DNA from: Nostoc sp.
Lineage (GTDB): Bacteria > Cyanobacteriota > Cyanobacteriia > Cyanobacteriales > Nostocaceae
Length of the DNA: 64,000 nucleotides
Reading direction: 5' to 3'
Assembly (NCBI GenBank): GCA_036918135.1
Contig: JBALDB010000067.1
Coordinates: forward strand, 160,001 to 224,000
This document shows, piece after piece, positions 1 to 64,000 of the stretch. How positions within the stretch are numbered: the stretch's first letter is position 1; every line of letters begins with the position of its first letter. The notes under the pieces are model-generated. The model did not search any database, had not been told where the DNA came from, and was given only the letters and a program-made list of their open reading frames with translations. Both the position numbers and the translations under genes were made by a program.

Positions 1-1
1 T

Positions 2-1813
2 GAATCAGAGCAATTAACCTATCGAGAGTTGAATAACCGAGCAAATCAACTAGCACACTACCTGCAAGAACTGGGAGTAAAACCAGAGGTATTAGTGGGG
101 ATTTGTGTGGAGCGCTCTCTAGAGATGGCGATCGGGCTATTAGCTATTCTCAAAGCAGGTGGGGCATATATACCGCTAGATCCAATGTACCCACCAGAAC
201 GGTTAACTTTCATGCTAGAGAATGCCAATATCTTCGTCTTATTGACTCACAAATGCCTAGCGGATAAGTTATCAGAGTATAAAGGCTATGTAATTTGTTT
301 GGACACAGATTCGGAAGCCATAGCCCAACAAAGCCAAGAAAATCAAGTCAGTGGTGTCACACCAGACAATTTAATCTATGCGATCTACACATCTGGGTCA
401 ACAGGAAAACCTAAAGGGGCAGGAGTCTACCAACGAAGCTTTACCAATCTGCTGAATTGGTTTGTAACAGAATTTAATCTGACCAGCAGCGATCGCGTTT
501 TACTCATATCTTCTTTAAGTTTCGATTTGACGCAAAAGAATATTTACGCCCCTCTACTCGTGGGAGGTGAGTTGCATCTTTTGTCATCCGGATGCTACGA
601 CGCAGCACAAATCGTTGAGTCGGTCTGTGACAAGCAAATAACATGGCTCAACTGCACTCCGAGCGCCTTTTATCCATTGATAGATCGAGGCGATCGAAGT
701 TTGTCTATGAAGAAGACGCTGAGGTATGTATTTTTGGGTGGTGAACCTATTTCGATATCTAGGCTAAAGCTATGGCTCGATCGTGTTCCCTGCAAAACAC
801 AAATTGTAAACACTTACGGCCCAACCGAGTGTACAGACATTTGCGCGGCTTATCGGGTAACTCAACCAGAACAATTGTTAGAAAAAGTAGTACCGATTGG
901 GAAGCCGATTCATAATGCCAAAGTATACGTGTTAGATGGAAATCTCAAGCCTTTACCGATGGGTATGGTAGGTGAACTCTATGTTGGTGGTGAAGGAGTC
1001 GGACGAGGCTATATCAATAATTTAGATCTGACTTTAGCTAAGTTTGTTTGCAATCCTTTCAGCCTCAAACCAGGCGCATGGCTATACAAAAGCGGGGATT
1101 TGGCTCGTTATTTAAGTGATGGTAATATCGAGTTTCTCGGTCGGATTGATAACCAGGTGAAGATTCGCGGTTTTCGGATCGAACTTGAAGAAATTGAAGT
1201 AATCATTAGTCAACACCCAGCAGTCAAGGCGAGTGTGGTTGTAGTTAGTGAGGATGAATCAGGTTTTAAGCGTTTGGTAGCGTATCAAGTCCTTCACCCA
1301 GAACAATCACTGACAGTTAGTGAGTTGCGCTGCTTCTTACAGTCTAAGTTGCCGAACTACATGATACCAAATGCCTTGGTAATACTAGAGGTACTGCCAC
1401 TAACCCCCAACGGCAAGATTGATAGGCGATCGCTACCTGCACCAGAAACTCTTGACTTAGAGTTAGAAGTTGCTTATGTGATGCCACAAACCCAGATGGA
1501 ACGAACCATCGCTACTGTTTGGCAAGATGTCTTACATGTGGAAAAGGTGGGCGTAAATGACAATTTCTTTGAAATCGGTGGTCATTCATTATTAATGGTT
1601 CAAGTCAATAGCAAATTACAAGAAGTTTTGCAAAGAGATTTATCAGTTGTAGAAATGTTTCAGAATCCAACTGTAAATTCCCTAGCACAATATTTAAATC
1701 AAAAACAACAACTTTCTTTTACAGGAACACGCGATCGCGCCAATAAGCAAATTGAGGCCATCAATCGCCAAAAGCAATTATTGAGCAAACAAAATAAAAA
1801 GAATTATGAATAA
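2..1813 (+). CDS. NRPS, 5'-truncated (A-T plus C-terminal docking helix)
   Basis: The frame is open from base 2 (ESEQLTYRELNNRANQLA, A1 motif). Motifs: YTSGSTGKPKG, NTYGPTE, YKSGDL and carrier FFEIGGHSLL. The stop overlaps the next ATG. By-eye code DLKNFGTDIK; substrate not assigned. Confidence 0.95.
   Translation, partial: ESEQLTYRELNNRANQLAHYLQELGVKPEVLVGICVERSLEMAIGLLAILKAGGAYIPLDPMYPPERLTFMLENANIFVLLTHKCLADKLSEYKGYVICLDTDSEAIAQQSQENQVSGVTPDNLIYAIYTSGSTGKPKGAGVYQRSFTNLLNWFVTEFNLTSSDRVLLISSLSFDLTQKNIYAPLLVGGELHLLSSGCYDAAQIVESVCDKQITWLNCTPSAFYPLIDRGDRSLSMKKTLRYVFLGGEPISISRLKLWLDRVPCKTQIVNTYGPTECTDICAAYRVTQPEQLLEKVVPIGKPIHNAKVYVLDGNLKPLPMGMVGELYVGGEGVGRGYINNLDLTLAKFVCNPFSLKPGAWLYKSGDLARYLSDGNIEFLGRIDNQVKIRGFRIELEEIEVIISQHPAVKASVVVVSEDESGFKRLVAYQVLHPEQSLTVSELRCFLQSKLPNYMIPNALVILEVLPLTPNGKIDRRSLPAPETLDLELEVAYVMPQTQMERTIATVWQDVLHVEKVGVNDNFFEIGGHSLLMVQVNSKLQEVLQRDLSVVEMFQNPTVNSLAQYLNQKQQLSFTGTRDRANKQIEAINRQKQLLSKQNKKNYE
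489..496. repeat. HIP1 octamer GCGATCGC (representative copy; many throughout)
   Basis: Further copies at e.g. 1426, 1731, 2580 and 19873. HIP1 is a hallmark of cyanobacterial DNA. Confidence 0.9.
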
Positions 1814-4800
1814 CGTTACAAATTCTCATCTTTTAGAAGGTATTGCTGTTATTGGAATGGCTGGGCGCTTTCCTGATGCTAAGAATGTTTTTAGTTTTTG
1901 GCAGAATTTATCTAATGGAGTTGAGTCAATTTCGGCGTTTACAGATGAAGAATTAATCGCCTCTGGAGTTTCACCAGAACTACTCAACAATCCTAATTAT
2001 TTAAAAGTTGGAGCTATATTAGAAAATATCGATTTCTTCGATGCTACATTCTTTAGTTTTAATCCCAAAGAAGCAGAAATTACCGACCCGCAACATCGTT
2101 TGTTTTTAGAATGTGCATGGGAAGCACTAGAAAATGCTGGTTATGCTTCCCAAAGCTGTGAAAGTAGAATTGGTGTTTATGCTGGCGCTAGTTTAAATAA
2201 TTATCAATCATTTAATTTAAACCGCGACCAAATTGGGTCGGCGAATACTTTCCAAAAAATGATTGGTAATGATAAAGATTTCCTTGCTACTCGTGTTTCC
2301 TATAAATTAAATCTTACAGGCCCAAGTCTGACGGTACAAACTGCTTGTTCTACCTCCTTGGTGGCAACTTCTTTAGCTTGTCAAAGCTTATTGAATTATC
2401 AGTGTGACATGGCTTTGGCTGGGGGAGTATCTGTTCGTATTCCTCAAAAAACAGGGTATTTACATCAAGAAGGGGGAATTTTATCACCTGACGGTCACTG
2501 TCGCGCCTTTGATGCCAAAGCAAGAGGAACAATTATTGGTAATGGTGCCGGAGTAGTGGTTTTAAAGCGGTTAGCTGAGGCGATCGCCGATGGTGACAAT
2601 ATATATGCTGTAATCAAAGGTAGTGCTGTAAATAATGATGGCTCTGGTAAAGTAGGTTACACAGCACCTAGTGTGAACGGACAAGCTCAAGTGATTGCAG
2701 AGGCACTTGCTCTAGCAGATGTGGAACCCGAAACGATTAACTATATAGAAACTCACGGTTCGGGAACTGTCTTAGGCGATCCGATTGAAATTTCTGCTTT
2801 AACCAACGTTTTTCGTGAAAGTACTCATAAAAAAGGATTTTGTGCAATTGGTTCAGTGAAAACGAATATCGGTCATTTGGATGCAGCAGCAGGAGTTACA
2901 AGTTTAATTAAAACCGTTTTGGCTCTCAAACATCAACAAATTCCCCCCAGCTTAAATTTTGAAGAACCAAATCCAGAAATTGATTTTGCCAATAGTCCTT
3001 TTTACGTCAACACCAAGCTGAGAGAATGGCAAACTACTGATACTCCTCGGCGTGCAGGTGTGAGTTCTTTGGGTATAGGTGGGACTAATGCTCACGTCAT
3101 TTTAGAAGAAGCCCCAACCCTGCCAGAATCTAGTCCTTCTCGTCCTTGGCAGTTATTGGTACTTTCAGCCAAAACAGACTCAGCATTAAAAAGCGCTACT
3201 GTCAATCTGGCAGATTATCTCAAACAGCATCCCGATTTAAACCTTGCAGATATTGCTTATACGTTGCAGTGTGGACGACAAGTTTTTGAGCATCGCCAGA
3301 CAGTTGTCTGTCAAGATATTGTAGATGCGATCGCCGCACTTGCAGATCCAAAGCGCTTACTTAACAATGTTCAACAAACTGAAGAACGTCCCCTAGCCTT
3401 TATGTTTCCAGGGCTTGGTACTCAATATGTCAACATGACTGTTGAACTTTACCAAGTTGAACCGACATTTCGCCAAAAAATTGACTATTGTTGTGAATTT
3501 CTCAAACCGCTTCTTGGTCAAGATTTGCGAGATGTCCTCTATCCCAGTAGAAACAGTGAAAATCACACTCAGCAAAAAAGCACTCTGGGCACTGGGTTAG
3601 ATTTGCGAAAAATGTTAGGTCGTGGCGTTGAACAAGCAGATATAGCCACTGAAAAACTCAATCAAACCGCTCTAACTCAGCCAGCTATTTTTGTGATTGA
3701 GTACGCCTTGGCGCAGTTGTGGATGTCATGGGGAATTCGTCCTACGGCAATGATTGGCTACAGCATCGGTGAATACGTTGCGGCTACCTTGGCAGGAGTG
3801 TTGTCTGTTGAAGATGCTTTAACTCTTGTCGCTAAAAGAGCGCAAATGATTCAGGAATTACCAAGTGGCGCAATGTTGGCTGTCCCCCTTTCGGAAGAAG
3901 AGGTGCGTCCCTTGTTGAATGAGAATCTTTGTTTGTCAGCAATCAACGGTTCGCAACAGTGCGTAATTGCTGGCGTTATAGAGGCTGTGGATGAATTAGA
4001 AAGCAAGTTGACTCAAAGAGGATTAGCCTGTCGGCGTTTGCAAACTTCCCATGCTTTTCATTCAAACATGATGGATGCGATCGCCCAACCATTCACCAAC
4101 TTAGTAAAAACTCTTAATCTCCAGCCACCCAAAATTCCCTATTTATCTAACGTCACGGGAAACTGGATTACAGCAGCCGAAGCGACAAATCCCACATACT
4201 GGACAAAGCATCTATGTGAACCTGTGCGTTTTGCAGATGGAATTCAACAATTGGAGAAAAAACAAAATCCGATTCTCTTGGAGGTGGGAGCAGGACAAAC
4301 GCTCAGCAGTTTAGCTTTACAGTGTTTGGATAACGGCTTTTCTACAGGTCGAGTCGTACTCCCCTCGCTGAAGCATTCCTACGAGCGACAGCCAGATTTG
4401 GCTTTCTTGCTTAAAACATTAGGTCAGTTGTGGCTCTCAGGAGTGCAGATTGATTGGTCGGGCTTTTATGCTGCCGAGCGCCGTTATCGCCTTCCCTTAC
4501 CAACTTATCCCTTTGAGCGCCAACGTTACTGGATTGAACCGCAAACATTATCTTCACCTCAGCAGTTCCACCCCAGAGTGACAGCATCAGAGCTTTGGAA
4601 GTCTCTGGTAGAAGCTGCTCAGATGCAAGCGATTCAAGGGAGTTTGGAATTTGACGACCAGACTTATCGAGCAAACAAACAATGCTTAGATAGTTTATGT
4701 ACTGCTTACATGAGCTTTGCTCTGAAGCGTTTAGGTGCATTTAGCGATTCAGCCAAAAAGTATTCTATTGAGGAATTATTCGAGCAATCTTCTATTATTC

Positions 4801-7655
4801 CTAAATATCGTGAATTGTTGTCTAGGTGGTTGGAAGTACTAGTAGAGCAAGGTCAGTTACAGCAAGAGCAGGGCCTATTTACCAACTTTTTACCATCGTC
4901 AACAGAGGATATCAATACTCTTTTAGAAGAAGTCAGAGTCAGATGGGCAGATACACCTCAAAATATTAACTTGATCCAAATCTTTGGTGAAAATCTGGTA
5001 GCTGTGCTGACTGGTGAAAAAGAACCATTGGAGTTACACGTTGCCACATTAGTCAACCAAGGAGAAATTTCTCGACAAAATTTGCCCTCTGAAGTTTACT
5101 TAAGAGGCATTATGCGGGCAATGCTGCAAAAGCTGACAACAACTTTACCAGCAGACGCGAACCTGAGAATTTTAGAAATCGGCGGTGGAACTGGGATTGC
5201 TACAGAGGAATTACTACCTGTGCTATCATCCCCGCACGCAAACTATACTTTTACCGATGTCGGTGGTTTTTTCGTCAAAGAAGCCAAAAATAAGTTTAGT
5301 GTGTATCCTTTTGTGGAATATGGCTTACTAGACATCGAGCGATCGCCACAACAGCAGGGTTACAATAGCCACAGCTTTGATGTGGTGGTAGCTGTAAATG
5401 TATTGCACATAGCCCGCAACATCGAACAAACCCTAGAGCATGTTCGTTCTTTATTAGCTCCTGGAGGCTTCTTACTGCTGTGGGAAATTACTCAACCTAG
5501 ACCAGAGTCGGACATGATTGATGCTCTGATCATGAATCCCATAGAAGATGAAACAGGCAGCCGCAACATGGCTAATCCATTTTTATCAAAGGAGCAGTGG
5601 CAAGAAGCCCTGAAATCCTGTGGTTTTGTTGAGGTGGCAGCTTTCTCTGAATTTGAAGCCTTTGGCGAACATGTGTTTATTGCTCAGGTTGCTGACTCAA
5701 CAGGATTATCAGCACCAGCAGCATTTACAACTTTAGTCAATGGCAAGGTTGACAAGCTGCCTCAAGTCTTGTCAGATAAAAAGCCGGACATTGCTGACTG
5801 GTTCTATATCCCATCCTGGAAACGCTCAATGCCACCTCAGCCTTTTAAATTGACTCTGCCAAGATGCTGGTTAGTATTTGTCGATGAGTGCGGCTTGGGT
5901 GCCCAAGTAGTGAAGCGACTCCAACTTGAAAACCAGAATGTTATTACCGTCAAGAAGGGAGAGCAATTTAGCAATCAGAGCAAATCTTCTCCAGATGTAG
6001 GTGGTCAACAATACACAATCAATCCTCGACAACAGGATGACTACCATACCCTACTCAAAAAACTTCGCACCCTAGATTTAACCCCCTCAACAATTGTTTA
6101 TTTATGGAGTGTTACACCGCCCGATCGCTTAGAATTAGAACTTGAATCCGTAGACTCCCAAGACTTAGACTTTTACAGTTTGCTATTTCTAGCCCAGGCA
6201 ATTGGAGAACAAAATCTCACAGATTCCCTGGAAATTGCAATTGTGTCAAATAATATGCAGGAATTAACAGGCCAAGAGACGCTGTCTCCGGAAAAAGCAC
6301 TAGTTCTCGGGCCTTGTAAAATTATTCCGTTGGAGTATCCAAATATCAACTGTTGTAGTATTGATGTCGTTCTTCCTGAAGTTCAAAGTTGGCAAGGGGA
6401 TAAACTCGTAGACCAACTACTGAACGAGCTACATACTCAACCATCTGAGCAGATTATCGCTTACCGGGGCAATCATCGCTGGGTACAGACCTTTGAGCCA
6501 ATTCGACTGGATGAAACTGTTGAAGGACAAACACGCTTGAGGGAAGGAGGAGTCTATCTAATTACGGGTGGATTAGGAGGCGTTGGTCTAGTGTTGGCAG
6601 AGTTTTTAGCACAGACCGTCAAAGCAAAACTGATACTGACTGGACGTTCGGCTTTTCCCGATCGCCACGAGTGGTCACAATGGCTATCCACTCACGATGA
6701 ATCCGACAGTATCAGCTGTAAAATCCGAAAATTACAAGCGATCGAGGCGTTGGGTGCAGAGGTATTGTTAGTCAGCGCTGATATTGCCAACCTCGAACAA
6801 ATGTCGGGTGCGATCGCTCAGGCAAATAATCGATTTGGTCAAATTCATGGCGTAATTCATACCGCAGTAGTTCCAGGGGGAGGTCTGATTCAACTCAAAA
6901 CAAAAGCAGCAGCAGCAAATGCTCTTGCACCGAAAGTCAAGGGAACACGAATCCTCGATATTCTCTTTAAGAATGCCAAACTGGATTTCTTTGTACTCTG
7001 TTCATCAAGTAGTACATTTCATCCTGTAGCGGGTATGGTAGACTACATTGCTGAAAATGCCTTTCTTGATGCGTTCGCTCACTACAGTGTCTCTAAATAC
7101 GGCAAGTTTACCAGAGCCATTGACTGGGATAGATGGAGCAATTTAGGAACCGCAGTAGCTGTTGAAGCACGGTATAAAGCTCTAATACAGAAAGAGATTG
7201 CGCCAGGAATGATACCAGAAGAAGGCATTGAGGTATTTAAACGGATTCTCTTGAATAGCACAGTGCCTCAAATAGTTGTATCAACGCAGGATTTACAGAT
7301 TGAGATTGAGCAGAAATTTTCCTTAGAAGTCTTAAAGAAAACTAACATATCCAAATCGGCATACCAAAGACCCCAACTCAGAAATGCTTATGTTGCTCCT
7401 ACCAGTGAGAGTGAGTCCAAGATTGCTGATATCTATCAAGAGTTATTAGGAATTGAGCAGGTAGGCATTCATGACAACTTCTTTGAGTTAGGAGGAGACT
7501 CCTTAATCGGAACCGTACTAATTTCTCAGCTTCGGAAAAACTTCCAGGTAGAACTATCTGTTCGTTGCCTCTTTGAAGCACCCTCTGTATTTGAATTGGC
7601 TTTAGTTATTGAAGAAACCATCATTGAAGAGTTAGAAAAATTATCTGAAGTTTAA
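1806..7655 (+). CDS. Type I cis-AT PKS module KS-AT-MT-KR-ACP
   Basis: KS TACSTS/HGSGT/NIGHL; AT GYSIG and HAFH; MT LEIGGGTG and VNVLH; KR GGLGGVG and DYIAEN; ACP FFELGGDSL; acidic C-terminal docking tail. Confidence 0.95.
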   Translation: MNNVTNSHLLEGIAVIGMAGRFPDAKNVFSFWQNLSNGVESISAFTDEELIASGVSPELLNNPNYLKVGAILENIDFFDATFFSFNPKEAEITDPQHRLFLECAWEALENAGYASQSCESRIGVYAGASLNNYQSFNLNRDQIGSANTFQKMIGNDKDFLATRVSYKLNLTGPSLTVQTACSTSLVATSLACQSLLNYQCDMALAGGVSVRIPQKTGYLHQEGGILSPDGHCRAFDAKARGTIIGNGAGVVVLKRLAEAIADGDNIYAVIKGSAVNNDGSGKVGYTAPSVNGQAQVIAEALALADVEPETINYIETHGSGTVLGDPIEISALTNVFRESTHKKGFCAIGSVKTNIGHLDAAAGVTSLIKTVLALKHQQIPPSLNFEEPNPEIDFANSPFYVNTKLREWQTTDTPRRAGVSSLGIGGTNAHVILEEAPTLPESSPSRPWQLLVLSAKTDSALKSATVNLADYLKQHPDLNLADIAYTLQCGRQVFEHRQTVVCQDIVDAIAALADPKRLLNNVQQTEERPLAFMFPGLGTQYVNMTVELYQVEPTFRQKIDYCCEFLKPLLGQDLRDVLYPSRNSENHTQQKSTLGTGLDLRKMLGRGVEQADIATEKLNQTALTQPAIFVIEYALAQLWMSWGIRPTAMIGYSIGEYVAATLAGVLSVEDALTLVAKRAQMIQELPSGAMLAVPLSEEEVRPLLNENLCLSAINGSQQCVIAGVIEAVDELESKLTQRGLACRRLQTSHAFHSNMMDAIAQPFTNLVKTLNLQPPKIPYLSNVTGNWITAAEATNPTYWTKHLCEPVRFADGIQQLEKKQNPILLEVGAGQTLSSLALQCLDNGFSTGRVVLPSLKHSYERQPDLAFLLKTLGQLWLSGVQIDWSGFYAAERRYRLPLPTYPFERQRYWIEPQTLSSPQQFHPRVTASELWKSLVEAAQMQAIQGSLEFDDQTYRANKQCLDSLCTAYMSFALKRLGAFSDSAKKYSIEELFEQSSIIPKYRELLSRWLEVLVEQGQLQQEQGLFTNFLPSSTEDINTLLEEVRVRWADTPQNINLIQIFGENLVAVLTGEKEPLELHVATLVNQGEISRQNLPSEVYLRGIMRAMLQKLTTTLPADANLRILEIGGGTGIATEELLPVLSSPHANYTFTDVGGFFVKEAKNKFSVYPFVEYGLLDIERSPQQQGYNSHSFDVVVAVNVLHIARNIEQTLEHVRSLLAPGGFLLLWEITQPRPESDMIDALIMNPIEDETGSRNMANPFLSKEQWQEALKSCGFVEVAAFSEFEAFGEHVFIAQVADSTGLSAPAAFTTLVNGKVDKLPQVLSDKKPDIADWFYIPSWKRSMPPQPFKLTLPRCWLVFVDECGLGAQVVKRLQLENQNVITVKKGEQFSNQSKSSPDVGGQQYTINPRQQDDYHTLLKKLRTLDLTPSTIVYLWSVTPPDRLELELESVDSQDLDFYSLLFLAQAIGEQNLTDSLEIAIVSNNMQELTGQETLSPEKALVLGPCKIIPLEYPNINCCSIDVVLPEVQSWQGDKLVDQLLNELHTQPSEQIIAYRGNHRWVQTFEPIRLDETVEGQTRLREGGVYLITGGLGGVGLVLAEFLAQTVKAKLILTGRSAFPDRHEWSQWLSTHDESDSISCKIRKLQAIEALGAEVLLVSADIANLEQMSGAIAQANNRFGQIHGVIHTAVVPGGGLIQLKTKAAAANALAPKVKGTRILDILFKNAKLDFFVLCSSSSTFHPVAGMVDYIAENAFLDAFAHYSVSKYGKFTRAIDWDRWSNLGTAVAVEARYKALIQKEIAPGMIPEEGIEVFKRILLNSTVPQIVVSTQDLQIEIEQKFSLEVLKKTNISKSAYQRPQLRNAYVAPTSESESKIADIYQELLGIEQVGIHDNFFELGGDSLIGTVLISQLRKNFQVELSVRCLFEAPSVFELALVIEETIIEELEKLSEV

Positions 7656-7767
7656 GCTAATGTTAACTTTGAAAAATTAAGTTGCCACTTTGAATCATTG
7701 ACTATTTCTTAAACTAAATATTACGTACTTAAGTACAAAAACATGTAAATGAAGGTTAATTAAAATT

Positions 7768-8622
7768 ATGAATATTCAAACAGTAGGTGTTGTTGGTGCG
7801 GGGGTCATGGGAATAGGGGTTGCACAAAATCTGGCTCAAACAGGTCATCAAGTCTTTCTAGTAGATATTTTAGAAAATATCTTGGATAAAGCTAAATATG
7901 AAATCAGGAATAATATCCGCTTTCAGAGTTTTTTTAAAAAAAGTAATAACACAGAAACTCCAGATAGTATCCTCAGTAAAATAGAGTTTTCAACAAACTA
8001 TAAAATTTTAGATAATACAGATTTTGTTATAGAAAATGTCACTGAAAAATGGGATATTAAAAGAGAGGTATATCCTTTACTAGATTCTATTTGTTCGCCA
8101 AATTGCGTATTTGCCGCTAACACATCAGCTATTCCCATTACCCGCATTGCTTCAGTCACCAAACGTGCCGATAAAATTGTTGGGATACACTTTATGAATC
8201 CTGTACCAATGAAGCCGATGGTGGAGATGATTCGCGGGTATCATACCTCTGATGCAACAATTGAGACAGCAAAACAAATGTTAGCTCAGATGGGTAAAGA
8301 ATCGATAATTGTTAATGATGCACCAGGTTTTGTTTCTAACCGGGTGTTGATGTTAACTATTAACGAAGCTATTTTTCTATTGCAAGACCAAGTTGCTACA
8401 GCAGAAGATGTGGACAAAATCTTTAAAGGTTGTTTTGGTCACAAAATGGGGCCTTTAGAAACAGCAGATTTAATTGGTCTAGACACAATTTTGTTTTCTA
8501 TTGAAGTCTTGTATGAAAGCTTTAACGATAGCAAGTACAGACCATGCCCTTTACTCAAAAAAATGGTAGATGCAGGGTTGCATGGTAAAAAAACTGGTAA
8601 AGGTTTTTACGTGTATCAATAA
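7768..8622 (+). CDS. 3-hydroxyacyl-CoA dehydrogenase family (FkbK/ZmaG-like glyceryl-ACP dehydrogenase)
   Basis: GVVGAGVMG Rossmann motif, ANTSAIPIT, GIHFMNP, GPLETADLIGLD. Adjacent to an ACP, an acyl-CoA dehydrogenase and FkbH. Confidence 0.9.
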   Translation: MNIQTVGVVGAGVMGIGVAQNLAQTGHQVFLVDILENILDKAKYEIRNNIRFQSFFKKSNNTETPDSILSKIEFSTNYKILDNTDFVIENVTEKWDIKREVYPLLDSICSPNCVFAANTSAIPITRIASVTKRADKIVGIHFMNPVPMKPMVEMIRGYHTSDATIETAKQMLAQMGKESIIVNDAPGFVSNRVLMLTINEAIFLLQDQVATAEDVDKIFKGCFGHKMGPLETADLIGLDTILFSIEVLYESFNDSKYRPCPLLKKMVDAGLHGKKTGKGFYVYQ

Positions 8623-8641
8623 ATAGGGAATATTAAGAATA

Positions 8642-8890
8642 ATGAACGAAATTCAATCTAAAATCAAAACTTTTCTTTCCAAATTCTTTAGCAATTATGA
8701 TTTACAACCGAACGAAGACATTTTTGCTCTAGGTTTTGTCAATTCTATGTTTGCTATGCAACTTGTTTTGTTTGTAGAGCAAGAATTTCAGATTGCTATT
8801 GAAAACGAGGATTTAGAATTTGAAAATTTCCGTACAATCAACTCTATCGCCAATTTAGTCGAACGTAAAACTGCTGTTCTCGTGCAGTAA
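8642..8890 (+). CDS. Stand-alone acyl carrier protein (FkbJ/ZmaD-like)
   Basis: 82 aa acidic protein with GFVNSMFAMQLV phosphopantetheine-site motif, typical of extender-unit ACPs; cassette context. Confidence 0.9.
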   Translation: MNEIQSKIKTFLSKFFSNYDLQPNEDIFALGFVNSMFAMQLVLFVEQEFQIAIENEDLEFENFRTINSIANLVERKTAVLVQ

Positions 8891-8930
8891 TTAAATAAAA
8901 GTTGCCATTTGATGCGGCAGAAATAGTATT

Positions 8931-10139
8931 ATGATGGAACTCTCTGCTCAACAAAAAAATGCTAAAGCTGAATTTAGAGCTTTTGCTAATCAGGAAATAT
9001 GTCCTAATGCTGGGGAATGGGATAAGAAAGAATTTACCCCACCAGAACTAATTAAGAAAATAGCTCAATGTGGTTTTCTTGGTGCTATATTGCCCCAAGA
9101 ATATGGCGGTCAAAAAATGGACATGATTACCTATGGCATTCTTAATGAGGAAATCGGACGCGGATGTTCTTCTATTAGGAGTTTGCTGACAGTTCACAAC
9201 ATGGTTGCTCATGCTTTGTGTAAATGGGGTAATAAATCTCAAAAACAGTATTGGCTTCCAAAATTTGCATCTGGAGAAGTCATCGCTGCTTTTGCATTAA
9301 GCGAGCCGAATGTCGGTAGCGATGCCAAAAGTGTAGAAACAACAGTAACACTTACTGGTGATGCTTATGTCTTAAATGGGCAAAAAAAATGGATTACCTA
9401 TGGACAAATAGCAGATGTATTTTTAGTCTTTGCTAAATGTGAGGAAAAACCCACTGCTTTTTTAGTTGAAAAAAATAGTCCTGGATTTTCAGTTAAACCA
9501 ATGTCTGGGATTTTAGGTGTTAGAGCTTCAATGTCAGCAGAATTGCAGTTTAACAATTGTCAAATTCCTCAAGAAAATTTAGTAGGTAAATTAGGTTTTG
9601 GATTTTCCTACATTGCGGCTACTGCACTTGATTATGGTAGATATAGTGTGGCATCGGGTTGTGTAGGTATTGCTCAAGCATGTTTGGAGGCTTGTATCAA
9701 GTATACAAATGAACGAAAACAGTTTGGCGTTTATCTCAAAGAACATCAATTAATCCGCCAAATGATTACTCAGATGATAACTAACGTTAAAGCAGCAAGA
9801 TTGTTATGTTACCAAGCTGGTTATCTCAAAGACATTAACGACCCTAACTCAATTATGGAAACTTCTATTGCTAAGTACTTTGCATCCACAGTAGCTACCA
9901 AAATAGCAAATGATGCCGTGCAAATTCATGGTGGCAATGGTTGTAGCAGTGAGTACCCAGTTGAAAGGTATTTACGCGACTCGAAAGTTATGGAAATCAT
10001 CGAAGGTAGTACTCAAATTCAAGAGATTACTATTGCAGAGTCAGGTTATCAAGATTATTTTTTTTCAAGTATAACTACTAATTCAAATAAAAAAGTATTG
10101 GATGAAAAGAATATTTTTCTAGCTACTAATAATAGCTAG
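8931..10139 (+). CDS. Acyl-CoA/acyl-ACP dehydrogenase (FkbI/ZmaE-like)
   Basis: AFALSEPNVGSDA, LNGQKKWIT, RKQFG, VQIHGGNG, IIEGSTQIQ. Confidence 0.92.
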   Translation: MMELSAQQKNAKAEFRAFANQEICPNAGEWDKKEFTPPELIKKIAQCGFLGAILPQEYGGQKMDMITYGILNEEIGRGCSSIRSLLTVHNMVAHALCKWGNKSQKQYWLPKFASGEVIAAFALSEPNVGSDAKSVETTVTLTGDAYVLNGQKKWITYGQIADVFLVFAKCEEKPTAFLVEKNSPGFSVKPMSGILGVRASMSAELQFNNCQIPQENLVGKLGFGFSYIAATALDYGRYSVASGCVGIAQACLEACIKYTNERKQFGVYLKEHQLIRQMITQMITNVKAARLLCYQAGYLKDINDPNSIMETSIAKYFASTVATKIANDAVQIHGGNGCSSEYPVERYLRDSKVMEIIEGSTQIQEITIAESGYQDYFFSSITTNSNKKVLDEKNIFLATNNS

Positions 10140-10179
10140 TAGTATTTAAAATCTCAAAACTATTATCAAGGTATATTTC

Positions 10180-11046
10180 ATGCAAGCTCAAACTAGTAAC
10201 TCAATTTTGAGAATTAAAAATCCTAGTCACAAAGAATTTATAGAACTTTGGAAGCAATATCAACCTTTTTTAATTGATGGTGTTGCTGAATATTGGAACG
10301 CCTGTCAAAATTGGTCTAATGATTATCTTTTAAAAAAATGTAAAAATAATATTATCCCTGTAGAATTTTCTCCTAAATCATATTTGGAGAATTTTGAATA
10401 TGTTTTAGAGAAAACTTATGCTAGCGAAGAGATGAAATTAAAAGAATATGTAGATATAATTACTAAAAATAAAAAAGAAATTGATTTTGAATATTATATG
10501 GCTCAGGTAGACTTTGAAAAGTATTTTCCTGAACTAACTGGTGATATAAATTCTCCTGAGTTCTTTAATATAAAACCATTGATTAATTTCTGGTTCGGTT
10601 CCTCTGGTAGAACTAGCACTCTTCACTTCGATCTGGAACATAATATTTTTACTCAAATTCGAGGTAGAAAAAGAATACTTCTGTTTCCTCCTTTTAATTA
10701 TCTATCATTATATCCTCCTCTTAGAGAAAGTGGTGCTCATGCTCATTTTAGTAAAGTAGATCCTATTAACCTCGATTTAGAATTATTTCCAAAATTTCCT
10801 TGGCAAGACAAAATAGAAGTTGTACTTCAAGCTGGAGAAATGCTATATATACCACCTATTTGGTGGCATCATGTAACAGCATTAGATGATAACATATCAT
10901 TGTCATTTTGGTATGATGTAAAAATTCAAGATGTTTTCAAGCAAAAAAAATTTTTATCTACTGTTTTGAATATATTACCTCATTATTTACTTCATTCCAG
11001 TTCTTCTTTAACTAGACTTAAATTAATTATTCAATCTATTTGGTAA
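10180..11046 (+). CDS. JmjC/cupin-8 Fe(II)/2-oxoglutarate hydroxylase
   Basis: HxD...H triad: TLHFDLEHN...GRKRILLFPP...GEMLYIPPIWWHHV. Confidence 0.88.
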   Translation: MQAQTSNSILRIKNPSHKEFIELWKQYQPFLIDGVAEYWNACQNWSNDYLLKKCKNNIIPVEFSPKSYLENFEYVLEKTYASEEMKLKEYVDIITKNKKEIDFEYYMAQVDFEKYFPELTGDINSPEFFNIKPLINFWFGSSGRTSTLHFDLEHNIFTQIRGRKRILLFPPFNYLSLYPPLRESGAHAHFSKVDPINLDLELFPKFPWQDKIEVVLQAGEMLYIPPIWWHHVTALDDNISLSFWYDVKIQDVFKQKKFLSTVLNILPHYLLHSSSSLTRLKLIIQSIW

Positions 11047-11202
11047 AAGTAATTTTCAGTAAATTTTTAACAACTATATAAGTGAATAAATAGCTAATAT
11101 GTTAGGTATTATATAAATAGTAAAATAATCAGATAAAGTTCTCAAATCTCAAACTTTAGTTACTACTGTTTTCTAAATAAATTATTAAAGATAGTTAAAA
11201 AG

Positions 11203-12270
11203 ATGATTAGTATTCAAGAGCAAGATATCAATAGTAAACAAGATAAAAAAGTTATTAAATGTGTCGTTTGGGATTTGGATAATACTATATGGTACGGAGT
11301 TTTGCTGGAAGATGAGAAAGTTACTTTGCAAGAAAATATACTTAAAATTATTCATACTTTAGATAGTCGTGGTATTCTCCAATCTATAGCTAGTAAGAAC
11401 GAACGTACTACAGCAATAACTAAACTAGAAGAATTTGGTTTAAAAGAGTATTTTTTATATCCACAAATAAATTGGAATTCTAAAGCAGCTTCTATTAAAG
11501 AAATTGCTAAGTTACTGAATATTGGTCTGGATGCGATCGCTTTCATTGATGACCAATTATTTGAACTAGAAGAAGTAAAATTTTCCTTACCAGAAATTCT
11601 TTGTATAAATGTAGATGAAATAGAAAATATCTTAGATATGCCTGTGATGAATCCCCGTTTTATTACGGAAGATTCACGAATTAGAAGATTGATGTATATT
11701 AGTGATATAGAGCGTCAAAATGCCGAGAAAGAGTTTATTGGTGCAGCAGACGAATTCTTAGCTACTCTGAAGATGAAATTTATCATATCTTCTGCCAAAG
11801 AAGAAGATTTACAACGTGCAGAAGAATTAACATTACGAACTAACCAATTAAATACAACTGGTTATACCTACTCCTATGACGAACTCAATCATTTTCGCTC
11901 TTCAGAAAACCATAAACTACTAATTGCAAGTCTAGAAGATAAGTATGGCACTTACGGAAAAATAGGTTTAACTCTGCTCGAATGTGAAACAGAAATATGG
12001 ACAATCAAGCTTTTGCTGATGTCTTGTCGGGTTATGTCAAGGGGAGTCGGGATAATTATGTTAAATCATATCATGAGTCTGGCTCAAAGCAATAATGTTC
12101 GTCTTGTAGCAGAGTTTATCTCAAATGACCGTAACAGAATGATGTATATATCTTATAAATTTGCCGGGTTTAAGGAAATTAAGAATAATGGTAGTTCAGT
12201 TATTTTGGAAAACGATTTAAGTCGGATTCAACCTATACCTTCATATGTAGATTTTCAAGTAATTGCTTAA
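11203..12270 (+). CDS. fkbH: FkbH-family glyceryl-ACP synthase (HAD-IIIC phosphatase/acyltransferase)
   Basis: KCVVWDLDNTIW HAD motif, SIASKN, FIDD, RTNQLN and LLMSCRVMSRG with the catalytic Cys. Confidence 0.93.
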   Translation: MISIQEQDINSKQDKKVIKCVVWDLDNTIWYGVLLEDEKVTLQENILKIIHTLDSRGILQSIASKNERTTAITKLEEFGLKEYFLYPQINWNSKAASIKEIAKLLNIGLDAIAFIDDQLFELEEVKFSLPEILCINVDEIENILDMPVMNPRFITEDSRIRRLMYISDIERQNAEKEFIGAADEFLATLKMKFIISSAKEEDLQRAEELTLRTNQLNTTGYTYSYDELNHFRSSENHKLLIASLEDKYGTYGKIGLTLLECETEIWTIKLLLMSCRVMSRGVGIIMLNHIMSLAQSNNVRLVAEFISNDRNRMMYISYKFAGFKEIKNNGSSVILENDLSRIQPIPSYVDFQVIA

Positions 12271-12305
12271 TTTTTTAATAATAAAATACTTTCTGAATAA
12301 TATCT

Positions 12306-15300
12306 ATGAATAATAAAGCAGATGAAATTATTAAACGACGTTCTCAACTCTCACCTGCCAAACAAGCACTTTTAGAAAAGCGCTTACGAGGTGAGGAGCA
12401 TCCTAATACTCAAAAAATAGTTATTCCTCCTCGTACCCAGCAAAGTCCTGCTCCTCTATCTTTAGCTCAGCAAGGACTATGGTTTTTTCAACAGTTAGAA
12501 TCCCAAAGTTCTGTTTATAACGAATTCGCATGTATACAATTAAAAGGTGTTCTTAATTTAGCAGCTCTAGAGAAGAGTCTGAATGAGATTATTAGACGCC
12601 ATGAATCTTTGCGTACCTGCTTTGAAATTTTGAATGAGCAGCCAGTTCAAGTGATTCATCCCACTTTGACTGTAAAGTTACCAGTTGTGAACTTGAGCAA
12701 TTTACCACAAGCATTGCAAAATGCTGAAGTTGAGCAACTAACTGCTGAAATTGCTCAAAAGCCTTTTGACTTAGCATTCAGTCCCTTGCTGCGAGCGATG
12801 TTATTGCAAATAGGCGAGCAGGAACATTTACTTTTATTAGTTATCCACCATATAGTCTGTGATGGCTGGTCAATACAAATACTTAACCAAGAATTAGCAG
12901 TACTATACGAAAGTTTCTGTGCTGAAAAATCTTCCCCACTTTCAAAACTACCCATTCAATACGCAGACTATTCTATTTGGCAGCGTCAGTGGTTGCAAGG
13001 TGAGCGCGAAACAACTCAACTTTCTTATTGGAAGCAGCAATTGGCAGATGCTCCAACGACTTTGGCTCTGCCTACAGACCGTCAGCGCCCTCCAATACAA
13101 AGTTTCCAAGGAGCAACTAGCCCTTTTAAGCTATCACCGCGCTTGACTAGTATGCTTAAGTCTTTAAGCAACCAGCAAGGGGTTACTTTGTTTATGACCC
13201 TATTAGCGGCATTTCAAGCACAATTATACCGCTATACAAACCAAGAAGATATCTGCGTCGGCTCTCCAATAGCTAACCGCAACCATACTAATATTGAAGG
13301 ATTAATCGGTTTTTTTGTCAACACCCTTGTGCTGCGTACTGACCTTTCTAGGAATCCAAGTTTTCTAGAATTACTCGGTCGAGTGCGCGAAGTATGCGTG
13401 GGTGCTTATGCTCATACTGATATACCTTTCGAGCGAGTGGTGGCAGAACTGCATCCTGAACGGAATCTCAGTCATACTCCCTTATTTCAAGTCATGTTTG
13501 CTTTGCAGGAAGATAGCAAAAAAGATTTAGTATTGCCTGGTTTGACTCTCAAATGGCTTGACAATCACAGTCAGACAGCTAAGTTTGATTTAACACTGTT
13601 TGTGATGGACGCCAAATCAGAACTTTGGGGGTTTTGGGAGTACAATACTGACCTGTTTGATGCTGCCACTATTGAGCGGATGAACGGGCATTTGATTAAT
13701 TTGCTGGAAGCTATTGTTACCGACCCCCAGAAGCGCTTATCAGATTTGCCACTGTTGACAAATGCAGAGCAGCAAACTCTGTTAGGTAAGTGGAATGATA
13801 CCACTACCAATTACTCTGAGGAAAAATGTATCCATGAATTGTTTGAAGCCCAAGTAGAAAGAACGCCGGACGCCCTAGCAGTGGTTTTTGAGGAAGAACA
13901 ACTTACCTATCGGGAACTGAACCTCAGAGCGAATCAGCTAGCCCACCATTTGCAAGCTTTAGGCGTCAAACCAGAGGTGCTAGTGGGACTTTGCACAGAG
14001 CGTTCAATCGAGATGATAATTGGGCTATTAGCCATCCTCAAAGCTGGCGGAGCCTACGTACCGATTGACCCAACTTATCCGCAGCAGCGATTAGCTTTAG
14101 TGCTAAATAATGCTCAACTAACAATATTGCTTACGCAACAAAACTTACTGGCAAAGCTACCAGCACATACAGCAAAAGTTCTTTGCTTAGATGAGATTCA
14201 TTGGCAAGGCATATCCTCAGCAATCCCACAAAATCCAGTAAATCAAACCAATCCTCTAAATATAGCCTATGTAATTTATACATCAGGCTCTACTGGCATA
14301 CCCAAAGCTGTGACAATCCAACATCAGTCTTTGGTAAACTTTGTCCAAGCTGCAATAACACAGTACGAACTACAACCACAAGACCGCATCTTACAATTTG
14401 CCTCTATTAGCTTTGATGCTGCTTGTGAAGAAATTTTTCCTTGTTTGCTGCACGGTGCGACTTTGGTATTGCGAACTGATGAAATGTTGGTTTCAATTAA
14501 AGCTTTCAATCAAAAATGTCAACAGCATTGCATATCGGTTTTAGATTTACCTACTGCTTTTTGGCATCAACTAACCTCAGAACTTGCAACCTCAGCATTA
14601 AAGTTACCAGAATCACTACGCCTAGTGATTATTGGTGGCGAAAAAGCCTTGCCAGACAAGGTTAACACTTGGCGACAGCAAGTACCAAGCATACGTTTGA
14701 TTAATAGCTATGGGCCAACAGAAACTACAGTGGTGGCTACAGTTTGCGACTTGGCAACTGTAGAAGTACAAGTGCCCATTGGCAAAGCGATCGCCAATGT
14801 GCAAACCTATGTGTTAGATTCTAATTTACAACCAGTTCCCATCGGCATTTGGGGCGAATTGTACGTTGGAGGAATTGGGGTAGCCAGAGGCTATCTGCAT
14901 CAACCAGAACTAACAGCTCAGAAGTTTATCCCAAATCCTTTTAGCGAGCGGCTAGGTTCTCGTCTTTACAAAACAGGCGATCGGGTACGCTACCGCAATG
15001 ATGGTCAAATTGAATTCAATGGTCGTGTTGACAACCAAGTAAAAATTAGGGGTTTCCGTATTGAGCTAGGGGAAATAGAAGCATTGCTCGATGAACATCC
15101 TTATGTTCGGGAAGCTACAGTAGTTTCTCGCAAAGGCAAAGATGTCTCAGATTCCCAGCAGTTAGTAGCCTATGTAGTTGCCAGTACATCTGATGTTGTC
15201 AAAGGGCAGACATCAGCAGTTGATTTGAACACTCAACAAGCCTCGCAGTGGCAAGCAGTTTTTGATAGTCTCTATAACGAGTTAGACTTAGAACAACAGT

Positions 15301-18290
15301 CAGGTTTTTATATTAAAGGCTGGGAAAGTAGCTATACAGGCTTGCATCTCCCCGATGAACAAGTACGTGAGTGGATGGAGCAAACAGTTGAGCGGATTTC
15401 AGCTTTACAACCAACCCAAATTCTAGAAATTGGTTGTGGTGGAAGCGGTTTAATGCTTTTACACTTTGCTGCTGATTGCACGCAATACTGTGCAACTGAC
15501 ATTTCACAAAATGCTCTCAACATTCTCCAGCAACAATTAAGCAACTTAGGGCAAGATCTGTCAGCAGTGAGTTTCATCCAGAAAGGAGCAGATGACTTCA
15601 CTGGTATGAGTACAGATAGTTTCGATGCTGTATTCATCGTCTCAGTAGCCCAATATTTTCCGAGTATTGATTATTTATTAAAAGTATTGGAAGGTGCTGT
15701 AAATGTAGTCCAGCCTGGAGGCTTTATATTTTTAGGAGATGTTCGCAATTTCCGCTTACTAGAAGCTTTTCACACCTCTGTTCAATTACATAAAGCATCA
15801 GCCTCTCTGTCTGTCGCAAATTTACAGCAACGCGTGCAAAAGCAAATATTTGCAGAGAAACAGTTAGTTATCGATCCAGCTTTTTTCATCGCCTTAAAAC
15901 AGCATCTACCTAAAATTAGTCATGTAGAAATTCATCTCCAACGCGGGCACTTTCATAATGAATTAACTAAATTCCGCTACGATGTGATTATCCATATAGG
16001 GCATAACAATCCTCCAGTAGATATTTCATGGTTAGATTGGCAGCAAGCAAAGTTGACGCTTGCATCTGTTCGTGAATTACTTATAGAGACTCAGCCGGAT
16101 ATTTTAGGAATTGTTAATGTGCCTAATGCTCGTGTCTTGGCAGATGTCAAAGCTGTGGAATTACTCAAAAACTCCCAAGACTTGACAAATGTTAGTCAGT
16201 TACACCAAGCTCTCCAAGCAATAGCAACAAATGGCATCGACCCGGAAGAATTATGGGCTTTGAGTGAAGAACTACCTTACACCATCGATATTAGTTGGTC
16301 AGATGATAGTGTTAATGGTGAATACAAAGTAGTATTCAAAAGCCGCACCGTAGCCTCACAGATGAAGCCGATAGTGGTAGCTCCTCCTTGCACTGGAAAA
16401 ACTACTAGCTATCAGATTTGGAGTGATTGTGCTAATACTCCACTACAGCAGATGTCTAATACTCAAGTTGTATCCATATTACGGCAGTATTTAGAAGAAA
16501 AGTTACCAAACTACATGCTGCCAGCAGCTTTTGTAATTCTAGAAGCGCTGCCACTTACCCCTAATGGTAAAGTCGATCGTAAGGCTTTGCCGGAGCCTGA
16601 CCGAATCCGCCCAGAATTAGAAGAAACCTATATTGCACCTCAGACGAGTGTTGAAAAACAATTAGCTGTGATTTGGGCACAAGTACTTGGCTTAGAAAAA
16701 GTAGGTATCAATGATAAATTCTTTGAACTGGGTGGAGATTCTATTCTCAGTCTTCAAGTTATATCTAAAGCGAACCTTGCAGGACTACACCTGACACCCA
16801 AACAATTGTTCCAGCACCAAACCATTGCCCAACTAGCAACAGTTGTTAGCAGCAATATCTCAATTTCAGCCGAACAAGGTTTGGTAACTGGCTCATTCCC
16901 CTTAACACCTATCCAGCGCTGGTTTTTTGAGGAAAATTTTTCCAACCCCGATTACTACAATCAAGCTGTTTTACTAGAGGTACAACAAGCACTCAATCCA
17001 GTAATTCTAGAGCAAGTAGTAAATTATTTGCTACAACACCACGACTCGCTGCGATCGCAATTCATCCAAGAATCATCGAAATGGCAGGCAAGGATTGGGG
17101 AATTTCAGCAGGTAGCGCCAATTACAGTCATCGATTTATCTACATTACCTCCAGAAAGCCAAAGTGCCGCCATTACTGCAACTTGTAGCGAACTCCAAGC
17201 CAGTCTTAGCTTATCTGGACAATTGCTGCAAGTTGCTTTATTTAATCTTGGTGTCAATCAGCACAGCCGCCTATTTATTGTGATTCATCACTTGGTTGTA
17301 GATGGTGTCTCTTGGCGGATTTTATTGGAAGACTTGCAGACAGCTTACATACAGCTAAGTCGGCGTGAAACCATCAAATTACCGCCAAAAACTACTTCTT
17401 TTAAACAATGGGCTGAGCAACTGCAAGAATATGCTCAATCAGCAGCAGCGGAAATAGATTATTGGTTGCAACCGCGTCAGCCCTGTTCCTCCTTACCTGT
17501 AGATTATCCAGGTGGGAATAATACAATCGGTTCTGCTGCAAGTGTTACAGTCGCCTTGAGTGCAGCAGAAACCCAAGCTTTGTTGCAAGATGTACCAGCC
17601 GCTTACCGGACTCAAATCAATGACGTGTTACTCGTAGCACTCGTACAAACATTTGCTAAGTGGACTGGACAAACCACCCTGTTGTTAGACTTAGAGGGAC
17701 ATGGCAGGGAAGAAATATTAACAAATGCAGACATCTCGCGCACAATTGGTTGGTTTACCAGTATATTTCCCATTATCTTGAGTATAGAAAAGACTAGCAA
17801 CCCTGGAGAAGCTTTAAAAATGGTAAAAGAGCAACTGCGCCGGATACCAAATCGGGGTATCGGCTATGGAGTGCTGTACTACCTGAATGAAGATCCGCAA
17901 ATAACTGGGGTATTGCGTTCTCTATCGAAACCAGAAGTGAGTTTTAATTACCTCGGTCAGCTAGACCAAGTATTAAATACCTCTTCAATGTTTAAATTTG
18001 CTAGTGAATCTGATGGTAGCAACCAAAGCGATCGCCATCATCGCTCACACTTGCTGGAAATTGACAGCAGTATTATTTCAGGTCAGCTGAAATTGCAGTG
18101 GCGTTACAGTCATAACCTGCACAAACAATCTACAGTGGAAACTCTCGCACAGGGGTTTATCGAGGCGTTGCGCTCGATAATTGCCCATTGTCAATCACCC
18201 GAAGCAGTTGGTTTTACGCCTTCTGACTTTCCTTTGGTGCAGTTAAACCAAGCAGAACTCGATTTAGCTTTGCAACAAATTTCATTTTAA
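12306..18290 (+). CDS. NRPS module C-A-NMT-T-E, predicted Lys/basic amino acid
   Basis: C HHIVCDGWS; by-eye A code DAEDIGSVVK; MT inserted between A8 and A9 (LEIGCGGSG, SVAQYFP); T GGDSI; E HHLVVDGVSW, EGHGRE, FNYLGQ. Confidence 0.93.
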   Translation: MNNKADEIIKRRSQLSPAKQALLEKRLRGEEHPNTQKIVIPPRTQQSPAPLSLAQQGLWFFQQLESQSSVYNEFACIQLKGVLNLAALEKSLNEIIRRHESLRTCFEILNEQPVQVIHPTLTVKLPVVNLSNLPQALQNAEVEQLTAEIAQKPFDLAFSPLLRAMLLQIGEQEHLLLLVIHHIVCDGWSIQILNQELAVLYESFCAEKSSPLSKLPIQYADYSIWQRQWLQGERETTQLSYWKQQLADAPTTLALPTDRQRPPIQSFQGATSPFKLSPRLTSMLKSLSNQQGVTLFMTLLAAFQAQLYRYTNQEDICVGSPIANRNHTNIEGLIGFFVNTLVLRTDLSRNPSFLELLGRVREVCVGAYAHTDIPFERVVAELHPERNLSHTPLFQVMFALQEDSKKDLVLPGLTLKWLDNHSQTAKFDLTLFVMDAKSELWGFWEYNTDLFDAATIERMNGHLINLLEAIVTDPQKRLSDLPLLTNAEQQTLLGKWNDTTTNYSEEKCIHELFEAQVERTPDALAVVFEEEQLTYRELNLRANQLAHHLQALGVKPEVLVGLCTERSIEMIIGLLAILKAGGAYVPIDPTYPQQRLALVLNNAQLTILLTQQNLLAKLPAHTAKVLCLDEIHWQGISSAIPQNPVNQTNPLNIAYVIYTSGSTGIPKAVTIQHQSLVNFVQAAITQYELQPQDRILQFASISFDAACEEIFPCLLHGATLVLRTDEMLVSIKAFNQKCQQHCISVLDLPTAFWHQLTSELATSALKLPESLRLVIIGGEKALPDKVNTWRQQVPSIRLINSYGPTETTVVATVCDLATVEVQVPIGKAIANVQTYVLDSNLQPVPIGIWGELYVGGIGVARGYLHQPELTAQKFIPNPFSERLGSRLYKTGDRVRYRNDGQIEFNGRVDNQVKIRGFRIELGEIEALLDEHPYVREATVVSRKGKDVSDSQQLVAYVVASTSDVVKGQTSAVDLNTQQASQWQAVFDSLYNELDLEQQSGFYIKGWESSYTGLHLPDEQVREWMEQTVERISALQPTQILEIGCGGSGLMLLHFAADCTQYCATDISQNALNILQQQLSNLGQDLSAVSFIQKGADDFTGMSTDSFDAVFIVSVAQYFPSIDYLLKVLEGAVNVVQPGGFIFLGDVRNFRLLEAFHTSVQLHKASASLSVANLQQRVQKQIFAEKQLVIDPAFFIALKQHLPKISHVEIHLQRGHFHNELTKFRYDVIIHIGHNNPPVDISWLDWQQAKLTLASVRELLIETQPDILGIVNVPNARVLADVKAVELLKNSQDLTNVSQLHQALQAIATNGIDPEELWALSEELPYTIDISWSDDSVNGEYKVVFKSRTVASQMKPIVVAPPCTGKTTSYQIWSDCANTPLQQMSNTQVVSILRQYLEEKLPNYMLPAAFVILEALPLTPNGKVDRKALPEPDRIRPELEETYIAPQTSVEKQLAVIWAQVLGLEKVGINDKFFELGGDSILSLQVISKANLAGLHLTPKQLFQHQTIAQLATVVSSNISISAEQGLVTGSFPLTPIQRWFFEENFSNPDYYNQAVLLEVQQALNPVILEQVVNYLLQHHDSLRSQFIQESSKWQARIGEFQQVAPITVIDLSTLPPESQSAAITATCSELQASLSLSGQLLQVALFNLGVNQHSRLFIVIHHLVVDGVSWRILLEDLQTAYIQLSRRETIKLPPKTTSFKQWAEQLQEYAQSAAAEIDYWLQPRQPCSSLPVDYPGGNNTIGSAASVTVALSAAETQALLQDVPAAYRTQINDVLLVALVQTFAKWTGQTTLLLDLEGHGREEILTNADISRTIGWFTSIFPIILSIEKTSNPGEALKMVKEQLRRIPNRGIGYGVLYYLNEDPQITGVLRSLSKPEVSFNYLGQLDQVLNTSSMFKFASESDGSNQSDRHHRSHLLEIDSSIISGQLKLQWRYSHNLHKQSTVETLAQGFIEALRSIIAHCQSPEAVGFTPSDFPLVQLNQAELDLALQQISF

Positions 18291-18304
18291 GGGAGAGAAA
18301 CAAG

Positions 18305-21300
18305 ATGAGCTTAAAAAATATTGAAGATGCTTATCCTTTATCTCCCATGCAACAGGGGATGCTATTCCACAGTATTTATGCTCCTAACTCTGGTGTTTAC
18401 GTCGAACAGATGTGGTTTGAGTTGCATGGAGCATTAAACGTTACTGCTTTTAGCCAAGCTTGGCAACAAGTAATAAAGCGTCATCCTGTGTTAAGAAGCG
18501 CTTGTGTGTGGGAAAACTTAGAAAAACCTCTTCAGGTTGTCTGTCGAGAAGTCAAATTCCCTTGGCAAGAGTTAGATTGGCGCGAAATACCTGCAACTGA
18601 GCAACAACAACACTTAGAAACCTTCTTGCAAGCAGACCGTCAACATGGTTTCTTACTTTCCCAAGCCCCACTGATGCGCTTCACACTAATTCGCTTGGCA
18701 GAGCAAGTTTATCATTTCTGTTGGAGCCATCACCATCTGTTACTTGACGGCTGGTCGGGGCCTAACGTCTATGAAGAAGTTATTGCTTACTACAAAGCTT
18801 TTTGCCAGGGCGAAAATCTTTACTTAGCTGTACCCCGTCCGTATCGAGATTACATTGCTTGGTTGCAACAACAGGATGTTTCTCAAGCCGAAGCTTTTTG
18901 GCGAAAGACACTTTCAGGTTTAACATCTCCCACTCAACTGGGAATTAGTTCAATTGGATACCAAAGCGAGCAACAAGAGGATTACAAGGAACAAGAATTG
19001 AAATTGTCTCCTACCACAACTGCTGCTCTTAATTCCTTCGTCAAACAGCATCAACTCACCCTTAATACCTTGGTGCAAGCAGCTTGGGCACTGCTACTGA
19101 GCCGTTACAGTGGTGAAGAAGATATAGTTTTTGGAGCTACAGTTTCTGGTCGTCCTCCTGCTTTAATAAATGCAGAATCTATGGTTGGGCTATTTATCAA
19201 CACTTTGCCAGTCAGGGTACAAGTAAATCCCAAGCAAGAATTGCTCCCTTGGCTGCAACAACTCTTCGCCCAACAAGTAGAGGCGGGTCAGTATGAGTAC
19301 GCGCCGTTAGTAGATATCCAAAAATGGAGCGAGATTCCTGCTAATCTGTCTTTATTTGACACTATTGTAGTATTTGAAAATTACCCTTTAGATGAAAGAT
19401 TGTCACAGCCGGATTTAAACGTCAAAATTAAAAATATACAAGTATTTGAAAAGACTAATTATCCGATAACTCTAAGTATTATTCCCAGCAGAGAGTTGTT
19501 ATTTAAAATAGCCTATCAACAGAGCGATCGCTTTGATGTTTTCAGCATCAACCAGATGTTAGGACACCTGCAAACCCTGCTGGAAGGCATGGTTGCTAAC
19601 CCGTACCAGCGCTTAGAACAATTATCGCTGTTAACCTCAGCAGAACAGCAGTTATTAGAAAAGTGGAATAACACGCAAACTGAATATCCCCAAGAAAAAA
19701 CCATCCACGAGTTGTTTGAAGCGCAAGTGGAAAGAACGCCGGACGCCGTAGCGGTGGTTTTTGAAGATGAACAGCTAACCTATAGCGAACTCAACGCCAG
19801 AGCCAACCAACTAGCACACTACCTACGCACTTTAGGTGTAAAACCAGAAGTATTGGTGGGAATATGTGTAGAGCGATCGCTTTGGATGGTAATTGGACTA
19901 TTAGCCATCCTCAAAGCAGGGGGTGCATACGTACCAATAGACCCCAGCTACCCTAAACAACGCTTAGCTTTTATGTTAGAAGACTCTCAACCAAGAGTCT
20001 TGTTAACACAACAGCAGCTAGTAGAAACTCTACCAACTCACGCAGCTAAATTAATTTGTATAGATAGTGACTGGGAACTCATCGCCCAATATAGTAAACA
20101 AAACCCAGTTTGCCATCTCACCTTAGATAACCTGGCTTACGTCATCTACACCTCCGGCTCTACAGGTAAACCCAAAGGTGCGATGAATAGTCACAGGGGA
20201 GTTTGCAATCGTCTACTGTGGATGCAAGACACTTACCAATTAACAGCAACCGACCGAGTTTTACAGAAGACACCATTTAGCTTCGATGTTTCAGTCTGGG
20301 AATTTTTCTGGACATTAATCACAGGCGCGCGTTTAGTAGTAGCGCAACCACAGGGACATCGAGACAGCAAATACTTAGTAAATATAATTAGACAACAACA
20401 AATATCTACCATCCATTTTGTGCCTTCGATGCTGCAAGTGTTTCTAGAAGCCGAAAATCTAGAAAATTGTCGGTCTCTGGTGCGAGTGATGGCTAGTGGT
20501 GAGGCCTTGCCAGCCCAACTACAACAACATTTTTTCCATCGACTCGATGCCCAACTGCACAATCTTTATGGGCCGACGGAAGCCGCAGTAGATGTTACCT
20601 TTTGGGCGTGCAGGCAGCACAGTCTCGAAGAGAATAACATCAGCCTGCAAAAGACAGTTGCTATTGGTCGCCCAATAGCTAACATCCAGATTTATTTGCT
20701 GGATGGGCATCTTAACTGTGTGCCTGTAGGTGTCACAGGCGAATTATATATTGGTGGTGTGGGAGTGGGTCGCGGCTATTTAAACCGCCCAGAATTGACT
20801 GCTGAGAAATTTATCCCCAACCCCTTTAGCCAACAACCAGGGCGTCTGTATAAAACTGGTGATTTAGCACGTTATTTAGCCAATGGAGAGATAGAGTACA
20901 TTGGTCGAATTGACCACCAAGTGAAAATTCGTGGTTTCCGTATCGAGTTGGGAGAAATTGAAGCATCTATTACTCAACACCCAGCAGTGCGCGAAACTGT
21001 AGTTGTAGCAGATGCTCAGCGAATAGTCGCTTATGTAGTCTTGCACGCCGAGCAAACACTGGCAATTTCTCAATTACGCAACTTCCTAGAGTCCAAGTTG
21101 CCAAGCTACATGCTGCCAGCAGCTTTCGTATTCCTAGAAGCACTACCCCTGACACCTAATGGTAAGATTGACCGTAAAGCACTACCCATAGTTGGTCTGA
21201 CACAGCTAATACCTGAGTCATATTTTGTACCTCCTTCCACACCAATTGAGGAGATGCTAGTTACTATTTGGGCTAAGGTTCTTGGTATTGAGAAGATTAG

Positions 21301-24300
21301 CATTCATGAAAATTTCTTTGAAGTAGGTGGACACTCTCTATTAGCAACGCGTCTAATTTCCCAGATTAGGCAGGTTTTTCAGATAGAGCTTCCTTTACGT
21401 TCTGTATTTGAAAAACCAACAATAGCTGAGCTGGCTAAAGAGATTGAAAAAGCCACCAAGATTAGCTTAGGAATTGATACACCAAACATTGAGCGAATTT
21501 CACGTTTGCAAGAGTTACCCCTATCCTTTGCTCAGCAACGGTTATGGTTCCTTGCTAATTTAAATCCAAACAGTTCTTTCTACAATATTCCTGCTGCTGT
21601 TCGGCTACAGGGGGAATTGAACCTCAAAGCACTACAACAAAGTTTCAATGAAATTCTTTGCCGTCACGAAGCCTTGCGAACCAACTTTCAAACAATCGAA
21701 GGGCAACCCATAGCAATCATTTCATCAGCGACACTAGTACCTTTGTCTATATTTGACATTAGTGAATTACCCGCAAATCAACGAGAAGTTCAAGTCAGAC
21801 AGCAAGCATTAGCAGAAGCACAACAACCTTTTGACTTGAAGAGCGACCTGCTGCTGCGGGTGAAACTACTACGACTAAGCGAACAAGAACATGTAGTGTT
21901 ATTTACAATGCACCACATTGTCTCTGACGGTTGGTCGATAGGTGTGCTAGTGCGTGAATTGGTAGCACTTTATCAAGCCTTCTGCGAGCAACAACCCTCT
22001 TTGCTAGCTCAACTACCTGTTCAGTATGTAGACTTTGCAGCTTGGCAACGACAATGGCTACAAAAAGAGGCGCTACAATCCCAGCTATCTTACTGGTTAA
22101 AGCAGTTACAAGGGGCACCAAAAGTACTGGAATTACCCACAGACTATCCACGTCCTCCTGTTCAGACCTTCCGGGGTGCGACCTATTCATTTGAGCTATC
22201 CGATAAATTATCGGTAGCCTTGAATAAATTCAGCCAGCAGCAAGGAGCCACTCTATTCATGACCTTGCTGGCAGCTTTCCAGACTTTATTATGGCGCTAC
22301 ACAAGCAGTGAAGATATTATGGTCGGTTCACCCATCGCTAACCGCAATCGGGCAGAAATCGAAGGGTTAATTGGATTTTTTGTCAATACTTTGGTACTGC
22401 GAACTAATTTTGCGGGTAATCCTACCTTTGAGGAGCTACTAGCTCGTGTTCGGGAAGTAGCATTAGGAGCCTATGTACATCAGGATTTGCCTTTTGAACT
22501 GTTGGTAGAAGAACTACAACCACAACGAGACTTGAGCCACGCACCATTATTTCAAGTGATGTTTGTGCTTCAGAATGCACCAATGTCAGATTTAAAATTA
22601 CCTGGTATAACTTTAAGTTCTCTAAAAATTGAAAGTGATAGTGCCAAATTTGATTTGACTTTAGAGATGGCAGAAACAGCGCAGGGACTATTTGCCACTC
22701 TGGAGTATAATACCGATTTATTTGAGGAAAGTACTATCAGCCGGATGGCAGGACATTTGCAGTCCTTGCTTGAAGGTATTGTTGCAAATGCCCAACGGCG
22801 GCTTTCGGAGTTACCACTGTTAACAGAACCGGAACAACACCAGTTATTAATGGAGTGGAATGATACTAACAGTGAGTATCCCCAACAAAAAACTATCCAC
22901 GAGTTATTTGAGGCGCAAGTAGAACGTACACCCGAAGCAATAGCAGTAGTATTTGAAGAAGAACAACTAACCTATGGCGAACTCAACGCCAGAGCCAACC
23001 AACTAGCCCACCATTTGCAAGCTTTAGGTGTAAAACCAGAAGTATTGGTGGGAATATGTGTAGAGCGATCGCTTTGGATGGCGATCGGCATCTTAGCCAT
23101 CCTCAAAGCAGGTGGCGCATATGTACCACTAGACCCTACCTATCCTCAACAACGTCTAGGCTTCATCCTAGAAGATGCTCAAATATCAGTATTACTAACA
23201 CAGCAGCACCTCAAACAGAATTTGCCCCAACATCAGGGCTTTATTGTTTGTCTAGATACTCAGTGGCAAACAATAACTCATCAAAGACAACAAAACCCAA
23301 TCAGTGAGTGTACGACTGAGAACTTGGCTTATATTATTTATACATCCGGTTCCACAGGTCAACCCAAAGGGGTGTTAGTTAATCACAGCAATGTTGTTCG
23401 TTTATTAGCAGCAACTCAATGTTGGTATCACTTTAATCAAGATGATGTATGGACATTATTCCACTCCATAGCCTTTGATTTCTCGGTTTGGGAACTTTGG
23501 GGTGCGTTGGTGTATGGTGGAAAGTTAGTAGTAGTACCATACTGGTTGAGTCGTTCACCACAAGAGTTCTACAAATTGTTGTTCACACAGCAAGTCACAA
23601 TACTCAACCAGACGCCTTCAGCTTTTTCACAACTGATACACGCAGAAGAATCGTTGGCAAATATTAGTAAATTAAGCTTACGAAAAGTGATTTTTGGTGG
23701 AGAAGCATTGCAACTTGAGAGTTTAAGACCTTGGTTTGAACGTCATGGCGACCAGTTTCCCCAGTTAATCAATATGTACGGAATTACAGAAACAACCGTG
23801 CATGTGACCTATCGTCCGCTAACGATGCTAGATTTACAACTAGGATCGGCAAGTGTGATTGGGCGTCCGATTGCTGACTTACAAGTTTACTTATTAGATG
23901 AATATCTACAGCCAGTACCGATTGGCGTACCAGGTGAAATCTATATTGGTGGTGCTGGTGTAGTACGGGGTTATTTAAATCGACCACAATTAACACCTGT
24001 TAAATTTATTCCCAATCCCTTTAGTAATAAACCAAATGCACGTCTTTATAAATCCGGTGATTTAGGTCGATATTTAGCCAATGGAGATATTGAATATTTA
24101 GGTCGTATTGACCAGCAAGTCAAAGTCCGTGGTTTCCGCATTGAGTTAGGAGAAATTGAGGCACTGATTAGCCAATACCCAGGAGTTAGAGAAACTGTGG
24201 TTGTGCCATCAGACACTCAAGGTTTAATCGCTTATTTAGTTCCACAAAAAGAGCAGACATTGGTAATTAATCAACTGCGAGGCTTCTTGGAGTCTAAGTT

Positions 24301-24769
24301 GCCAAGCTACATGCTCCCAGGAGCTTTTGTATTACTACAAGCACTGCCCCTGACACCTAATGGCAAGGTTGACCGTAAAGAGCTACCTACACCTAATACA
24401 GTACGTCCCGATTTGGAAGCAGCTTACCAACCACCCCAAACCGAGGTAGAAAAAACTATTGCTAATATTTGGCAAGAAATACTGAATGTTGAGAACATAG
24501 GAATTGATGATAACTTCTTTGAACTTGGTGGTCATTCATTGCTTTTAATTCAAGTTCATAACAAATTGCGTGGAATATTTAAGAGCGATTTATCTGTTCT
24601 CGATTTATTTAGATATCCGACTATCAGCTCTTTAGTAGATTATTTTCATCAAGTCAAAAATGGAAACCCATCTTTTGGTGCAACAGATATTGTCAGTGAA
24701 AAAATTGAAGCTGGTAAAGCTCAACAGAAAAAGCGTCTTCAAAAAATGAAATCTATTGAAAATATTTAA
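18305..24769 (+). CDS. Bimodular NRPS C(DCL)-A[Ser]-T-C(LCL)-A[Thr]-T
   Basis: N-terminal KNIEDAYPLSPMQ (post-E type C); codes DVWHMSLVDK (Ser-type) and DFWNIGMVHK (Thr-type); two GGHSLL carriers. Confidence 0.95.
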   Translation: MSLKNIEDAYPLSPMQQGMLFHSIYAPNSGVYVEQMWFELHGALNVTAFSQAWQQVIKRHPVLRSACVWENLEKPLQVVCREVKFPWQELDWREIPATEQQQHLETFLQADRQHGFLLSQAPLMRFTLIRLAEQVYHFCWSHHHLLLDGWSGPNVYEEVIAYYKAFCQGENLYLAVPRPYRDYIAWLQQQDVSQAEAFWRKTLSGLTSPTQLGISSIGYQSEQQEDYKEQELKLSPTTTAALNSFVKQHQLTLNTLVQAAWALLLSRYSGEEDIVFGATVSGRPPALINAESMVGLFINTLPVRVQVNPKQELLPWLQQLFAQQVEAGQYEYAPLVDIQKWSEIPANLSLFDTIVVFENYPLDERLSQPDLNVKIKNIQVFEKTNYPITLSIIPSRELLFKIAYQQSDRFDVFSINQMLGHLQTLLEGMVANPYQRLEQLSLLTSAEQQLLEKWNNTQTEYPQEKTIHELFEAQVERTPDAVAVVFEDEQLTYSELNARANQLAHYLRTLGVKPEVLVGICVERSLWMVIGLLAILKAGGAYVPIDPSYPKQRLAFMLEDSQPRVLLTQQQLVETLPTHAAKLICIDSDWELIAQYSKQNPVCHLTLDNLAYVIYTSGSTGKPKGAMNSHRGVCNRLLWMQDTYQLTATDRVLQKTPFSFDVSVWEFFWTLITGARLVVAQPQGHRDSKYLVNIIRQQQISTIHFVPSMLQVFLEAENLENCRSLVRVMASGEALPAQLQQHFFHRLDAQLHNLYGPTEAAVDVTFWACRQHSLEENNISLQKTVAIGRPIANIQIYLLDGHLNCVPVGVTGELYIGGVGVGRGYLNRPELTAEKFIPNPFSQQPGRLYKTGDLARYLANGEIEYIGRIDHQVKIRGFRIELGEIEASITQHPAVRETVVVADAQRIVAYVVLHAEQTLAISQLRNFLESKLPSYMLPAAFVFLEALPLTPNGKIDRKALPIVGLTQLIPESYFVPPSTPIEEMLVTIWAKVLGIEKISIHENFFEVGGHSLLATRLISQIRQVFQIELPLRSVFEKPTIAELAKEIEKATKISLGIDTPNIERISRLQELPLSFAQQRLWFLANLNPNSSFYNIPAAVRLQGELNLKALQQSFNEILCRHEALRTNFQTIEGQPIAIISSATLVPLSIFDISELPANQREVQVRQQALAEAQQPFDLKSDLLLRVKLLRLSEQEHVVLFTMHHIVSDGWSIGVLVRELVALYQAFCEQQPSLLAQLPVQYVDFAAWQRQWLQKEALQSQLSYWLKQLQGAPKVLELPTDYPRPPVQTFRGATYSFELSDKLSVALNKFSQQQGATLFMTLLAAFQTLLWRYTSSEDIMVGSPIANRNRAEIEGLIGFFVNTLVLRTNFAGNPTFEELLARVREVALGAYVHQDLPFELLVEELQPQRDLSHAPLFQVMFVLQNAPMSDLKLPGITLSSLKIESDSAKFDLTLEMAETAQGLFATLEYNTDLFEESTISRMAGHLQSLLEGIVANAQRRLSELPLLTEPEQHQLLMEWNDTNSEYPQQKTIHELFEAQVERTPEAIAVVFEEEQLTYGELNARANQLAHHLQALGVKPEVLVGICVERSLWMAIGILAILKAGGAYVPLDPTYPQQRLGFILEDAQISVLLTQQHLKQNLPQHQGFIVCLDTQWQTITHQRQQNPISECTTENLAYIIYTSGSTGQPKGVLVNHSNVVRLLAATQCWYHFNQDDVWTLFHSIAFDFSVWELWGALVYGGKLVVVPYWLSRSPQEFYKLLFTQQVTILNQTPSAFSQLIHAEESLANISKLSLRKVIFGGEALQLESLRPWFERHGDQFPQLINMYGITETTVHVTYRPLTMLDLQLGSASVIGRPIADLQVYLLDEYLQPVPIGVPGEIYIGGAGVVRGYLNRPQLTPVKFIPNPFSNKPNARLYKSGDLGRYLANGDIEYLGRIDQQVKVRGFRIELGEIEALISQYPGVRETVVVPSDTQGLIAYLVPQKEQTLVINQLRGFLESKLPSYMLPGAFVLLQALPLTPNGKVDRKELPTPNTVRPDLEAAYQPPQTEVEKTIANIWQEILNVENIGIDDNFFELGGHSLLLIQVHNKLRGIFKSDLSVLDLFRYPTISSLVDYFHQVKNGNPSFGATDIVSEKIEAGKAQQKKRLQKMKSIENI

Positions 24770-24810
24770 GGATGGATCGAATGAGCTAGTCAAAAGTAAC
24801 CAAAAACCTA

Positions 24811-24945
24811 CCTAAGTAAATTGGTACAATAAAACCCTTTTCCCTCTTGCCCCCTGCCGACGCTCGCAGACTTGCTAACGCTGCGCTATCCTGCCTCCTG
24901 CCTCATGTCAACGATAAATTTTCCCACCCACCTACCTATACCTAA
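24811..24945. repeat. Composite cyanobacterial intergenic repeat (STRR-like CCTGCCT units interrupted by a short dispersed repeat-like segment)
   Basis: GC-rich island in an AT-rich spacer: ccctcttgccccctgc-cgacgctcgcagacttgctaacgctgcgctat-cctgcctcctgcctc, ending near cccacccacctac. It resembles Nostocales dispersed repeats from recall; not searched. Confidence 0.5.
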
Positions 24946-25131
24946 GCTATAATTATTACTTTTTTCTGGGAGTCATCTGCCAACAGAAAAATTTAATCCT
25001 GTAAAACTGTTGACAAAATACTCATCATCTGAAATTTTTACAAATGTATATTGACGAATAAATATAGCTAAACAATCGCGATATTCACAGATTGTTCTAG
25101 AATTCTTCAACTCCCTTTGTAAATAAAAGGT

Positions 25132-25202
25132 GATAATTACTTGTAATTAATTCTCGATTAGCTGTAAAATATTTTTTCGGCTTGATAGTAATTTATCTCA
25201 AT
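25132..25202 (+). promoter_or_regulatory. Putative promoter and Fur-like operator upstream of the TonB receptor
   Basis: Perfect inverted repeat TAATTAC-tt-GTAATTA (25134-25149) within GATAATTACTTGTAATTAA. It overlaps a candidate TTGTAA-N18-TAAAAT (25141-25170). A second weaker site GATAGTAATTTATCTCAAT lies at 25184-25202. Confidence 0.5.
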
Positions 25203-25276
25203 TAATAAGCAGCTATTTGCTGCATGATGGCATTATTCTTCAGTCAGATGATATTGACGGGTGTGTGGAGTAGTAA

Positions 25277-27907
25277 ATGAAGCCAAAGCTGTTACCAAAA
25301 ATTTTCTTAGTAGTGAGTTCTATTTCGTTTTGGGGTGCAATGAGCGCTACTGCTCAAGAAATACCCAAGCAAGAGGTAGAAAGAAAGTCTGTTGCATCGG
25401 TAGTTCACAATTCCAAGTTAATCAAACAGATTCGCCAATTCTCTGAGATAGAGCATCCCAAGACAAACGCCCAAATGTTAGTGCAGTCGCCAGCACCCTC
25501 ATCAGAAATTGTGCAGGTTACAGGAGTTAAAGCTACTCCCACCGACAAAGGTGTGGAAGTGATTTTACAGACTTCCAAAAGCGCGCAACTGCGAATCACA
25601 AATCGCAGTACTGGGAATAACTTTATTGCTGATATACCTAACTCACAACTACGTCTACCTAATGGTGATGCTTTTACATTTCGTTCAGAAAAACCGCTTG
25701 CAGAAATTACTGAGATAACAGTTAGAAATCTTGATGCAAATACTATCCGGGTGACAGTGATAGGTAACACAGCACTGCCAACGGTTGAGTTATTTGATGA
25801 TGATACAGGTTTGGTTTTTGGGGTAGTATCTGCTGCAACTGCGACACAGCCACCAAACCAGCCGACGACTGAGACGAAGCCAGAGGAACCTACAGCACAG
25901 CAGGATCAACCGATTGAGTTGGTAGTGACGGGCGAGCAAGACGGCTATAACGTACCTGATGCCAGTGTGGGCACCCGAACCGACACACCTTTGCGCGATA
26001 TTCCCCAATCGATTCAGGTAGTACCGCAACAGGTGATTAAAGACCAGCAAGCAACTCGCCTCACAGAAGTGTTAAAAAATGTGCCGGGTGTTGTAGTAGG
26101 AGGTCGAAGCCCTCGCGATCCTCTCAATATCTATACTATTCGCGGCTTTAGTGCTTTTTCAGATACTCTACTCAATGGGGTACAAGACCGTTCAATCGGG
26201 AGTGTCGGGTTTGGCTCTAATGCAAATGTTGAGCGGGTTGAAGTGCTTAAAGGACCCGCTTCGGTTCTATTCGGTCAAGGCGGACTCGGCGGCGTAGTCA
26301 ATATAGTAACCAAGCAACCATTGCGCGATCCGTTCTACTCCGTGGAAGCCTCTGCTGGCAACTACAATGCCTATAACGGTGCAATTGATTTATCTGGGCC
26401 GTTGAATGACAGTAAAACGGTGTTGTATCGCCTAAATGCTTCTGCTGGAACAACCGAAAGCTTTATTGATTTCTACAATCAACAGGAATATCTAATTGCA
26501 CCTAGTATAAGCTGGCAAATTAGTGACAGAACAAAGCTGACCCTAGAAGCAAGCTATTCTCTTGCACAAGGGCCCTATGATTTTGGAATACCAGCACAGG
26601 GAAGTATACTGCCTAACCCCAATGGCGAAATTCCTCGTAATCGTTTTCTGAGTGAACCTGGTTTCAATAACGCGGCTAATGGTGCATTTCGGATTGGTTA
26701 TAACTTTGAACATCGCTTTAGCGAGAACTGGCAAGCACGGAGCGTTTTTCAGACTTCTTTGTTTCACCTGAGACGAAATATTGTGTTTCCTTTTGGATTA
26801 GAAGATGATTTGCGTACTGTAGGTAGAGGGATTGAGGATTTTGACTACGATGAAAATGCTTATAATCTTGACAATTATGTGGTCGCTAAGTTGACAACAG
26901 GTAGTATCAAGCATCAGCTAGTTGCTGGATTTAACTTGAGTAGAACTGACACTAATACTAACGATATCTACAGTGACACTACTCCTCTGGATATTTTTAA
27001 TCCTGTGTATGGAAATATTACAGAAAATTTTCTTCCAGATTATAATTACCAAAGTAGGCAGCAACAATTAGGTTTTTACATTCAAGACCAAATCACCCTA
27101 GCAGAAAACTTAAAAGTACTTTTGGGTGGGCGCTATGACATTGCCAATTCAAAGTTTAGAGATTTATTCAATCAAACAAGCGACTTTAGCCAAGCAGAAG
27201 CTTTTAGCCCCCGTGTTGGAATTGTTTACCAGCCCATTCAACCGCTCTCACTCTACGCCAGCTATAGCCGTTCATTCAATTCGGGATCGTCTGCATTTGG
27301 TGTAGGTACACCACAACCAGAGCGAGGAACGCAGTATGAAATCGGGGTTAAAGCAGATTTGAGTAACCGATTAGCTGCAACCTTGGCATTTTATGATTTG
27401 ACTCGCACAAATCTACCAACCTCAGATCCAAACGATCCTCGATTAACAATTCTAGTTGGGGAACAGCGCAGTCGTGGGATTGAATTTGATGTTTCTGGCG
27501 AAATCTTACCGGGGTGGAACATCATTGCTGGCTATGCCTACACTGATGCAGTAATTACGGAAGATAACGACTTACCAGTAGGTAATCAACTGAATAATGT
27601 GCCAAAACATGCGCTCAACCTCTGGACAACTTACGAAATTCAATCTGGCAGTTTAAAAGGATTAGGTTTCGGTCTAGGAGCCTTTTTCTACGGAGACAGG
27701 AAAGCCGACTTAGTAGATAACACGGTTGAGTTACCTAGTTATATACGCACAGATGCAGCTATTTATTATAAGCGAGACAATTACCAGGCTGCGATCAATA
27801 TCAGGAATTTATTTGACAGTGATTATTTTGTCTCTGCACAAAACCTGAATCGGATTATACCTGGCGATCCCCTGACAATTCAGGGTACAATTACCTGGCA
27901 GTTTTGA
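25277..27907 (+). CDS. TonB-dependent siderophore receptor with N-terminal AMIN domain
   Basis: Signal peptide, AMIN-like region (VTGVKATPTDKGVEVIL), TonB box IELVVTGE, plug motifs TPLRDIPQSIQVV and VERVEVLKGPASVLFG, and C-terminal outer-membrane signature TITWQF. Confidence 0.96.
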   Translation: MKPKLLPKIFLVVSSISFWGAMSATAQEIPKQEVERKSVASVVHNSKLIKQIRQFSEIEHPKTNAQMLVQSPAPSSEIVQVTGVKATPTDKGVEVILQTSKSAQLRITNRSTGNNFIADIPNSQLRLPNGDAFTFRSEKPLAEITEITVRNLDANTIRVTVIGNTALPTVELFDDDTGLVFGVVSAATATQPPNQPTTETKPEEPTAQQDQPIELVVTGEQDGYNVPDASVGTRTDTPLRDIPQSIQVVPQQVIKDQQATRLTEVLKNVPGVVVGGRSPRDPLNIYTIRGFSAFSDTLLNGVQDRSIGSVGFGSNANVERVEVLKGPASVLFGQGGLGGVVNIVTKQPLRDPFYSVEASAGNYNAYNGAIDLSGPLNDSKTVLYRLNASAGTTESFIDFYNQQEYLIAPSISWQISDRTKLTLEASYSLAQGPYDFGIPAQGSILPNPNGEIPRNRFLSEPGFNNAANGAFRIGYNFEHRFSENWQARSVFQTSLFHLRRNIVFPFGLEDDLRTVGRGIEDFDYDENAYNLDNYVVAKLTTGSIKHQLVAGFNLSRTDTNTNDIYSDTTPLDIFNPVYGNITENFLPDYNYQSRQQQLGFYIQDQITLAENLKVLLGGRYDIANSKFRDLFNQTSDFSQAEAFSPRVGIVYQPIQPLSLYASYSRSFNSGSSAFGVGTPQPERGTQYEIGVKADLSNRLAATLAFYDLTRTNLPTSDPNDPRLTILVGEQRSRGIEFDVSGEILPGWNIIAGYAYTDAVITEDNDLPVGNQLNNVPKHALNLWTTYEIQSGSLKGLGFGLGAFFYGDRKADLVDNTVELPSYIRTDAAIYYKRDNYQAAINIRNLFDSDYFVSAQNLNRIIPGDPLTIQGTITWQF

Positions 27908-27925
27908 GCAAACCCTCTAGACATC

Positions 27926-27956
27926 CTACGCTTCTATTTATCACGATGAAGCGTAG
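27926..27956 (+). terminator. Stem-loop directly after the receptor gene (terminator or mRNA stabiliser)
   Basis: CTACGCTTC-N13-GAAGCGTAG, a 9-bp perfect stem starting 19 nt after the stop. No clean U-tract follows. Confidence 0.4.
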
Positions 27957-28185
27957 CGCCTTCACTTTAATTGAGTAACGCCAAAACTTTTTTAGGCGAT
28001 CGCGTCTTACTCTTAAGAGGTCATTTGCACGCAATATATACGATTCGTCTTTGAACCTAAAATGAGAATAGATACTATTACTTGGAAATGGCCCGTTTTA
28101 TATCTAAATATCATAGTAAATAGCTTCTGATAAGTAACACTGATAAGTCTCAAACTTTTGATACTTAATCACGATATTTTATCTG

Positions 28186-28214
28186 TTGCTAATGCTAATA
28201 ATTATCGTTATGAT
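28186..28214 (+). promoter_or_regulatory. Sigma70-type promoter overlapped by a Fur box
   Basis: TTGCTA(28186-28191)-N17-TATGAT(28209-28214). GCTAATGCTAATAATTATC (28188-28206) matches the classical Fur consensus GATAATGATAATCATTATC at 16/19. Confidence 0.75.
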
Positions 28215-28876
28215 GATTTAGGCTAATTAAAAAAGTTGCAATCAAAACGATAAAATTAGCTTAAGAAATCATTAGTAATTAGTATTTAGGTAGTCTCAAT
28301 AGTTGGTTAAACTAATTATTGTCTTTAGTTCAGTGAACTAATCAATAGTAACCTGACTTTTATCGTCTATACTGCTGGTTAAAGAGGCAAATCTAAAGAC
28401 GTGTAAATTACTGTCCTATGGAAACATTGAGTAGCACGAGAAACGGTAGTTGCTATTTGTTCTTGAAAACAGATTCTCGAAAGTTTAGTAATCTATTTAG
28501 TTCTTCAAAAAAAGCAAATACTGACAATTTTGCTACTACGCATCATTGGAAAGTCAAAGCTACCAATCTATTAAATATCTGACTACATTAATCCTGTCAG
28601 AGTTGTAATTAATAAACCGCCTTCTCTACGAGACATTATGCGAATAGGCAACAAACGTATCAGAAGATGCCAATAAAATAAATAGAAGCTTTCATATTTT
28701 ATTTATGATTAGTGTAGAGGCTATTTAGCTAATTTTTTAATCAAGTCAAAAATCAAAAAACCATCCTTTTGTGTAATAAATATTGTCAACTAAAAAAGAT
28801 AAGCTGATAAATATCAAAAATAAACCATCCTCCAAAAATTAAATATTTTAAAAAGATTTAAGGATTAAGCGAACTT

Positions 28877-31800
28877 ATGAGTGTTGCGATGCCTAATTCT
28901 CTGAATGGTTCAGAAATAGCAGTTATCGGCTTAACAGGGTGTTTCCCTGGAGCAAAAAATATTGATGAATTCTGGGAAAATCTCCAACAAGGTAGAGAAT
29001 CAATCTCTGTTTTTACTGACGAAGAACTGTTGTCATCAGGTATAAGTTCGTCAACATTAAATGATCCTAATTATGTAAAAGCACACGCTATATTAGAAGA
29101 CGCAGAATTATTTGACGCTTCATTCTTTGGCTTTAATCCCAGAGAAGCAGAAATTACCGATCCCCAGCATCGAATTTTTCTAGAGTGTGCTTGGTCAGCT
29201 TTGGAAAGTGCTGGATACGATTCGCAAACTTATAAAGGTGCTATTGGTGTTTATGGTGGCTCTAGTTTGAGCAGCTACTTACTTAATATTTATCTAAATC
29301 AAAATATTATAAATTCTATCGATCCTCAACAACTGACAATAGCAGCTAATAAAGATTATTTAACTACTCGCGTTTCTTACAAACTCAATTTAGAAGGGCC
29401 AAGTTACGCAGTGCAAACTGCCTGCTCAACTTCATTAGTTGCTGTTCACTTAGCTATCATGAGCTTGCTCAATGGCGAATGTGACATTGCTTTAGCTGGT
29501 GGTGTTGCTATTAATGCAGAAAGAAAAGCTGGATATATGTATACAGAAGGAGGAATAGCGTCTCCTGACGGACATTGCCGTACCTTTGATGCTAAGGCAA
29601 AAGGGTCTGTAGGCGGTGAGGGTGTGGGCATTGTAGTGTTGAAGCGATTAGAAGATGCTTTAAACGATCGCGATCGCATTCATGCTGTAATCAAAGGATC
29701 GGCAATTAATAACGATGGTTCATTCAAGGTAAGCTACACAGCACCCCGCATCGATACTCAAGCAAAGGTGATTAGAACAGCCCAAATCGTAGCTGAAGTA
29801 GAACCTGAGACAATTACTTACATTGAAGCTCACGGTACAGCAACAGTCTTAGGAGATCCCATCGAAATTGCCGCCCTGACACAAGCTTTTCGCTCTAGTA
29901 CCCAAAAGAAAGGATTCTGCGCCATTGGTTCGGTTAAAACCAATATTGGGCATTTGGATACTGCGGCTGGTGTAACGGGACTTATCAAAACCGTTCTAGC
30001 CCTCAAGCACAAACAAATACCACCCAGCTTACACTTTGAGCAACCTAATCCGGAAATTGACTTTGCTAATAGTCCCTTTTACGTCAATACTACACTTGCC
30101 CAATGGCAGACGCATGGCACACCTCGACGTGCAGGAGTTAGTTCTTTTGGACTTGGAGGAACCAATGCCCATGTAATTCTTGAAGAAGCCCCAATTGTTG
30201 AACCTTCCAGTTCCTCTCGGACTTGGCAGTTGTTGATGTTATCTGCCAAAACAAGTTCAGCACTGGAAACGGCTACCACAAATCTAGCTAATTACTTCCA
30301 AGAGCATCCCGATTTAAACCTCGCGGATGTAGCTTATACATTACAAATTGGGCGCAGAGCTTTTGAGCATCGGCGCACAGTTGTCTGCCGAGATATTCAA
30401 GATGCTATCGACGCACTTCAAGATTCCAAACGAGTTCTCACCAGTACTCACAAAACTCAGGAACGCTCTGTTGCTTTCATGTTTTCTGGACTGGGAACCC
30501 ACTACGTTGATATGGGTCTCGAACTTTACCAAACTGAGCCAACATTTCGTGGCTGTGTTGACCAATGCTGCGAACTTCTCAAATCCCACCTAAGTCTGGA
30601 TTTGCGAGATATTCTGTATCCCAATAGAAACAGTGAGAATGGAAATAAATCAAATACTCTCTCTGGTGGGCTAGATTTGCGAAAAATGCTCGGTCGAACA
30701 ACGCAACCAGCAGATGTAGCCACGCAAAAACTCAATCAAACCGTTTATACCCAACCAGCTCTGTTCGTGATTGAATACGCTTTAGCTCAATTGTGGATAT
30801 CCTGGGGAATTCGTCCTACGGCAATGATTGGCTATAGCATCGGTGAATATGTCGCAGCAACTCTAGCAGAAGTTTTATCTTTGGAAGACGCTTTAACCTT
30901 GGTAGCTAAAAGAGCGCAAATGATTCAACAGTTGCCTGAAGGAGCAATGTTGGCAATTGGGCTTTCGGAAGCGGAAATACAGCCTTTGTTAAATGAAAAG
31001 ATTTCTTTATCTGCAATTAACGGCTCATCATTATGTGTGATTGCAGGTGCTACCGATGCTATTGAGGAAGTAGAACGACGGTTGAGTGAAAGAGGTTTAA
31101 TTGGTAAACGTTTACAGAGTTCTCATGCTTTTCATTCTGTGATGATGGAAGCGATCGCACCTAGCTTTTATAATTTAGTTCAAACATTCACTCTCAAACC
31201 GCCAACAATTCCTTATTTATCCAACGTTACCGGAACTTGGATTACAGCAGACCAAGCAACAGATCCGAGTTATTGGGTACAGCACCTCTGTCAAGCAGTA
31301 CGCTTTGCTTCGGGAGTGCAACAATTATCGCAAAAAGATAATCCGATTTTATTAGAAGTTGGCCCCGGTCAGGCATTGAGCAGTTTCGCACTGCAATGTC
31401 TAGAAAATGAGGATAGAACAACATCGGTGATATTGCCTTCCCTGCGGCATTCTTACGAGCAACAATCAGATGTTGCATTTTTAATCAATACATTGGGTCG
31501 CCTGTGGTTGGCTGGGGTAAAAGTAGACTGGTCTGGTTTTTATACCCACGAAGAACGCGGTCGCATTCCCTTACCGACGTATCCTTTTGAACGTCAGCGT
31601 TACTGGATAGATGCTAACCCTGAAGCTAATTTGGCAACGCCACTACAGAAAAAAACTAATATTACCGACTGGTTTTATATGCCCTCCTGGAAACGCTCTC
31701 CACAGATAACAGCAAAACCAGCACAAAAGTTATGTAATTTAGTATTTATTGATACTAATTGTATAGGTTCAGAAATTGTCAAACAGTTGGAATTACAAGG

Positions 31801-34800
31801 ACATGATGTCATTACTGTGACTGTTGGAGAACAGTTTACACAACTGGGGCAACGCCGTTACGCAATTAATCCCCAAACAAGTAGTGACTATGATACTTTG
31901 CTCAAAGAACTTGATTCATTGGATTTAAACCCAAATGTCATTAGCCATTTTTGGAGTCTCATCCCTAACGCCCAAGGAAAATTAACTCATCAGTTCTTTG
32001 AAGAATGCCAAAATAATGGATTTTATAGTTTACTTTTCCTCGCACAAGCCTTAGGAAGACAAGAAGTTACCGATAATATCCAAATTCTAGTTGTTAGCGA
32101 CAATGTGCAAGAGGTAAACGGTGACGAAAAGTTATGCCCCGAAAAGGCGACTGTCATCGGACTGTGTAAGGTGATTCCCCAAGAGTATCCCCATATTACC
32201 TGTCGTAACATTGATGTGGTGATTCCATCAGGGACATACCAAGAAAATCAACTCATAGACCAACTCTTAGCAGAACTCACCCATCAGCCATCTGAAAATA
32301 TGGTTGCCTATCGTGGCAAACATCGTTGGGTGCAAACTTTTGAACCAATACAACTCCAACAACCAGATGAGCAAACAATTCTCCTCACAGAAGGAGGAGT
32401 ATATTTAATTACTGGTGGTCTAGGAGATATTGGCTTGGTACTAGCAGAATATCTGGCTCAAACAGCGCGTGCCAAACTGATTCTTACAGGGCGTTCTGGT
32501 CTGCCAGCAAAACAAGATTGGTCTCAATGGTTGGCAACTCACGATCGTAGCGATAAAATCAGTTGCCAAATCCAGAAAGTACAAGCATTAGAAGCATTGG
32601 GTGCGGAAGTTTTGATTTGCCGTGCCGATGTTGCCAATCTCCAACAAATGCAAACAGTAATCACTGAAGCATTAAACCGCTTTGGTCAAATCCATGGGGT
32701 AATCCATGCAGCAGGGATAAAGTTATTTAGTACTGTTCAACAAATAAGTAAAACTGAGTGTGAAAGTCAATTCAGTTCCACAGGTTATGGATTATTTGTA
32801 TTAGAAAATATCTTACAAGGAAAAGAGCTAGATTTTTGCGTAGTCATATCCTCATTAGCATCTGTTTTGGGGGTAATGGGCATGGCTGCCTATCCAGCAG
32901 CGCACATATTTACTGATGCTTTTGTACATAAATATAACCAAACAAGCCTTTTCCCGTGGCTGAGCATTAATTATGGCGATTGGATTACTCAAGAATCCTC
33001 ACAATCAATAACCTTATTCAAAGGTGGGGATTCGATAATGTCAAGGCAAGAAGGACTGGAGGTTTTTAAACGTGCCTTATCTCTAAATAAATTTACTCAG
33101 ATAGTTACATCTACAGTAGATTTGCAAACTAGTATTAACAGATGGATTAAACTTGAATTTAGTCAAACTCAAGCACAAAAAGCCAGCTCTGCTTCACTTC
33201 ATTTAAGACCTAATTTAGATAGTGATTATGTTGCTCCGAGAAACGAACTAGAGCAAACCATTGCCAACATCTGGCAAGAACTCCTGGGTATTGAACTCAT
33301 AGGCATTCACGATAACTTTTTTGAATTAGGGGGAGATTCTGTTCTCGGCATTCAAGTTAGTGCTAGAGCGGCTAAAGCAGGTTATCGACTTGCTCCTCAA
33401 CAATTATTTGAACACCAAACGATTGCCGAACTAGCAGAGGTAACAAACACAAAACAAGTTGTCCAAGCAGAGCAAGGCTTAGTAACTGGTTCGCTGCCTC
33501 TAACACCTATCCAGCATTGGTTCTTTGAACAAAATTTACCAGAACCGCATCACTGGAACATGGCATTCTTTGTAGAGGTAATGCAAGTTATCGATCCGGC
33601 TTTATTGGAACAGGCATGGCAGTATTTATTCATACACCACGATGCACTTCGGCTGCGGTTTATCCCCTCTGAATCTGGTTGGCAGGAGGTGAATAGTGGC
33701 TTGGAAGAAGTAAATTTGATACATAAAGATTTATCGGCATTGTCAGCTGAGATGCAAAAATCTTCTATGGAAGCGATCGCCACCCAACTACAAGCTAGTT
33801 TAAACCTGTCAGAGGGGCCAATTGTCCGGGGTGTACTTTTTAATTTGGGTGTCAACTCCTCAAGCCGCTTGTTGATTATCATCCATCACTTGGCAGTGGA
33901 TTTCGGCTCGTGGCGAATCTTACTAGAGGATCTTGAAACTGCTTATCAACAGCTTAGCCAAGGTAAAGCGATTCAACTGCCACAGAAAACCACCTCTTTT
34001 AAACAGTGGTCTCAACGATTAAAGGAATACGCTAACTGTGAAAAGTTGCACAAAACGTTAAATTCCTGCCTTAGCGAACGTTACAACCAAGTTTATCCCT
34101 TACCGATAGATTATCCTGGAGGCATTAACAATGTAGCATCAGACCAAACTGTTTCAGTAGGATTAACCGAAACTGAAACTCAAGCATTACTTCAGGAGGT
34201 TTTAGCAGTCTATCGAACTAATACCCAAGAAGTTTTATTGACCGCTCTTGTGGAGACTTTTAAACAATGGACAGGCAGAAAATGGCTACTGTTTAATACT
34301 GAAGAAGATCCGCGAGACGCAAATATTACTATAGATAATGTGGATATATCAAGAACAGTAGGTTGGCTGACTACTCTTTATCCTGTGCTGTTGGATTTAG
34401 AAGGCGCTGAGAATCTAGGGGATGCATTGAAAACTGTGAAAGAGCAGTTTCGTGACATTTCTAGTAGAACCATCGATCGGGGAGTGCTACGCTACTTGAG
34501 TGAGGATACAACACTTACAGAGAAAATGCGATCGCTTCCCGAAGCAGAAGTGTTTTTTCTCTATCTTGGTCAGTTTGGTAAAAGCTTCGACCGTTCTTCT
34601 ATGCTCAGACCGACTGAAGAATCCACTGGGTCATTGTACAGTTCCTTTGGAACTAGTCCCCATTTGCTAGGTATAACTGCATGGGTTAATGAAGAAGGTC
34701 AGTTAAGACTAGAATTTGGCTATAGCAAAAATGTGCATCGACGCCAGACTATAGAGAAACTAGCTCAGAGTTTTGTGGAAGTACTCAAATCTTTAATCGC

Positions 34801-34906
34801 CTACTGTCGCTCCCTTGATGCAGTGGAGTATACTCCTTCAGACTTTTCGGCAGCAAATATCAATCAAGAAAATTTGAGTAGCCTGCTGGCTCAGATTAGT
34901 CAGTGA
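28877..34906 (+). CDS. PKS module KS-AT-KR*-ACP fused to an NRPS-type epimerisation domain
   Basis: KS TACSTS/HGTAT/NIGHL; AT GYSIG/HAFH; KR GGLGDIG but with YPAAH; carrier GGDSV; E-like domain PLTPIQHWFF, HHLAVDFGSW, RTVGWLT, YTPSDF tail. Confidence 0.93.
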   Translation: MSVAMPNSLNGSEIAVIGLTGCFPGAKNIDEFWENLQQGRESISVFTDEELLSSGISSSTLNDPNYVKAHAILEDAELFDASFFGFNPREAEITDPQHRIFLECAWSALESAGYDSQTYKGAIGVYGGSSLSSYLLNIYLNQNIINSIDPQQLTIAANKDYLTTRVSYKLNLEGPSYAVQTACSTSLVAVHLAIMSLLNGECDIALAGGVAINAERKAGYMYTEGGIASPDGHCRTFDAKAKGSVGGEGVGIVVLKRLEDALNDRDRIHAVIKGSAINNDGSFKVSYTAPRIDTQAKVIRTAQIVAEVEPETITYIEAHGTATVLGDPIEIAALTQAFRSSTQKKGFCAIGSVKTNIGHLDTAAGVTGLIKTVLALKHKQIPPSLHFEQPNPEIDFANSPFYVNTTLAQWQTHGTPRRAGVSSFGLGGTNAHVILEEAPIVEPSSSSRTWQLLMLSAKTSSALETATTNLANYFQEHPDLNLADVAYTLQIGRRAFEHRRTVVCRDIQDAIDALQDSKRVLTSTHKTQERSVAFMFSGLGTHYVDMGLELYQTEPTFRGCVDQCCELLKSHLSLDLRDILYPNRNSENGNKSNTLSGGLDLRKMLGRTTQPADVATQKLNQTVYTQPALFVIEYALAQLWISWGIRPTAMIGYSIGEYVAATLAEVLSLEDALTLVAKRAQMIQQLPEGAMLAIGLSEAEIQPLLNEKISLSAINGSSLCVIAGATDAIEEVERRLSERGLIGKRLQSSHAFHSVMMEAIAPSFYNLVQTFTLKPPTIPYLSNVTGTWITADQATDPSYWVQHLCQAVRFASGVQQLSQKDNPILLEVGPGQALSSFALQCLENEDRTTSVILPSLRHSYEQQSDVAFLINTLGRLWLAGVKVDWSGFYTHEERGRIPLPTYPFERQRYWIDANPEANLATPLQKKTNITDWFYMPSWKRSPQITAKPAQKLCNLVFIDTNCIGSEIVKQLELQGHDVITVTVGEQFTQLGQRRYAINPQTSSDYDTLLKELDSLDLNPNVISHFWSLIPNAQGKLTHQFFEECQNNGFYSLLFLAQALGRQEVTDNIQILVVSDNVQEVNGDEKLCPEKATVIGLCKVIPQEYPHITCRNIDVVIPSGTYQENQLIDQLLAELTHQPSENMVAYRGKHRWVQTFEPIQLQQPDEQTILLTEGGVYLITGGLGDIGLVLAEYLAQTARAKLILTGRSGLPAKQDWSQWLATHDRSDKISCQIQKVQALEALGAEVLICRADVANLQQMQTVITEALNRFGQIHGVIHAAGIKLFSTVQQISKTECESQFSSTGYGLFVLENILQGKELDFCVVISSLASVLGVMGMAAYPAAHIFTDAFVHKYNQTSLFPWLSINYGDWITQESSQSITLFKGGDSIMSRQEGLEVFKRALSLNKFTQIVTSTVDLQTSINRWIKLEFSQTQAQKASSASLHLRPNLDSDYVAPRNELEQTIANIWQELLGIELIGIHDNFFELGGDSVLGIQVSARAAKAGYRLAPQQLFEHQTIAELAEVTNTKQVVQAEQGLVTGSLPLTPIQHWFFEQNLPEPHHWNMAFFVEVMQVIDPALLEQAWQYLFIHHDALRLRFIPSESGWQEVNSGLEEVNLIHKDLSALSAEMQKSSMEAIATQLQASLNLSEGPIVRGVLFNLGVNSSSRLLIIIHHLAVDFGSWRILLEDLETAYQQLSQGKAIQLPQKTTSFKQWSQRLKEYANCEKLHKTLNSCLSERYNQVYPLPIDYPGGINNVASDQTVSVGLTETETQALLQEVLAVYRTNTQEVLLTALVETFKQWTGRKWLLFNTEEDPRDANITIDNVDISRTVGWLTTLYPVLLDLEGAENLGDALKTVKEQFRDISSRTIDRGVLRYLSEDTTLTEKMRSLPEAEVFFLYLGQFGKSFDRSSMLRPTEESTGSLYSSFGTSPHLLGITAWVNEEGQLRLEFGYSKNVHRRQTIEKLAQSFVEVLKSLIAYCRSLDAVEYTPSDFSAANINQENLSSLLAQISQ

Positions 34907-34928
34907 TACAGGAGGAATTTTATTTTAT

Positions 34929-37900
34929 ATGAATCAAAAGAATATTGAAGATATATATGAACTTTCACCCTTACAGCAGGGTATGCTTTTTCACACGCTG
35001 GTTGCACCAGATTCGGGAGTGTATTTTGAGCAGTTTTGCTACTCTTTAAAAACTCAAATTGATGTTCCAGCTTTTGAGAAAGCTTGGCAACGAGTTTTAA
35101 ACCGACATCCGATTTTGCGTACTTCCTTCTACTGGGAAAATCTTGATAAACCATATCAAGTGGTATATCGACAAGTAGATTTGCCTTGGGATTTTCAAGA
35201 CTGGCGTCAGATGTCTTTGCCAGAAACAGAAAAGCAATTAGAAGTTTTTTTAGCAGCAGATCGCAAACGAGGCTTTACACTTTCTGAGGTTCCACTCATC
35301 CGTTTGACATTAATTCAGGTGGCTGACGACACTTATCAATTTGTTTTCAGCTTTCACCATATATTGATGGAAGGGTGGTCTTTAACATGGCTATGGAAAG
35401 AATTCTATGAATTCTATAATGCCTTTTGCAAAGGTGAGGATTTAGACCTGGAATATCCTCGTCCCTTTAAAGAATACATTTCCTGGCTACAGCAGCAAGA
35501 TATCTCAAAGGCTGAAATTTACTGGCGCGAGATGCTTAGAGGATTTACAGTACCGACACCACTAATGATGGACAAAGGTGGCGGTACTTTCTCTAGCGAA
35601 GAGGAAAACCATGATTGTCAACAAACCCTACTCTCTCTAACAACGACAGATGCCTTGAATTCTCTGGCGCGAAAGTATCACCTGACCCTAAACATCCTAC
35701 TCAAGGGGGCTTGGGCTATACTTTTGAGTCGCTATAGCGGTGAGTCAGATATAGTTTTTGGAGCTACATCTTCAGGCAGACCTACGGAATTGGCAGAAGC
35801 AGAGTCGATGATGGGACTTTTCGCCAATACATTGCCACTACGGGTAGAAGTAGATAGTGATGCTTTGCTGATACCTTGGTTGAAAAAGCTGCAAATTCAA
35901 GAAGTAGAAATGCGTCAGTATGAGTATAGTCCACTGATGCAGATTCAACAATGGAGTCAAATCCCTCGTGGATTGCCATTATTTGAAAGTCTTTTAGTTT
36001 TTAATAACTATTTAGTAGATGATACTAATGAAAAGCTAGCTCAAAGCTTGGTTATAGGCGAAGCTCGGATATTTGAAAAGACAAATTATCCTCTTACCCT
36101 CCAGGTATATCCTGGTTCAGATTTATTACTATCAATTGCCTATGATACTCGTCGTTTTGATAGTGCGACGATTAATCAGATAATAGGGCATTTAAAGACT
36201 TTGCTAGAAAGTATAGTTGCTAATCCCGAACAACAACTTCGAGACTTGTCGTTACTGACTGCACAAGAAAAATATCAATTGCTCCAGGAGTGGAATAATA
36301 CAGAAATTGAGTATGCTCAAGAAAAGTGCATTCATCAGTTATTTGAAGCGCAAGTAGAACGCACACCTAATGCAGTCGCAGTGGTATTTCAAGATGAAGA
36401 GTTAACTTATGGTCAACTAAACACCAAAGCCAACCAATTAGCGCATTATTTACGTTCATTGGGAGTAAAACCAGATGTATTAGTCGGGATTTGTGTAGAG
36501 CGATCGCTCGATATGATTATCGGACTATTAGCTATCCTCAAAGCAGGTGGTGCTTATGTGCCGTTAGATCCAGCATACCCCCAAGAACGCTTAACTTTTA
36601 TGTTGGCAGATGCTCAAGTGCCAGTGCTGCTGACTCAACAACAATTACTAGAAAAACTGCCAAATTCTGGCGCATCGATAGTTTGCCTGGATACAGATTG
36701 GCAGATAATTCAAATGGCAAGCGACCAGAATCTCCCAACAGCTTTCTCGCCGGAGAACTTAGCATATACAATCTACACTTCTGGCTCCACAGGTAAGCCA
36801 AAGGGAGTAATGGTCAGTCATGGTAACGTTGTCAATTTCTTTACAGGAATGGACAGTAGGATTGGCAGCGATCGCCCAGGTACTTGGCTAGCAGTTACTA
36901 GCATTTCCTTTGATATCTCAGTGTTAGAGTTGCTGTGGACGCTGACACGCGGTTTTGAAGTTGTAATTAATGGTGATTTCAGACGTGCTATTACTACTGA
37001 AGTAGATCGAATCACAGATAAAGAAATGGCATTTAGCCTTTTCTATTTTGCAAGTGACGAGCTACAGGCAGGCACAAATAAGTATCAGTTATTACTTGAA
37101 GGTGCTAAGTTTGCTGATAAACACGGCTTTGCAGCCATCTGGACTCCAGAGCGACACTTTCATGAATTTGGCGGTCTATACCCAAATCCCTCCGTTGTCA
37201 GTGCAGCGATCGCCACAATTACAGAGCAAATTCAAATTCGTGCTGGTAGTATTGTTTTACCGTTACAAAACCCGATCCGAGTTGCTGAAGAATGGTCTGT
37301 AGTTGATAACCTTTCCGGAGGCAGAGTTGGTATCTCCTTTGCTTCTGGTTGGCACGCCGATGATTTTGTCTTAGCACCAGAAAAGTATAGCGATCGTTTC
37401 CAAATCATGTTTCGTGACATCGAAACTGTCCGCCAACTCTGGCGGGGAGAATCGATAACCCTACCAGCAGGTAGCGGCAAAGAAGTAGAAGTGAAGATTC
37501 ATCCGCAACCGATTCAGCCGCAAGTACCGATTTGGGTTACAGCTGCTGGTAGCCCGGAAACTTTTCGTAAGGCGGGTGAAATTGGTGCCAACTTGCTTAC
37601 CCATTTACTCGGTCAAAATCTAGAGGAACTAGAGGAAAAAATTGCGATTTATCGTCAATCCTGGCAGGAACACGGTCATGTGGGAGCAGGTCAGGTGACG
37701 CTGATGATTCACACCTTTGTGGGTGAGGACATTGATATTGTGCGAGAAAAGGTGCGGCAACCTTTCTGCGATTACTTGAAAAGTTCTCTGAGTTTGTGGA
37801 AGAACTTAGCAAAAAGTTTAGGTGAGGATATTGATGTAGATAACTTTAGCGCACAAGAGCAAGAGCAATTGCTGAATTACGCTTTCAATCGTTACTTTGA

Positions 37901-39365
37901 AACGAGTAGTTTGTTAGGCACACCCAGCACTTGCTTGCAGATGATTAATCGACTCAAGGCTATAGGGGTGGATGAGGTTGCATGTCTGATTGATTTTGGC
38001 GTGGATGTGGAATCTGTGTTGTCTAGTTTACATCATCTAAATACAGTCAGAGAATTGAGCAACAAAAAAATAGATAAAAATGACACTAGCAACACCGACT
38101 ATTCCCTAGCTGCTGAAATTGCCAGACACAATGTCACACATCTGCAATGCACTCCCTCTCTAGCAAGAATGTTAATTCAAGATAATAAAGCGTTGAGTGC
38201 GATGGGTTCGCTCCGTAAATTGATGCTTGGTGGTGAGGCGTTACCGATTTCTCTAGCAGAACAGTTGCGTACTCAACTCTCGGCAGAAATTCATAATATG
38301 TACGGGCCCACGGAAACAACTATTTGGTCTACAAGCTATAACCTCAAAGAAGTCAGCAATACAGTACCAATCGGACGCCCGATTGCCAACACAGAAATTT
38401 ACATTCTCGATCGCCATTTACAACCAGTACCTATTGGAATTCCTGGTGAACTCTACATTGGCGGTAAAGGTGTGGTGCGTGGCTACTTAAACCAACCACA
38501 GTTAACCCTAGAGCGTTTCATCTCTAATCCGTTTAGCACAAACCCAAACAACAAACTCTATAAAACTGGAGACTTAGCACAATATTTACCAAACGGTAAT
38601 ATCGAGTTTCTCGGTCGTGTAGATCATCAAGTGAAATTCCAGGGATATCGCATCGAGTTAAGCGAGATAGAAACTGTCTTGAGTCAATATCCGGCGGTAA
38701 TGGAAGCTGTTGTTGTCGCCAGAGAGGAGCAACCAGGAAACAAACGCCTAGTAGCCTATATTGTTCCAACACAACAAGCACAAGACATCACATTTACACC
38801 AAAAACGCAACTGTTGACCGACGAGCAAATAATAGCAAAACCCACCTTTTCAATCGGCGACTTACGAGCGTTTATCAAAGAAAGGTTACCTGAGTATATG
38901 GTACCCTCGACCTTTGTAACCCTCAACGCCCTACCTCTAACACCCAATGGTAAAATAGACCGCAATGCATTACCTGCACCAGAAACTTTCAGACCAGAAT
39001 TAGAAGTATCTTATGTAGCGCCAAAGACCGAAGTTGAAAAAGTGATTGCATCTATTTGGCAAGAATTACTTCAGGTAGAAAAAGTGGGAATCCATGATAA
39101 TTTCTTTGAACTTGGTGGTCATTCATTGCTGTTAATTCAAGTTACTAGCAGGTTGCAAAAAGTATTTCAACGAGATTTTACCTTGGTTGATATATTTCAA
39201 TATCCAACTATCAGTAACTTGGTTAAATATTTTAGTCAGCAATCGAGCGAAGAAACATCTGTTTCCCGACCTACTCATCATCCAGAGAATAGAACAGCTT
39301 CAGTACAAAGGCGAAAACAAGTTAGGAAAGAGCGGCGGGCAGCAACCAAGGAAAAAGATTTTTAG
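34929..39365 (+). CDS. NRPS C-A[Gly](embedded luciferase-like monooxygenase)-T
   Basis: Post-E type C with HHILMEG; code DILQMGMIWK (Gly-type); LLM insert of about 350 aa (FSLFYF, WTPERHFHEFGG, RVAEEWSVVDNLSGGR) between A4 and A5; T GGHSLL. Confidence 0.94.
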   Translation: MNQKNIEDIYELSPLQQGMLFHTLVAPDSGVYFEQFCYSLKTQIDVPAFEKAWQRVLNRHPILRTSFYWENLDKPYQVVYRQVDLPWDFQDWRQMSLPETEKQLEVFLAADRKRGFTLSEVPLIRLTLIQVADDTYQFVFSFHHILMEGWSLTWLWKEFYEFYNAFCKGEDLDLEYPRPFKEYISWLQQQDISKAEIYWREMLRGFTVPTPLMMDKGGGTFSSEEENHDCQQTLLSLTTTDALNSLARKYHLTLNILLKGAWAILLSRYSGESDIVFGATSSGRPTELAEAESMMGLFANTLPLRVEVDSDALLIPWLKKLQIQEVEMRQYEYSPLMQIQQWSQIPRGLPLFESLLVFNNYLVDDTNEKLAQSLVIGEARIFEKTNYPLTLQVYPGSDLLLSIAYDTRRFDSATINQIIGHLKTLLESIVANPEQQLRDLSLLTAQEKYQLLQEWNNTEIEYAQEKCIHQLFEAQVERTPNAVAVVFQDEELTYGQLNTKANQLAHYLRSLGVKPDVLVGICVERSLDMIIGLLAILKAGGAYVPLDPAYPQERLTFMLADAQVPVLLTQQQLLEKLPNSGASIVCLDTDWQIIQMASDQNLPTAFSPENLAYTIYTSGSTGKPKGVMVSHGNVVNFFTGMDSRIGSDRPGTWLAVTSISFDISVLELLWTLTRGFEVVINGDFRRAITTEVDRITDKEMAFSLFYFASDELQAGTNKYQLLLEGAKFADKHGFAAIWTPERHFHEFGGLYPNPSVVSAAIATITEQIQIRAGSIVLPLQNPIRVAEEWSVVDNLSGGRVGISFASGWHADDFVLAPEKYSDRFQIMFRDIETVRQLWRGESITLPAGSGKEVEVKIHPQPIQPQVPIWVTAAGSPETFRKAGEIGANLLTHLLGQNLEELEEKIAIYRQSWQEHGHVGAGQVTLMIHTFVGEDIDIVREKVRQPFCDYLKSSLSLWKNLAKSLGEDIDVDNFSAQEQEQLLNYAFNRYFETSSLLGTPSTCLQMINRLKAIGVDEVACLIDFGVDVESVLSSLHHLNTVRELSNKKIDKNDTSNTDYSLAAEIARHNVTHLQCTPSLARMLIQDNKALSAMGSLRKLMLGGEALPISLAEQLRTQLSAEIHNMYGPTETTIWSTSYNLKEVSNTVPIGRPIANTEIYILDRHLQPVPIGIPGELYIGGKGVVRGYLNQPQLTLERFISNPFSTNPNNKLYKTGDLAQYLPNGNIEFLGRVDHQVKFQGYRIELSEIETVLSQYPAVMEAVVVAREEQPGNKRLVAYIVPTQQAQDITFTPKTQLLTDEQIIAKPTFSIGDLRAFIKERLPEYMVPSTFVTLNALPLTPNGKIDRNALPAPETFRPELEVSYVAPKTEVEKVIASIWQELLQVEKVGIHDNFFELGGHSLLLIQVTSRLQKVFQRDFTLVDIFQYPTISNLVKYFSQQSSEETSVSRPTHHPENRTASVQRRKQVRKERRAATKEKDF

Positions 39366-39482
39366 TGTCAGCAAAGCGATCGCTCGAATCTTAATGACCT
39401 GTAGAATCGAATATTTTAGAGTTAAGCAGGCGTCATAATATTCTTACCGCAAAAACAAATTAAAAAAATATTGCAACCCAAT

Positions 39483-41123
39483 ATGACATCAAGCAAACAA
39501 GAAATGCTAAATAAAAATTCCTTTTTTGAATCTGAGCAAACATTCGATAATGGAATTGAAGAACAAGTAATGCAATTGTTTGCTTTATCCAATCAAGCGA
39601 CGTCTATCGAAAAACAAATCGATGAAATAACTGATAGCTGGTCGCAAGATTTTTTAAACACTATCGATTCTAATACCAATATTGATTTAGAGTTACTAAT
39701 AGAAAAATTTAGTGATAGTAAGATTCCCGTTCAACCTATCAATTTTGAGAACTATCTCAAATACATAGGTAACAATGTTGTTGCTCATTCAATACATACA
39801 TCTTCGCCACGATTTATTGGTCACATGACCTCGGCACTTCCTAGTTTTGTACGCCCTTTGGCTAAACTGATGACGGCAATGAACCAAAATGCCGTCAAAA
39901 TAGAAACAGCGAAAGCCCTAAGCTTTTGCGAACGCGAAGCTTTGGCTATGTTGCATAGACAAATTTATAATTTTTCTGATAATTTTTATACTCAACATAT
40001 TCAAAACAATTTGAGTACACTGGGAATTTTGGTTTCTGGTGGAACAGTGGCAAATATCACAGCAGTGTGGTGTGCGCGAAATGCTTCACTAGGCCCGAAA
40101 GATGGATTTCTTGGTGTAGAAAAAGAAGGTTTAGCAGCTGCTTTAGATTTCTATGGTTATAAAGGAGCAGTAATTATTGGCTCTGATTTGATGCATTTTT
40201 CTTTTGATAAAGCTGCGGATTTAATGGGCATTGGTACGAATAGTTTGATTAGAATTCCCGCTGACCGTAATAATCGAGTTGATATACAAGCACTGCGTCA
40301 AACTGTTGTCAACTGTCAAGCCAAAAACTTGCTGATTATTGCAATTGTCGGAGTTGCTGGAACAACAGACTCAGGTGGGGTTGATTCCCTAATAGATATC
40401 GCAGAAATTGCACACCAAGCCAATGCTCATTTTCATGTAGATGCTGCTTGGGGTGGGCCGCTAATTTTTTCTGAGCAATATCGACATAAGCTTGCTGGTA
40501 TAGAAAGAGCTGATTCAGTCACTATTGATGGACACAAACAACTATATCTACCAATGGGTATTGGTATGGTCTTTTTTAGCAATCCACAATTGGCTGGAGC
40601 GATCGAAAAACAGGCTAGTTATACCATGCGTAAGGGGTCGTTTGATTTAGGTAAACGTGCTTTAGAAGGTTCTCGGCCAGGCATGGCTTTATTTTTACAT
40701 GCCGGTTTAAAGCTGATTGGAGTTAAGGGATATGAGTTTTTGATTAATGAAGGAATCCGAAAAACTCAATACATGGCTGCTTGTATTTCAGCTATGCCTG
40801 AATTTGAATTGCTGACAGAACCCGATACTAATCTATTAATTTATCGCTATATTCCAAAACAATTTAGAAGAGTGCATAGTAAAAACAAATTGGCAGATAT
40901 AGATAATCAAATTATCAATAATTTTAATGAATGTTTACAAAAGCATCAGCGTCAAATTGGTCATACTTTCATTTCACGAACGACAAAAAAAGATATGAAG
41001 TTTGGCAGTGAAACTCCGATAGTTGCTATGCGGGCAGTGATTGCCAATCCTTTAACCACAGAAGAAGATATTCGCGCAGTTTTAAATGAGCAGATCCAAA
41101 TAGCTGCCCAAATTCAAATTTAA
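39483..41123 (+). CDS. Group II PLP-dependent decarboxylase, PanP-like aspartate 1-decarboxylase (beta-alanine supply)
   Basis: SPRFIGHMTSALP, SGGTVAN, HFHVDAAWGG, DSVTIDGHKQLY (PLP Lys), EGSRPG. ATG at 39483 preferred over TTG at 39471. Confidence 0.85.
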   Translation: MTSSKQEMLNKNSFFESEQTFDNGIEEQVMQLFALSNQATSIEKQIDEITDSWSQDFLNTIDSNTNIDLELLIEKFSDSKIPVQPINFENYLKYIGNNVVAHSIHTSSPRFIGHMTSALPSFVRPLAKLMTAMNQNAVKIETAKALSFCEREALAMLHRQIYNFSDNFYTQHIQNNLSTLGILVSGGTVANITAVWCARNASLGPKDGFLGVEKEGLAAALDFYGYKGAVIIGSDLMHFSFDKAADLMGIGTNSLIRIPADRNNRVDIQALRQTVVNCQAKNLLIIAIVGVAGTTDSGGVDSLIDIAEIAHQANAHFHVDAAWGGPLIFSEQYRHKLAGIERADSVTIDGHKQLYLPMGIGMVFFSNPQLAGAIEKQASYTMRKGSFDLGKRALEGSRPGMALFLHAGLKLIGVKGYEFLINEGIRKTQYMAACISAMPEFELLTEPDTNLLIYRYIPKQFRRVHSKNKLADIDNQIINNFNECLQKHQRQIGHTFISRTTKKDMKFGSETPIVAMRAVIANPLTTEEDIRAVLNEQIQIAAQIQI

Positions 41124-41179
41124 CTTTTATTAAAAACTAGAAAACAGTATTTTATTAAGTTGCTCTTTAAAAAATTAAG

Positions 41180-44100
41180 ATGATAGAAATGAATAATTTA
41201 AATAAATATGATAACTTAGTTGACCAAGATGTAATAGCGATTATTGGGATGGCGGGGCGTTTTCCTGGTTCAAAAAATATTGATATTTTTTGGCAAAACT
41301 TACGTGATGGTGTAGAATCAATTTCTTTTTTCACAGATGAAGAACTAATATCTGCTGGGGAAGATCCATCATTGCTCAACGATCCTAATTATGTGAAAGC
41401 AAATGGGATATTAGAAGATATAGAGTTATTTGATGCTGAATTTTTTGGCTTTTCACCTAGAGAAGCTGAAATTACAGATCCCCAACACCGCCTTTTCATA
41501 GAAAGTGTTTGGGAAGCTTTAGAAAATGCTGGCTATAACTCGGAAACTTATAGCGGTCAAATAAGTCTTTTTGCTGGTGCATCTCCCAATATGTACCTAC
41601 TCTCAAACTTGTATTCCAATCGAGATTTAATAGAATCAGTAGACAGCTTTAAACTTTTGCATGGAAACGAAAAGGATTTTTTGCCTACACAAGTTTCTTA
41701 CAAATTGAACTTGAGAGGGCCAAGCATCAATATTCAAACTGCTTGCTCGACATCATTAGTTGCTATCCACTTAGCCTGCCAAAGTTTATTAAATGGTGAA
41801 AGTGATATTGCTTTAGCAGGTGGTGTTTCCGCTACAACAATGCAAAAAAGTGGTTATCACTATCAACCAGGAGGAATTCATTCTCCTGACGGACATTGTC
41901 GAGCTTTTGACGCTCAAGCAGAAGGAACTATTGATGGCAATGGTTTAGGTGTAGTAGTCTTGAAAAGATTAGAGGATGCCATTGCTGATGGTGACTTTAT
42001 CCATGCATTAATCAAAGGTTCAGCTGTTAATAACGATGGTTCCTTAAAGATTGGATATACAGCCCCTAGTGTTGAGGGTCAAAGAGAAGTAATTTTAGAA
42101 GCTTTAGCTTTAGCTGAAGTTGAACCTGAGACTGTTACTTATGTAGAAGCACACGGTACGGGAACTGTCTTAGGAGATCCGATTGAAATCAAGGCTCTTA
42201 CACAAGCTTATCGTGCTAGTACAAATAAAAAAGGCTTTTGTGCTATTGGTTCAGTAAAGACTAATGTCGGGCATCTGGATATAGCAGCAGGAGTGACAGG
42301 ATTTATTAAAACAGTTCTGGCACTAAAACACAAGCAAATACCACCTAGTTTGCACTTTCAAAAGCCAAATCCCCAGATAGACTTTGCCAATAGTCCGTTT
42401 TACGTCAATGCTAAATTATCGGAGTGGAAAACTAACGGAACACCACGCAGAGCGGGTGTAAGTTCTTTAGCCATTGGTGGGACTAATGCTCATGTGATTT
42501 TGGAAGAAGCTCCAGTAATTGAGGCTTCTAGTCCTTCTCGTCCTTGGCAATTGTTACTGCTCTCAGCCAAAACCAGCACAGCTTTAAATACTGCAACAGC
42601 ACAACTAGGCGAGCATTTAGAGCAAAACCTTGATATTACTCTACCTGACGTAGCTTATACCTTACAAATAGGTCGTCGAGCTTTTGACTATCGCCGCATC
42701 ATGGTTTGTCACGACTTAGATGATGCAGTGAAATTGCTTAACAGCCAAGACCCGCAACGTATTTTTAGTCTCTATAACGAGCCTGGTCATTGTCCAGTCA
42801 TTTTCATGTTTTCCGGACAAGGATCGCAATATGCAAATATGGGTCGGGAACTATATGAAGTAGAACCGAGGTTTAAAGAATATGTAGATACTTGCGCTGT
42901 AATTTTGCAACCCCACCTCGGTCTTGATATCCGCTCTCTACTTTACCCCAAGGGACAAGATACCGAAACTGCATCTTTGCAACTACAACAAACAGCCCTC
43001 ACCCAAAGCGCGTTATTCGTTACAGAGTATGCCCTGGCTCAGTTATTAATGTCATGGGGTGTGCTACCAGAGGCAATGATTGGTCATAGCATCGGGGAAT
43101 ATGTAGCAGCAACTTTAGCAGGTGTATTTGCTCTAGAGGATGCCTTAAAAATTGTGGCAAAAAGGGGACAGTTAATGCAACAACTACCCACAGGAAGTAT
43201 GCTAGCAATTAGGCTTCCAGAAAAAGATGTACAGTTGTTGCTGTCTGCACAGCCGTTGTATAAAAAGTCTCTCCAAATTGCAGTTATTAACAGCCCATCT
43301 TCGTGTGTTGTTTCTGGAACAAACGAAGCGATCGCAATCCTAAAAAATCAATTATCCTTTGAAGAAATTGAATGTCAACTGTTGCATACGTCTCATGCGT
43401 TCCATTCTTTAATGATGGAACCAATACTAGAAGCATTTATTGAGGCTATCAAAACAGTCGAATTAAATCCACCACGCATACGCTTTATTTCTAATGTTAC
43501 TGGTAGTTGGATTACAGATACACAAGCCACTAATCCTAACTACTGGAGTCAACATTTACGACAAACTGTGAGGTTTTCAGATGGAATATCGCAATTGATA
43601 AAACAGTTTGAAGGCGTTTTTATGGAGTTGGGGCCGGGGCGGACATTAAGTACGATTACGAAACAACATTTAGATAAAAATACTAAACAACAAGTACTAA
43701 CTTCATTAAGTCATGTCAAAGAACAACAATCGGATGTTAGCTTTTTATTACAAACATTAGGTCGGCTGTGGCTTTCTGGTGTAGAAATAGATTGGTCGGG
43801 ATTTTATACCCACGAGCAACGTTATCGTTTACCTTTGCCGACTTACCCATTTGAACGACAAAGGTACTGGATTGAACCTAATAAGCAAGGACAAAACGAG
43901 CGTCACACTCCACTGTCACTGGCTAAAAAACCAGATATAGCTGACTGGTTTTATATTCCTTTTTGGAAACCTTCTTTACCCCCCGTACAACTCGAACATC
44001 CAGAATTAGCACCTGAAAAATCCTGCACTTTGGTGTTTATCGATGAGTGTGGCTTGGGTAGCAAGTTAGTCAAACAACTAGAAATACAAAATCAAGATGT

Positions 44101-45859
44101 AATTACTGTAAAAGTTGGTAAAAATTTTAATACAGTAGATGAATCTGAATATACCATCAATCCGGAAAGCGATCGTGATTACGATGTTTTAATTCAAGAG
44201 CTTTTTAAACAAAACAAGTTGCCAAAAACGATTGTTCATTTATGGAGTGTTACACCTAACAGCGAACAACAATTAGAAATCGAAAAATTCGATCGAACTC
44301 AAATTACAGGATTTTATAGTCTCTTATTTCTTGCTCAAGCTTTGGGAAAACAAGAAACTACTGAAGAAGTACAAATCACAGTTATTTCTAACGACCTCCA
44401 GTCATTGACCGGAACTGAAGTGCTTTGTCCAGAGAAAGCCACTTTGCTTGGAGTAATTAAAGTTATTTCCCAAGAATATTTAAATATCAATTGTCGTAGT
44501 ATTGATATTACCTTACCACCCACAGGTAGCTGGCAAGAAGAAACACTTGTAGAACAAATACTGGTAGAACTGACAGTTGATGATTTCCAAAAGCTAATTG
44601 CTTATCGAAGTAGCAATCGTTGGGTACAAAGTTTTGAGCCTGTGCGTTTTGAGCAAGCTAAAATCCAAAAGCCTCGACTACGAGAAAAGGGAGTTTATTT
44701 AATTACAGGTGGACTTGGAGGTATCGGACTTGTTTTAGCAGAATACTTGGCTCGAACTGTACAAGCAAAACTGCTGTTAGTCGGACGAACAGCTTTGCCA
44801 AAAAAAGATGAGTGGGAAAAATGGCTGTCCACTCACGATGAAACTGATAGCACTAGCAATAAAATTCGTAAAGTTCAAGAACTTGAAGATTTAGGTGCAG
44901 AAGTTTTAGTAATCAGTGCTGATGTCAGCAACATCCAACAAATGCGAAGTGCTATTGCAAATACTCAACAGCAATTTGGTCAACTTAATGGTGTTATCCA
45001 TGCTGCTGGGGTTGCTGGAGGCGGTGTAATTGGGCGAAAAACTCAAGCAGAAGTAGAAAGTATTCTCACTCCCAAGGTTAAAGGAACGATAGTTATTGAT
45101 ACAATTGTCAAAGATATTCAATTAGATTTCTTTGTTTTAGCATCCTCAAAAACCTCCATTTTAGGAGAATTTGGCCAGGTAGATTATTGCGCTGCAAATG
45201 CTTTTCTTGATGCCTTTGCTCATTATAATGCTTCCAAACGAGGGAGATTTACTACAACTATCAATTGGGACACTTGGCAAGAAGTTGGGATGGCAGTGAA
45301 CGCCGAATTGCCCCAACGACTCCAACAATTGCGAACAGAAAATCTTCAACAAGGCATATTGCCTGATGAAGGTGTAGATGTTTTTCTACGGATTTTAGAA
45401 AGTAAAATGCCTCAAGTTGTAGTATCTACCTCTGATTTATTAGATATACTTAAACACTACAATTCTTACAACGAAACCCAAGTACTCGAATTTTTAGAAA
45501 CTGTCAATCCATCCAACTCCAAATATCCTCGACCGGAACTAAATAATGATTATGTTGCTCCTCGAAATGAAATTGAGCAAAAGATTGCTACTATCTGGCA
45601 AGATATTTTGGGAATAGAAACGATCGGAATATATGATAACTTTTTTGAAGTTGGTGGTGATTCTCTAATTGGGATTCAAGTTATTGCAACCTTAAATAAG
45701 GAATTTAATTCCAAGATTTCTGTTGCTAAACTTTATGAATGTCCGAATATTGGTTCTATGGCAAAGATTTTTACTCCCGAAGAACCTCAGGAAAATACTT
45801 TTGAACAAAGACTAAGCCGAGGACAGAGAAGAAGGCAGATAAAAATGCAAAGTAACTAA
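41180..45859 (+). CDS. PKS module KS-AT(malonyl)-KR-ACP
   Basis: TACSTS/HGTGT/NVGHL; GHSIG and HAFH; GGLGGIG, PKVKG, DYCAAN; GGDSL. Confidence 0.95.
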   Translation: MIEMNNLNKYDNLVDQDVIAIIGMAGRFPGSKNIDIFWQNLRDGVESISFFTDEELISAGEDPSLLNDPNYVKANGILEDIELFDAEFFGFSPREAEITDPQHRLFIESVWEALENAGYNSETYSGQISLFAGASPNMYLLSNLYSNRDLIESVDSFKLLHGNEKDFLPTQVSYKLNLRGPSINIQTACSTSLVAIHLACQSLLNGESDIALAGGVSATTMQKSGYHYQPGGIHSPDGHCRAFDAQAEGTIDGNGLGVVVLKRLEDAIADGDFIHALIKGSAVNNDGSLKIGYTAPSVEGQREVILEALALAEVEPETVTYVEAHGTGTVLGDPIEIKALTQAYRASTNKKGFCAIGSVKTNVGHLDIAAGVTGFIKTVLALKHKQIPPSLHFQKPNPQIDFANSPFYVNAKLSEWKTNGTPRRAGVSSLAIGGTNAHVILEEAPVIEASSPSRPWQLLLLSAKTSTALNTATAQLGEHLEQNLDITLPDVAYTLQIGRRAFDYRRIMVCHDLDDAVKLLNSQDPQRIFSLYNEPGHCPVIFMFSGQGSQYANMGRELYEVEPRFKEYVDTCAVILQPHLGLDIRSLLYPKGQDTETASLQLQQTALTQSALFVTEYALAQLLMSWGVLPEAMIGHSIGEYVAATLAGVFALEDALKIVAKRGQLMQQLPTGSMLAIRLPEKDVQLLLSAQPLYKKSLQIAVINSPSSCVVSGTNEAIAILKNQLSFEEIECQLLHTSHAFHSLMMEPILEAFIEAIKTVELNPPRIRFISNVTGSWITDTQATNPNYWSQHLRQTVRFSDGISQLIKQFEGVFMELGPGRTLSTITKQHLDKNTKQQVLTSLSHVKEQQSDVSFLLQTLGRLWLSGVEIDWSGFYTHEQRYRLPLPTYPFERQRYWIEPNKQGQNERHTPLSLAKKPDIADWFYIPFWKPSLPPVQLEHPELAPEKSCTLVFIDECGLGSKLVKQLEIQNQDVITVKVGKNFNTVDESEYTINPESDRDYDVLIQELFKQNKLPKTIVHLWSVTPNSEQQLEIEKFDRTQITGFYSLLFLAQALGKQETTEEVQITVISNDLQSLTGTEVLCPEKATLLGVIKVISQEYLNINCRSIDITLPPTGSWQEETLVEQILVELTVDDFQKLIAYRSSNRWVQSFEPVRFEQAKIQKPRLREKGVYLITGGLGGIGLVLAEYLARTVQAKLLLVGRTALPKKDEWEKWLSTHDETDSTSNKIRKVQELEDLGAEVLVISADVSNIQQMRSAIANTQQQFGQLNGVIHAAGVAGGGVIGRKTQAEVESILTPKVKGTIVIDTIVKDIQLDFFVLASSKTSILGEFGQVDYCAANAFLDAFAHYNASKRGRFTTTINWDTWQEVGMAVNAELPQRLQQLRTENLQQGILPDEGVDVFLRILESKMPQVVVSTSDLLDILKHYNSYNETQVLEFLETVNPSNSKYPRPELNNDYVAPRNEIEQKIATIWQDILGIETIGIYDNFFEVGGDSLIGIQVIATLNKEFNSKISVAKLYECPNIGSMAKIFTPEEPQENTFEQRLSRGQRRRQIKMQSN
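44738..44958 (+). repeat. 221-bp identical segment, copy 1 (KR region); copy 2 at 49429-49649
   Basis: By-eye comparison: identical from gcagaatacttggctcg to gaagtgctattgc, with highly similar flanks. Confidence 0.85.
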
Positions 45860-45894
45860 AACATGTTAACTTTACTTCAATTTATCTATATTTT

Positions 45895-48800
45895 ATGAAT
45901 ACCGAAATCAAACAAGAAGAAACAGCAAATATAGATGTAGCAATAGTAGGAATGTCAGGCCGTTTACCTGGTGCTAAAAATCTTGATGAGTTTTGGCATA
46001 ATCTTCAAAATGGTATTGAGTCTATTTCATTTTTCACCAATCATGACTTAGTAGATTTAAATCTCGAAGAGGATATTCTAAACAATCCTAATTATGTTAA
46101 AGCAGCACCGACATTAGAAGATATTGAACTGTTTGATGCTAGGTTCTTTGGTTGCAGCCCTAAAGAAGCTGAAGCAATAGACCCCCAACATCGCCTATTT
46201 ATGGAATGTGCCTGGTCATCTCTTGAAAACGCTGGATATGACCCAGAAACTTATAAAGGTTTGATTGGCGTTTACGCTGGTGTAAGTACAAATAGTTACT
46301 TTTTTAATAATATATATCAAAACGTTAATTTCATTAATATTTCTACTAACTATACTTTAAATAAAGATTTTTTGACCACAAATATTTCATATAAATTAAA
46401 CTTAAAAGGGCCAAGTGTAGGTATTCAAACTTACTGTTCTACTTCATTAGTTGCTGTACATTTAGCCTGCAAAAGTCTACTTGATGAAGAGTGTGATATT
46501 GCTTTAGCAGGTGGGGTTACAATTGTGGTTCCACAAAAATCAGGTTACTTCTATGAAGAAGACGGAATTTTATCTCCTGATGGTCATTGTCGAGCCTTTG
46601 ATGCTAAAGCACGGGGTACTATTTTCGGCAGTGGACTTGGAATAGTCGTCTTAAAAAGATTAAAAGATGCTATAGCAGATAAAGATTATATTCATGCAGT
46701 TATTAAAGGTTCAGCAATTAACAATGATGGTTCCTTAAAAGTTAGCTATACAGCACCTAGTGTCAATGGTCAAGCTGAAGTTATTGTAGAGGCTCTGGCA
46801 AACGCTGGAATAGATGCTGATGATATTTCTTATATAGAGACTCATGGAACTGGAACAGCAACTGGTGACCCAGTTGAAATTGCTGCGCTTACCAAGGCTT
46901 TTCGGGCTTTCACACAGAAAAATGGCTTCTGCGCCATTGGTTCAGTAAAACCAAACATCGGACATTTAGATATCGCATCTGGAATAGCGAGTCTAATTAA
47001 AACTGTTTTAGCATTGAAATATAAACAAATACCTCCTAGCTTAAATTTTGAAGCTCCTAATCCAGAAATTGATTTTGCGAACAGTCCCTTCTACGTTAAT
47101 ACTAAACTTACTGAGTGGAAAGCTAACAATACTCCCCGTCGAGCAGGAGTTAGTTCCTTAGGTTTTGGTGGAACTAATGCCCATGTAATTCTAGAAGAAG
47201 CTCCGGAAATTAAATATTTTGATGATTCTAGACCTTGGCAATTAATATTAGTATCAGCCAAAACTAGCTCAGCAATTGAAACTGCAACTGCAAATTTAGT
47301 TACGTATTTAAAACAATATCCAGATACAAATTTAGCCAATGTTGCTCATACTTTACAAGTAGGTCGTAGAGCATTTAACTATCGCCGAATGTTGGTGTGT
47401 CAAAGTGTTAAAGATGCTGTACATGTTTTAGAAACACAGGAGCAAGAACGGGTTTTTACTGTATATCAAGAGCGTAGGGAACAGCCAGTCATCTTCATGT
47501 TTTCTGGACAAGGAGCGCAATATGCAAACATGGCTGAGGAACTGTACAAAATAGAACCAACATTTACTAAATACGTAAATAATTGTGCCCAGATTTTAGA
47601 AACCTACCTTGGGTTTGATATCTGCCATCTACTCTTTCCAGAGGAAGAAAAAATTGCAGCAGCTAGCCAACAACTACAACAAACAGCACTTACCCAGAGC
47701 GCATTATTTGTCATTGAATACGCCCTAGCTCAATTATTGATGTCATGGGGTGTGCGACCAGAAGCGATGATTGGTCATAGCATTGGGGAATATGTAGCAG
47801 CAACTATTGCAGGTGTATTTTCTCTAGAAGATGCCTTAAAAATTGTGGCTAAAAGGGGACAGCTAATGCAACAACTACCCACAGGAAGTATGCTGGCAAT
47901 TAGGCTTGCAGAAAAAGAGGTGCAGTTGTTGCTGTCTGCACAGACGTTGTATAAAAATTCCTTAGAAATTGCAGTTATTAACAGCCCATCTGATTGTGTA
48001 GTTTCGGGAACAAACGAAGCAATTTCTGTCCTAGAAAACCAATTATCTTCTCAAGGAATTGAATGTCGTCTGCTACATACATCTCATGCCTTTCATTCTG
48101 TGATGATGTCACCAGTATTGGAACCATTTGTACAAGCTGTGAAAAAAGTGAAGCTTAGACCACCTCGCATACGCTTCATTTCTAATGTGACTGGTACTTG
48201 GATTACAGATGAACAAGCTACAAATCCTGATTATTGGTGTCAACATTTGCGTCAAACTGTGAGATTTTCTGATGGAATATCGCAATTAATAAAGCAGTTT
48301 GAAGGTATTTTTCTAGAGGTGGGGCCGGGACGAACTTTAAGTACAATTACAACAAAGCATTTAGATAAAAATGCCAAACAACAGGTATTGACTTCGTTAC
48401 GTCATGTAAAGGAACAACAATCGGATGTTAGCTTTTTATCACAAACATTAGGTCGGTTATGGCTTGCTGGTGTGGAGATAGATTGGTCAGGATTTTATAC
48501 TCACGAGCAACGTCATCGTTTACCTTTGCCAACTTACCCGTTTGAGCGACAAAGATACTGGATTGAACCGAAAAAGCAAGGACAAGATGCTACTCAAACT
48601 CAAGTATCACTGGCTAAAAAACCTGACATAGCTGACTGGTTTTATATTCCTTTTTGGAAGCCTTCTTTACCTCCAGTACAACTCGAACATCAAGAATTAG
48701 CATTCTCAAAATGCAATATTTTAGTGTTTATCGATGAGTGTGGTTTAGGTATAAATTTAGTAAAACGACTAGAAAAACAAAACCAGAATGTTATTACTGT

Positions 48801-50583
48801 AAAACTTGGTAAAAAATTTACTGTACTAGATAATTCTCGATATACTATTAATCCCGAAAATAATCAGGATTACAATACTTTAATCAAAGACCTGATTGTA
48901 CAAAACAAGCTGCCAAAAACGATTATTCATTTGTGGAGTGTTACACCTAGTAGCGAACAAGAATTAAAAATTGAAAAATTTGAGAAAACTCAAATAACGG
49001 GTTTCTATAGTTTGCTATATCTTGCCCAAGCTTTGGGAAGACAAGAAACTACAAATAATTTTAATATTAATGTTATTTCTAACAACCTACAAGCAGTAAC
49101 AGGAATTGAAGTAATTTTTCCAGAGAAAGCCACTTTACTCGGGCCAATTAAAGTTATTTCTCAAGAATATTCAAATATAAATTGTCGTAGTATTGATGTT
49201 ATATTACCACCTACAGGTAGCTGGCAAGAAGAAAAACTTTTAGACAGATTATTGGCAGAACTAACAGTTGATGATTCCCAAAAGCTAATTGCTTATCGAG
49301 GTAGCAATCGTTGGGTGCAAAGTTTTGAGCCTGTGCGCTTCGAGCAAGCTAAAATCCAAAAGCCTCAACTAAGAGAAAAGGGAGTCTATTTAATTACAGG
49401 TGGACTTGGGGGTATCGGACTTGTTTTGGCAGAATACTTGGCTCGAACTGTACAAGCAAAACTGCTGTTAGTCGGACGAACAGCTTTGCCAAAAAAAGAT
49501 GAGTGGGAAAAATGGCTGTCCACTCACGATGAAACTGATAGCACTAGCAATAAAATTCGTAAAGTTCAAGAACTTGAAGATTTAGGTGCAGAAGTTTTAG
49601 TAATCAGTGCTGATGTCAGCAACATCCAACAAATGCGAAGTGCTATTGCTGTTGCTCAACAGCAGTTTGGTCAACTTAATGGTGTTATCCACGCTGCTGG
49701 GGTTCCCGGAGGCGGTGTGATTGGGCGGAAAACTCAAGCAGAAGCAGAAAGTATTCTGGCTCCCAAGGTCAAAGGGACAATAGTTATTGATGCAATTGTC
49801 AAAGATATTCAATTAGATTTCCTGATTCTTACATCATCAAAAACCTCAATTTTAGGGGGATTTGGACAAGCAGATTATTGTGCTGCAAATGCTTTTCTTG
49901 ATGCCTTTGCCCATTATAACGCTTCCAAACATAACAGATTTACTATAAGTATTAATTGGGATAATTGGCAAGAAGTTGGGATGGCAGTAAACACCGAAGT
50001 GCCTCAACAACTCCAAGAATTACGAACAGAAAATCTCCAACAAGGAATATTGCCTGATGAAGGTGTAGATGCTTTTCTACGCATTTTAGAAAGTACAATG
50101 CCTCAAGTTGTAGTATCTACCTCTGACTTATTACATTCTACAAAACACTATACTTCTTACAACGAAAGCCAAGTACTCGAATTTTTAGAGACTGTCAATT
50201 TATCTAACTCAAAATATCCTCGACCGGAACTAAGTAATGATTATGTTGCTCCTCGAAATGAAATTGAGCAAAAGCTTGCTGATATCTGGCAACAAATCTT
50301 AGGAATTGATGAGGTAGGTCTGTACGACAATTTCTTTGAATTAGGAGGAGATTCACTACTAATAATTCAACTTCGCAGTCAAATTATAAAAGTTTTAAAC
50401 AAAAATATCCCAACTGCTAGCCTATTTGAATATTCAACTATCAGTGCTTTGGCTGAACATATCGGTGGAAAACAGCTTGAAGAACCGATATTTTGGAAAG
50501 CTGACGAACGTGCTAGCAAAAAAGAAGCGGCTATGCAAGAAAAAAGACAATTAATGAAACAAAGGAGGAAGTCAGATGGATAG
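45895..50583 (+). CDS. PKS module KS-AT(malonyl)-KR-ACP
   Basis: TYCSTS/HGTGT/NIGHL; GHSIG and HAFH; GGLGGIG, PKVKG, DYCAAN; GGDSL. Confidence 0.95.
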   Translation: MNTEIKQEETANIDVAIVGMSGRLPGAKNLDEFWHNLQNGIESISFFTNHDLVDLNLEEDILNNPNYVKAAPTLEDIELFDARFFGCSPKEAEAIDPQHRLFMECAWSSLENAGYDPETYKGLIGVYAGVSTNSYFFNNIYQNVNFINISTNYTLNKDFLTTNISYKLNLKGPSVGIQTYCSTSLVAVHLACKSLLDEECDIALAGGVTIVVPQKSGYFYEEDGILSPDGHCRAFDAKARGTIFGSGLGIVVLKRLKDAIADKDYIHAVIKGSAINNDGSLKVSYTAPSVNGQAEVIVEALANAGIDADDISYIETHGTGTATGDPVEIAALTKAFRAFTQKNGFCAIGSVKPNIGHLDIASGIASLIKTVLALKYKQIPPSLNFEAPNPEIDFANSPFYVNTKLTEWKANNTPRRAGVSSLGFGGTNAHVILEEAPEIKYFDDSRPWQLILVSAKTSSAIETATANLVTYLKQYPDTNLANVAHTLQVGRRAFNYRRMLVCQSVKDAVHVLETQEQERVFTVYQERREQPVIFMFSGQGAQYANMAEELYKIEPTFTKYVNNCAQILETYLGFDICHLLFPEEEKIAAASQQLQQTALTQSALFVIEYALAQLLMSWGVRPEAMIGHSIGEYVAATIAGVFSLEDALKIVAKRGQLMQQLPTGSMLAIRLAEKEVQLLLSAQTLYKNSLEIAVINSPSDCVVSGTNEAISVLENQLSSQGIECRLLHTSHAFHSVMMSPVLEPFVQAVKKVKLRPPRIRFISNVTGTWITDEQATNPDYWCQHLRQTVRFSDGISQLIKQFEGIFLEVGPGRTLSTITTKHLDKNAKQQVLTSLRHVKEQQSDVSFLSQTLGRLWLAGVEIDWSGFYTHEQRHRLPLPTYPFERQRYWIEPKKQGQDATQTQVSLAKKPDIADWFYIPFWKPSLPPVQLEHQELAFSKCNILVFIDECGLGINLVKRLEKQNQNVITVKLGKKFTVLDNSRYTINPENNQDYNTLIKDLIVQNKLPKTIIHLWSVTPSSEQELKIEKFEKTQITGFYSLLYLAQALGRQETTNNFNINVISNNLQAVTGIEVIFPEKATLLGPIKVISQEYSNINCRSIDVILPPTGSWQEEKLLDRLLAELTVDDSQKLIAYRGSNRWVQSFEPVRFEQAKIQKPQLREKGVYLITGGLGGIGLVLAEYLARTVQAKLLLVGRTALPKKDEWEKWLSTHDETDSTSNKIRKVQELEDLGAEVLVISADVSNIQQMRSAIAVAQQQFGQLNGVIHAAGVPGGGVIGRKTQAEAESILAPKVKGTIVIDAIVKDIQLDFLILTSSKTSILGGFGQADYCAANAFLDAFAHYNASKHNRFTISINWDNWQEVGMAVNTEVPQQLQELRTENLQQGILPDEGVDAFLRILESTMPQVVVSTSDLLHSTKHYTSYNESQVLEFLETVNLSNSKYPRPELSNDYVAPRNEIEQKLADIWQQILGIDEVGLYDNFFELGGDSLLIIQLRSQIIKVLNKNIPTASLFEYSTISALAEHIGGKQLEEPIFWKADERASKKEAAMQEKRQLMKQRRKSDG
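49429..49649 (+). repeat. 221-bp identical segment, copy 2 (KR region)
   Basis: Matches 44738-44958 at an offset of 4691. Confidence 0.85.
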
Positions 50584-53500
50584 CCAACAAATCCATGATT
50601 CCATCAAAGGCATAGCTGTAATCAGTATAGTTGGTCGTTTTCCAGAAGCCAAAAGTGTTGATGAATTTTGGCAGCATTTGTGCAATGGAGAAGAGACAAT
50701 TTCTTCGTTCAATGATGAAGAATTAAAAGCTTCAGGTGTAGACTCAGCTACGCTAAATAACCCTGAATATGTCAAAGCTGGCGCTCATCTTTCAGATATT
50801 GAAATGTTTGACGCTTCTTTCTTCGATTTCTCGCCCAAGGAAGCCGAAATCATGGATCCGCAACACCGGATTCTGCTTGAATGTGCTTGGGAAGCCCTAG
50901 AAACTGCTGGCTATGCTCCTGGATCTGAGAAAGAGTTGACTGGTGTTTATGTAGGAAATTTTATCAACGACTACTGGCTGAGTAGATTAAGTGTCAACCC
51001 TGAGATAATTGAATCAATGGGTTCATTAATTGAATTAAACAATAGTCATCATTATCCAGCTACAAGAATTTCATATAAATTAAACCTTAAAGGCCCAAGT
51101 ATAAATATTAGTACGGCTTGCTCTACATCATTAGTGGCTGTTCACTTAGCCTGCCAAGGATTGCTCAACTATGAGTGCGATTTAGCTTTGGCAGGTGGTA
51201 TTTCAATACAGTCTGTACAGAAGCAAGGTTATTTTTATCAAGAAGGGGGGATGACTTCCCCTGATGGTCGCTGTCGCGCCTTTGATGCTAAAGCAAATGG
51301 AACTATTTTTAGTGAGGGCGTAGGGATTGTCGTACTCAAGAGATTAGAGGATGCTTTAGCAGATGGGGACTGCATTCTTGCAGTGATTAAAGGTTCAGCT
51401 ATCAATAATGATGGAGCGGCTAAAGTAGGTTACACAGCTCCTAGCGTAGGTGGTCAAGCTTCAGTAATAGCTGAGGCTCAGGCGATCGCTGGATTTAATC
51501 CAGAGACAATTACCTATATCGAAACTCACGGAACGGGTACAAGCTTGGGAGATCCGATTGAGATTAGTGCCCTCAAGAAGGTGTTTGAATCCCGTACCAA
51601 AAAGAATGGATTTTGTGCTATTGGTTCGGTAAAGCCGAATGTTGGACATCCAAATATAGCAGCTGGCGTAACTAGTTTAATTAAAACGGTGATGGCACTG
51701 AAACACGGTTTGATTCCTCCTAGCTTACACTTTGAACATCCTAATCCGGAAATAGATTTTGCCAATAGTCCCTTTTACGTCAACACCAAATTATTAGAGT
51801 GGAAAACTAACGGTATACCCAAGAGAGCAGGTGTAAGTTCTTTTGGCATTGGCGGGACTAATGCTCATGTGATTTTGGAAGAAGCTCCAGTGATTGAGGC
51901 TTCGAGTTCCTCGCGTCCTTGGCAATTGCTTGTACTCTCAGCTAAAACCAGTTCAGCGCTGGAAACTCTGACAGCACAACTGTGTACTCATTTACAGCAA
52001 AATCCTGATATTCTCCTACCTGATATAGCTCATACCCTACAAGTTGGTCGTCGGGCTTTTGACTATCGCCGTTTCATTGTTTGCGATCGCCAAGAAGATG
52101 CAATAAAATTACTTAACAACCAAGACCCAATAGGTGTTTTTAGTCATCACCGCAAGCCTGGTCATTGTCCAGTCATCTTCATGTTTTCCGGACAAGGGGC
52201 GCAATATGCAAATATGGCAGAGGAACTATATGAAATTGAACCGACGTTTAAAAAACATGTAGATGCTTGCACTCTAATTTTGCAACCCTACCTCGGTCTT
52301 GATATCCGCTCCTTACTTTATCCCAAGAAAAAAGACACTGAAACTGCTTCAAAGCAATTACAACAAACAGCGCTGACACAACCAGCGTTATTTGTCATCG
52401 AGTATGCCCTAGCTCAGTTATTAATGTCATGGGGTGTGCTACCAGAGGCGATGATTGGTCACAGTATCGGGGAATATGTAGCAGCAACCATAGCAGGTGT
52501 ATTTTCCTTAGAGGATGCTTTAAAAATTGTGGCTAAAAGAGGAGAGTTGATGCAACAACTACCCTCTGGAAGTATGCTGGCAATTAAGCTTCCAGAAAAA
52601 GATGTGCAGTTGTTATTGGAATCAGAAACGCTCTATAAAAATTATCTCCAAATAGCAGCGATAAATAGCCCATCTTCTTGTGTTGTTTCTGGAACAAACG
52701 AGGCAGTTACGAGACTACAAAATCAATTATCTTCTCAAGAAGTTGAATCTCGGCTATTGCATACATCTCATGCGTTTCATTCACAAATGATGTCACCAAT
52801 ACTAGAAGCGTTTATTGAGGCAATAAAAAAAGTCAAACTCAATCCACCACGCATTCGCTTTATTTCTAATGTTACTGGTAGTTGGATTACAGATGCACAA
52901 GCGACAAATCCCAATTACTGGAGCCAACATCTACGACAAACTGTGAAATTTTCAGATGGAATATCTCTACTTTTAAAACAGTTTGAAGGTGTTTTTCTAG
53001 AGGTAGGGCCGGGACGAACTTTAAGTACTATTACTATACAGCATTTAAATATAAATGCTAAACAACAGGTACTAAGTTCATTACGCCATGTGAAAGACCA
53101 ACAATCTGATGTTAACTTTTTGTTGCAGACATTAGGTCGGTTGTGGCTTTTTGGTGTAGAGATTGACTGGTCGGGATTTTATGCTCACGAACAGCGTCAT
53201 CGTCTGCCTTTACCTACCTATCCTTTTGAGCGACAAAGATACTGGATTGATGCTAAATCCCCATCGCCTTCTTTAAATAGTAAGTCAGCAAAATTAGATT
53301 GTAAACAAGATATTGCCGACTGGTTTTATGTTCCTTCATGGAAACGCTCTTTGCTACGTAATTCATCCTCTGCTCAAATAGAATCTACACAAGACGATTG
53401 GCTATTTTTTCTTGATGAGTTGGGAATTGGAGAAAAATTAATCAATGCATTGATTAATCAAGGTAAAAATGTCATTACGGTTAAGCAAGGAGAGCAGTTT

Positions 53501-55249
53501 AAAAAACTAAGTAATGGTGTTTATATAATTAATCCATACAGATGCGAAGACTACAATGCTTTATTTGAAGAATTAATATTATTAGGAAAAACTATCCAAA
53601 ATATTGTTTATTTATGGAGTATCGGTAATCTAGAAAATCGCCATACCGAGAATTATTTAGAATTCAAGAGTTTATTGTTGATAACGCAGAACTTTAGTAA
53701 GCTAAAAAATAGCCGGATAGAGGGTAGTAAGGTTAAGGGCGATCGCTTACAACTTTGGGTTATATCAAACAACATTCAAGAAGTCAATGGTAATGAAAAA
53801 CTAAACCCTCAAAAAGCAACAATATTAGGTTTATGTAAAGTTATTCCTCAGGAATATTCTAATATTATCTGTCGATGTATTGATGTTGCCTTAACAAATC
53901 ACCAAAGCTCTGAGGATAAATTTGGAAAAGAAGGAAATTATCACAGTAACATTATCGACCAACTTTTAAGCGAGTTCACAGCTCTATCATCAGACTTGGT
54001 AGTTGCTTATCGCGATTTATATCGTTGGGTACAAACATTTGAGCCAGTTCGCTTAGAGTCAAAAGTTGGAGAAAAAATACCGTTGAAAAAACACGGTATT
54101 TACCTGTTTTTTGGGGGATTAGAAAGTATTGAAATTACGCTTGCAGAATATTTAGCCAAATCTCTACAAGCACAACTAATATTTATCGAGGATTTAGATT
54201 TTCCAGAAAAGGATAATTTCTCGCAATGGCTCGAAGCTCACATCGAAGAAGATGAAGTGAGTTGCAAAATCAAAAAATTATTAGTATTGGAGGAATTAGG
54301 TACAAAAGTTTTAGTAATGCGTGTAGATATAAGTAATTCTCAGCAAATTTACCAGAGTCTTACACCTGAAAATATCGGTCAAATTGATGGGGTTATCTAT
54401 TCGACTCGAATCAAGCGCGAAGATATATTTAGTTTGATTTCAGAAATTGGTAATTTAGAGTTAGAAAAGTTATTTGAGTCTCAAAATCGTCAGATTACTG
54501 TATTAGAAAAAGTCTTAGAAAACAGAAAATTAGATTTTTGTGTTGTCTTTTCTTCTTTATCTTCTATTTTAGGAGGATTCGGATTAGGTTTATATTCAGC
54601 AGCTAATCATTTTATAGATACCTTTACTAACCAACATAACCGAACTCATTCTTGGCCGTGGTACAGTATAAATTGGGATAAATTACAGCTCAATCCCATC
54701 CAAGAGCAAAAAGTACTGCGAGGATCTGGGGTAGAATTAGCTATTACTCCAACAGAAACTATAGAAGTATTTAAACGAATATTTTCTTTAGATAAAGGAA
54801 CTCAGGTTGTTGTTTCCACAGTAGATTTAAAAGCTAGGCGCGAGCGTACATTTGACATAGACTCTCTACCAGATTCAAAATCTTCCTCTCAAATAAACTC
54901 ATCCTCACACTACTCTAGACCTAATCTTAGTAATTCTTATGTTGCTTCGACAAATGAGTTAGAAAAACAAATTACCCAAATATGGCAAGACGTACTTGGG
55001 ATTGCAGAAATTGGTATTTACGACAACTTCTATGAGTTAGGAGGAGACTCCCTGATTGCAACTCAACTAATTTCTCGATTGCGGGCAAACTTTCCAGTAG
55101 ATTTACCCCTGCGTGACCTTTTATTACAAGCCATGATGCCTATCAAGCAGGCAGAAATGATTGAGCAACTTCTGGTAGAAAAAATTGAAGAATTATCTGA
55201 AGAAGAGGTAGAAATGCTTTTAGCTAATCATGCATATATTGATATATAG
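50576..55249 (+). CDS. PKS module KS-AT(malonyl)-KR(inactive)-ACP
   Basis: TACSTS/HGTGT/NVGHP; GHSIG and HAFH. The KR NADPH motif has decayed to FFGGLESIE, and HAAG and PKVKG are lost. GGDSL carrier; acidic docking tail. Confidence 0.93.
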   Translation: MDSQQIHDSIKGIAVISIVGRFPEAKSVDEFWQHLCNGEETISSFNDEELKASGVDSATLNNPEYVKAGAHLSDIEMFDASFFDFSPKEAEIMDPQHRILLECAWEALETAGYAPGSEKELTGVYVGNFINDYWLSRLSVNPEIIESMGSLIELNNSHHYPATRISYKLNLKGPSINISTACSTSLVAVHLACQGLLNYECDLALAGGISIQSVQKQGYFYQEGGMTSPDGRCRAFDAKANGTIFSEGVGIVVLKRLEDALADGDCILAVIKGSAINNDGAAKVGYTAPSVGGQASVIAEAQAIAGFNPETITYIETHGTGTSLGDPIEISALKKVFESRTKKNGFCAIGSVKPNVGHPNIAAGVTSLIKTVMALKHGLIPPSLHFEHPNPEIDFANSPFYVNTKLLEWKTNGIPKRAGVSSFGIGGTNAHVILEEAPVIEASSSSRPWQLLVLSAKTSSALETLTAQLCTHLQQNPDILLPDIAHTLQVGRRAFDYRRFIVCDRQEDAIKLLNNQDPIGVFSHHRKPGHCPVIFMFSGQGAQYANMAEELYEIEPTFKKHVDACTLILQPYLGLDIRSLLYPKKKDTETASKQLQQTALTQPALFVIEYALAQLLMSWGVLPEAMIGHSIGEYVAATIAGVFSLEDALKIVAKRGELMQQLPSGSMLAIKLPEKDVQLLLESETLYKNYLQIAAINSPSSCVVSGTNEAVTRLQNQLSSQEVESRLLHTSHAFHSQMMSPILEAFIEAIKKVKLNPPRIRFISNVTGSWITDAQATNPNYWSQHLRQTVKFSDGISLLLKQFEGVFLEVGPGRTLSTITIQHLNINAKQQVLSSLRHVKDQQSDVNFLLQTLGRLWLFGVEIDWSGFYAHEQRHRLPLPTYPFERQRYWIDAKSPSPSLNSKSAKLDCKQDIADWFYVPSWKRSLLRNSSSAQIESTQDDWLFFLDELGIGEKLINALINQGKNVITVKQGEQFKKLSNGVYIINPYRCEDYNALFEELILLGKTIQNIVYLWSIGNLENRHTENYLEFKSLLLITQNFSKLKNSRIEGSKVKGDRLQLWVISNNIQEVNGNEKLNPQKATILGLCKVIPQEYSNIICRCIDVALTNHQSSEDKFGKEGNYHSNIIDQLLSEFTALSSDLVVAYRDLYRWVQTFEPVRLESKVGEKIPLKKHGIYLFFGGLESIEITLAEYLAKSLQAQLIFIEDLDFPEKDNFSQWLEAHIEEDEVSCKIKKLLVLEELGTKVLVMRVDISNSQQIYQSLTPENIGQIDGVIYSTRIKREDIFSLISEIGNLELEKLFESQNRQITVLEKVLENRKLDFCVVFSSLSSILGGFGLGLYSAANHFIDTFTNQHNRTHSWPWYSINWDKLQLNPIQEQKVLRGSGVELAITPTETIEVFKRIFSLDKGTQVVVSTVDLKARRERTFDIDSLPDSKSSSQINSSSHYSRPNLSNSYVASTNELEKQITQIWQDVLGIAEIGIYDNFYELGGDSLIATQLISRLRANFPVDLPLRDLLLQAMMPIKQAEMIEQLLVEKIEELSEEEVEMLLANHAYIDI

Positions 55250-55364
55250 AGACTTTAAAAAGTAACGTAATTTTATTTTACTCATTATTAAAAACATTAT
55301 TTAAACTATAAATTTGGCAAAAAAATAATTGTAAATATTTACTTATAAATAGGAAAAATTGTTT

Positions 55365-56132
55365 ATGTCTGTAGCAACTAATTCTCTTATATCTTCAGTT
55401 AGCAATCTTCCAAATTATGAACCAATTGCTCGCTTACAGAACGAATTCAAGAATAGAGATGAATTTATAGTAGACGGTGTAATACCTTTTTTAGAGCAAA
55501 TATTATTTCCATATATTTCTAAAGAAGCGCGTATTCTCGACCTTGGTTGTGGTTGTGGACATTTAGTGCAACAGCTTCACCTGAAAGGGTATCAAATGAC
55601 TGGAATTGATGCATCTGAAGGATTATTGCATTATGCTCGAACAAACGCACCTGAGAGTGAATTCATCTTTGGTGATATACGCAACTTTGAGTTGCCACTT
55701 ACCTTCAATGCTATTATTTCAATCGATGTTTTACTTTTCATTCTTAATAATGAAGACTTGACAGCTATCTTCCGAAATGTATATGCAGCACTAGAGAACA
55801 AGGGTCTGTTCGTGTTTTCGATACCATTAATAGAATTGATGCATAAGCAGACTGAAGAGGGTTCTTTCAATCATATCTATGTCAATGATGAATGTGCTTT
55901 TATTGAATTATTTAACTACAATCCGGAAAAAAAGATGTGGAAAATTGAAGTTACCGGATTTGAATTAGTAGAAAAAACTTGGAAGCGTTCAGACACTACT
56001 TGGCTGAGAAAGGATCACTTATTCACAGATGTCCAATCGGCTTTAGAAAATGTGGGCTTCACAGAAATTAGTCATCTTGATGCTGGCGGGCTAGGAGGTA
56101 GCGCTTGCTTTGTTTGTCATAAACATGTCTAG
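55365..56132 (+). CDS. Class I SAM-dependent methyltransferase
   Basis: RILDLGCGCG, TGIDAS, GDIRNF. ATG at 55365 follows an AGGA RBS. Confidence 0.88.
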   Translation: MSVATNSLISSVSNLPNYEPIARLQNEFKNRDEFIVDGVIPFLEQILFPYISKEARILDLGCGCGHLVQQLHLKGYQMTGIDASEGLLHYARTNAPESEFIFGDIRNFELPLTFNAIISIDVLLFILNNEDLTAIFRNVYAALENKGLFVFSIPLIELMHKQTEEGSFNHIYVNDECAFIELFNYNPEKKMWKIEVTGFELVEKTWKRSDTTWLRKDHLFTDVQSALENVGFTEISHLDAGGLGGSACFVCHKHV

Positions 56133-56271
56133 TACGATAGTAAAATAACAGAGTTTTTGGTCTTCGTGGAAATCCCCTTTTCAACAATGAGATTACCGTA
56201 GTTTAATTATAATTATCTAGTTAAAAAAAGTAAGTGTTTGCAAGTTGTGATTCTTGAGATAACTTTTAATA

Positions 56272-59200
56272 ATGGATAAACAACACTCTAATTTATCACC
56301 AGCAAAAAAAGCTCTTTTAGAAAAATGGAAGGGAGGAAAATTTAAAGCTGATACTATTCCCAAACGTCAAATCACTGAGAGTATTCCTTTATCTTTCTCT
56401 CAACAAAGACTATGGTTTATTGACCAACTTTATCATGGAAGTTCTTTTTATAATATTCCTATCGTTTTTCAAATCAAAGGACAGCTTAGTATCACAGCAC
56501 TTGAGCAAAGTCTGAATAAAATTCTTCAGCGTCATGAAGTTTGGCGCACAACTTTTAAACTTGTAAATGGAGAGCCAATACAGGAGATTGTACCCCAATT
56601 AACTTGGGATTTACCCATTATAAATCTTGAGCATTTGTCTGGTAAAGATTGGGAAGGAGAAGTTAAACAACTTGTAGCCAAAGAAGCAACAAAACCGTTT
56701 AATTTAGCTAAAGGACTTTTAGTTAGAGCGATTTTACTTCGCTTAAGTGAAGAAGAACATGTTTTGCTTGTGACCATGCACCACATTATCACTGATGGAT
56801 GGTCTTGCGGTGTGTTCCTGCGCGAGTTGTCAACGCTATACGCTGCTTTCTCGACAAATCAACCTTCCCCCTTACCCGAACTCCCGATTCAGTATGCAGA
56901 TTTTACAATTTGGCAGCGCGATCGCATTCAAGGTAAATTTTTAGCAACCCAATTAAATTATTGGAAACAACAACTCAAAGGTGAACTACCTGTACTACAA
57001 TTACCTACAGACTATCTACGACCTCATGTTACTACTTTTACTGGTGCTAAGCAATACTTTACATTCTCTAAAGCTCTGACTGATGCATTAAGACAATTAA
57101 GCCAGCAAGCAGATGCTACTTTATTTATGAGTTTGCTGGCTGCATTTAATATTTTACTATACCGCTACACAGACCAAGAAGATATCTTAATTGGTTCTCC
57201 AATTGCCAACCGCAACCGCACCGAATTAGAAGGAATGCTGGGATTATTTGTTAATACTTTGGTATTACGTAATAACCTCAGTGGTAATCCTAGTTTTTAC
57301 GAACTTTTACATCGAGTTCGTGAGGTGACTCTCGATGCTTATGCACATCAAGATTTACCTTTCGAGATGCTTGTAGAAGAATTACAACCCGAACGAGACT
57401 TAAGTCGAAATCCACTTTATGAAGTCATGTTTGTCCTGCAAAACAGTCCGGTATCTGTGCAGGAGGTTTCTGGTTTAACCTTGCGTACTTTAGACTTTGA
57501 TAGCGGTACAGCTCAACTAGATATTTTCCTGTCGATGTTTGAATCCCAAGAGGGATTAACAGGATGTTTGGAGTACAATACAAATATTTTTGATTCAACA
57601 ACTATTAGCCAATTTATTTGTCATTTCCAGACTTTATTAGAAAGTATCATTGCTAATCCAGAGCAACACATCTGTGAATTATCACTTTTAACTGCTTTTG
57701 ATAGAGAACAATTATTATTTAAATTTAATCAAACTATTGCAGATTATCAAGATGTACCTTTGCATCAATTATTTGAGCACCAAGTTGAACTAACACCTGA
57801 CTTTTTGGCATTAATTCATCAGTCACAAGAACTAACTTATCGTCAACTTAACCACAGAGCTAATCAACTTGCACATTATTTAGAAAAACAGGGTGTAACA
57901 ACAGAAACCCTGGTTGCTATATGTCTAGAACGTTCTCTAGATATGGTAGTGGGAATTTTAGCTGTCCTCAAAGCTGGCGGAGCCTATATTCCTCTCGATC
58001 CAAGTTATCCAGTTGAGCGTTTAAGTTTTATGCTCTCTGATTCTCAAGCATCGATATTAATTAGCCAACAGGAAATATTAGAAAAACTCTTATTATCTTC
58101 AGCTAAAACTGTTTGCTTGGATATCCATAAAGACAAAATTGCTCAAGAAAGTCAAGAAAATCCGATTAGCAAATCACAAGCTGATAATCTTGCTTATATT
58201 ATCTATACCTCTGGCTCAACTGGAACTCCTAAAGGCGTTCTTGGCACCCATCGCGGTACACTAAACGGCTTACACTGGTTATGGAAAACTTATCCTTTCA
58301 CTCCAGAAGAAGTTTGTTGTCAGAAAACAGCTATTAGTTTTGTAGACTCTGTATGGGAAATTTTTGCTCCTTTACTTCAAGGAATTCCTACAGTAATTAT
58401 CAGCAATCAAACTCTACTAGACCCGCAGCTATTTATCGAAGCTTTGGCACATTATCAAGTTACCCGGATTATACTTGTACCCTCACTACTGCATTTATTT
58501 TTAGATAATTATCATTATTTAACTAAGAAATTATCACAATTAAAACTTTGGATAACTAGCGGGGAAGCACTATCTACTAACTTAGCTAAAACTTTTCGAG
58601 AATTGATGCCATTTGCAAAACTAATTAATCTTTACGGCTCATCGGAAGTTTCTGCCAACACTACTTACTACGATTCCAGTTTATTACAAGACCAAGCCAA
58701 TAGTGTCCCTATCGGTCGTCCTATTGACAATACTCAAATCTATGTCTTAAATCGCCATTTACAACTAACACCTGTAGGAGTTGTTGGAGAACTTTATGTT
58801 GGTGGTGACGGATTGGCAAGGGGTTATTTGCATCGTCCAGAATTGACTCAAGAAAGATTTATTGATAACCCTTTTATTAAAGGAACTAAACTTTACAAAA
58901 CAGGTGATTTAGCACGCTATCTCATAGATGGTAATTTAGAATATTTGGGTCGCCGTGATGAACAAGTAAAAATTCGAGGATTCCGAGTAGAATTAGGTGA
59001 AATTGCAACTGCGATCGCTCAACATCCAGATGTGCAAGAATCTGTTGTGATTGCCAGCAATGATACTCAAGAAAATCAGCGTTTGATTGCCTATGTCGTC
59101 ACAGATAAGCAGGATATAGCTGCACAACTATTGCCAGATTTGCAACAGAAGTTACCTAGTTATATGTTACCATCTGCCTTTGTAGTATTAAATGCGCTCC

Positions 59201-60366
59201 CACTAACACCTAATGGCAAAGTAGATAAACGTTCTCTGACTATAAATCAAGTTATCCGACCCAATACTACGCAATCCTTCGTTGCTCCTCGTAATTTTAC
59301 AGAATTATCATTAGTAAAACTTTGGGAAAAGCTTCTAGATACTAATCCTATCGGGGTAACAGATAACTTCTTCGACTTGGGTGGTCATTCATTTTTAGCT
59401 GTACGCTTAATCGCTCAAATTCATGACAGATTTGAGCATAATCTTACTCTATCTACTCTTTTTGAAAACCCAACAATTGAAAAACTAGCAGCCATCGTTA
59501 GTCAGCCATCACGCTATAGTTCTAATTCTCCTTTAGTAGCAATTAACTCCAATGGTGACAAGATACCTTTCTTCTGTATGCATGGTGCTGGGGGAGGCAT
59601 TAATAACTACTTTATATTGTCTAGGAGACTTGGTGAGGACTATCCATTTTATGCCTTAGAACATAACCCAGAGCAAGACCTACCTGAAATTATTTCAGTC
59701 GAGGAAACTGCAACTCGCTACCTCAAAGAAATTCGTCGAGTACAACCAAATGGCCCTTATCTTTTAGGTGGTCATTGTTACGGTGGTGTAATTGCTTTTG
59801 AAATGGCGCAGCAATTACAAAAGCAAGGTCAAACAGTAGGTTTATTAGTTATTATCGATACCATCCTATCAGAAATACGTATTGAATCTACAAAAGATGA
59901 TGATGCAAAATTCTTACTCAGGATGGCAGAATCGATAAAAACCAACAACAATATAGATTTTTCAATTCCTTTTGAGGAACTTCGAGTTTTATCACTAAAT
60001 GAGCAATTTCATTTAGTAAATCAAAAAGCAAACTTTATCTTTAGTGATACAGAGGTTGAAGATTTTTTTCATTATTACAAACTTTTCAAAGCACATGTTC
60101 AAGCCATGCGAAATTATATTCCCCAAGTTTATTCTCAATCTATAACTCTGTTTCGAGCTAAGGAGGAGATTATTCATGACTTTGACAATCCAGAATGGAG
60201 TACTGATGACCCATTATTAGGCTGGGGTAAATATTATAGTCAACCTATTCAAGTAATTGAAGTTCCTGGCGATCATTTCTCGATATTCGTTGACCCTCAT
60301 ATTCAAGAATTAGCTAAACATCTGAGAAATTGTATCGATAATGCTGTGTGCAAACTAAATAGTTGA
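56272..60366 (+). CDS. Terminal NRPS C-A[beta-Ala]-T-TE (Cys nucleophile)
   Basis: C HHIITDGWS; A4 reads FVDSVWE, code VDWIISLANK (beta-Ala-type); T GGHSFL; TE GHCYG...IIDT...PGDHF. Confidence 0.93.
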   Translation: MDKQHSNLSPAKKALLEKWKGGKFKADTIPKRQITESIPLSFSQQRLWFIDQLYHGSSFYNIPIVFQIKGQLSITALEQSLNKILQRHEVWRTTFKLVNGEPIQEIVPQLTWDLPIINLEHLSGKDWEGEVKQLVAKEATKPFNLAKGLLVRAILLRLSEEEHVLLVTMHHIITDGWSCGVFLRELSTLYAAFSTNQPSPLPELPIQYADFTIWQRDRIQGKFLATQLNYWKQQLKGELPVLQLPTDYLRPHVTTFTGAKQYFTFSKALTDALRQLSQQADATLFMSLLAAFNILLYRYTDQEDILIGSPIANRNRTELEGMLGLFVNTLVLRNNLSGNPSFYELLHRVREVTLDAYAHQDLPFEMLVEELQPERDLSRNPLYEVMFVLQNSPVSVQEVSGLTLRTLDFDSGTAQLDIFLSMFESQEGLTGCLEYNTNIFDSTTISQFICHFQTLLESIIANPEQHICELSLLTAFDREQLLFKFNQTIADYQDVPLHQLFEHQVELTPDFLALIHQSQELTYRQLNHRANQLAHYLEKQGVTTETLVAICLERSLDMVVGILAVLKAGGAYIPLDPSYPVERLSFMLSDSQASILISQQEILEKLLLSSAKTVCLDIHKDKIAQESQENPISKSQADNLAYIIYTSGSTGTPKGVLGTHRGTLNGLHWLWKTYPFTPEEVCCQKTAISFVDSVWEIFAPLLQGIPTVIISNQTLLDPQLFIEALAHYQVTRIILVPSLLHLFLDNYHYLTKKLSQLKLWITSGEALSTNLAKTFRELMPFAKLINLYGSSEVSANTTYYDSSLLQDQANSVPIGRPIDNTQIYVLNRHLQLTPVGVVGELYVGGDGLARGYLHRPELTQERFIDNPFIKGTKLYKTGDLARYLIDGNLEYLGRRDEQVKIRGFRVELGEIATAIAQHPDVQESVVIASNDTQENQRLIAYVVTDKQDIAAQLLPDLQQKLPSYMLPSAFVVLNALPLTPNGKVDKRSLTINQVIRPNTTQSFVAPRNFTELSLVKLWEKLLDTNPIGVTDNFFDLGGHSFLAVRLIAQIHDRFEHNLTLSTLFENPTIEKLAAIVSQPSRYSSNSPLVAINSNGDKIPFFCMHGAGGGINNYFILSRRLGEDYPFYALEHNPEQDLPEIISVEETATRYLKEIRRVQPNGPYLLGGHCYGGVIAFEMAQQLQKQGQTVGLLVIIDTILSEIRIESTKDDDAKFLLRMAESIKTNNNIDFSIPFEELRVLSLNEQFHLVNQKANFIFSDTEVEDFFHYYKLFKAHVQAMRNYIPQVYSQSITLFRAKEEIIHDFDNPEWSTDDPLLGWGKYYSQPIQVIEVPGDHFSIFVDPHIQELAKHLRNCIDNAVCKLNS

Positions 60367-61760
60367 TGGGAGTACAAAAGCTGATGAAATTACCCCCAGG
60401 GCCGAAAACTCCTTCTTGGTTGATAGGTCTGCAATTCGAGATCGATCCTTTTGGCTATATGGACGCTATTTCTAAACGTTATGGTGATATCGTCACTTTA
60501 ATGTTTGGTTCTACACCAATTGTTTATATCAATAATCCCTTAGGAATAAAGGAAATTTTCACAAATACCAAGGAAATTGCTGCTAGGGGTGAGTTGAACC
60601 AAGATTTCGCTTTGATGACAGGAAATCAAGGAGTTTTGCAACTTGATGGCTTAATTCATAAAAATCGGCGTAAGCTGTTAATGCAATCTTTTCACGGAGC
60701 GCGAATGCAAGCTTGTGGGCGGCGTATTTGTGAACTCACAGAAAAGATGATGAATAAACAAGTGATTGGAAAACCTTTTGTTGCCTACCCAACAATTGAA
60801 GATATCACCTTACGAGTGGGTATAGAAGTTGTAATGGGTTTGGATAAAGGTGAGCGCTGTGAGAAAATCAAACAATTATTTGTATATGCGCTCAGAATCG
60901 GACAGTCTCTTAGAGATAAGATTCTGGTGAATATTTTTGGACAACGGAATTTAGGTCAATGGAGTCCAGAGGGGTATCGTCTTCACTTGAGACGAGAACT
61001 TTTTCAATTGCTATCGGCTGAGGTTAAAGAACGGCGATTGCAAGCAGATTTTTCCCGCTCTGATATGCTCTCGGATCTAATTTTTGCTTGTGATGAAACA
61101 GGCGAAACATTAAGTGATGAAGAGGTGCGTGACCTGTTATTATCGCCGATATTTGCGGCTGGTGATGCTTCTGGAACTGCAATTACTTGGGCATTATATT
61201 GGATTCACCGTTTGAAAGATGTTCGCTCGCGCCTGCTATCAGAACTCGATAGCCTTGGTGAAAATCCAGACCCGATGAGTATTGTCGCATTACCTTACCT
61301 AAATGCTGTTTGTAATGAAGCTTTGCGAATTTACCCGACTCAGTTGTTTGCATTTCCCAGGTTGGTAGAATCGACCGTTGAGGTCATGGGTTACCAGTTG
61401 AATCCTGGTACAATACTTATTGCAAATATTTATTCCACACACCAACGCGAAGATTTATACCCTGCTGCAAAAGAATTTAATCCAGAGCGCTTTTTAGAAA
61501 AACAATTTTCTCCCTATGAATTTTTGCCATTTGGCGGCGGTTCTCGTGTGTGTATCGGCGGAACTTTTGCCTTATTTGAAATGAAACTTATATTAGCAAC
61601 TATTCTTTCACGTTATCAATTAGAGCTAGTTAGTAAGCGTCCAGAACGTCCCAAATATGGAGGTCTGATTTGTTACCCAGCTAGCGGCGTCAAGATGCTC
61701 ATGCGTGGTCGGCGTCAACATCAAGAACAGTCGCAGACTTTCGCTGTCGGTTCAGTTTAA
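60366..61760 (+). CDS. Cytochrome P450 (CYP110-like)
   Basis: LPPGP N-terminus, EALR, PERF, FGGGSRVCIG heme motif. The ATG overlaps the upstream TGA (TGATG); alternative start 60384. Confidence 0.94.
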   Translation: MGVQKLMKLPPGPKTPSWLIGLQFEIDPFGYMDAISKRYGDIVTLMFGSTPIVYINNPLGIKEIFTNTKEIAARGELNQDFALMTGNQGVLQLDGLIHKNRRKLLMQSFHGARMQACGRRICELTEKMMNKQVIGKPFVAYPTIEDITLRVGIEVVMGLDKGERCEKIKQLFVYALRIGQSLRDKILVNIFGQRNLGQWSPEGYRLHLRRELFQLLSAEVKERRLQADFSRSDMLSDLIFACDETGETLSDEEVRDLLLSPIFAAGDASGTAITWALYWIHRLKDVRSRLLSELDSLGENPDPMSIVALPYLNAVCNEALRIYPTQLFAFPRLVESTVEVMGYQLNPGTILIANIYSTHQREDLYPAAKEFNPERFLEKQFSPYEFLPFGGGSRVCIGGTFALFEMKLILATILSRYQLELVSKRPERPKYGGLICYPASGVKMLMRGRRQHQEQSQTFAVGSV

Positions 61761-61797
61761 CACCTATCAAAAACTTAATTTTTATAAAAAAATACTA

Positions 61798-63180
61798 ATG
61801 AAACTACCAGATGGCCCAAAAACTTCTCCCCGATCGCTCGCTGATGAATTTAAGACCAATCCCCTTGGATTCATGGATGCTATGGGCGATCGCTATGGTG
61901 ATATTTTCACTATTATGGCTGGTTCTACACCTTTAGTGATAGTCAGCAATCCAGAGGGGATAAAGCAGATTTTTACCAGTGCTAAAGAGATTACAGCTTC
62001 TGGTAAGTTGAACCAAGGCGGTGCGCCACTAGTGGGAAACAACGGGTTACTGATGCTTGACGGCTTGCGCCACAAACATCGCCGTCAGTTGTTGATGCCT
62101 CCTTTGCACGGAACTCGCATCAAAGTATATGGGCAACGCATCTGTCAAGTAACAGATCGAGTCATCAACGATTTGGTGCTAGGGGAAACTTTTATTGCTT
62201 ACTCTACTGTACAAAAAATTACCCTAGAGGTAATACTGCAAGCTTTGTTTGGTTTGTACGCAGGAGAGCGTTACGAACAATTTAAGCAAATACTTTCCAA
62301 GTTACTCATTTTTGCCCGGTCTCCCTGGCTGGGGTTATCTCTGGCTTATCCCTTTCTCCGAAAAGATTTAGGGCGTTGGACTCCTTGGGGATATTGGCTT
62401 CATCTCCAACAACAATTTGACAAACTACTCTATGCTGAAATTAGCGAACGCCGAGCAAAAGTAGATCCAACTCGCACCGATGTCCTCTCTGAACTACTCT
62501 TTGCTCGTGATGAAACAGGTCAACCAATGACCAACGAGGATATACGCGATTTGTTTCCCTCATTACTATTAGGTGGTCAAGATGCCTCAGCCACCGCCAT
62601 AACTTGGTCATTGTACTGGGTTCACCATTCAAAAGATGTCCGCGAACGATTGCTGGCAGAACTTGATACTCTTGGTGAATCTCCAGATCCGATGGCTATT
62701 GCTGCGCTACCCTACCTCAGTGCTGTTTGTAATGAAGCACTGCGAATTTACCCAACTCAAGTAGTCACTTTTCCCAGATTAATAGAATCACCAATTGAAG
62801 TAATGGGCTATGAATTGAGTCCAGGTACAGTCATTAGAGGCTGTATTTATCTGACACATCAGCGTCAGGACTTATACCCACAACCACAGGAATTCAAACC
62901 AGAACGGTTTCTGGAGCGACAATACTCTCCCTATGAATTTCTACCATTCGGGGGCGGCGCTCGCCGCTGTCCGGGCGAGGTGTTAGCACTTTTTGAAATG
63001 AAGTTAGTTTTAGCAACAATTCTCTGTCGCTATCAACTAGCACTAGCTGATGAACAAAGAGCAGAAAAACCCAAGGCTATAGGTGTTAACTATCCCCCTG
63101 CGAGTGGCTTAAAAATGGTAATGCTTGGTAAACGCCAGCGCCCAGCAAAGCCACAGCAGTTCGTTGCTAATTCAGCATAA
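61798..63180 (+). CDS. Cytochrome P450 (CYP110-like), paralogue of the upstream P450
   Basis: Start MKLPDGPKT chosen by homology to the neighbour; EALR, PERF, FGGGARRCPG. Confidence 0.94.
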   Translation: MKLPDGPKTSPRSLADEFKTNPLGFMDAMGDRYGDIFTIMAGSTPLVIVSNPEGIKQIFTSAKEITASGKLNQGGAPLVGNNGLLMLDGLRHKHRRQLLMPPLHGTRIKVYGQRICQVTDRVINDLVLGETFIAYSTVQKITLEVILQALFGLYAGERYEQFKQILSKLLIFARSPWLGLSLAYPFLRKDLGRWTPWGYWLHLQQQFDKLLYAEISERRAKVDPTRTDVLSELLFARDETGQPMTNEDIRDLFPSLLLGGQDASATAITWSLYWVHHSKDVRERLLAELDTLGESPDPMAIAALPYLSAVCNEALRIYPTQVVTFPRLIESPIEVMGYELSPGTVIRGCIYLTHQRQDLYPQPQEFKPERFLERQYSPYEFLPFGGGARRCPGEVLALFEMKLVLATILCRYQLALADEQRAEKPKAIGVNYPPASGLKMVMLGKRQRPAKPQQFVANSA

Positions 63181-63243
63181 AATACGTTTCGTTTTGCAGT
63201 AAGTAGTTAGAATGTCAATCCTAAAAAATAGCAAATAAAAACC

Positions 63244-64000
63244 ATGATTGAAAAAATCGAGCCATTAGGAACAGGAACAGGAAAAATAGTATACAGTACT
63301 AACAATTGTGAAGATATTTTACACTTTTCTAAAGCGGAAATTCTGGATTTATTCAAGTTATCTGGAGTTATTCTTTTTCGAGGTTTTGGAGTAACTCCCA
63401 TACAGATGAAAGCTTTTTCTGAAAAATTCAGTCATAGCTACCTTAAAGATCCCACGAAAGGAAGTCTTGACTCGGTTGATTTTGTTAACTCAGTAGATAC
63501 CGGAATGGGTGCTAGTGCTGCTCATACAGAACATGGTTCTAGTCCTTATCAACCCGATGTTATTTGGTTTTGCTGTACAACCCCTGCACAAGAAGGAGGT
63601 GAAACTCTATTTTGGGATGGTATCCAACTTTGGAAGGAAATGAGCAAACATACCAAACAGTTATTTATTGATAAAAAACTCAAGTTTACTTTTGAAGATG
63701 TGCCATTAGATGTATTAAATCAATGGGTTGATTGTGGTGAAACCATTGATGATTGCAAGCAAGTCTTGGATCGATTTGAGGATTTTAATTATCAAATAAA
63801 TGAAGATTCAAGCTTTTCTTTAAAATATCTTTGCTCAGCTGTCGTAAAAACCAAGTATGGAAATCAAGATGCATTTGCCAACTTCGCTTGGACAGCTCAC
63901 GCTCGCGGATGGGAGATTTTTGAAGATGGTTCAAAGTTTTCTGAGGAAGTCGTTGATGAACTTGAGAAACTTTTCGACAAGTTGACGCAAGAAATCTCTT
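63244..64000 (+). CDS. TauD/TfdA-family Fe(II)/2-oxoglutarate dioxygenase, 3'-truncated (absent from the ORF track)
   Basis: Manual translation: MIEKIEPLG...GVILFRGF...AAHTEHG...PDVIWFCCTTPAQEGGETLFWDG. The frame stays open to the window end. Confidence 0.88.
   Translation, partial: MIEKIEPLGTGTGKIVYSTNNCEDILHFSKAEILDLFKLSGVILFRGFGVTPIQMKAFSEKFSHSYLKDPTKGSLDSVDFVNSVDTGMGASAAHTEHGSSPYQPDVIWFCCTTPAQEGGETLFWDGIQLWKEMSKHTKQLFIDKKLKFTFEDVPLDVLNQWVDCGETIDDCKQVLDRFEDFNYQINEDSSFSLKYLCSAVVKTKYGNQDAFANFAWTAHARGWEIFEDGSKFSEEVVDELEKLFDKLTQEIS

Follow-up and report, generated by a model that had tools for sequence, protein, structure and literature searches.

The window analyzed here is a 64,000-nucleotide stretch of a Nostoc sp. 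contig, and all 21 of its large ORFs are intact and lie on the plus strand (Table 1). The assembly line begins 3.6 kb upstream of the window, at a fatty-acyl ligase (FAAL) starter. From the first visible adenylation domain (A1) onwards, the modules run in the order A1-T, KS-AT-MT-KR-ACP, C-A-NMT-T-E and C-A-T-C-A-T, followed by KS-AT-KR-ACP-E-like, C-A(LLM)-T, three KS-AT-KR-ACP and C-A-T-TE, confirming the eleven visible modules counted in a preliminary description of this DNA. Judged from its genes, the cluster is intact and is one for a fatty-acid-tailed peptide-polyketide. The A1 code, DLKNFGTDIK, is one that we take to be homoserine-like, and the codes that follow (DAEDIGSVVK, DVWHMSLVDK, DFWNIGMVHK, DILQMGMIWK and VDWIISLANK) presumably specify Lys, Ser, Thr, Gly and beta-Ala, respectively. 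The colinear backbone proposed earlier, which ended in ketides and beta-Ala, appears to be borne out by the module order, its residue identities depending on these code readings. The FAAL starter, a hydroxymalonyl-ACP cassette, PanP, a Cys thioesterase and a trio of altered KR, E and C domains surrounding PKS2 are additions to that description.

Table 1. Features of the cluster and its flanks (window coordinates unless a contig position is given)
Feature	Position	Strand	Remarks
FurA-like site, cluster head, outside window	G000:C67:156025-156043		16.4 bits, >99th background percentile; strongest site
Starter gene, 3' part	2..1813	+	FAAL-T-C-A1-T, 1798 aa; start G000:C67:156417 = window -3583
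PKS1	1806..7655	+	KS-AT(GYSIG)-C-methyltransferase-KR-ACP
FkbK-like 3-hydroxyacyl dehydrogenase	7768..8622	+	hydroxymalonyl-ACP cassette
Free-standing ACP	8642..8890	+	hydroxymalonyl-ACP cassette
FkbI-like acyl-ACP dehydrogenase	8931..10139	+
JmjC/cupin-8 2OG oxygenase	10180..11046	+	JMJD5-like; accessory
FkbH glyceryl transferase	11203..12270	+	TIGR01686 271 bits vs cut-off 146.65
NRPS2	12306..18290	+	C-A(Lys-type)-N-methyltransferase-T-E
NRPS3	18305..24769	+	C-A(Ser)-T-C-A(Thr)-T
FurA-like site 5' of receptor	25129..25147	.	11.8 bits, 95th-99th background percentile
AMIN-domain TonB-dependent siderophore receptor	25277..27907	+	TIGR01783 427 bits vs cut-off 223.5
Fur-like box	28188..28206	+	16/19 match to E. 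coli Fur consensus
PKS2	28877..34906	+	KS-AT(GYSIG, ZmaA-like)-altered KR-ACP-non-canonical E domain
NRPS4	34929..39365	+	C(HHILMEG)-A(Gly)-T; A split by luciferase-like monooxygenase (LLM), about 37026-38063
PanP, PLP-dependent aspartate 1-decarboxylase	39471..41123	+	TIGR03799 612.9 bits vs cut-off 606.1; beta-alanine supply
PKS3	41180..45859	+	KS-AT(GHSIG)-intact KR-ACP
PKS4	45895..50583	+	KS-AT-intact KR-ACP; KR 91% identical to PKS3 KR
PKS5	50576..55249	+	KS-AT-degenerate KR (GGLESIE, Lys to Gln)-ACP
Class I SAM methyltransferase	55359..56132	+	accessory, 8/19 clusters
NRPS5	56272..60366	+	C-A(beta-Ala)-T-TE; Cys nucleophile GHCYG; Cys1169, Asp1196, His1335
P450a	60363..61760	+	invariant in family; I-helix Thr replaced by Ala
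P450b	61795..63180	+	Thr to Ala change as in P450a
TauD-family dioxygenase	63244..64000, end at 64113	+	accessory
Downstream flank	64167-68702		sucrase/ferredoxin, MATE exporter, SDR, O-methyltransferase, after TauD

Of 300 sampled family genomes, 72 encode the NRPS5-type terminal thioesterase, so that what had been presented as a singular pathway belongs to a widespread family. The terminal module is also found in Fischerella sp. PCC 9605, and the family is common in filamentous cyanobacteria and apparently uncharacterised. Genomic context was examined in 18 of the 72 genomes, picked by similarity and assembly length; because these relatives are kin, counts of clusters among them are not independent. 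Across the 18, the head and middle of the cluster vary and the tail is near-constant.

FkbH, two dehydrogenases, the ACP and a ZmaA-like AT together make up a full hydroxymalonyl-ACP set. The closest PDB match of the PKS2 AT is ZmaA (4QBU, E 7e-76), and the GYSIG-type ATs form a single clade in a quick tree (27 rows, SH-aLRT 100). They are present in all 14 clusters that carry the Fkb cassette, with one divergent case among the five that lack it. The chain hydroxyls would thus stem largely from hydroxymalonyl-ACP. A tetronate role for FkbH was rejected, since the cluster has both dehydrogenases and the GYSIG ATs co-occur with the cassette; O-methylation by the PKS1 methyltransferase was likewise rejected, its best PDB match being the CurJ C-methyltransferase (E 3e-47). 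The FkbH/K/I/ACP cassette and GYSxG acyltransferases recall zwittermicin A, an aminopolyol antibiotic that has nothing in common with this cluster beyond the extender system.

The six C domains of the cluster all carry HHxxx(D/E)G, which indicates that it has no Cy domain. Among the ORFs of the window and the scanned flank, we found no known chelator genes (catechol, salicylate, Orn/Lys hydroxamate, beta-OH-Asp/His or Dmaq), and the chorismate-binding and Orn/Lys N-hydroxylase families were unmatched, in agreement with the earlier statement that catechol, salicylate, Orn/Lys N-hydroxylase and Cy genes are missing. The five oxygenase functions reported before (JmjC, embedded LLM, two P450s and TauD) were all confirmed; three of them are accessory, with orthologues of TauD in 2, of the LLM in 4 and of JmjC (>50% identity) in 4 of 19 clusters. 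Given this sporadic distribution, TauD, JmjC and the LLM were rejected as ligand makers of the family. The cluster's TauD and the Asp-linked one of relative G012 share 25% identity.

The TonB siderophore receptor noted earlier is confirmed within the cluster. A receptor lies within or beside the cluster in all 18 relatives, at 43% identity or above in 17 and at 27% in G191; as background, 12% of random points in this genome have a receptor within 45 kb. Binding proteins and ABC transporters were confirmed in several relatives, and a search of the interval between the receptor and PKS2 here yielded no trace of a binding-protein gene. As evidence on the other side, the whole genome has 32 receptor matches and an IucA/IucC siderophore synthetase gene, and a divergent receptor lies about 29 kb from its other hydroxymalonyl cluster.

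To examine regulation, a FurA-like palindrome was learned by Gibbs sampling from the receptor promoters of 11 relatives, leaving out this genome and G101; it was reached in three of six seeds and resembles the published FurA consensus (PMC4005646). Its strongest site here lies at the cluster head, and a second precedes the receptor. The 16/19 Fur box of the preliminary description is indeed the sole such match in the window, within a 171-bp stretch that is 81% conserved in G101. It is marginal by itself, because 6 of 100 shuffles gave one and 12 such sites occur genome-wide, and it scores poorly against the cyanobacterial motif (4.7-7.1 bits, <90th background percentile). Iron control is therefore better supported by the predicted FurA-like site at the head than by this box. 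Scans of the relatives' promoters with the E. coli Fur consensus were mostly uninformative (60 doublet shuffles), and sigma-70 matches within 24700-28900 numbered 8, vs 10.7 expected by chance. The receptor beside all 18 relatives and the palindrome at the head argue for the metallophore role and iron control proposed earlier, and the cluster very probably serves iron uptake.

The constant part of the family is its tail: where visible, PanP, a KR-dead or KR-less PKS, a beta-Ala module, a Cys thioesterase and an atypical P450 are nearly fixed. PanP occurs in 69 of 72 thioesterase-positive genomes vs 4 of 228 thioesterase-negative ones, and an aspartate decarboxylase in 16 of the 17 relatives with the tail visible. 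In the last PKS, the KR is absent in 4 and broken in 14 of the 18 clusters whose tail is covered. The corresponding figures for metagenome loci, several of them duplicates and found with a search pattern that favoured Cys, are 3 absent and 24 broken among 27 visible (7 of 34 out of view). The last-module KR nevertheless retains Lys and Tyr in G191 and L143. PKS5, with its degenerate KR, is predicted to leave a beta-keto group. PKS4 is an additional module relative to G286 and G195. The thioesterase nucleophile is Cys in 18 of 18 clusters, and 116 of 120 homologues combine it with a beta-Ala-type code, the other four being unread. The Cys is not diagnostic, since distant GxCYGG thioesterases (~30% identity) occur in A-T-TE proteins and also after Lys modules where no PKS is visible.

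This arrangement has a precedent in kirromycin, where the portions of the literature consulted describe KirD, KirB, KirHI and KirOI (PMC5818483, PMC4979870). Within the same portions, kirromycin, aurodox and factumycin share with our cluster an aspartate decarboxylase, a terminal beta-Ala module after a beta-keto donor and clustered P450s (PMC5818483, PMC4979870). As the tail follows kirromycin logic, Dieckmann release to a 3-acyl-4-hydroxypyridone, followed by P450 oxidation, is predicted. Our cluster differs in its in-line Cys thioesterase, in place of a stand-alone cyclase, and in its PLP-dependent PanP, cis-AT lipopeptide scaffold and linkage to iron uptake. Elfamycins are EF-Tu antibiotics.

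Dieckmann cyclases use a Cys-Asp-His triad (PMC10956176). In an alignment-based model of the NRPS5 thioesterase (pLDDT 85; a single-sequence model with pLDDT 40 was set aside), the closest structure is AB3403 (Z 26.7, rmsd 3.4, 262 aligned). The top matches are type I thioesterases, and no NcmC-type cyclase is among the best 50 matches listed. The modeled domain would thus have an in-line type I fold, unlike the stand-alone TrdC/KirHI-type cyclases, with only the triad in common. This fold is compatible with simple hydrolysis to a beta-ketoacyl-beta-Ala acid, giving a linear siderophore whose iron ligands would be hydroxymalonate-derived alpha-hydroxy/keto-amides, oxygenase-made hydroxyls and the terminal carboxylate. 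Such a product, nearest to the picture of the preliminary description, would fit the Cys thioesterases found where a beta-keto donor is absent, and a Ser/Thr-hydroxymalonyl-E*-C(HHILMEG) block, conserved in 9 clusters, could make a ligand. However, it leaves unexplained why the beta-keto group, beta-Ala, Cys thioesterase and P450 are jointly retained in all clusters examined, and 5 of 19 clusters keep the tail and receptor without the Fkb cassette. We consider hydrolysis unlikely; the invariant tail speaks for a pyridone ring at the end instead of a linear beta-Ala acid, and Dieckmann release, as predicted for the NRPS5 thioesterase, is the likely source of a ring.

What the P450s do to this ring is less certain. 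Twelve of 18 clusters encode a second P450 and the other six just one, so two oxidations cannot always require two enzymes. With a best PDB match of E 1e-29, neither has a close characterised homologue, and N-hydroxylation is for that reason a guess. In the sections of the sources consulted, P450-catalyzed amide N-hydroxylation yields iron chelators (PMC8669486, PMC11442908); tenellin, 15-hydroxytenellin and the terramides carry a P450-made cyclic hydroxamate that chelates Fe(III), the group predicted here. The fungal tenellin ring arises, in the same partial account, via tetramate ring expansion; ours would form directly from beta-Ala, with N-hydroxylation predicted. By analogy, oxidation of the pyridone is probably an N-hydroxylation that gives the iron ligand, and we put the chance that this is the ligand-forming step at even. 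An N-O-methylated pyridone is described there as not chelating iron (PMC8669486), so a ring lacking N-OH may be a poor ligand.

If, following the KirOI precedent, the P450s only desaturate the pyridone, the product could be an iron-regulated antibiotic or allelochemical, or a Cu/Zn binder, with the receptor serving recapture or another siderophore. The lipopeptide scaffold with its N-methyl-D-Lys, the many receptors per genome and the copper preference that the available part of the fatuamide report allows for cyanobacterial metallophores would suit such a product. Receptor, binding-protein and ABC genes nevertheless accompany the cluster across genera, the FurA-like site is present and relatives have added classic iron ligands, which makes a merely desaturated ring improbable.

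The sequence itself shows the order of the domains, the supply of extender units and of beta-Ala, the dead KR of the last PKS, the beta-Ala module, the Cys thioesterase, the receptor and the exporter. The favored pathway would start with a fatty acyl group and proceed through X (homoserine-like), a 2,3-dihydroxy-2-methyl ketide, N-methyl-D-Lys, Ser and Thr to a 2-hydroxy-3-oxo/hydroxy ketide and a Gly alpha-oxidised by the LLM, ending in two hydroxy ketides, a keto ketide and beta-Ala. A Dieckmann condensation catalyzed by the thioesterase would turn the N-beta-ketoacyl-beta-alanyl thioester into a 3-acyl-4-hydroxy-5,6-dihydropyridin-2-one, which the P450s would desaturate and/or N-hydroxylate to a cyclic hydroxamate (hydroxypyridone) as Fe(III) ligand, with mid-chain hydroxy and keto groups possibly assisting. 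The MATE protein would export the product and the AMIN receptor re-import its Fe complex. We give slightly better than an even chance to an iron-repressed lipopeptide-polyketide siderophore pathway with a family-wide ligand at the C-terminus. More tentatively, and somewhat short of even, we propose a hydroxypyridone siderophore family in which in-line Cys thioesterase closure on beta-Ala and a Thr-less P450 N-hydroxylase make the tail a portable chelator module. The pyridone may be an iron-binding group new to cyanobacterial siderophores.

The lipid tail would possibly be removed by a CcsQ-like acylase. Such a gene adjoins the cluster in 6 of 18 relatives; none was found near this cluster, and the genome encodes one of 71% identity on another contig. 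In the absence of a neighboring acylase, the LLM could replace deacylation by cutting the chain: alpha-hydroxylation of Gly would give a hemiaminal that collapses to an acyl-peptide primary amide and a small polyol-pyridone chelator. MtaG/ZmaL-type logic is a model for this step. The LLM, inserted in the A domain for Gly, closely resembles the PuwE monooxygenase (best PDB match 6KET, E 2e-135), and hydroxymalonyl logic is already common to the cluster and zwittermicin. Yet in G150, a close relative, the same Gly module lacks the LLM, a close LLM orthologue occurs in just 4 of 300 genomes and the distant acylase is available, so we assign cleavage a low probability and retain the full-length lipopeptide.

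Among known siderophores, cyanochelins A-C share the FAAL start, AMIN-type receptor and CcsQ-like acylase (the last, here, near relatives), and cyanochelin C contains D-Lys and beta-Ala, as predicted here. Our cluster differs in its five PKS modules, its mode of release and the lack of an Asp module paired with TauD, no Asp-type A code being found in it. As far as the published descriptions consulted go, anachelin, leptochelin, lusichelin, fatuamide and the PCC 7120 all2641-2649 cluster share a hybrid NRPS-PKS, hydroxylated amino-acid/ketide linkers and a receptor. This cluster lacks the salicylate synthase and ligase with Cy domains expected of the first four, and has no Dmaq genes, and those descriptions mention neither a pyridone nor an aspartate decarboxylase for any of the five. 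That the cluster does not match the anachelin, cyanochelin, leptochelin or schizokinen pathways, as claimed earlier, is upheld by the same material. Identity with all2641-2649 was set aside on the text of Calteau et al. 2014, which in the part consulted groups it with an Agrobacterium C58 cluster, and not by sequence; the accounts consulted of the N. punctiforme pks clusters gave no link. We found no matching product, cluster or cyanobacterial pyridone in the literature searched, which covered few subscription journals. The product can thus still be called undescribed within that literature; relatives of the cluster may already be among those marked in silico as putative siderophore clusters. 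In the portion consulted, Calteau et al. 2014 list CF-26, CF-36 and CF-38 as hybrid families with no known product and a siderophore-transport flag, including three hybrid clusters in Fischerella sp. PCC 9605 and 3 of 6 in CF-26 (Nostoc and related genera). No chemistry is proposed there, and the likeness is by description, unmapped to sequence.

Nitrogen-fixing Nostocales have a high iron demand, and the family, present in 72 of 300 sampled genomes, could provide cyanobacteria of soils, lichens and crusts with a main route of iron uptake, one that rules based on chelator genes overlook. By the count of a 2026 preprint, 24 siderophore structures are known from cyanobacteria (schizokinen, synechobactins, anachelins, cyanochelins, leptochelins and lusichelins). 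If our reading is correct, about a quarter of the sampled Nostocaceae-level genomes carry an unrecognised hydroxypyridone siderophore family, a new chelator class among bacterial NRPS metallophores, with the tail shuffled onto lipid, salicylate-thiazoline or beta-hydroxyaspartate heads. PanP, a KR-dead PKS, beta-Ala-TE(Cys) and a P450 would then be a genome-mining marker. The C-terminal hydroxypyridone is a precise, testable prediction, and cultured carrier strains exist. Candidate new enzymology comprises an in-line Dieckmann thioesterase for six-membered rings, a bacterial amide N-hydroxylating P450 and the non-canonical KR/E/C block. Relative G010 combines an identical tail type with a salicylate-synthase-type gene and a Cys module, and G012 and G286 carry the tail together with TauD beside Asp-type modules. 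Some relatives are thus hybrids with Asp/TauD, a cyanochelin-like trait.

The cluster is a real, intact member of a widespread, probable metallophore family of Nostocales that is apparently uncharacterised. The 21 large open reading frames of the window (C67:160001-224000) are all intact and form one run in the same orientation, with a GC content close to that of the whole genome, and Pfam and NCBIfam recovered every cluster part listed in the preliminary description. Near-identical proteins carry the label Nostoc. The cluster opens 3.6 kb upstream of the window with a gene for FAAL-T-C-A-T; because this begins with a FAAL, the product should be a lipopeptide. By their specificity codes, the A domains of the cluster probably take Lys, Ser, Thr, Gly and β-Ala, and the first code, DLKNFGTDIK, may resemble that of homoserine. 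Genes for a sucrase/ferredoxin, a MATE protein, an SDR and an O-methyltransferase lie downstream. The HIP1 motif (GCGATCGC) has a density of 4.8 per 10 kb in the window versus 8.0 genome-wide.

Coordinates of features in the window, in the rest of this genome (G000) and in a relative
Feature	Location	Position	Remark
FkbK/ACP/FkbI/FkbH cassette	window	7768-12270	Pfam/NCBIfam
Receptor-promoter palindrome	window	25129-25147	
16/19 Fur box	window	28188-28206	spacer between receptor and PKS2
PKS2-type block	window	28877-36300	also in relatives G101, G286, G195, G280, G030, G115, G150, G196
MbtH gene	C67	150180-150392	
Tandem DUF3102 genes	C67 (L001:9291-11832)	153291-155832	near-identical pair just upstream of cluster
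Receptor-promoter palindrome	C67	156025-156043	~370 bp upstream of first gene
Type II TE	C67	240272-240967	
Second hybrid NRPS/PKS cluster	C7	112000-155500	own Fkb cassette, GYSIG ATs, LLM, TauD; Ser-type TE
IucA/IucC synthetase domain	C7	210742-211452	
CcsQ-like acylase	C38	66343-68430	unlinked to this cluster
TonB receptor island	C55	48800-96300	
Carbamoyltransferase	L026 (G286, close relative)	7444-9516	between PKS1 and Fkb cassette

The locus had been proposed as an undescribed pathway. That it is uncharacterised apparently holds, while its singularity does not: the thioesterase occurs in 72 of 300 sampled Nostocaceae-level genomes, PanP in 73 and both in 69. Among the non-family genomes of a class sample of 400, one carries the thioesterase, and a profile search of a 300-genome phylum sample returned four outside the family, all from the same order. 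All of the best 120 homologues of the terminal module share 75% identity or more, and their hosts include Nostoc, Scytonema, Tolypothrix, Fischerella, Calothrix, Mastigocoleus and Gloeocapsopsis, and there are named examples of plasmid-borne copies. Across the 18 relatives examined in gene context, the head varies, some having a FAAL and others an aryl ligase together with a Cys module and a chorismate-binding enzyme, and the middle sections vary freely. None of the 18 has the exact module order of this cluster; the closest are G101, G286 and G195. Two divergent members (L100, NZ_CP097482.1, and G191) carry a halogenase and an aryl-CoA ligase, with a receptor immediately 3' of the terminal NRPS.

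The tail is conserved. Of the 18 clusters whose tail is covered, 4 lack a KR in the PKS preceding the β-Ala module and 14 have a broken one there, with a damaged NADPH motif and/or missing catalytic residues; KRs further upstream are mostly intact. This KR is also dead or absent in the 27 metagenome loci with that PKS in view (of 34, some duplicates; out of view in 7). Cys replaces Ser in the thioesterase of 18/18 clusters and of 116 of the 120 best homologues (4 unread), and the alignment shows no variation in its Cys, Asp and His. PanP lies within the stretch examined in 18 of 19 clusters. A PanP-like domain, 45% identical, also occurs inside open frames of 1739-3755 aa in six sampled genomes (G141:C12, G242:C274, G265:C307, G120:C134, G107:C101 and G163:C1), where it seems to be part of a megasynthase; the Cys thioesterase is ~10 kb away from it in G141, G242 and G107.

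In kirromycin biosynthesis (PMC4979870 and PMC5818483), a cyclase closes an N-β-ketoacyl-β-alanyl thioester to a 3-acyl-4-hydroxypyridin-2-one, KirD supplies β-Ala and the P450 KirOI desaturates the ring. Cys-Asp-His are the catalytic residues of Dieckmann cyclases, and in-line thioesterases also perform this reaction (PMC10956176, in part). Given this substrate logic and precedent, we predict chain release by Dieckmann condensation. The elfamycin tail follows the same working logic; however, the in-line thioesterase and different scaffold of this cluster place it outside the elfamycins. Two caveats apply to the Dieckmann prediction: the fold of the NRPS5 thioesterase is of type I, with AB3403 nearest, and Cys thioesterases also occur in unrelated contexts. 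Distant GxCYGG enzymes were seen in metagenome loci L145-L189, in A-T-TE and FAAL-T-TE proteins and also behind Lys modules. No pyridone product from cyanobacteria was found in the literature searched.

A P450 is present in every family cluster examined, and 29 of 30 cluster P450s have Ala for the I-helix Thr, which is kept in six of the seven other P450s of this genome (one unread). Fungal TenB reportedly N-hydroxylates a pyridone whose chelation is lost on N-O-methylation (PMC8669486), and TamB N-hydroxylates amides (PMC11442908). This fungal precedent suggests that the N-hydroxy group matters for iron binding, and the invariant P450a is a natural candidate for the N-hydroxylase; no close characterised homologue of it was found. 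In all six single-P450 clusters (of 18; G195, G030, G115, G298, G150 and G196) an SDR directly follows the P450, as if standing in for P450b. Other oxygenases are sporadic: TauD in 2/19 clusters, a close JmjC in 4/19 and the LLM in 4/19 (4/300 genomes). The LLM is embedded in the A domain for Gly, is similar to the monooxygenase of PuwE and may yield hydroxyglycine or cleave the chain.

Both PKS1 and PKS2 contain GYSIG acyltransferases, and the best PDB match of the latter is ZmaA, the hydroxymalonyl-specific acyltransferase of zwittermicin. GYSIG-type domains occur in all 14 clusters with the Fkb cassette, with one divergent case in the five without it; one clade holds 27 of them (quick tree, SH-aLRT 100). 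The PKS1 methyltransferase is nearest to the CurJ C-methyltransferase, which predicts a tertiary alcohol. In PKS2 the KR lacks its catalytic Lys, the E domain motifs are altered and the next C domain carries HHILMEG. Such a block follows Ser or Thr in 9/9 cases, in the order Ser/Thr module, hydroxymalonyl PKS, E domain (HHLAVDFGSW or HHLGTDPGSW) and C domain (HHILMEG, read in 8 of 9), with the KR wholly absent in two; it possibly represents unrecognised chemistry or a second ligand.

FAAL-NRPS/PKS siderophores as a kind are already known, and the ligand chemistry predicted here, a hydroxypyridone, is outside the cyanobacterial siderophores described in the literature compared. The suspected mismatch with anachelin and leptochelin was confirmed: having no salicylate or Cy genes, the cluster encodes neither of these, nor lusichelin or fatuamide (PMC4247773, PMC11240249, PMC12210259 and PMC11877528, as far as available). 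Likewise, the absence of an Asp/TauD pair sets it apart from the cyanochelins, as had been anticipated. Calteau 2014 flags 62 clusters near siderophore transport genes, including unknown hybrid families in a strain bearing this terminal module, so the present family may already have been noticed computationally, with no chemistry attached. The consulted sections of PMC12184294, PMC9324945 and bioRxiv 10.64898/2026.09.06.749771 and 10.64898/2026.07.30.741596 contained no link to the present family; those of the last report an AMIN receptor and a binding protein as enough for cyanochelin B uptake.

A TonB receptor lies inside or adjoining the cluster in 18/18 relatives, which are kin and not independent, compared with 12% of points placed at random in this genome. 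Several relatives were also confirmed to have binding proteins and ABC transporters, and some carry salicylate-type or Asp/TauD chelator cassettes. CcsQ-like acylases, of a kind tied to siderophore clusters (bioRxiv 10.64898/2026.07.24.740629), occur in 6/18; the unlinked acylase of this genome is 71% identical to one adjoining a related cluster. A palindrome learned from the receptor promoters of 11 relatives (ATTGAAAATAATTTTCAAT) is similar to both the all2649 site and the FurA consensus (PMC4005646). Ahead of the first gene it reaches 16.4 bits, where the 99th background percentile is 13.0; the site within the window gives 11.8 bits, and no match above 4.7 bits occurs in the spacer that contains the previously proposed Fur box. 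That box exists and is conserved in G101, but 6/100 shuffles equal it and it is weak alone. This genome has 32 TonB receptor-barrel matches, and the C55 island holds at least nine receptor genes with several AraC regulators. The IucA/IucC domain on C7 probably marks a second, schizokinen-type siderophore pathway.

Follow-up and report, generated by a model that had tools for sequence, protein, structure and literature searches.

Two of the five cis-acting acyltransferase (AT) domains in a hybrid NRPS-PKS cluster of Nostoc sp., here called AT1 and AT2, form a distinct subtype. As judged from sequence, a neighbouring cassette very probably makes hydroxymalonyl bound to an acyl carrier protein (ACP), which AT1 and AT2 transfer to the ACP of their own module, giving a 2-hydroxyl group at both modules. 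The window, i.e. the whole stretch of DNA analysed, comprises 64,000 nt (GCA_036918135.1, contig JBALDB010000067.1, forward-strand positions 160,001-224,000) and contains most of this cluster; the source belongs to the Nostocaceae (GTDB lineage Cyanobacteriota; Cyanobacteriales).

AT1 and AT2 are set apart from the three downstream ATs by F[PS]GLG instead of FSGQG, GYSIG instead of GHSIG, and an insert containing GLDLRKMLGR (Table 1). Motifs and alignment agree on this contrast, which the first-pass annotation had drawn, and the motif scan finds HAFH in each of the five domains, as had also been claimed. The insert is longer than the 20 or so residues originally given: the alignment and the GxG-to-GxS spacing (116-117 in AT1/AT2 vs 91 in the comparison ATs) put it at 25-26 residues. 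Its description as basic holds for the DLRKMLGR core (+2) and fails for the whole inserts of AT1 and AT2, whose net charges are 0 and +1. Of the canonical malonyl-CoA set (GHS[LVI]G, HAFH and GQG), both domains have HAFH; the other two places are taken by GYS and GLG. In the alignment AT1 and AT2 are 69% identical, and either is 52-54% identical to the comparison ATs. That AT1 and AT2 were recently duplicated, or made alike by gene conversion, is ruled out by this 69% identity and by the trees, in which each has a separate sister.

Both domains are predicted from their Ser, His and Arg residues to be active PKS acyltransferases. Arg678 of AT1 lies 25 residues past the catalytic Ser, the same spacing as for the carboxylate-binding R217 of ZmaA; according to motifs and alignment, AT2 likewise retains the catalytic Ser and His and the carboxylate-binding Arg. 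These three residues (the Arg being R148 of the alignment) are invariant in 52/52 aligned sequences.

Table 1. Positions of AT domains, diagnostic motifs and cassette genes within the window.
Feature	Position	Strand	Evidence
PKS module KS-AT(insert type)-MT-KR-ACP	1806-7655	+	Pfam, motifs
AT1, insert-type acyltransferase domain	3399-4442	+	PF00698, residues 532-879; best PDB match ZmaA-AT 4QBU
FPGLG of AT1, Leu replacing Gln of GQG	3405-3419	+	motif scan
AT1 insert, 26 aa	3552-3629	+	edges as alignment places them
GLDLRKMLGR, core of AT1 insert	3594-3623	+	motif, alignment
GYSIG of AT1, catalytic Ser653	3756-3770	+	motif
KRAQM of AT1, contains Arg678	3834-3848	+	motif, alignment to ZmaA
HAFH of AT1, including catalytic His	4050-4061	+	motif
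In-module methyltransferase (MT), C-methyltransferase family	5172-5474	+	Pfam; top PDB match CurJ 5THY
3-Hydroxyacyl dehydrogenase, putative ZmaG/FkbK role	7768-8622	+	Pfam
Stand-alone ACP, GFVNS motif; 12 acidic, 6 basic residues	8642-8890	+	Pfam, alignment
Acyl dehydrogenase, putative ZmaE/FkbI role	8931-10139	+	Pfam
Cupin/JmjC protein within cassette; absent from most related cassettes	10180-11046	+	Pfam
Stand-alone FkbH	11203-12270	+	TIGR01686, 271 bits vs cut-off 146.65
PKS module KS-AT(insert type)-KR-ACP plus C/E-type domain	28877-34906	+	Pfam
AT2, insert-type acyltransferase domain	30476-31477	+	Pfam, motifs, alignment
FSGLG of AT2	30482-30496	+	motif
AT2 insert, 25 aa	about 30629-30703	+	alignment
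GLDLRKMLGR, core of AT2 insert	30668-30697	+	motif, alignment
GYSIG of AT2	30830-30844	+	motif
HAFH of AT2	31124-31135	+	motif
Comparison AT (gene at 41180), FSGQG/GHSIG/HAFH, no insert	42800-43786	+	Pfam, motifs, alignment
Comparison AT (gene at 45895), FSGQG/GHSIG/HAFH, no insert	47491-48477	+	Pfam, motifs, alignment
Comparison AT (gene at 50576), FSGQG/GHSIG/HAFH, no insert	52175-53155	+	Pfam, motifs, alignment

Among the fetched proteins, 265 of 286 ATs with G[LVI]G and GYS contain the insert core. Its residues are strongly conserved (D 95%, L 90%, R 95%, M 82%, L 92%, R 96%); the flanks vary in sequence and length. Over 81 sequences, the net charges of complete inserts cluster around zero. 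In the AlphaFold model (mean pLDDT 92, with the less confident insert-core region at 62-72), the core is a short helix with the conserved Leu/Met/Leu and two Arg. The insert immediately precedes the stretch that aligns to RMEFSQ of ZmaA (an RVDVVQ-type motif), near the pocket lid, and may help the AT to recognise its donor ACP. The core LDLRKML (3591-3626) resembles the helix just upstream, QDLRDVL (3513-3548; LDLRDIL in AT2), so that the insert may have arisen by tandem duplication.

Insert-type (n=110) and malonyl-type (n=20) ATs also differ at A679, I682, Q/E746, C804 and Q831, with replacement of basic residues that are usual in the malonyl-type set (H by Q746, R by C804, R by Q831). A His three residues past the GxG residue occurs in 66/110 insert-type vs 0/20 malonyl-type ATs; a passage of PMC9301873 describes His at apparently the same position after GxG in three ACP-extender pathways. 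Variants of HAFH (RAFH, RPFH and HPFH, at loci L050, L093, L063 and L104) may mark another substrate. A permissive DNA pattern built on the insert only was abandoned as it yields mostly chance matches: 23 of its 111 matches fall at known insert-type ATs, and of the other 88, 36 were checked and 0/36 lay within an AT.

The cassette (7768-12270) starts directly after the gene of the first module. With FkbH, a stand-alone ACP and both dehydrogenases, the cluster has the complete zwittermicin-type hydroxymalonyl gene set, which makes hydroxymalonyl-ACP in the zwittermicin pathway according to passages of PMC4207774 and PMC6395733. By analogy with that pathway, FkbH would load glycerate onto the cassette ACP, and the two dehydrogenases would oxidise the ACP-bound glycerate to hydroxymalonyl. 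AT1 and AT2 would then accept hydroxymalonyl from this small ACP rather than use malonyl-CoA, so introducing an alpha-hydroxyl group into the chain at their modules; the three GHS/GQG ATs would load malonyl-CoA. Module 1 combines its insert-type AT with a C-MT-family methyltransferase, so the unit it adds could be 2-hydroxy-2-methyl or 2-methoxy. A C-MT-family domain within an insert-type module is also seen at L012, L013, L015, L016, L017, L028, L034 and L080.

The link between AT subtype and cassette was followed in two partly overlapping samples, one of 301 genomes from the order and one of 251 from the family; the genomes within each are related and so not independent, and counts are given without a P value. 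In the order sample, the DNA pattern for GYS, which has 0 reversed-control matches in the 301 genomes, occurs in 22/301. Full-length FkbH (at least 67% identity; the remaining FkbH matches, at most 35%, lie within long ORFs) occurs in 20/301, and all 20 are among the 22. Both GYS-only matches are KS-AT-monooxygenase modules without the insert motif. On reading the DNA, 21/21 cassettes of this sample outside genome G000 adjoin an insert-type AT; the pair in G053 spans a contig break, and one insert-type AT had been missed by the GYS pattern.

The family sample has GYS in 60 genomes, FkbH in 61 and both in 55, these 55 being scored by the GYS pattern, with the insert read in a minority. Within 30 kb, 56/66 FkbH copies have a GYS match, and 78/96 GYS matches have an FkbH. 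The insert motif is absent from 5/5 GYS-only genomes; of the FkbH-only genomes, 4/6 have an insert-type AT-ACP (GYSIS) directly after fkbH, and in the other 2/6 fkbH is on short contigs of 2.4 and 10 kb. The expected co-occurrence of insert and fkbH is thus borne out as a tight link in the order (20/20) and, with the GYS pattern standing for the AT type, in the family (55/61). The full motif set did not prove common in clusters lacking fkbH, as the GYS-only genomes have no insert motif. The genome that contains the window has four GYS ATs, all with GLG and insert: two in the window and two on contig C7, which has a second cluster with its own cassette.

GYS by itself was rejected as a signature, since it is present in ATs without the insert (L021, L086, L092, L234-L236, L245-L247) and is carried by ZmaA-like ATs. 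A seeming exception, the L181 cassette flanked by GHS ATs, was discarded when an insert-type AT turned up about 24 kb away.

Beyond cyanobacteria, the insert subtype is found in Acidobacteriota, Chloroflexota, Actinomycetota and Myxococcota. From 120 homologs, whose named sources include Acidobacteriota and Chloroflexota, 199/219 parsed ATs have both G[LVIM]G and GYS as well as the long spacing; together with the 0 control matches, this makes chance an implausible source of the signature. In Herpetosiphon, a long run of insert-type KS-AT-KR-ACP modules ends at a cassette, and the cluster is reported, in a passage of PMC3368417, to hold hydroxymalonyl-ACP genes. At L027 and L099, a stand-alone insert-type AT lies by the cassette and the AT of the next module has no Ser. 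The proposal of a signature for cyanobacteria thus needs amending: the set does track the FkbH cassette there, but it spans several phyla, and GYS alone is unspecific and already published.

A scan of bacterial genomes matched at least 130 stretches, of which 79 were listed with flanks. Among these listed matches, 43 genomes have no FkbH within 10 kb, and 37/43 have a full-length FkbH elsewhere. The 6/43 without one comprise one chance match, three GQG ATs without the insert, and the loci L037 and L093. L037, in a draft genome, has at 5811-10477 a stand-alone GVG/GYSLG AT beside an amino acid-ACP ligase and dehydrogenases. L093, in the near-complete genome G333, is a real exception: its insert-type AT (GIG/GYSLG/RAFH) belongs to a two-gene PKS stretch adjoining a transposase, and there is no cassette in about 75 kb around the AT and no full-length FkbH in G333.

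This exception would fit a reading in which AT1 and AT2 simply load malonyl-CoA in the usual way, or have no activity, and the signature is co-inherited with the cassette as one block. HAFH, and a branched residue following the Ser, are malonyl fingerprints (a passage of PMC9301873) and can be read in the same way, as can the usual position of the cyanobacterial AT module, in the gene adjoining the cassette. This explanation is nevertheless extremely unlikely: the association persists in different phyla and module types, with stand-alone ATs, and over as much as about 24 kb, the Ser, His and Arg are invariant, and most cassettes would be left without a distinct AT for their product.

The best PDB match of AT1 in both sequence and fold is ZmaA-AT (4QBU; 40% identity, TM 0.84), for which the use of hydroxymalonyl-ACP has been shown (a passage of PMC4207774). 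Shared features are the Tyr of GYSxG (GYSFG in ZmaA), a GxG without Gln (GNG in ZmaA), the same Arg and the four-gene cassette. Unlike AT1 and AT2, ZmaA has no insert, has GAAH for HAFH, and has a hydrophobic MCM patch. Passages of PMC4207774 list GYS for ZmaA and ZmaF and assign ACP recognition to the hydrophobic patch; where this published patch reads MXW/MXM, AT1 has A-C-R and AT2 has I-G-K. FkbA-type methoxymalonyl-ACP ATs, as described in PMC4207774, likewise use an ACP-bound glycolate-type extender. Their described mark is MXW(X)5YASH; AT1 and AT2 do not have the MXW patch, and the cluster has no FkbG-type O-MT.

Trees were built without the insert and without the two diagnostic columns (FastTree, 179 rows; IQ-TREE quick, 54 rows). 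ZmaA-like proxies (L075 and others, standing in for 4QBU) lie among the no-insert ATs, across a branch with an SH-aLRT of 99 from the insert type. All insert-type ATs are on one side of this branch; with an outgroup, the no-insert group nests within them by weak forks. The AT phylogeny suggested at first pass therefore separates AT1 and AT2 from the ZmaA-like proxies, which fall in the no-insert group (support 99). Given this grouping, and the lack of an insert in ZmaA itself, the biochemistry of ZmaA is not transferable to AT1 and AT2 by descent.

Could these ATs load a different ACP-bound unit? One candidate is methoxymalonyl, formed by an MT that the cluster encodes; another, for other genomes, is aminomalonyl. 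The window offers an in-module MT and another, stand-alone one at 55359-56132; just beyond the window lies an O-MT. The in-module domain, however, belongs to the C-MT family; PF01596 O-MTs come no closer to the cluster than about 120 kb, and the MTs within it include no PF01596 or PF05050 match, hence no FkbG/FkbM-type MT. A better fit to the published methoxymalonyl mark is given by loci L003, L045 and L180, where an FkbM MT fused to AT-ACP is followed by a second AT with CLFL/CLCL and HAPH. As to aminomalonyl, the aminomalonyl-ACP trans-AT ZmaF has GYSLG, like the insert type, and an ACP-bound extender (PMC4207774, Table 2), and the L037 AT sits beside an aminomalonyl-like cassette. By its description, ZmaF differs in having GPFH and a serine-derived cassette; among the ORFs of the window's cluster there is no stand-alone serine-activating or serine-loading enzyme, second ACP or second acyl dehydrogenase, as the aminomalonyl set comprises. 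A different unit at AT1 and AT2 is thus quite improbable, and hydroxymalonyl is preferred.

The gene content at L037 suggests an aminomalonyl cassette, possibly with a route that dispenses with a ZmaJ-type enzyme, the ligase being seryl-tRNA-synthetase-like. With one copy of the AT type adjoining such a cassette, 'ACP-bound extender' is a safer term than 'hydroxymalonyl only'. The original idea that these ATs load an ACP-bound extender stands as regards a distinct subtype, likely specific for hydroxymalonyl and tied to the FkbH cassette; hydroxymalonyl as the sole unit for all copies does not.

The closest likeness in motifs is to stand-alone myxobacterial proteins of glycolate-extender pathways. 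AAK19884, the soraphen AT-ACP-O-MT protein, which we take to be SorC, has LPGLG, GYSLG, ELDLRRMLGRR and HAFH; its database name is 'putative methoxymalonyl-CoA synthase'. CCE88382, also AT-ACP-O-MT, has FPGLG, GYSLG, VDLRRMLGR and HAFH, and is presumably PelG of the pellasoren pathway, going by neighbouring accessions in Table 1 of PMC4768178. Both have all three features of AT1 and AT2; unlike these, they are not parts of extension modules. AT1 and AT2 fit the set of the AAK19884/PelG type (G[LVI]G, DLRxMLxR insert, GYS and HAFH together), a class defined in the present analysis rather than in the literature. HliQ of haliangicin enters the comparison by its description, P0220 being from a different Haliangium strain.

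Passages of the PMC4768178 supplement and of PMC6395733 state that the AT of PelG/HliQ is 'supposed' to load 1,3-bisphosphoglycerate, redundantly with FkbH. Extended to AT1 and AT2 through the signature in CCE88382 and AAK19884, this would have them load glycerate, from 1,3-bisphosphoglycerate or glyceryl-ACP, for later oxidation on the module ACP. Such loading is highly improbable: the published statements on PelG/HliQ are predictions, the carboxylate-binding Arg is invariant, and FkbH with a separate ACP is present in nearly every case, which makes loading by the AT redundant. That this AT type also occurs within extension modules raises the likelihood of a hydroxymalonyl relay, and suggests that the ATs of PelG/HliQ, too, may take hydroxymalonyl from the small ACP and not 1,3-bisphosphoglycerate.

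Contig C7 encodes one AT-ACP-FkbM protein, an architecture as in the soraphen-type AT-ACP-O-MT proteins. After it comes another, stand-alone AT, which has GQG/GHS, HAPH and a hydrophobic stretch reading CLFL. In the module upstream of the cassette, the AT serine is lost. This stretch (L002:9642-L003:8025) probably relays methoxymalonyl in trans. L045 and L180 have the AT pair as well, and L237, L239, L242 and L243 have a form of the arrangement without the MT and with GYSIS. A link to aetokthonostatin, for which a figure legend names OH-mal, was dropped, as the AesD-length AT has GQG/GHS and no insert; nor could the window's cluster be matched to any known compound.

It is possible, though rather doubtful, that these domains make up an unrecognised and widespread AT class. 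Its DLRxMLxR helix would bind the FkbH-loaded ACP in place of the ZmaA patch, and it would mark hydroxymalonyl modules in roughly one in four of the family genomes sampled. The AT of SorC/PelG/HliQ would act as a hydroxymalonyl relay to the O-MT; combined with a C-MT, as in module 1, the class would build a 2-hydroxy-2-methyl unit. If so, it would be a second solution to the recognition of ACP-bound extenders. A search of mostly open-access papers turned up neither an account of the insert or the three-part signature nor a hydroxymalonyl-ACP pathway from cyanobacteria. The anabaenolysin cluster is a possible cyanobacterial precedent.

A passage of a 2017 paper (PMC5355916) lists the hydroxymalonyl extender only for Bacillus, Xenorhabdus, Paenibacillus and Streptomyces; full-length FkbH in 61/251 family genomes contrasts with that list. 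With a sequence rule that recognises hydroxymalonyl-loading ATs, product predictions would be put right for many clusters in which HAFH implies malonyl; the rule also offers a testable answer to the apparent duplication of FkbH by PelG/HliQ. Stand-alone insert-type ATs are candidate tools for placing alpha-hydroxyl groups in engineered polyketides.

The cluster has further unusual features. Pfam places a luciferase-like monooxygenase inside an adenylation (A) domain (34929-39365); by analogy with ZmaL, it might cleave the chain there and split the line into two products. MtaG is a comparable case. A TonB-dependent receptor gene lies within the cluster (25277-27907) and in the related clusters L248, L250, L099 and L185; together with the FAAL start and the cupin and TauD enzymes, it suggests a lipopeptide metallophore. 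An aspartate decarboxylase, PanP, scores above its cut-off (39471-41123), and the last A domain (56272-60366) lacks the usual Asp (FVDSVWE), which fits beta-alanine. In the KR of the second insert-type module, STGYG takes the place of the PKVKG seen in others, so that the usual Lys is missing. The last PKS (50576-55249) matches KR weakly, and its KS motif, NVGHPNI, is unusual.

Follow-up and report, generated by a model that had tools for sequence, protein, structure and literature searches.

The window analysed here, a stretch of 64,000 nucleotides of Nostoc sp. DNA, carries on its plus strand a PKS gene (28877–34906) that encodes, in a single ORF of 2009 aa, the domains KS-AT-KR*-carrier-E*, where KR* denotes an altered KR and E* the E-like domain under study. 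Pfam recognised KS, AT, KR, PP-binding (aa 1460–1521) and Condensation (aa 1538–1994) in this ORF, which confirmed the claim of an earlier, sequence-only reading that an E-like domain lies behind a KS-AT(GYS)-KR-carrier module. The KS (28913–30040) is intact for Cys-His-His (TACS, HGTAT, GHL), and the AT (30476–31477) has GYSIG at 30830–30844 together with HAFH. In KR* (32396–32983) Tyr1339 is kept, the catalytic Lys is replaced by Thr1302 and the Asn by His1343 (YPAAH). The carrier (33254–33439) is chimeric, with Ser1488 in a GGDSV motif (33329–33343), and E* (33488–34903) ends in a COM-like tail (TPSDF...). Within E*, HHLAVDFG (33884–33907) retains His1671 and Asp1675, with Gly-Val changed to Phe-Gly; TEEDPRD (34298–34318) retains Glu1809 and Arg1813, with Gly-His changed to Glu-Asp; and FLYLGQ (34556–34573) retains Tyr1896, with the Asn of FNYLG changed to Leu1895 (nt 34559–34561), a swap that appears to be a convergent marker of PKS-fused E domains.

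The neighbouring genes lie on the same strand. A hydroxymalonyl-ACP-type cassette (7768–12270) consists of a 3-hydroxyacyl dehydrogenase, a small ACP-like ORF (8642–8890), an acyl-CoA dehydrogenase and FkbH, with a JmjC gene inside. It is followed by an NRPS of C-A(MT)-T-E order (12306–18290), whose canonical E (HHLVVDGV, LEGHGRE, FNYLGQ) served as the control within the window, and by the donor NRPS C-A-T-C-A-T (18305–24769), which has no E, ends in a docking-type tail and shows signatures that are, by eye, Ser-like and then Thr-like. An AMIN-plug-barrel TonB-dependent receptor (25277–27907) within the cluster suggests a metallophore product, judging by the available text of bioRxiv 10.64898/2026.07.30.741596. 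Downstream of the PKS gene, the acceptor NRPS C-A-T (34929–39365) has a luciferase-like monooxygenase inserted in its A domain, whose signature is Gly-like by eye, and a DCL-type C, 53% identical to the DCL of the window versus 27–28% to its three LCL domains. The motif of this acceptor C is HHILMEG (35355–35375), with Glu in place of Asp.

E* and the canonical E of NRPS 12306–18290 share 50% identity, and the top PDB sequence matches of E* were E-domain proteins without exception. Its AlphaFold model (pLDDT 87.9) came closest to E-domain structures (TM 0.83–0.89, versus about 0.7 for C domains). In a tree, the kind of check proposed in the earlier reading, E* nested among E domains, with cyanobacterial NRPS E domains as sister rows. 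In alignments with the E domains of PvdL and TycB3, their His is matched by His1671, in an HHxxxD motif that keeps the catalytic second His, and their Glu by Glu1809, so that the claim of a retained catalytic pair held; in TycA E, both His743 and Glu882 are required, according to the available text of PMC8905534. The loss of catalytic residues seen in X domains is absent from E*, in which His, Asp, Glu and Arg are all kept. The core motifs EGHGRE and FNYLG are incomplete, with EEDPRD and FLYLG instead. As to the altered surroundings reported earlier, the change from DGVS to DFGS is real, whereas the difference between HHLAVD and HHLVVD falls within normal variation; the replacement of FNYLGQ by FLYLGQ, the most diagnostic of the changes, had been overlooked, as had the altered KR.

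Ahead of its Ser, the carrier resembles PKS ACPs (mean identity 0.72, versus 0.57 to E-type PCPs), whereas behind it the resemblance is to E-type PCPs (0.54 versus 0.13). Its dN/dS was 0.00–0.03 in the 12 closest pairs. GGDSV had been described as an E-associated carrier motif, but GGDS by itself does not identify such a carrier: GGDSL occurs in each of the window's four plain PKS ACPs. E* is a genuine NRPS epimerisation-type domain joined, with half its carrier, behind a PKS module, and not behind an A-T module like the canonical E. It shares with canonical NRPS E domains (TycA 2XHG/9BFG, GrsA 5ISX, TycB3 6TA8, PvdL 9LCO-9LCQ, BacC 9RDE) the fold, HHxxxD, the Glu and Arg of EGHGRE, the Tyr of FNYLG, the E-type carrier half, the COM-like tail and the DCL partner, with 60 of 75 conserved columns kept. 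It differs in that the tethered unit is a ketide without an alpha-amino centre, and in that its whole family has other residues in place of the Gly that follows Asp, the EGHGRE His and the FNYLG Asn.

This family is not a one-off, as a search for further PKS-fused E proteins found 109 cyanobacterial members, which were compared with 474 NRPS E controls. His and Arg are present in 109/109 and Glu in 104/109 (Asp in the other 5). In contrast, the Gly after Asp occurs in 0/109 PKS-fused E domains versus 385/474 NRPS E domains, and the His of EGHGRE in 0/109 versus 463/474. The Asn of FNYLG is likewise found in 0/109, Leu taking its place in 106/109 versus 0/474. As these kin are not independent, the 109 domains represent approximately one origin. 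Cultured strains with a cluster of this type include Nostoc sp. NIES-3756, Nostoc sp. PCC 7107 and Scytonema hofmanni UTEX 2349. On a tree spanning about 11 substitutions per site, the slowest 12% of E* sites included the His, Asp, Glu and Arg, and dN/dS of E* was 0.18–0.26, versus 0.22 in the canonical E of a sister cluster. PKS-fused E domains are under purifying selection comparable to that on normal E. Random decay is rejected by the conserved columns, the slow catalytic sites and the dN/dS, and these, with the fixed and specific changes, favour the neofunctionalisation put forward earlier. Elsewhere, 15 of 18 E-like rows without Glu retain His, so that the Glu is the more telling of the two, and E* has retained it. 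NRPS E domains preceded by Gly, intended as a relaxed-selection control, amounted to just 5 rows, too few for this use. The search of 401 genomes scored three candidates per genome, from which no frequency can be derived, and the 50%-representative search was dominated by NRPSs with several E domains, its chief use being to provide the control set. A search of the ESM Atlas returned generic condensation clusters only, and cluster look-ups for family members found no characterised gene name.

More distant PKS-fused E domains have Leu for Asn in 12/12 cases and keep both His and Glu in 12/12; in one further domain (L058) the His is gone and Ser stands where the others have Leu. The Asn-to-Leu change is the sole column that the distant set and the cyanobacterial clade share against NRPS E. 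In all 12 loci checked the Leu codon is CTN, two changes away from Asn. A shared local segment was tested as the source of the Leu, and no segment with raised similarity was found. A single clade of PKS-fused E domains was rejected by AU tests (p=0.044, then p=0.0046) made on quickly built, long-branched trees for which the nearest NRPS neighbours had been chosen by hand. This rejection suggests that the swap arose convergently in separate PKS-E fusions. With the catalytic pair kept, and an amino-acid swap common to distant, apparently independent fusions, E* is likely still catalytic.

The KR changes together with E*. At Tyr+4, the position of the catalytic Asn, His is found in 66 of the 76 modules that an E follows and in none of the 48 other modules, and two near-identical PKS modules of one locus (P0373) differ exactly in this pairing of E and KR-His. 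The Tyr-Ser-Lys-Asn tetrad, incomplete in KR*, is said in the available text of PMC5331325 to mark all reductase-active KRs. Canonical Asn is retained in 8 of the 76 E-followed KRs (3 of them in Herpetosiphon-type rows), and these 8 may reduce the ketone ahead of E*. Two family members have no KR at all and an intact E*, which fits a 3-oxo substrate.

The sequence-only reading had proposed that the domain epimerises the hydroxymalonyl C2. From the GYS motif of the AT, as in the carrier-fed ATs ZmaA and ZmaF (PMC4207774, in its available text), we infer loading with hydroxymalonyl-ACP; the second motif is HAFH, as in malonyl-CoA ATs, and not the GAAH of ZmaA. Across the family, 68 of the 101 members with a readable AT are of malonyl type (GHS/HAFH), with a CH2 at C2 and no stereocentre there, so C2 epimerisation cannot be the family function. 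Nearly all GYS members fall in one derived subclade, with its own extra change, Gly to Glu, beside the catalytic Glu. The proposal is thus unsupported for the domain type, and C2 epimerisation is possible as a secondary role within the GYS subclade. A 288-aa TauD-type dioxygenase gene directly precedes many malonyl-type members. It was not found in 2 of the 5 malonyl-type genomes tested, it also adjoins TonB/PepSY uptake genes without a nearby PKS (G384, G694), and the hydroxymalonyl cluster described here has a homologue of its own; these findings weaken TauD as supplier of a C2 hydroxyl.

We tentatively propose, at somewhat less than even confidence, that E* would instead invert the amino-acid-derived C4 of a 3-oxo-4-amido-acyl chain. 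The KS would extend a Thr-ended peptidyl chain with hydroxymalonyl to give a 2-hydroxy-3-oxo-4-amido-acyl thioester. The C4 hydrogen, alpha to the ketone, would be abstracted and returned on the opposite face by Glu1809/His1671, the register being shifted by one ketide unit through a reshaped pocket (Gly-Val to Phe-Gly, His to Asp, Asn to Leu). The altered KR would await or select the inverted isomer, or would have stopped reducing, and the DCL domain would accept the resulting D-like gamma-amino unit. Of the 31 loci whose donor signature could be read, 29 offer a C4 centre; the 2 others (L021, L055) have Gly-like donors, no C4 centre and an intact E*, which counts against the proposal. Donor modules lack an E in 33/33 loci, which is probably common at NRPS-to-PKS junctions and was hence not counted as support. 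A DCL-type C with a COM-like N-terminal start follows nearly every member, and in one (P0128) the C after E* appears LCL-type by eye. In the myxoprincomide synthetase MxpA of Myxococcus xanthus, a PKS module is reportedly followed by a 'gamma-D-peptide element', perhaps including an E domain; should this hold, it would be a direct precedent for the C4 reading. To our knowledge, there is no product or assay for any PKS-fused E member.

E* could also be a non-catalytic adaptor, the docking scaffold of the earlier reading, which we keep as a rival and regard as unlikely. A T-E/DCL junction would have been captured by recombination at the carrier Ser, joining PKS to NRPS; E* would give the COM tail and the E-C interface, and the Asn-to-Leu change may silence a harmful acid-base site. 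The carrier switch at GGDS, the DCL-type C behind nearly all members and the persistence of E* behind Gly-like donors agree with this, as do known cross-module E-C structures (9LCP, 9RDE), a dN/dS of E* slightly higher than that of KS, AT and KR, and the inactive E retained by LgrA (available text of PMC10510592). However, an adaptor leaves the co-varying KR unexplained, as well as the Glu, kept in 104/109 and 12/12 while other degenerate E-like domains lose it. There are many routes to silencing, yet the same CTN-encoded Leu recurs, and PKS-to-LCL junctions in this window (50576–55249 to 56272) work without an E. Rather improbable in our view is an E-derived dehydratase, in which Glu would take the C2 proton of a KR-made 3-hydroxy thioester and His would assist the departure of water; the product would be a vinylogous amino acid or, where a hydroxymalonyl module provides a 2,3-diol, a 2-oxo acid. 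It would need no register shift, is compatible with Gly donors and canonical KRs, and would suit the finding of a DH Pfam domain in none of the full-length members; thioester C2 deprotonation is native E chemistry (PMC8905534) and dehydrating C-family domains are known in AmbE and NocB (PMC10510592), by the available text of both. An active KR is required, but KR* is without the tetrad Lys and Asn, and the two KR-less members keep E* intact.

The C2 epimerase of the earlier reading, which would act on a hydroxyl-bearing carbon supplied by hydroxymalonyl here and by a trans-acting hydroxylase in malonyl-type members, seems to us about as improbable as the dehydratase. The GYS AT and FkbH cassette of the window, the additional Gly-to-Glu change of the GYS subclade and the TauD-type gene ahead of many malonyl-type members speak for it, and C2 is the native position of attack. 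The malonyl-type majority, the derived position of the GYS group and the distribution of TauD stand against it, as do the distant Leu-bearing members, malonyl-type in every case with a readable AT. A 2-hydroxy-3-oxo thioester is moreover expected to be configurationally labile, which counts against the same reading. Finally, KR*, E* and a C of HHxxxEG type might together perform another carrier-bound reaction, such as keto-enediol isomerisation, an acyl shift, or the protection of a 3-oxo thioester against release by cyclisation. Changes in the three domains go hand in hand, the Glu-for-Asp of the acceptor C being found in 12 of the 14 closest loci and again in the distant P0373 and L174; however, no particular reaction is indicated and most malonyl-type members have a normal HHxxxDG acceptor, and we hold this to be very doubtful.

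Known systems share parts of the arrangement, as far as the available texts describe them. The zwittermicin ZmaA hydroxymalonyl module (PMC4207774) has the GYS AT and FkbH-type cassette in common; for its C2 stereochemistry, that text considers a role of the KR, or that the (2S) isomer is taken up, and no E domain. Redox-inactive epimerising (C2-type) PKS KRs (PMC5331325) are the known route of epimerisation within a PKS module, and KR* keeps Tyr, without Lys and Asn; unlike KR*-E*, they act on C2-methyl centres without an E domain. X domains and the dehydrating C domains of AmbE/NocB (PMC8949500, PMC10510592) re-use the C/E fold for docking or new chemistry, but X domains are without the catalytic motif and AmbE/NocB are condensation domains, whereas E* is E-derived with both catalytic residues. 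Cyanochelin clusters (PMC12628792; bioRxiv 2026.07.24.740629) are likewise FAAL-started cyanobacterial NRPS/PKS siderophore lines with AMIN-TonB receptors and D-Lys and beta-Ala modules; their E domains sit in NRPS modules, and the cyanochelin B plasmid gave a carrier-E match only, with no KR-carrier-E match. Aranazole, kasumigamide, lusichelin, fischerazole and cyanochelin, considered as matching systems, did not fit by their available texts. Among the matches listed in full-text literature, a scope that covers neither subscription papers nor supplements, no description of a KS-AT-KR-ACP-E module was found.

For the family at large, we give an even chance to the view that PKS modules acquired E domains repeatedly, in cyanobacteria as well as elsewhere among bacteria, and that on every occasion one Asn-to-Leu switch, aided by a re-tuned KR, yielded a ketide-acting enzyme (gamma-epimerase or E-derived dehydratase). 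Such an enzyme would be a type of PKS tailoring domain that has escaped recognition and is marked by a single residue, in widespread uncharacterised cyanobacterial metallophore lines. Genome-mining tools and chemists rely on E domains to assign stereochemistry, but dismiss as noise any E that follows a PKS module. Even if only an adaptor, E* would illustrate how PKS and NRPS are joined time and again in nature. If the subclass is active, the products of more than 100 hybrid lines are predicted wrongly at present and would contain D-configured gamma-amino (statine-type) or vinylogous units. The Asn-to-Leu swap offers a one-residue test of substrate change in the C family, and might also serve for engineering the gamma centre of amino-acid-ketide units.

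The open reading frame at 28877–34906 (forward strand) encodes 2009 residues with KS, AT, KR, carrier and condensation-family domains; the stretch 33250–34906 is its end. The last domain (hereafter the PKS-E domain) is an E domain by every available test: it shares 50% identity with the canonical E domain of the NRPS at 12306–18290, the ten top matches of a PDB sequence search all contain E domains, and its confident structural model (pLDDT 87.9, built from 86 sequences) matches E-domain structures best. His1671 and Glu1809 align with the TycA His/Glu pair, described as essential in PMC8905534. The motifs quoted by the sequence-only reading, among them GGDSV of the carrier and HHLAVDFG and TEEDPRD for canonical HHLVVDGV and LEGHGRE, were all found in place. 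Two changes had escaped it: FLYLG for FNYLG (Leu1895), and an altered KR in the same protein, in which the catalytic Lys has become Thr and the Asn has become His. By motif and by substrate the domain fails as a canonical E; it is a variant of the family which probably works like an E. In GrsA, mutagenesis reportedly pointed to positions with His, Asp, Tyr, Glu and Arg, all retained here.

A total of 628 distinct E-like domains emerged from protein searches (two), a scan of genomes and genome sampling; 474 lie behind an A domain and 116 behind PKS domains, with 38 unlabelled and left out. Removal from the 116 of six tandem degenerate domains (proteins P0023, P0130, P0228) and of locus L058 left 109 PKS-fused domains. 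After 90% dereplication, 64 formed one clade (support 0.918; 97.7 and 89 in other trees), adjoining cyanobacterial NRPS E domains; a mixture model with 10 rows gave no resolution. His, Asp and Arg of the catalytic motifs were present in 109/109 and Glu in 104/109 (Asp in 5). In contrast, the Gly after Asp was found in 0/109, versus 385/474 NRPS E domains, and the His of EGHGRE in 0/109 versus 463/474, whereas Leu replaced the Asn of FNYLG in 106/109 versus 0/474. The family retains 60 of 75 canonical E columns, the four catalytic-motif sites rank in the slowest 12% (tree of 11 substitutions per site), and dN/dS of the window's domain is 0.18–0.26 against 14 homologues (canonical control in a sister cluster, 0.22, one usable pair). 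Random decay among homologues, which the sequence-only reading had named as speaking against it, is ruled out by the retained residues, slow sites and dN/dS. The PKS-fused feature is real, conserved and recurrent. His alone proves little, because 15 of 18 other E-like rows without Glu keep it; in these alignments the retained Glu is the telling residue.

Three NRPS E domains nearest the clade (L062, L064, L100) already carry Asn or Asp where EGHGRE has His, which may represent a precursor state. In a separate group (P0023, P0130, P0228; P0047, P0067), KR-ACP or a carrier is followed by E-like domains in tandem, two or three in number; most of these lack the catalytic Glu. One cluster (L168:6440–21902) has two hydroxymalonyl-type (GYS) PKS-E modules in series flanking a single NRPS module.

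The KR-carrier-E order was also found in seven long hybrid proteins (7/13 rows lacking a preceding A domain; the other six are ordinary NRPS E) and in five metagenome loci of 52–64% GC (5/15 KR-preceded rows; the other ten are of the cyanobacterial type). In 12/12 of these distant rows His and Glu were kept and Asn was replaced by Leu; the His of EGHGRE was also kept. No segment placed them nearer to the cyanobacterial clade than NRPS E domains are to them, and Leu was the sole diagnostic column that they had in common with this clade. A single clade of all PKS-fused domains was rejected by AU tests (p=0.044 with the seven; p=0.0046 with the twelve, trait columns removed). Since these tests used quick trees, long branches and chosen neighbours, several origins of PKS-fused E domains with Leu are likely rather than proven. 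Exceptions are L058, with His lost and Ser in place of Leu/Asn, and Herpetosiphon-type rows, with Asn kept in 5/6 and Glu absent in all.

The KR changes go together with the E domain. His at Tyr+4 occurred in 66/76 E-followed modules versus 0/48 others, and the Lys was retained in 17/76 versus 47/48; of two near-identical modules in P0373, solely the E-followed one had the altered KR. Two members lack a KR. According to PMC5331325, Tyr, Ser, Lys and Asn are present in KRs with reductase activity, and by this rule the window's KR may be non-reducing; it is conserved despite its changes (dN/dS 0.12–0.19, 13 pairs). The carrier before the PKS-E domain is a chimera, PKS-ACP-like until the Ser and E-type-PCP-like after it (window and 37 family carriers), and the following C domain is of DCL type (53% identity to the window's DCL versus 27–28% to its three LCL domains). 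The simplest history would be capture of a T-E/DCL junction by recombination at GGDS. At 35355–35375 this DCL domain reads HHILMEG, with Glu replacing a structural Asp, as conserved behind hydroxymalonyl-type PKS-E modules: the motif was found in 12/14 closest loci (L014 canonical, L007 unread), and P0373 and L174 have the same Glu.

The first gene of the cluster lies outside the window and was assigned from its motifs as FAAL-carrier-C-A-T (G000 C67:156417, same contig); just upstream of the cluster is a tandem duplicate (153291–155832, two adjacent ORFs sharing their first 50 residues). Next come a GYS PKS module that includes a methyltransferase and a cassette of hydroxymalonyl type, then the NRPS units C-A(MT)-T-E and C-A-T-C-A-T. 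An AMIN-TonB receptor precedes the PKS-E gene, behind which lie C-A(monooxygenase)-T and an aspartate decarboxylase of PanP type. Three malonyl-type PKS modules come after these, followed by C-A-T-TE and two P450s. A-domain signatures, compared by eye with known codes, read as Ala-like, Lys-like, Ser, Thr, Gly and beta-Ala; from these, the donor and acceptor of the PKS-E module would be Thr and Gly. A metallophore is suggested by the receptor (bioRxiv 10.64898/2026.07.30.741596); the cluster could be matched to no product. The GYS module at 1806–7655 (KS-AT-MT-KR-ACP, KS motif HGSGT) could O-methylate its hydroxymalonyl unit through the in-line methyltransferase, and in the NRPS of 12306–18290 a methyltransferase splits the Lys-like A domain that the canonical E follows. 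A luciferase-like monooxygenase, inserted mid-line rather than terminally in the Gly-like A domain of 34929–39365, could hydroxylate the Gly C-alpha, giving an N-acyl aminal or chain cleavage; the unit recurs in L001, L002, L004, L007 and L009, other A domains replacing it in sister clusters. The third malonyl module (50576–55249) has a KR whose motif for NADPH binding is broken (FFGGLESIE) and whose Lys position holds Gln, likely leaving a ketone ahead of the beta-Ala module. The decarboxylase (39471–41123, TIGR03799 above cut-off) pairs with the beta-Ala-like terminal A domain of 56272–60366. This end block with two P450s is also present in genomes G394, behind an ordinary NRPS T-E/DCL junction, and G662.

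The sequence-only reading had proposed neofunctionalisation, for instance epimerisation of the hydroxyl-bearing C2 of a hydroxymalonyl unit. Among 101 members with readable ATs, 33 are GYS, all except one in a derived subclade (support 0.986), and 68 are malonyl-type (GHS/HAFH) with no methyltransferase motif by regex; malonyl C2 is CH2, therefore there is nothing to epimerise. A 288-aa TauD-type gene upstream of many malonyl-type members could in principle supply the hydroxyl, but it was not found in 2/5 malonyl-type genomes tested, also adjoins uptake genes without PKS, and has a homologue in the window's own cluster. We consider the C2 reading improbable. The TauD-type family (window 63244–64000, G000 C67:223244–224113; L039:4513–5379), present in 8/401 sampled genomes, has 23–26% identity to SyrP-type hydroxylases; its position just ahead of many PKS-E genes is fixed, yet it also lies next to TonB/PepSY genes.

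We tentatively favour, at somewhat less than even chances, epimerisation of C4, the carbon that was alpha in the donor amino acid. A domain bearing an acid-base pair is retained and reshaped each time an E ends up behind a ketide. C4 would be acidic as long as C3 is a ketone, and would be epimerised ahead of, or in place of, KR reduction, with a register shift; this would account for the co-varying KR, for the members that lack a KR and for the partner being of DCL type. Donors are chiral in 29/31 loci with a readable signature, so nearly all members have a C4 centre, but the two Gly donors are unexplained. Myxoprincomide reportedly contains a gamma-D element that follows a PKS module. A pure adaptor, akin to the docking scaffold also entertained earlier, is unlikely; dehydration is about as improbable as C2 epimerisation, and some other chemistry less probable still.

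What this analysis brings out is the probably convergent Leu, the link to the KR and the arguments that tell against C2 epimerisation. If the PKS-fused domains had instead a single ancient origin, this would be an equal argument for retained function.

Follow-up and report, generated by a model that had tools for sequence, protein, structure and literature searches.

The final stretch of a FAAL-primed hybrid NRPS-PKS assembly line lies within the 64,000 nt of Nostoc DNA analyzed here (the window), and the question it raises is how the finished lipopeptide chain is released, and with what head group. The core of this end cassette, like every feature given coordinates below, is on the forward strand. 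It consists of an aspartate decarboxylase (PanP), a last PKS module that is non-reducing, a C-A-T-TE module with a Cys thioesterase nucleophile, and an adjacent P450. There are 120 homologues of the terminal module, with 75–100% identity over the T-TE region. Counts for related loci refer to 49 genomic loci with flanks; eight more distant cassettes are counted separately.

The last PKS module (50576..55249) is KS-AT-KR0-ACP by its Pfam domains, with KS Cys/His/His, AT GHSxGE/HAFH, and ACP GGDSL motifs, a module type that is also conserved in last position at related loci. Its ketoreductase domain (54095..54682; Pfam KR, residues 1174–1369) scores 71.8 bits, vs. 126–175 bits for the four sister KRs in the window. 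Alignment with these shows a degenerate NADPH-binding motif, GGLESIEITLA (54113..54145), where three of the sisters have GGLGG(I/V)GLVLA and the one in ORF10 has GGLGDIGLVLA; IFIED where they read L(T/V)GR; and, within SQNRQI (54479..54496; PKVKGT in the sisters), Gln1303 at the position of the catalytic Lys, 37 residues ahead of Tyr1340. The Ser and Tyr1340 are retained. The initial annotation had described this KR as lacking its NADPH motif, and so it does; judging from these substitutions the domain is dead, and the beta-keto group is very probably kept. The same degenerate KR is found in the last PKS module of 43 of the 49 loci, always with Gln for Lys, and four others have no KR at all (KS-AT-ACP: L025, L053, L054, and L059). 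The remaining two were not assessable, L035 being too short and L036 containing 776 N. KS-AT-ACP modules are also found in last position in five of the eight more distant cassettes. By domain content and motifs, then, no assessable relative has a last PKS module capable of ketoreduction.

Upstream, PanP (39471..41123) is a PLP-dependent aspartate 1-decarboxylase, matching the NCBIfam equivalog TIGR03799 at 612.9 bits (cutoff 606.1), and by this assignment can supply the cluster with beta-alanine from aspartate. In 32 of 49 flanks, the terminal NRPS has a PanP homologue (identity 60% or more) upstream of it, and in one representative (P0124) PanP is fused to C-A(VDWVISLANK)-T-TE(Cys). The terminal module itself (56272..60366) is C-A-T-TE by Pfam, with HHIITDG and GGHSF motifs. 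Its A4 motif, FVDSVWE (58339..58359), has Val in place of Asp235, with the Asp moved to position 236, and begins the ten-residue signature VDWIISLANK, the register of which was confirmed by HMMER alignment to LgrA. Among 50 cassette A domains, 37 have this signature, 10 have VDWVISLANK, and three have variants, so that 47 conform to VDW(I/V)ISLANK. The earlier assignment of a beta-Ala-type last module, now joined by an in-cluster PanP, is upheld by the signature; since this ends in ANK, vs. ADK in other beta-Ala-type modules of related clusters, the A domain may take a different beta-amino acid.

The thiolation domain (59311..59496, by Pfam and by motif, with its Ser in GGHSF at 59380–59394) is followed by a thioesterase domain (59569..60324; PF00975, 98.9 bits) with the alpha/beta-hydrolase fold of the EntF/AB3403 type (AF2 model, pLDDT 86.3). 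The nucleophile is Cys, as had been reported: Cys1169, in GHCYG (residues 1167–1171, 59770..59784; translation LLGGHCYGG). The triad is completed by Asp1196, in VIIDTI after strand beta5 (59848..59865), and His1335, in PGDHFS (60265..60282), at the invariant columns D120 and H259 of alignment A1. Cys is the nucleophile in all 120 close homologues, all 49 related loci, and all eight distant cassettes. Its codon is TGT in the window and in 48 of the 49 loci (TGC in the other); a single base change would turn TGT into AGT or TCT, both coding for Ser. The invariance of the Cys in the close homologues and loci shows that its coincidence with a dead KR and a beta-Ala-type module is not due to chance. 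The related loci include 14 other TEs, none more than 37% identical. The nucleophile is Ser in 13 of them; the remaining one, in L072, gave no match in the motif scan, and has Cys at the nucleophile column in the alignment.

Cys by itself is not diagnostic of Dieckmann chemistry, however. Among the 150 nearest cluster representatives, it is found in 35 of 184 aligned TE stretches, several of them following Val/Leu/Asn/Gly/Ala-type A domains, and published in-cis Dieckmann TEs use Ser (PMC10956176). The presence of the Cys is secure; the step from Cys to Dieckmann cyclization is weaker than originally implied. One locus nested in the Cys clade, L082, has a Ser TE after a KR0 module and an Ala-type A-nMT module; by its predicted domains this is the classical tetramate layout, exactly that of tetramate in-cis TE Dieckmann cyclases, but it is a single case, with tree support of only 0.87.

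The TE is not close to NcmC, ObiF1, or SulM, the Cys enzymes cited as precedents in the initial annotation. The best solved structure for the TE is that of AB3403 from A. baumannii (PDB 4ZXH; VIA Z 29.8, rmsd 2.9 Å over 272 aligned residues; 30% identity in Foldseek), which has the same C-A-T-TE architecture, an Asp following beta5, and a Cys nucleophile (GGWCFGG), but no link seen to PanP or to a non-reducing PKS module. NcmC was not among the PDB sequence matches at E-values up to 0.01 or the 50 entries listed in the structure comparison, and no kinship in sequence or fold was seen in either. These comparisons place the domain among ordinary in-cis type I TEs, with EntF and AB3403 and apart from NcmC, ObiF, and SulM.

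The adjacent genes are conserved to differing degrees. The start codon of a cytochrome P450 gene (60363..61760; Pfam p450, 237.6 bits) overlaps the TE stop codon (TGATG), and of 48 assessable loci, 47 have a homologue that begins 0–302 nt past the TE gene (46 from the flank survey, plus L017 from a separate analysis). Four of the eight distant cassettes (L084, L086, L087, and L089) have no P450 match in the ~7–8 kb downstream of the TE. The window has a second P450 (61705..63180; Pfam p450, 244.7 bits), and in 28 of 49 loci, too, a second one lies no more than 6 kb away; a TauD/TfdA-type dioxygenase (63244..63999, by Pfam; continuing past the window end) is found in only five related loci. A stand-alone class I SAM methyltransferase (55359..56132; Pfam Methyltransf_25/11), probably an optional tailoring enzyme, separates the last PKS gene from the NRPS gene in 31 of 49.

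Together, the non-reducing last PKS in all assessable relatives, the PanP of the cassette, and the TE-adjacent P450 strongly support the substrate originally suggested for the TE: the T domain very probably bears an N-(beta-ketoacyl)-beta-alanyl thioester. For its release, the closest precedent is the pyridone end-game of kirromycin, which the cassette matches part for part. As described in PMC5818483 and PMC9361827, kirromycin synthesis employs an aspartate decarboxylase (KirD), a beta-Ala NRPS (KirB), pyridone ring closure by the Cys Dieckmann cyclase KirHI, and a P450 (KirOI) required for the C5=C6 bond. Features common to kirromycin and aurodox, as given there, and the cassette are an in-cluster aspartate decarboxylase, a beta-Ala NRPS as last module, off-loading by a hydrolase-fold enzyme with a thiol nucleophile, a P450 beside that enzyme, and optional methyltransferases for the ring. 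The cassette differs in that its off-loading enzyme is an in-cis EntF/AB3403-type domain rather than a free-standing KirHI/NcmC-type cyclase, its decarboxylase is the PLP enzyme PanP, its A-domain signature is VDWIISLANK rather than the DTLQLGVIWK given for AurB in the aurodox paper, and its host is a cyanobacterium making a FAAL-primed lipopeptide-polyketide chain.

Other Dieckmann cyclases offer partial parallels. According to PMC10956176, NcmC-type enzymes (TrdC, SlgL, NcmC) have, as does the cassette TE, an alpha/beta-hydrolase core bearing a Cys-Asp-His triad, and a substrate of the kind presumed here, an N-(beta-ketoacyl)-aminoacyl thioester; unlike it, they are discrete proteins of ~270 aa with a four-helix-bundle subdomain, and make mostly five-membered tetramates. 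The bacterial tetramate in-cis TE cyclases treated in the same text are, as here, C-terminal TEs, which form a C-C bond to release a beta-ketoacyl-aminoacyl chain, but with a Ser-Asp-His triad, alpha-amino acids, and five-membered rings, in place of a Cys triad, a beta-alanine-type residue, and a predicted six-membered ring.

On the strength of the kirromycin parallel, Dieckmann release to a 3-acyl-4-hydroxy-5,6-dihydropyridin-2-one is tentatively favored, at a little less than even confidence. Beta-alanine from PanP would be attached by the C-A-T-TE module to the beta-ketoacyl chain from the KR0 module, and the chain transferred to Cys1169. The activated C2 methylene, between ketone and amide carbonyl, would then attack the enzyme thioester, and the condensation would free the dihydropyridone. 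The adjacent P450 might afterwards introduce the C5=C6 double bond, by analogy with KirOI, or hydroxylate the ring, although this step is rather doubtful; the optional methyltransferase and a short-chain dehydrogenase (SDR) could further modify the head group.

The TE might instead simply hydrolyze the thioester to a linear N-(3-oxoacyl)-beta-alanine, with the Cys no more than a lineage trait. Hydrolysis is the default outcome for TEs, and both the Cys-TE lineages following ordinary alpha-amino-acid modules and the AB3403 TE, an EntF-type Cys TE without known ring-forming role (uncharacterized according to PMC6668435), are in keeping with it. Retention of Cys at all 49 loci with Ser one base change away, and its strict coupling to beta-Ala-type A domains and to last PKS modules without ketoreduction, make it fairly unlikely; moreover, the Cys needed for ring closure in ObiF shifts the outcome toward hydrolysis when replaced by Ser (PMC6668435), suggesting that Ser is the better hydrolase nucleophile. 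Macrocyclization onto an upstream hydroxyl or amine could draw on a polyol OH supplied by two reducing PKS modules, which have active KRs and lie directly upstream (41180–50583), or on a Ser or Thr side chain, the window's line having A domains of both types, and many of the type I TEs nearest in fold (e.g., the Vlm2 and NocB TEs) are cyclases. It is nonetheless distinctly unlikely, in that conservation of the end cassette does not extend to the chain before it: PanP and the terminal module are separated by one, two, or three PKS modules or by different NRPS modules, which leaves no conserved nucleophile at a fixed distance, and everything conserved concerns only the last two building blocks.

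Two further outcomes would change the head group itself. A stand-alone SDR (at least 45% identity) is encoded downstream of the TE in 38 of 49 loci, adjoining a MATE exporter (present in 41), and could reduce the beta-keto group in trans, either while the chain is on the carrier protein or once it is free. However, it is missing, together with the methyltransferase, from seven cassettes (L020, L021, L022, L026, L028, L030, and L036) whose downstream flanks are a full 10 kb long; the SDR thus behaves as optional tailoring, and its place behind the exporter gene is consistent with action on the released product. A reduced head group is accordingly improbable. An N-acyl beta-lactam, for which the N-acyl-beta-alanyl thioester has the required atoms, could also result if the amide nitrogen attacked the thioester, but this nitrogen is a far poorer nucleophile than the neighboring active methylene. 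ObiF1 and SulM, like the cassette TE, are in-cis NRPS domains with a GxCxG motif, and the known in-cis Cys-TEs of proven special chemistry yield beta-lactones or beta-lactams (PMC6668435). They form their four-membered rings from beta-hydroxy- or beta-amino-alpha-amino acids, however, their fold similarity (Z 21.1 and 20.9) is far below that of AB3403, and the triad of ObiF is RifR-like, its Asp lying on strand beta6 (PMC6668435) rather than after beta5 as here. A related Cys-TE module, in L083, includes an embedded methyltransferase domain, which, if N-methylating, would remove the amide N-H. Beta-lactam formation is thus very improbable.

Dieckmann release, tentative as it is, would give a tricarbonyl head group, which may bind metal; the TonB-dependent receptor with AMIN domain encoded inside the cluster (25277..27907; Pfam TonB_dep_Rec_b-barrel, Plug, and AMIN) would be in keeping with such a role. 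Whatever the head group, the dead KR, beta-Ala-type module, and Cys-TE identified here from their motifs occur together as a widely conserved cassette at the end of this lipopeptide cluster, its TE being detected in 123 of 388 other species genomes of the Nostocaceae.

The window (C67:160001-224000, in a genome of 7.66 Mb) contains a single large hybrid cluster, with its genes on the + strand. It begins with a FAAL-ACP-C-A-T protein, whose gene starts upstream of the window, and a KS-AT-cMT-KR-ACP protein, followed by genes for an unusual extender unit (7768-12270: FkbH-domain protein, 3-hydroxyacyl-CoA dehydrogenase, small ACP-like ORF, and acyl-CoA dehydrogenase), a Cupin_8 protein with C-A-nMT-T-C and C-A-T-C-A-T proteins, and a TonB-dependent receptor (25277-27907). 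Next are a KS-AT-KR-ACP-C protein and a C-A(luciferase-like monooxygenase)-T protein (28877-39365); a PLP decarboxylase (39471-41123) with two KS-AT-KR-ACP modules; the last PKS, also KS-AT-KR-ACP (50576-55249), a methyltransferase (55359-56132), and a C-A-T-TE protein (56272-60366); and two P450s and a TauD-type dioxygenase. Genes for a Suc_Fer-like protein, MATE exporter, SDR, and O-methyltransferase lie beyond the window.

Some features are not part of the end of this line. The 7768-12270 genes look like a complete hydroxymalonyl- or methoxymalonyl-ACP set, with an ACP-like ORF of 82 aa (8642-8890) and an FkbH-domain protein scoring 271 bits for TIGR01686; despite this, all five AT domains of the window have the malonyl-type motif HAFH. 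Within 28877-39365, a PKS module ending in a C domain is followed by a protein opening with another C domain, whose A domain has a Gly-like signature and the embedded luciferase-like monooxygenase. Such an arrangement occurs in terminal-amide formation in myxobacteria; here it is mid-line, just before the decarboxylase. Upstream of the window (locus L080, 13291-15832), two tandem paralogous DUF3102/UPF0137 genes precede the FAAL gene that starts the cluster.

The end of the cluster recurs elsewhere as a cassette. With each species represented by one genome, a scan gave 74 loci, 49 of which have a TE at least 62% identical to that of the window. The TE nucleophile is Cys in all 49 (GHCYGG in 43, GFCYGG in five, GWCYGG in one; codon TGT in 48, TGC in one); 14 further TEs in the loci reach no more than 37% identity to it, with Ser in 13 and, in L072, none by motif scan and Cys in the alignment column. 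The last PKS has the same degenerate KR as in the window in 43/49 loci and is KS-AT-ACP without a KR in four (L025, L053, L054, L059); two were left out of this count (L035, too short, and L036, with 776 N). The 50 A-domain matches carry the signatures VDWIISLANK (37), VDWVISLANK (10), or variants of these (three). A P450 homologue starts 0-302 nt after the TE gene in 47 of the 48 assessable loci (46 plus L017, from two comparisons; L035 has no downstream sequence), and in L025 there is a P450 4 kb away, beyond a TonB receptor. In the window, the ATG of this P450 (60363-61760) overlaps the TE stop codon as TGATG.

Other genes are less constant: a methyltransferase between the last PKS and the NRPS is found in 31/49 loci and, downstream, a MATE exporter in 41, an SDR in 38, a Suc_Fer-like protein in 31, and an O-methyltransferase in 10. 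The content before PanP (the putative aspartate decarboxylase) varies, as does the number of PKS modules from PanP to the terminal module, from one to three. There are apparently two subtypes, one with methyltransferase and SDR, and one with neither and usually two P450s (L020, L021, L022, L026, L028, L030, and L036). Comparison with solved structures was uninformative on function for the P450 (best matches CYP120 and CYP51) and the methyltransferase (generic SAM methyltransferases).

The TE is matched at E ≤ 1e-80 in 123 of the family's 388 other species genomes; matches also occur in 64 of 126 genus genomes, 24 of 68 genera, and 6 of 200 genomes sampled evenly across the order; these collections overlap the 74 loci, and the counts are not independent. 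Eight more distant cassettes (TE identity 54–62%; a ninth locus, an apparent duplicate, was dropped) all have the Cys and a VDW.. or GDW.. signature. Their last PKS is KS-AT-ACP in five and has a degenerate KR in two; no PKS is present in the 7.5 kb of upstream sequence of one, L083, and no P450 match was found within roughly 7–8 kb downstream of the TE in four (L084, L086, L087, L089). L083 (G414:C21) has halogenase, P450, PanP, and C-A-MT-T-TE(Cys), downstream of which lie aldolase (class II) and PanE-like reductase genes.

The initial annotation held that the last PKS KR has lost its NADPH motif, that the last module is of beta-Ala type, and that the TE nucleophile is Cys; all three were borne out. 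The KR reads GGLESIEITLA, compared with GGLGG(I/V)GLVLA in three of the window's four other KRs and GGLGDIGLVLA in that of ORF10, and scores 71.8 bits (Pfam KR) vs. 126–175 for these four. In alignment it has IFIED in place of L(T/V)GR, and Gln1303 stands 37 residues ahead of the Tyr, at a position occupied by Lys in three of the other four KRs and not in that of ORF10. This position is that of the catalytic Lys of KR domains; loss of this Lys and of the Gly-rich NADPH motif marks the domain as an inactive KR (KR0). Ser and Tyr are retained. The motifs of the other domains of the last PKS (KS, AT, ACP) appear intact, as do those of C and T in the module after it. The KR encoded at 28877-34906 (residues 1174-1369) keeps the Gly-rich NADPH motif but has no Lys at the catalytic position (SSTGYG), and has His where the other KRs show Asn; judging from these residues, it may also be inactive.

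The terminal A domain has the signature VDWIISLANK, which opens V-D-W; Asp235 is replaced and an acidic residue stands at 236, as in a beta-Ala-activating domain. HMMER aligns its sfVDsvWeif with ifDIsvAeif of LgrA, which confirms the register, and other A domains of the window and loci yielded familiar signatures when extracted identically, so the register is sound. At 8–9 of 10 positions the signature is identical to those ending in ..SLADK that are carried by other modules of related clusters, a form that is putatively the beta-Ala code; that of the cassette ends in ANK. Full-text search did not find these strings in print, and the kasichelin paper gives no A-domain code. Some related clusters have a second module, just before PanP, ending in ADK, the terminal one always being ANK; the two may differ slightly in substrate. 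Four cassettes of other families (L085, L086, L087, L091) have two beta-Ala-type modules, in the order ..SLADK module, PanP, single KS-AT-ACP, terminal ..SLANK module.

Three results support beta-alanine as the probable substrate of the terminal A domain. The PLP decarboxylase (39471-41123) passes the NCBI equivalog model for aspartate 1-decarboxylase PanP (612.9 bits; cutoff 606.1). In 32 of the 49 related loci, a homologue of its gene precedes the terminal NRPS, the remainder having flanks that are too short or more PKS modules between. The C-A-T-TE of P0124 (1883 aa, a 50%-cluster representative; JGI name, putative aspartate 1-decarboxylase) bears a Pyridoxal_deC domain as an N-terminal fusion, and has signature VDWVISLANK and TE motif GWCYGG.

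The TE (PF00975, 98.9 bits vs. a gathering score of 26.4) spans residues 1100-1351, after a PP-binding domain at 1014-1075. Its motif GHCYG (59770-59784) places Cys1169 in the nucleophile position, replacing the usual Ser, in a triad with Asp1196, after strand beta5, and His1335; across 36 aligned TEs, neither the Asp nor the His column varies. An AF2 model (pLDDT 86.3, pTM 0.89) has the alpha/beta-hydrolase fold and helical lid of solved TE domains. The closest solved match is the TE of AB3403, an Acinetobacter baumannii NRPS described as uncharacterized (phmmer E 1.5e-29; Foldseek TM 0.79; VIA Z 29.8, rmsd 2.9 Å, 272 residues aligned), which by sequence alignment also has Cys at the nucleophile position; Pks13, NocB, and EntF TEs follow at Z 22–26, and those of ObiF1 and SulM at 21.1 and 20.9. 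Sequence and predicted fold both place it among the ordinary type I TEs, with EntF, AB3403, and Pks13.

It shares features with two groups of Cys enzymes. The TrdC/NcmC/KirHI cyclases, which perform Dieckmann cyclization of N-acetoacetyl-aminoacyl thioesters, have the same Cys-Asp-His triad but are free-standing, at about 260–280 aa, while the window TE is fused in cis to C-A-T. NcmC, whose fold includes a four-helix-bundle subdomain, is absent from 45 PDB sequence matches (E ≤ 0.01) and 50 listed VIA-align entries, an absence that does not exclude kinship. ObiF1 and SulM are Cys-TEs with proven ring chemistry, whose GxCxG nucleophile motif is matched by GHCYG. However, ObiF has a RifR-like triad with Asp on beta6 (PMC6668435), while the Asp of the window TE corresponds in alignment to that of AB3403 and EntF, which follows beta5. 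The predicted substrate also differs: ObiF/SulM-type enzymes act on a beta-hydroxy- or beta-amino-alpha-amino acid residue, and the window A domain, without Asp235 and paired with PanP, does not fit this.

The cassette would combine a ketide that stays unreduced, a beta-amino acid provided by a dedicated enzyme, a nucleophilic thiol, and a neighboring oxidase. Two kirromycin papers describe KirD as an aspartate decarboxylase, KirB as the last module, adding beta-alanine, KirHI as responsible for pyridone ring closure and chain release, and 5,6-dihydrokirromycin as the product when the P450 KirOI is deleted; the pyridone of aurodox is further modified by an additional methyltransferase (PMC5818483, PMC9361827). 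The window likewise has an in-cluster decarboxylase and a last module of presumptive beta-Ala specificity after a PKS module that would leave its keto group; the P450 beside the TE may be a counterpart of KirOI, which desaturates the dihydropyridone in kirromycin. NcmC-type cyclases have an alpha/beta-hydrolase core that carries a Cys-Asp-His triad, and C89S kills BpdE (PMC10956176). Because everything that is conserved concerns only the last two building blocks, and matches the kirromycin pyridone inventory, Dieckmann release is the best reading of the cassette. We infer ring closure by the Cys-TE, the contribution of the P450, and metal binding by the product.

Hydrolysis and macrocyclization by the TE are both live alternatives. 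Cys is not unique to this clade: among 184 aligned TE stretches from the 150 nearest 50%-cluster representatives, the nucleophile is Ser in 141, Cys in 35, and another residue in eight, and since several of these Cys-TEs follow A domains with Val/Leu/Asn/Gly/Ala-type signatures, Cys alone does not indicate a Dieckmann reaction. The annotated pyridone interpretation is strengthened by comparative genomics, and weakened insofar as it leaned on the Cys. Reduction in trans by the SDR is likewise live, given its gene in most loci; on the other side, seven cassettes with full flanks have neither SDR nor methyltransferase, so that both are optional tailoring genes. N-acyl beta-lactam formation is a remote alternative.

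One natural contrast agrees in direction with Dieckmann release. Locus L082 encodes KS-AT-KR0-ACP (KR0, inactive KR) and C-A(Ala-type)-nMT-T modules with a Ser TE that nests in the Cys clade, as no other Ser member does (FastTree, 250 TE stretches, midpoint-rooted; support 0.87 and 1.0 at the enclosing nodes). Its layout is that of the classical 3-acyl-tetramates, for which the published rule is in-cis Ser-TEs (PMC10956176). A search of 389 genomes for relatives of this TE returned L082 itself and one Cys relative, making the contrast of Ser/Ala with Cys/beta-Ala a single case. L082 (G502:C12:172929-192900) is a separate cluster, with DH-ER-ACP ahead of these modules and genes for a penicillin-amidase-family protein, an ABC transporter, and HlyD after the TE; its predicted product is an N-methyl 3-acyl-tetramate. 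Cys is also seen in six large NRPSs (representatives P0133, P0134, P0137, P0140, P0142, P0145) with two TE-like domains (GYCFGG): the internal ones have Asn for the triad Asp, and the C-terminal ones Asp (Glu in P0140). In P0142, only the internal Cys stretch is visible.

An iron-responsive NRPS-PKS cluster, all2635-all2650 of Anabaena/Nostoc PCC 7120, was reportedly described around 2008. In the window, the TonB-dependent receptor (25277-27907) has an N-terminal AMIN domain and lies inside the cluster, with flanking intergenic gaps of 0.5 and 1.0 kb; TonB receptors adjoin two other cassettes. Their presence is compatible with a metallophore, and does not by itself establish the putative head group as a ligand. 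A 2026 preprint reportedly links AMIN-domain receptors to cyanochelin uptake. Known cyanobacterial metallophore clusters were considered and rejected, none of the three compared having this end cassette: cyanochelin B ends in a reductase-derived ethanolamine, cyanochelin C is released reductively, and in fatuamide A a Gly module is last, with a terminal C domain. A literature search, with partial coverage of subscription journals, found nothing relevant on this cassette or on a cyanobacterial pyridone, dihydropyridone, acyl-pyridone, or Cys-TE product.

Dieckmann off-loading to a pyridone is known; here it would be carried by an unusually widespread orphan cassette, an interpretation that is partly supported. 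A bolder reading, offered as speculation, is more likely wrong than right: roughly one in three of the family's species would have a portable cassette for "pyridone-capping", in which an otherwise ordinary in-cis type I TE with Ser changed to Cys would act as a six-ring Dieckmann cyclase, with coupled P450s giving an iron-binding 4-hydroxy-2-pyridone or N-/C-hydroxylated pyridone. The products would form an unrecognized class of lipopeptide metallophores with an acyl-pyridone group, made by cyanobacteria, exported by the MATE pump, and imported by AMIN-domain TonB receptors.

If the TE only hydrolyses, the finding reduces to an ordinary though conserved termination module. The combination of GHCYGG, VDW(I/V)ISLANK, PanP, and a KR-less last PKS module serves as a handle for genome mining. 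If Dieckmann release is correct, type I TE domains would gain six-membered Dieckmann closure via a cysteine acyl-enzyme, an orphan cassette of 123/388 other species of the family and 64/126 of the genus would acquire a concrete head group, and cyanobacteria would have reached the kirromycin pyridone logic with different parts.
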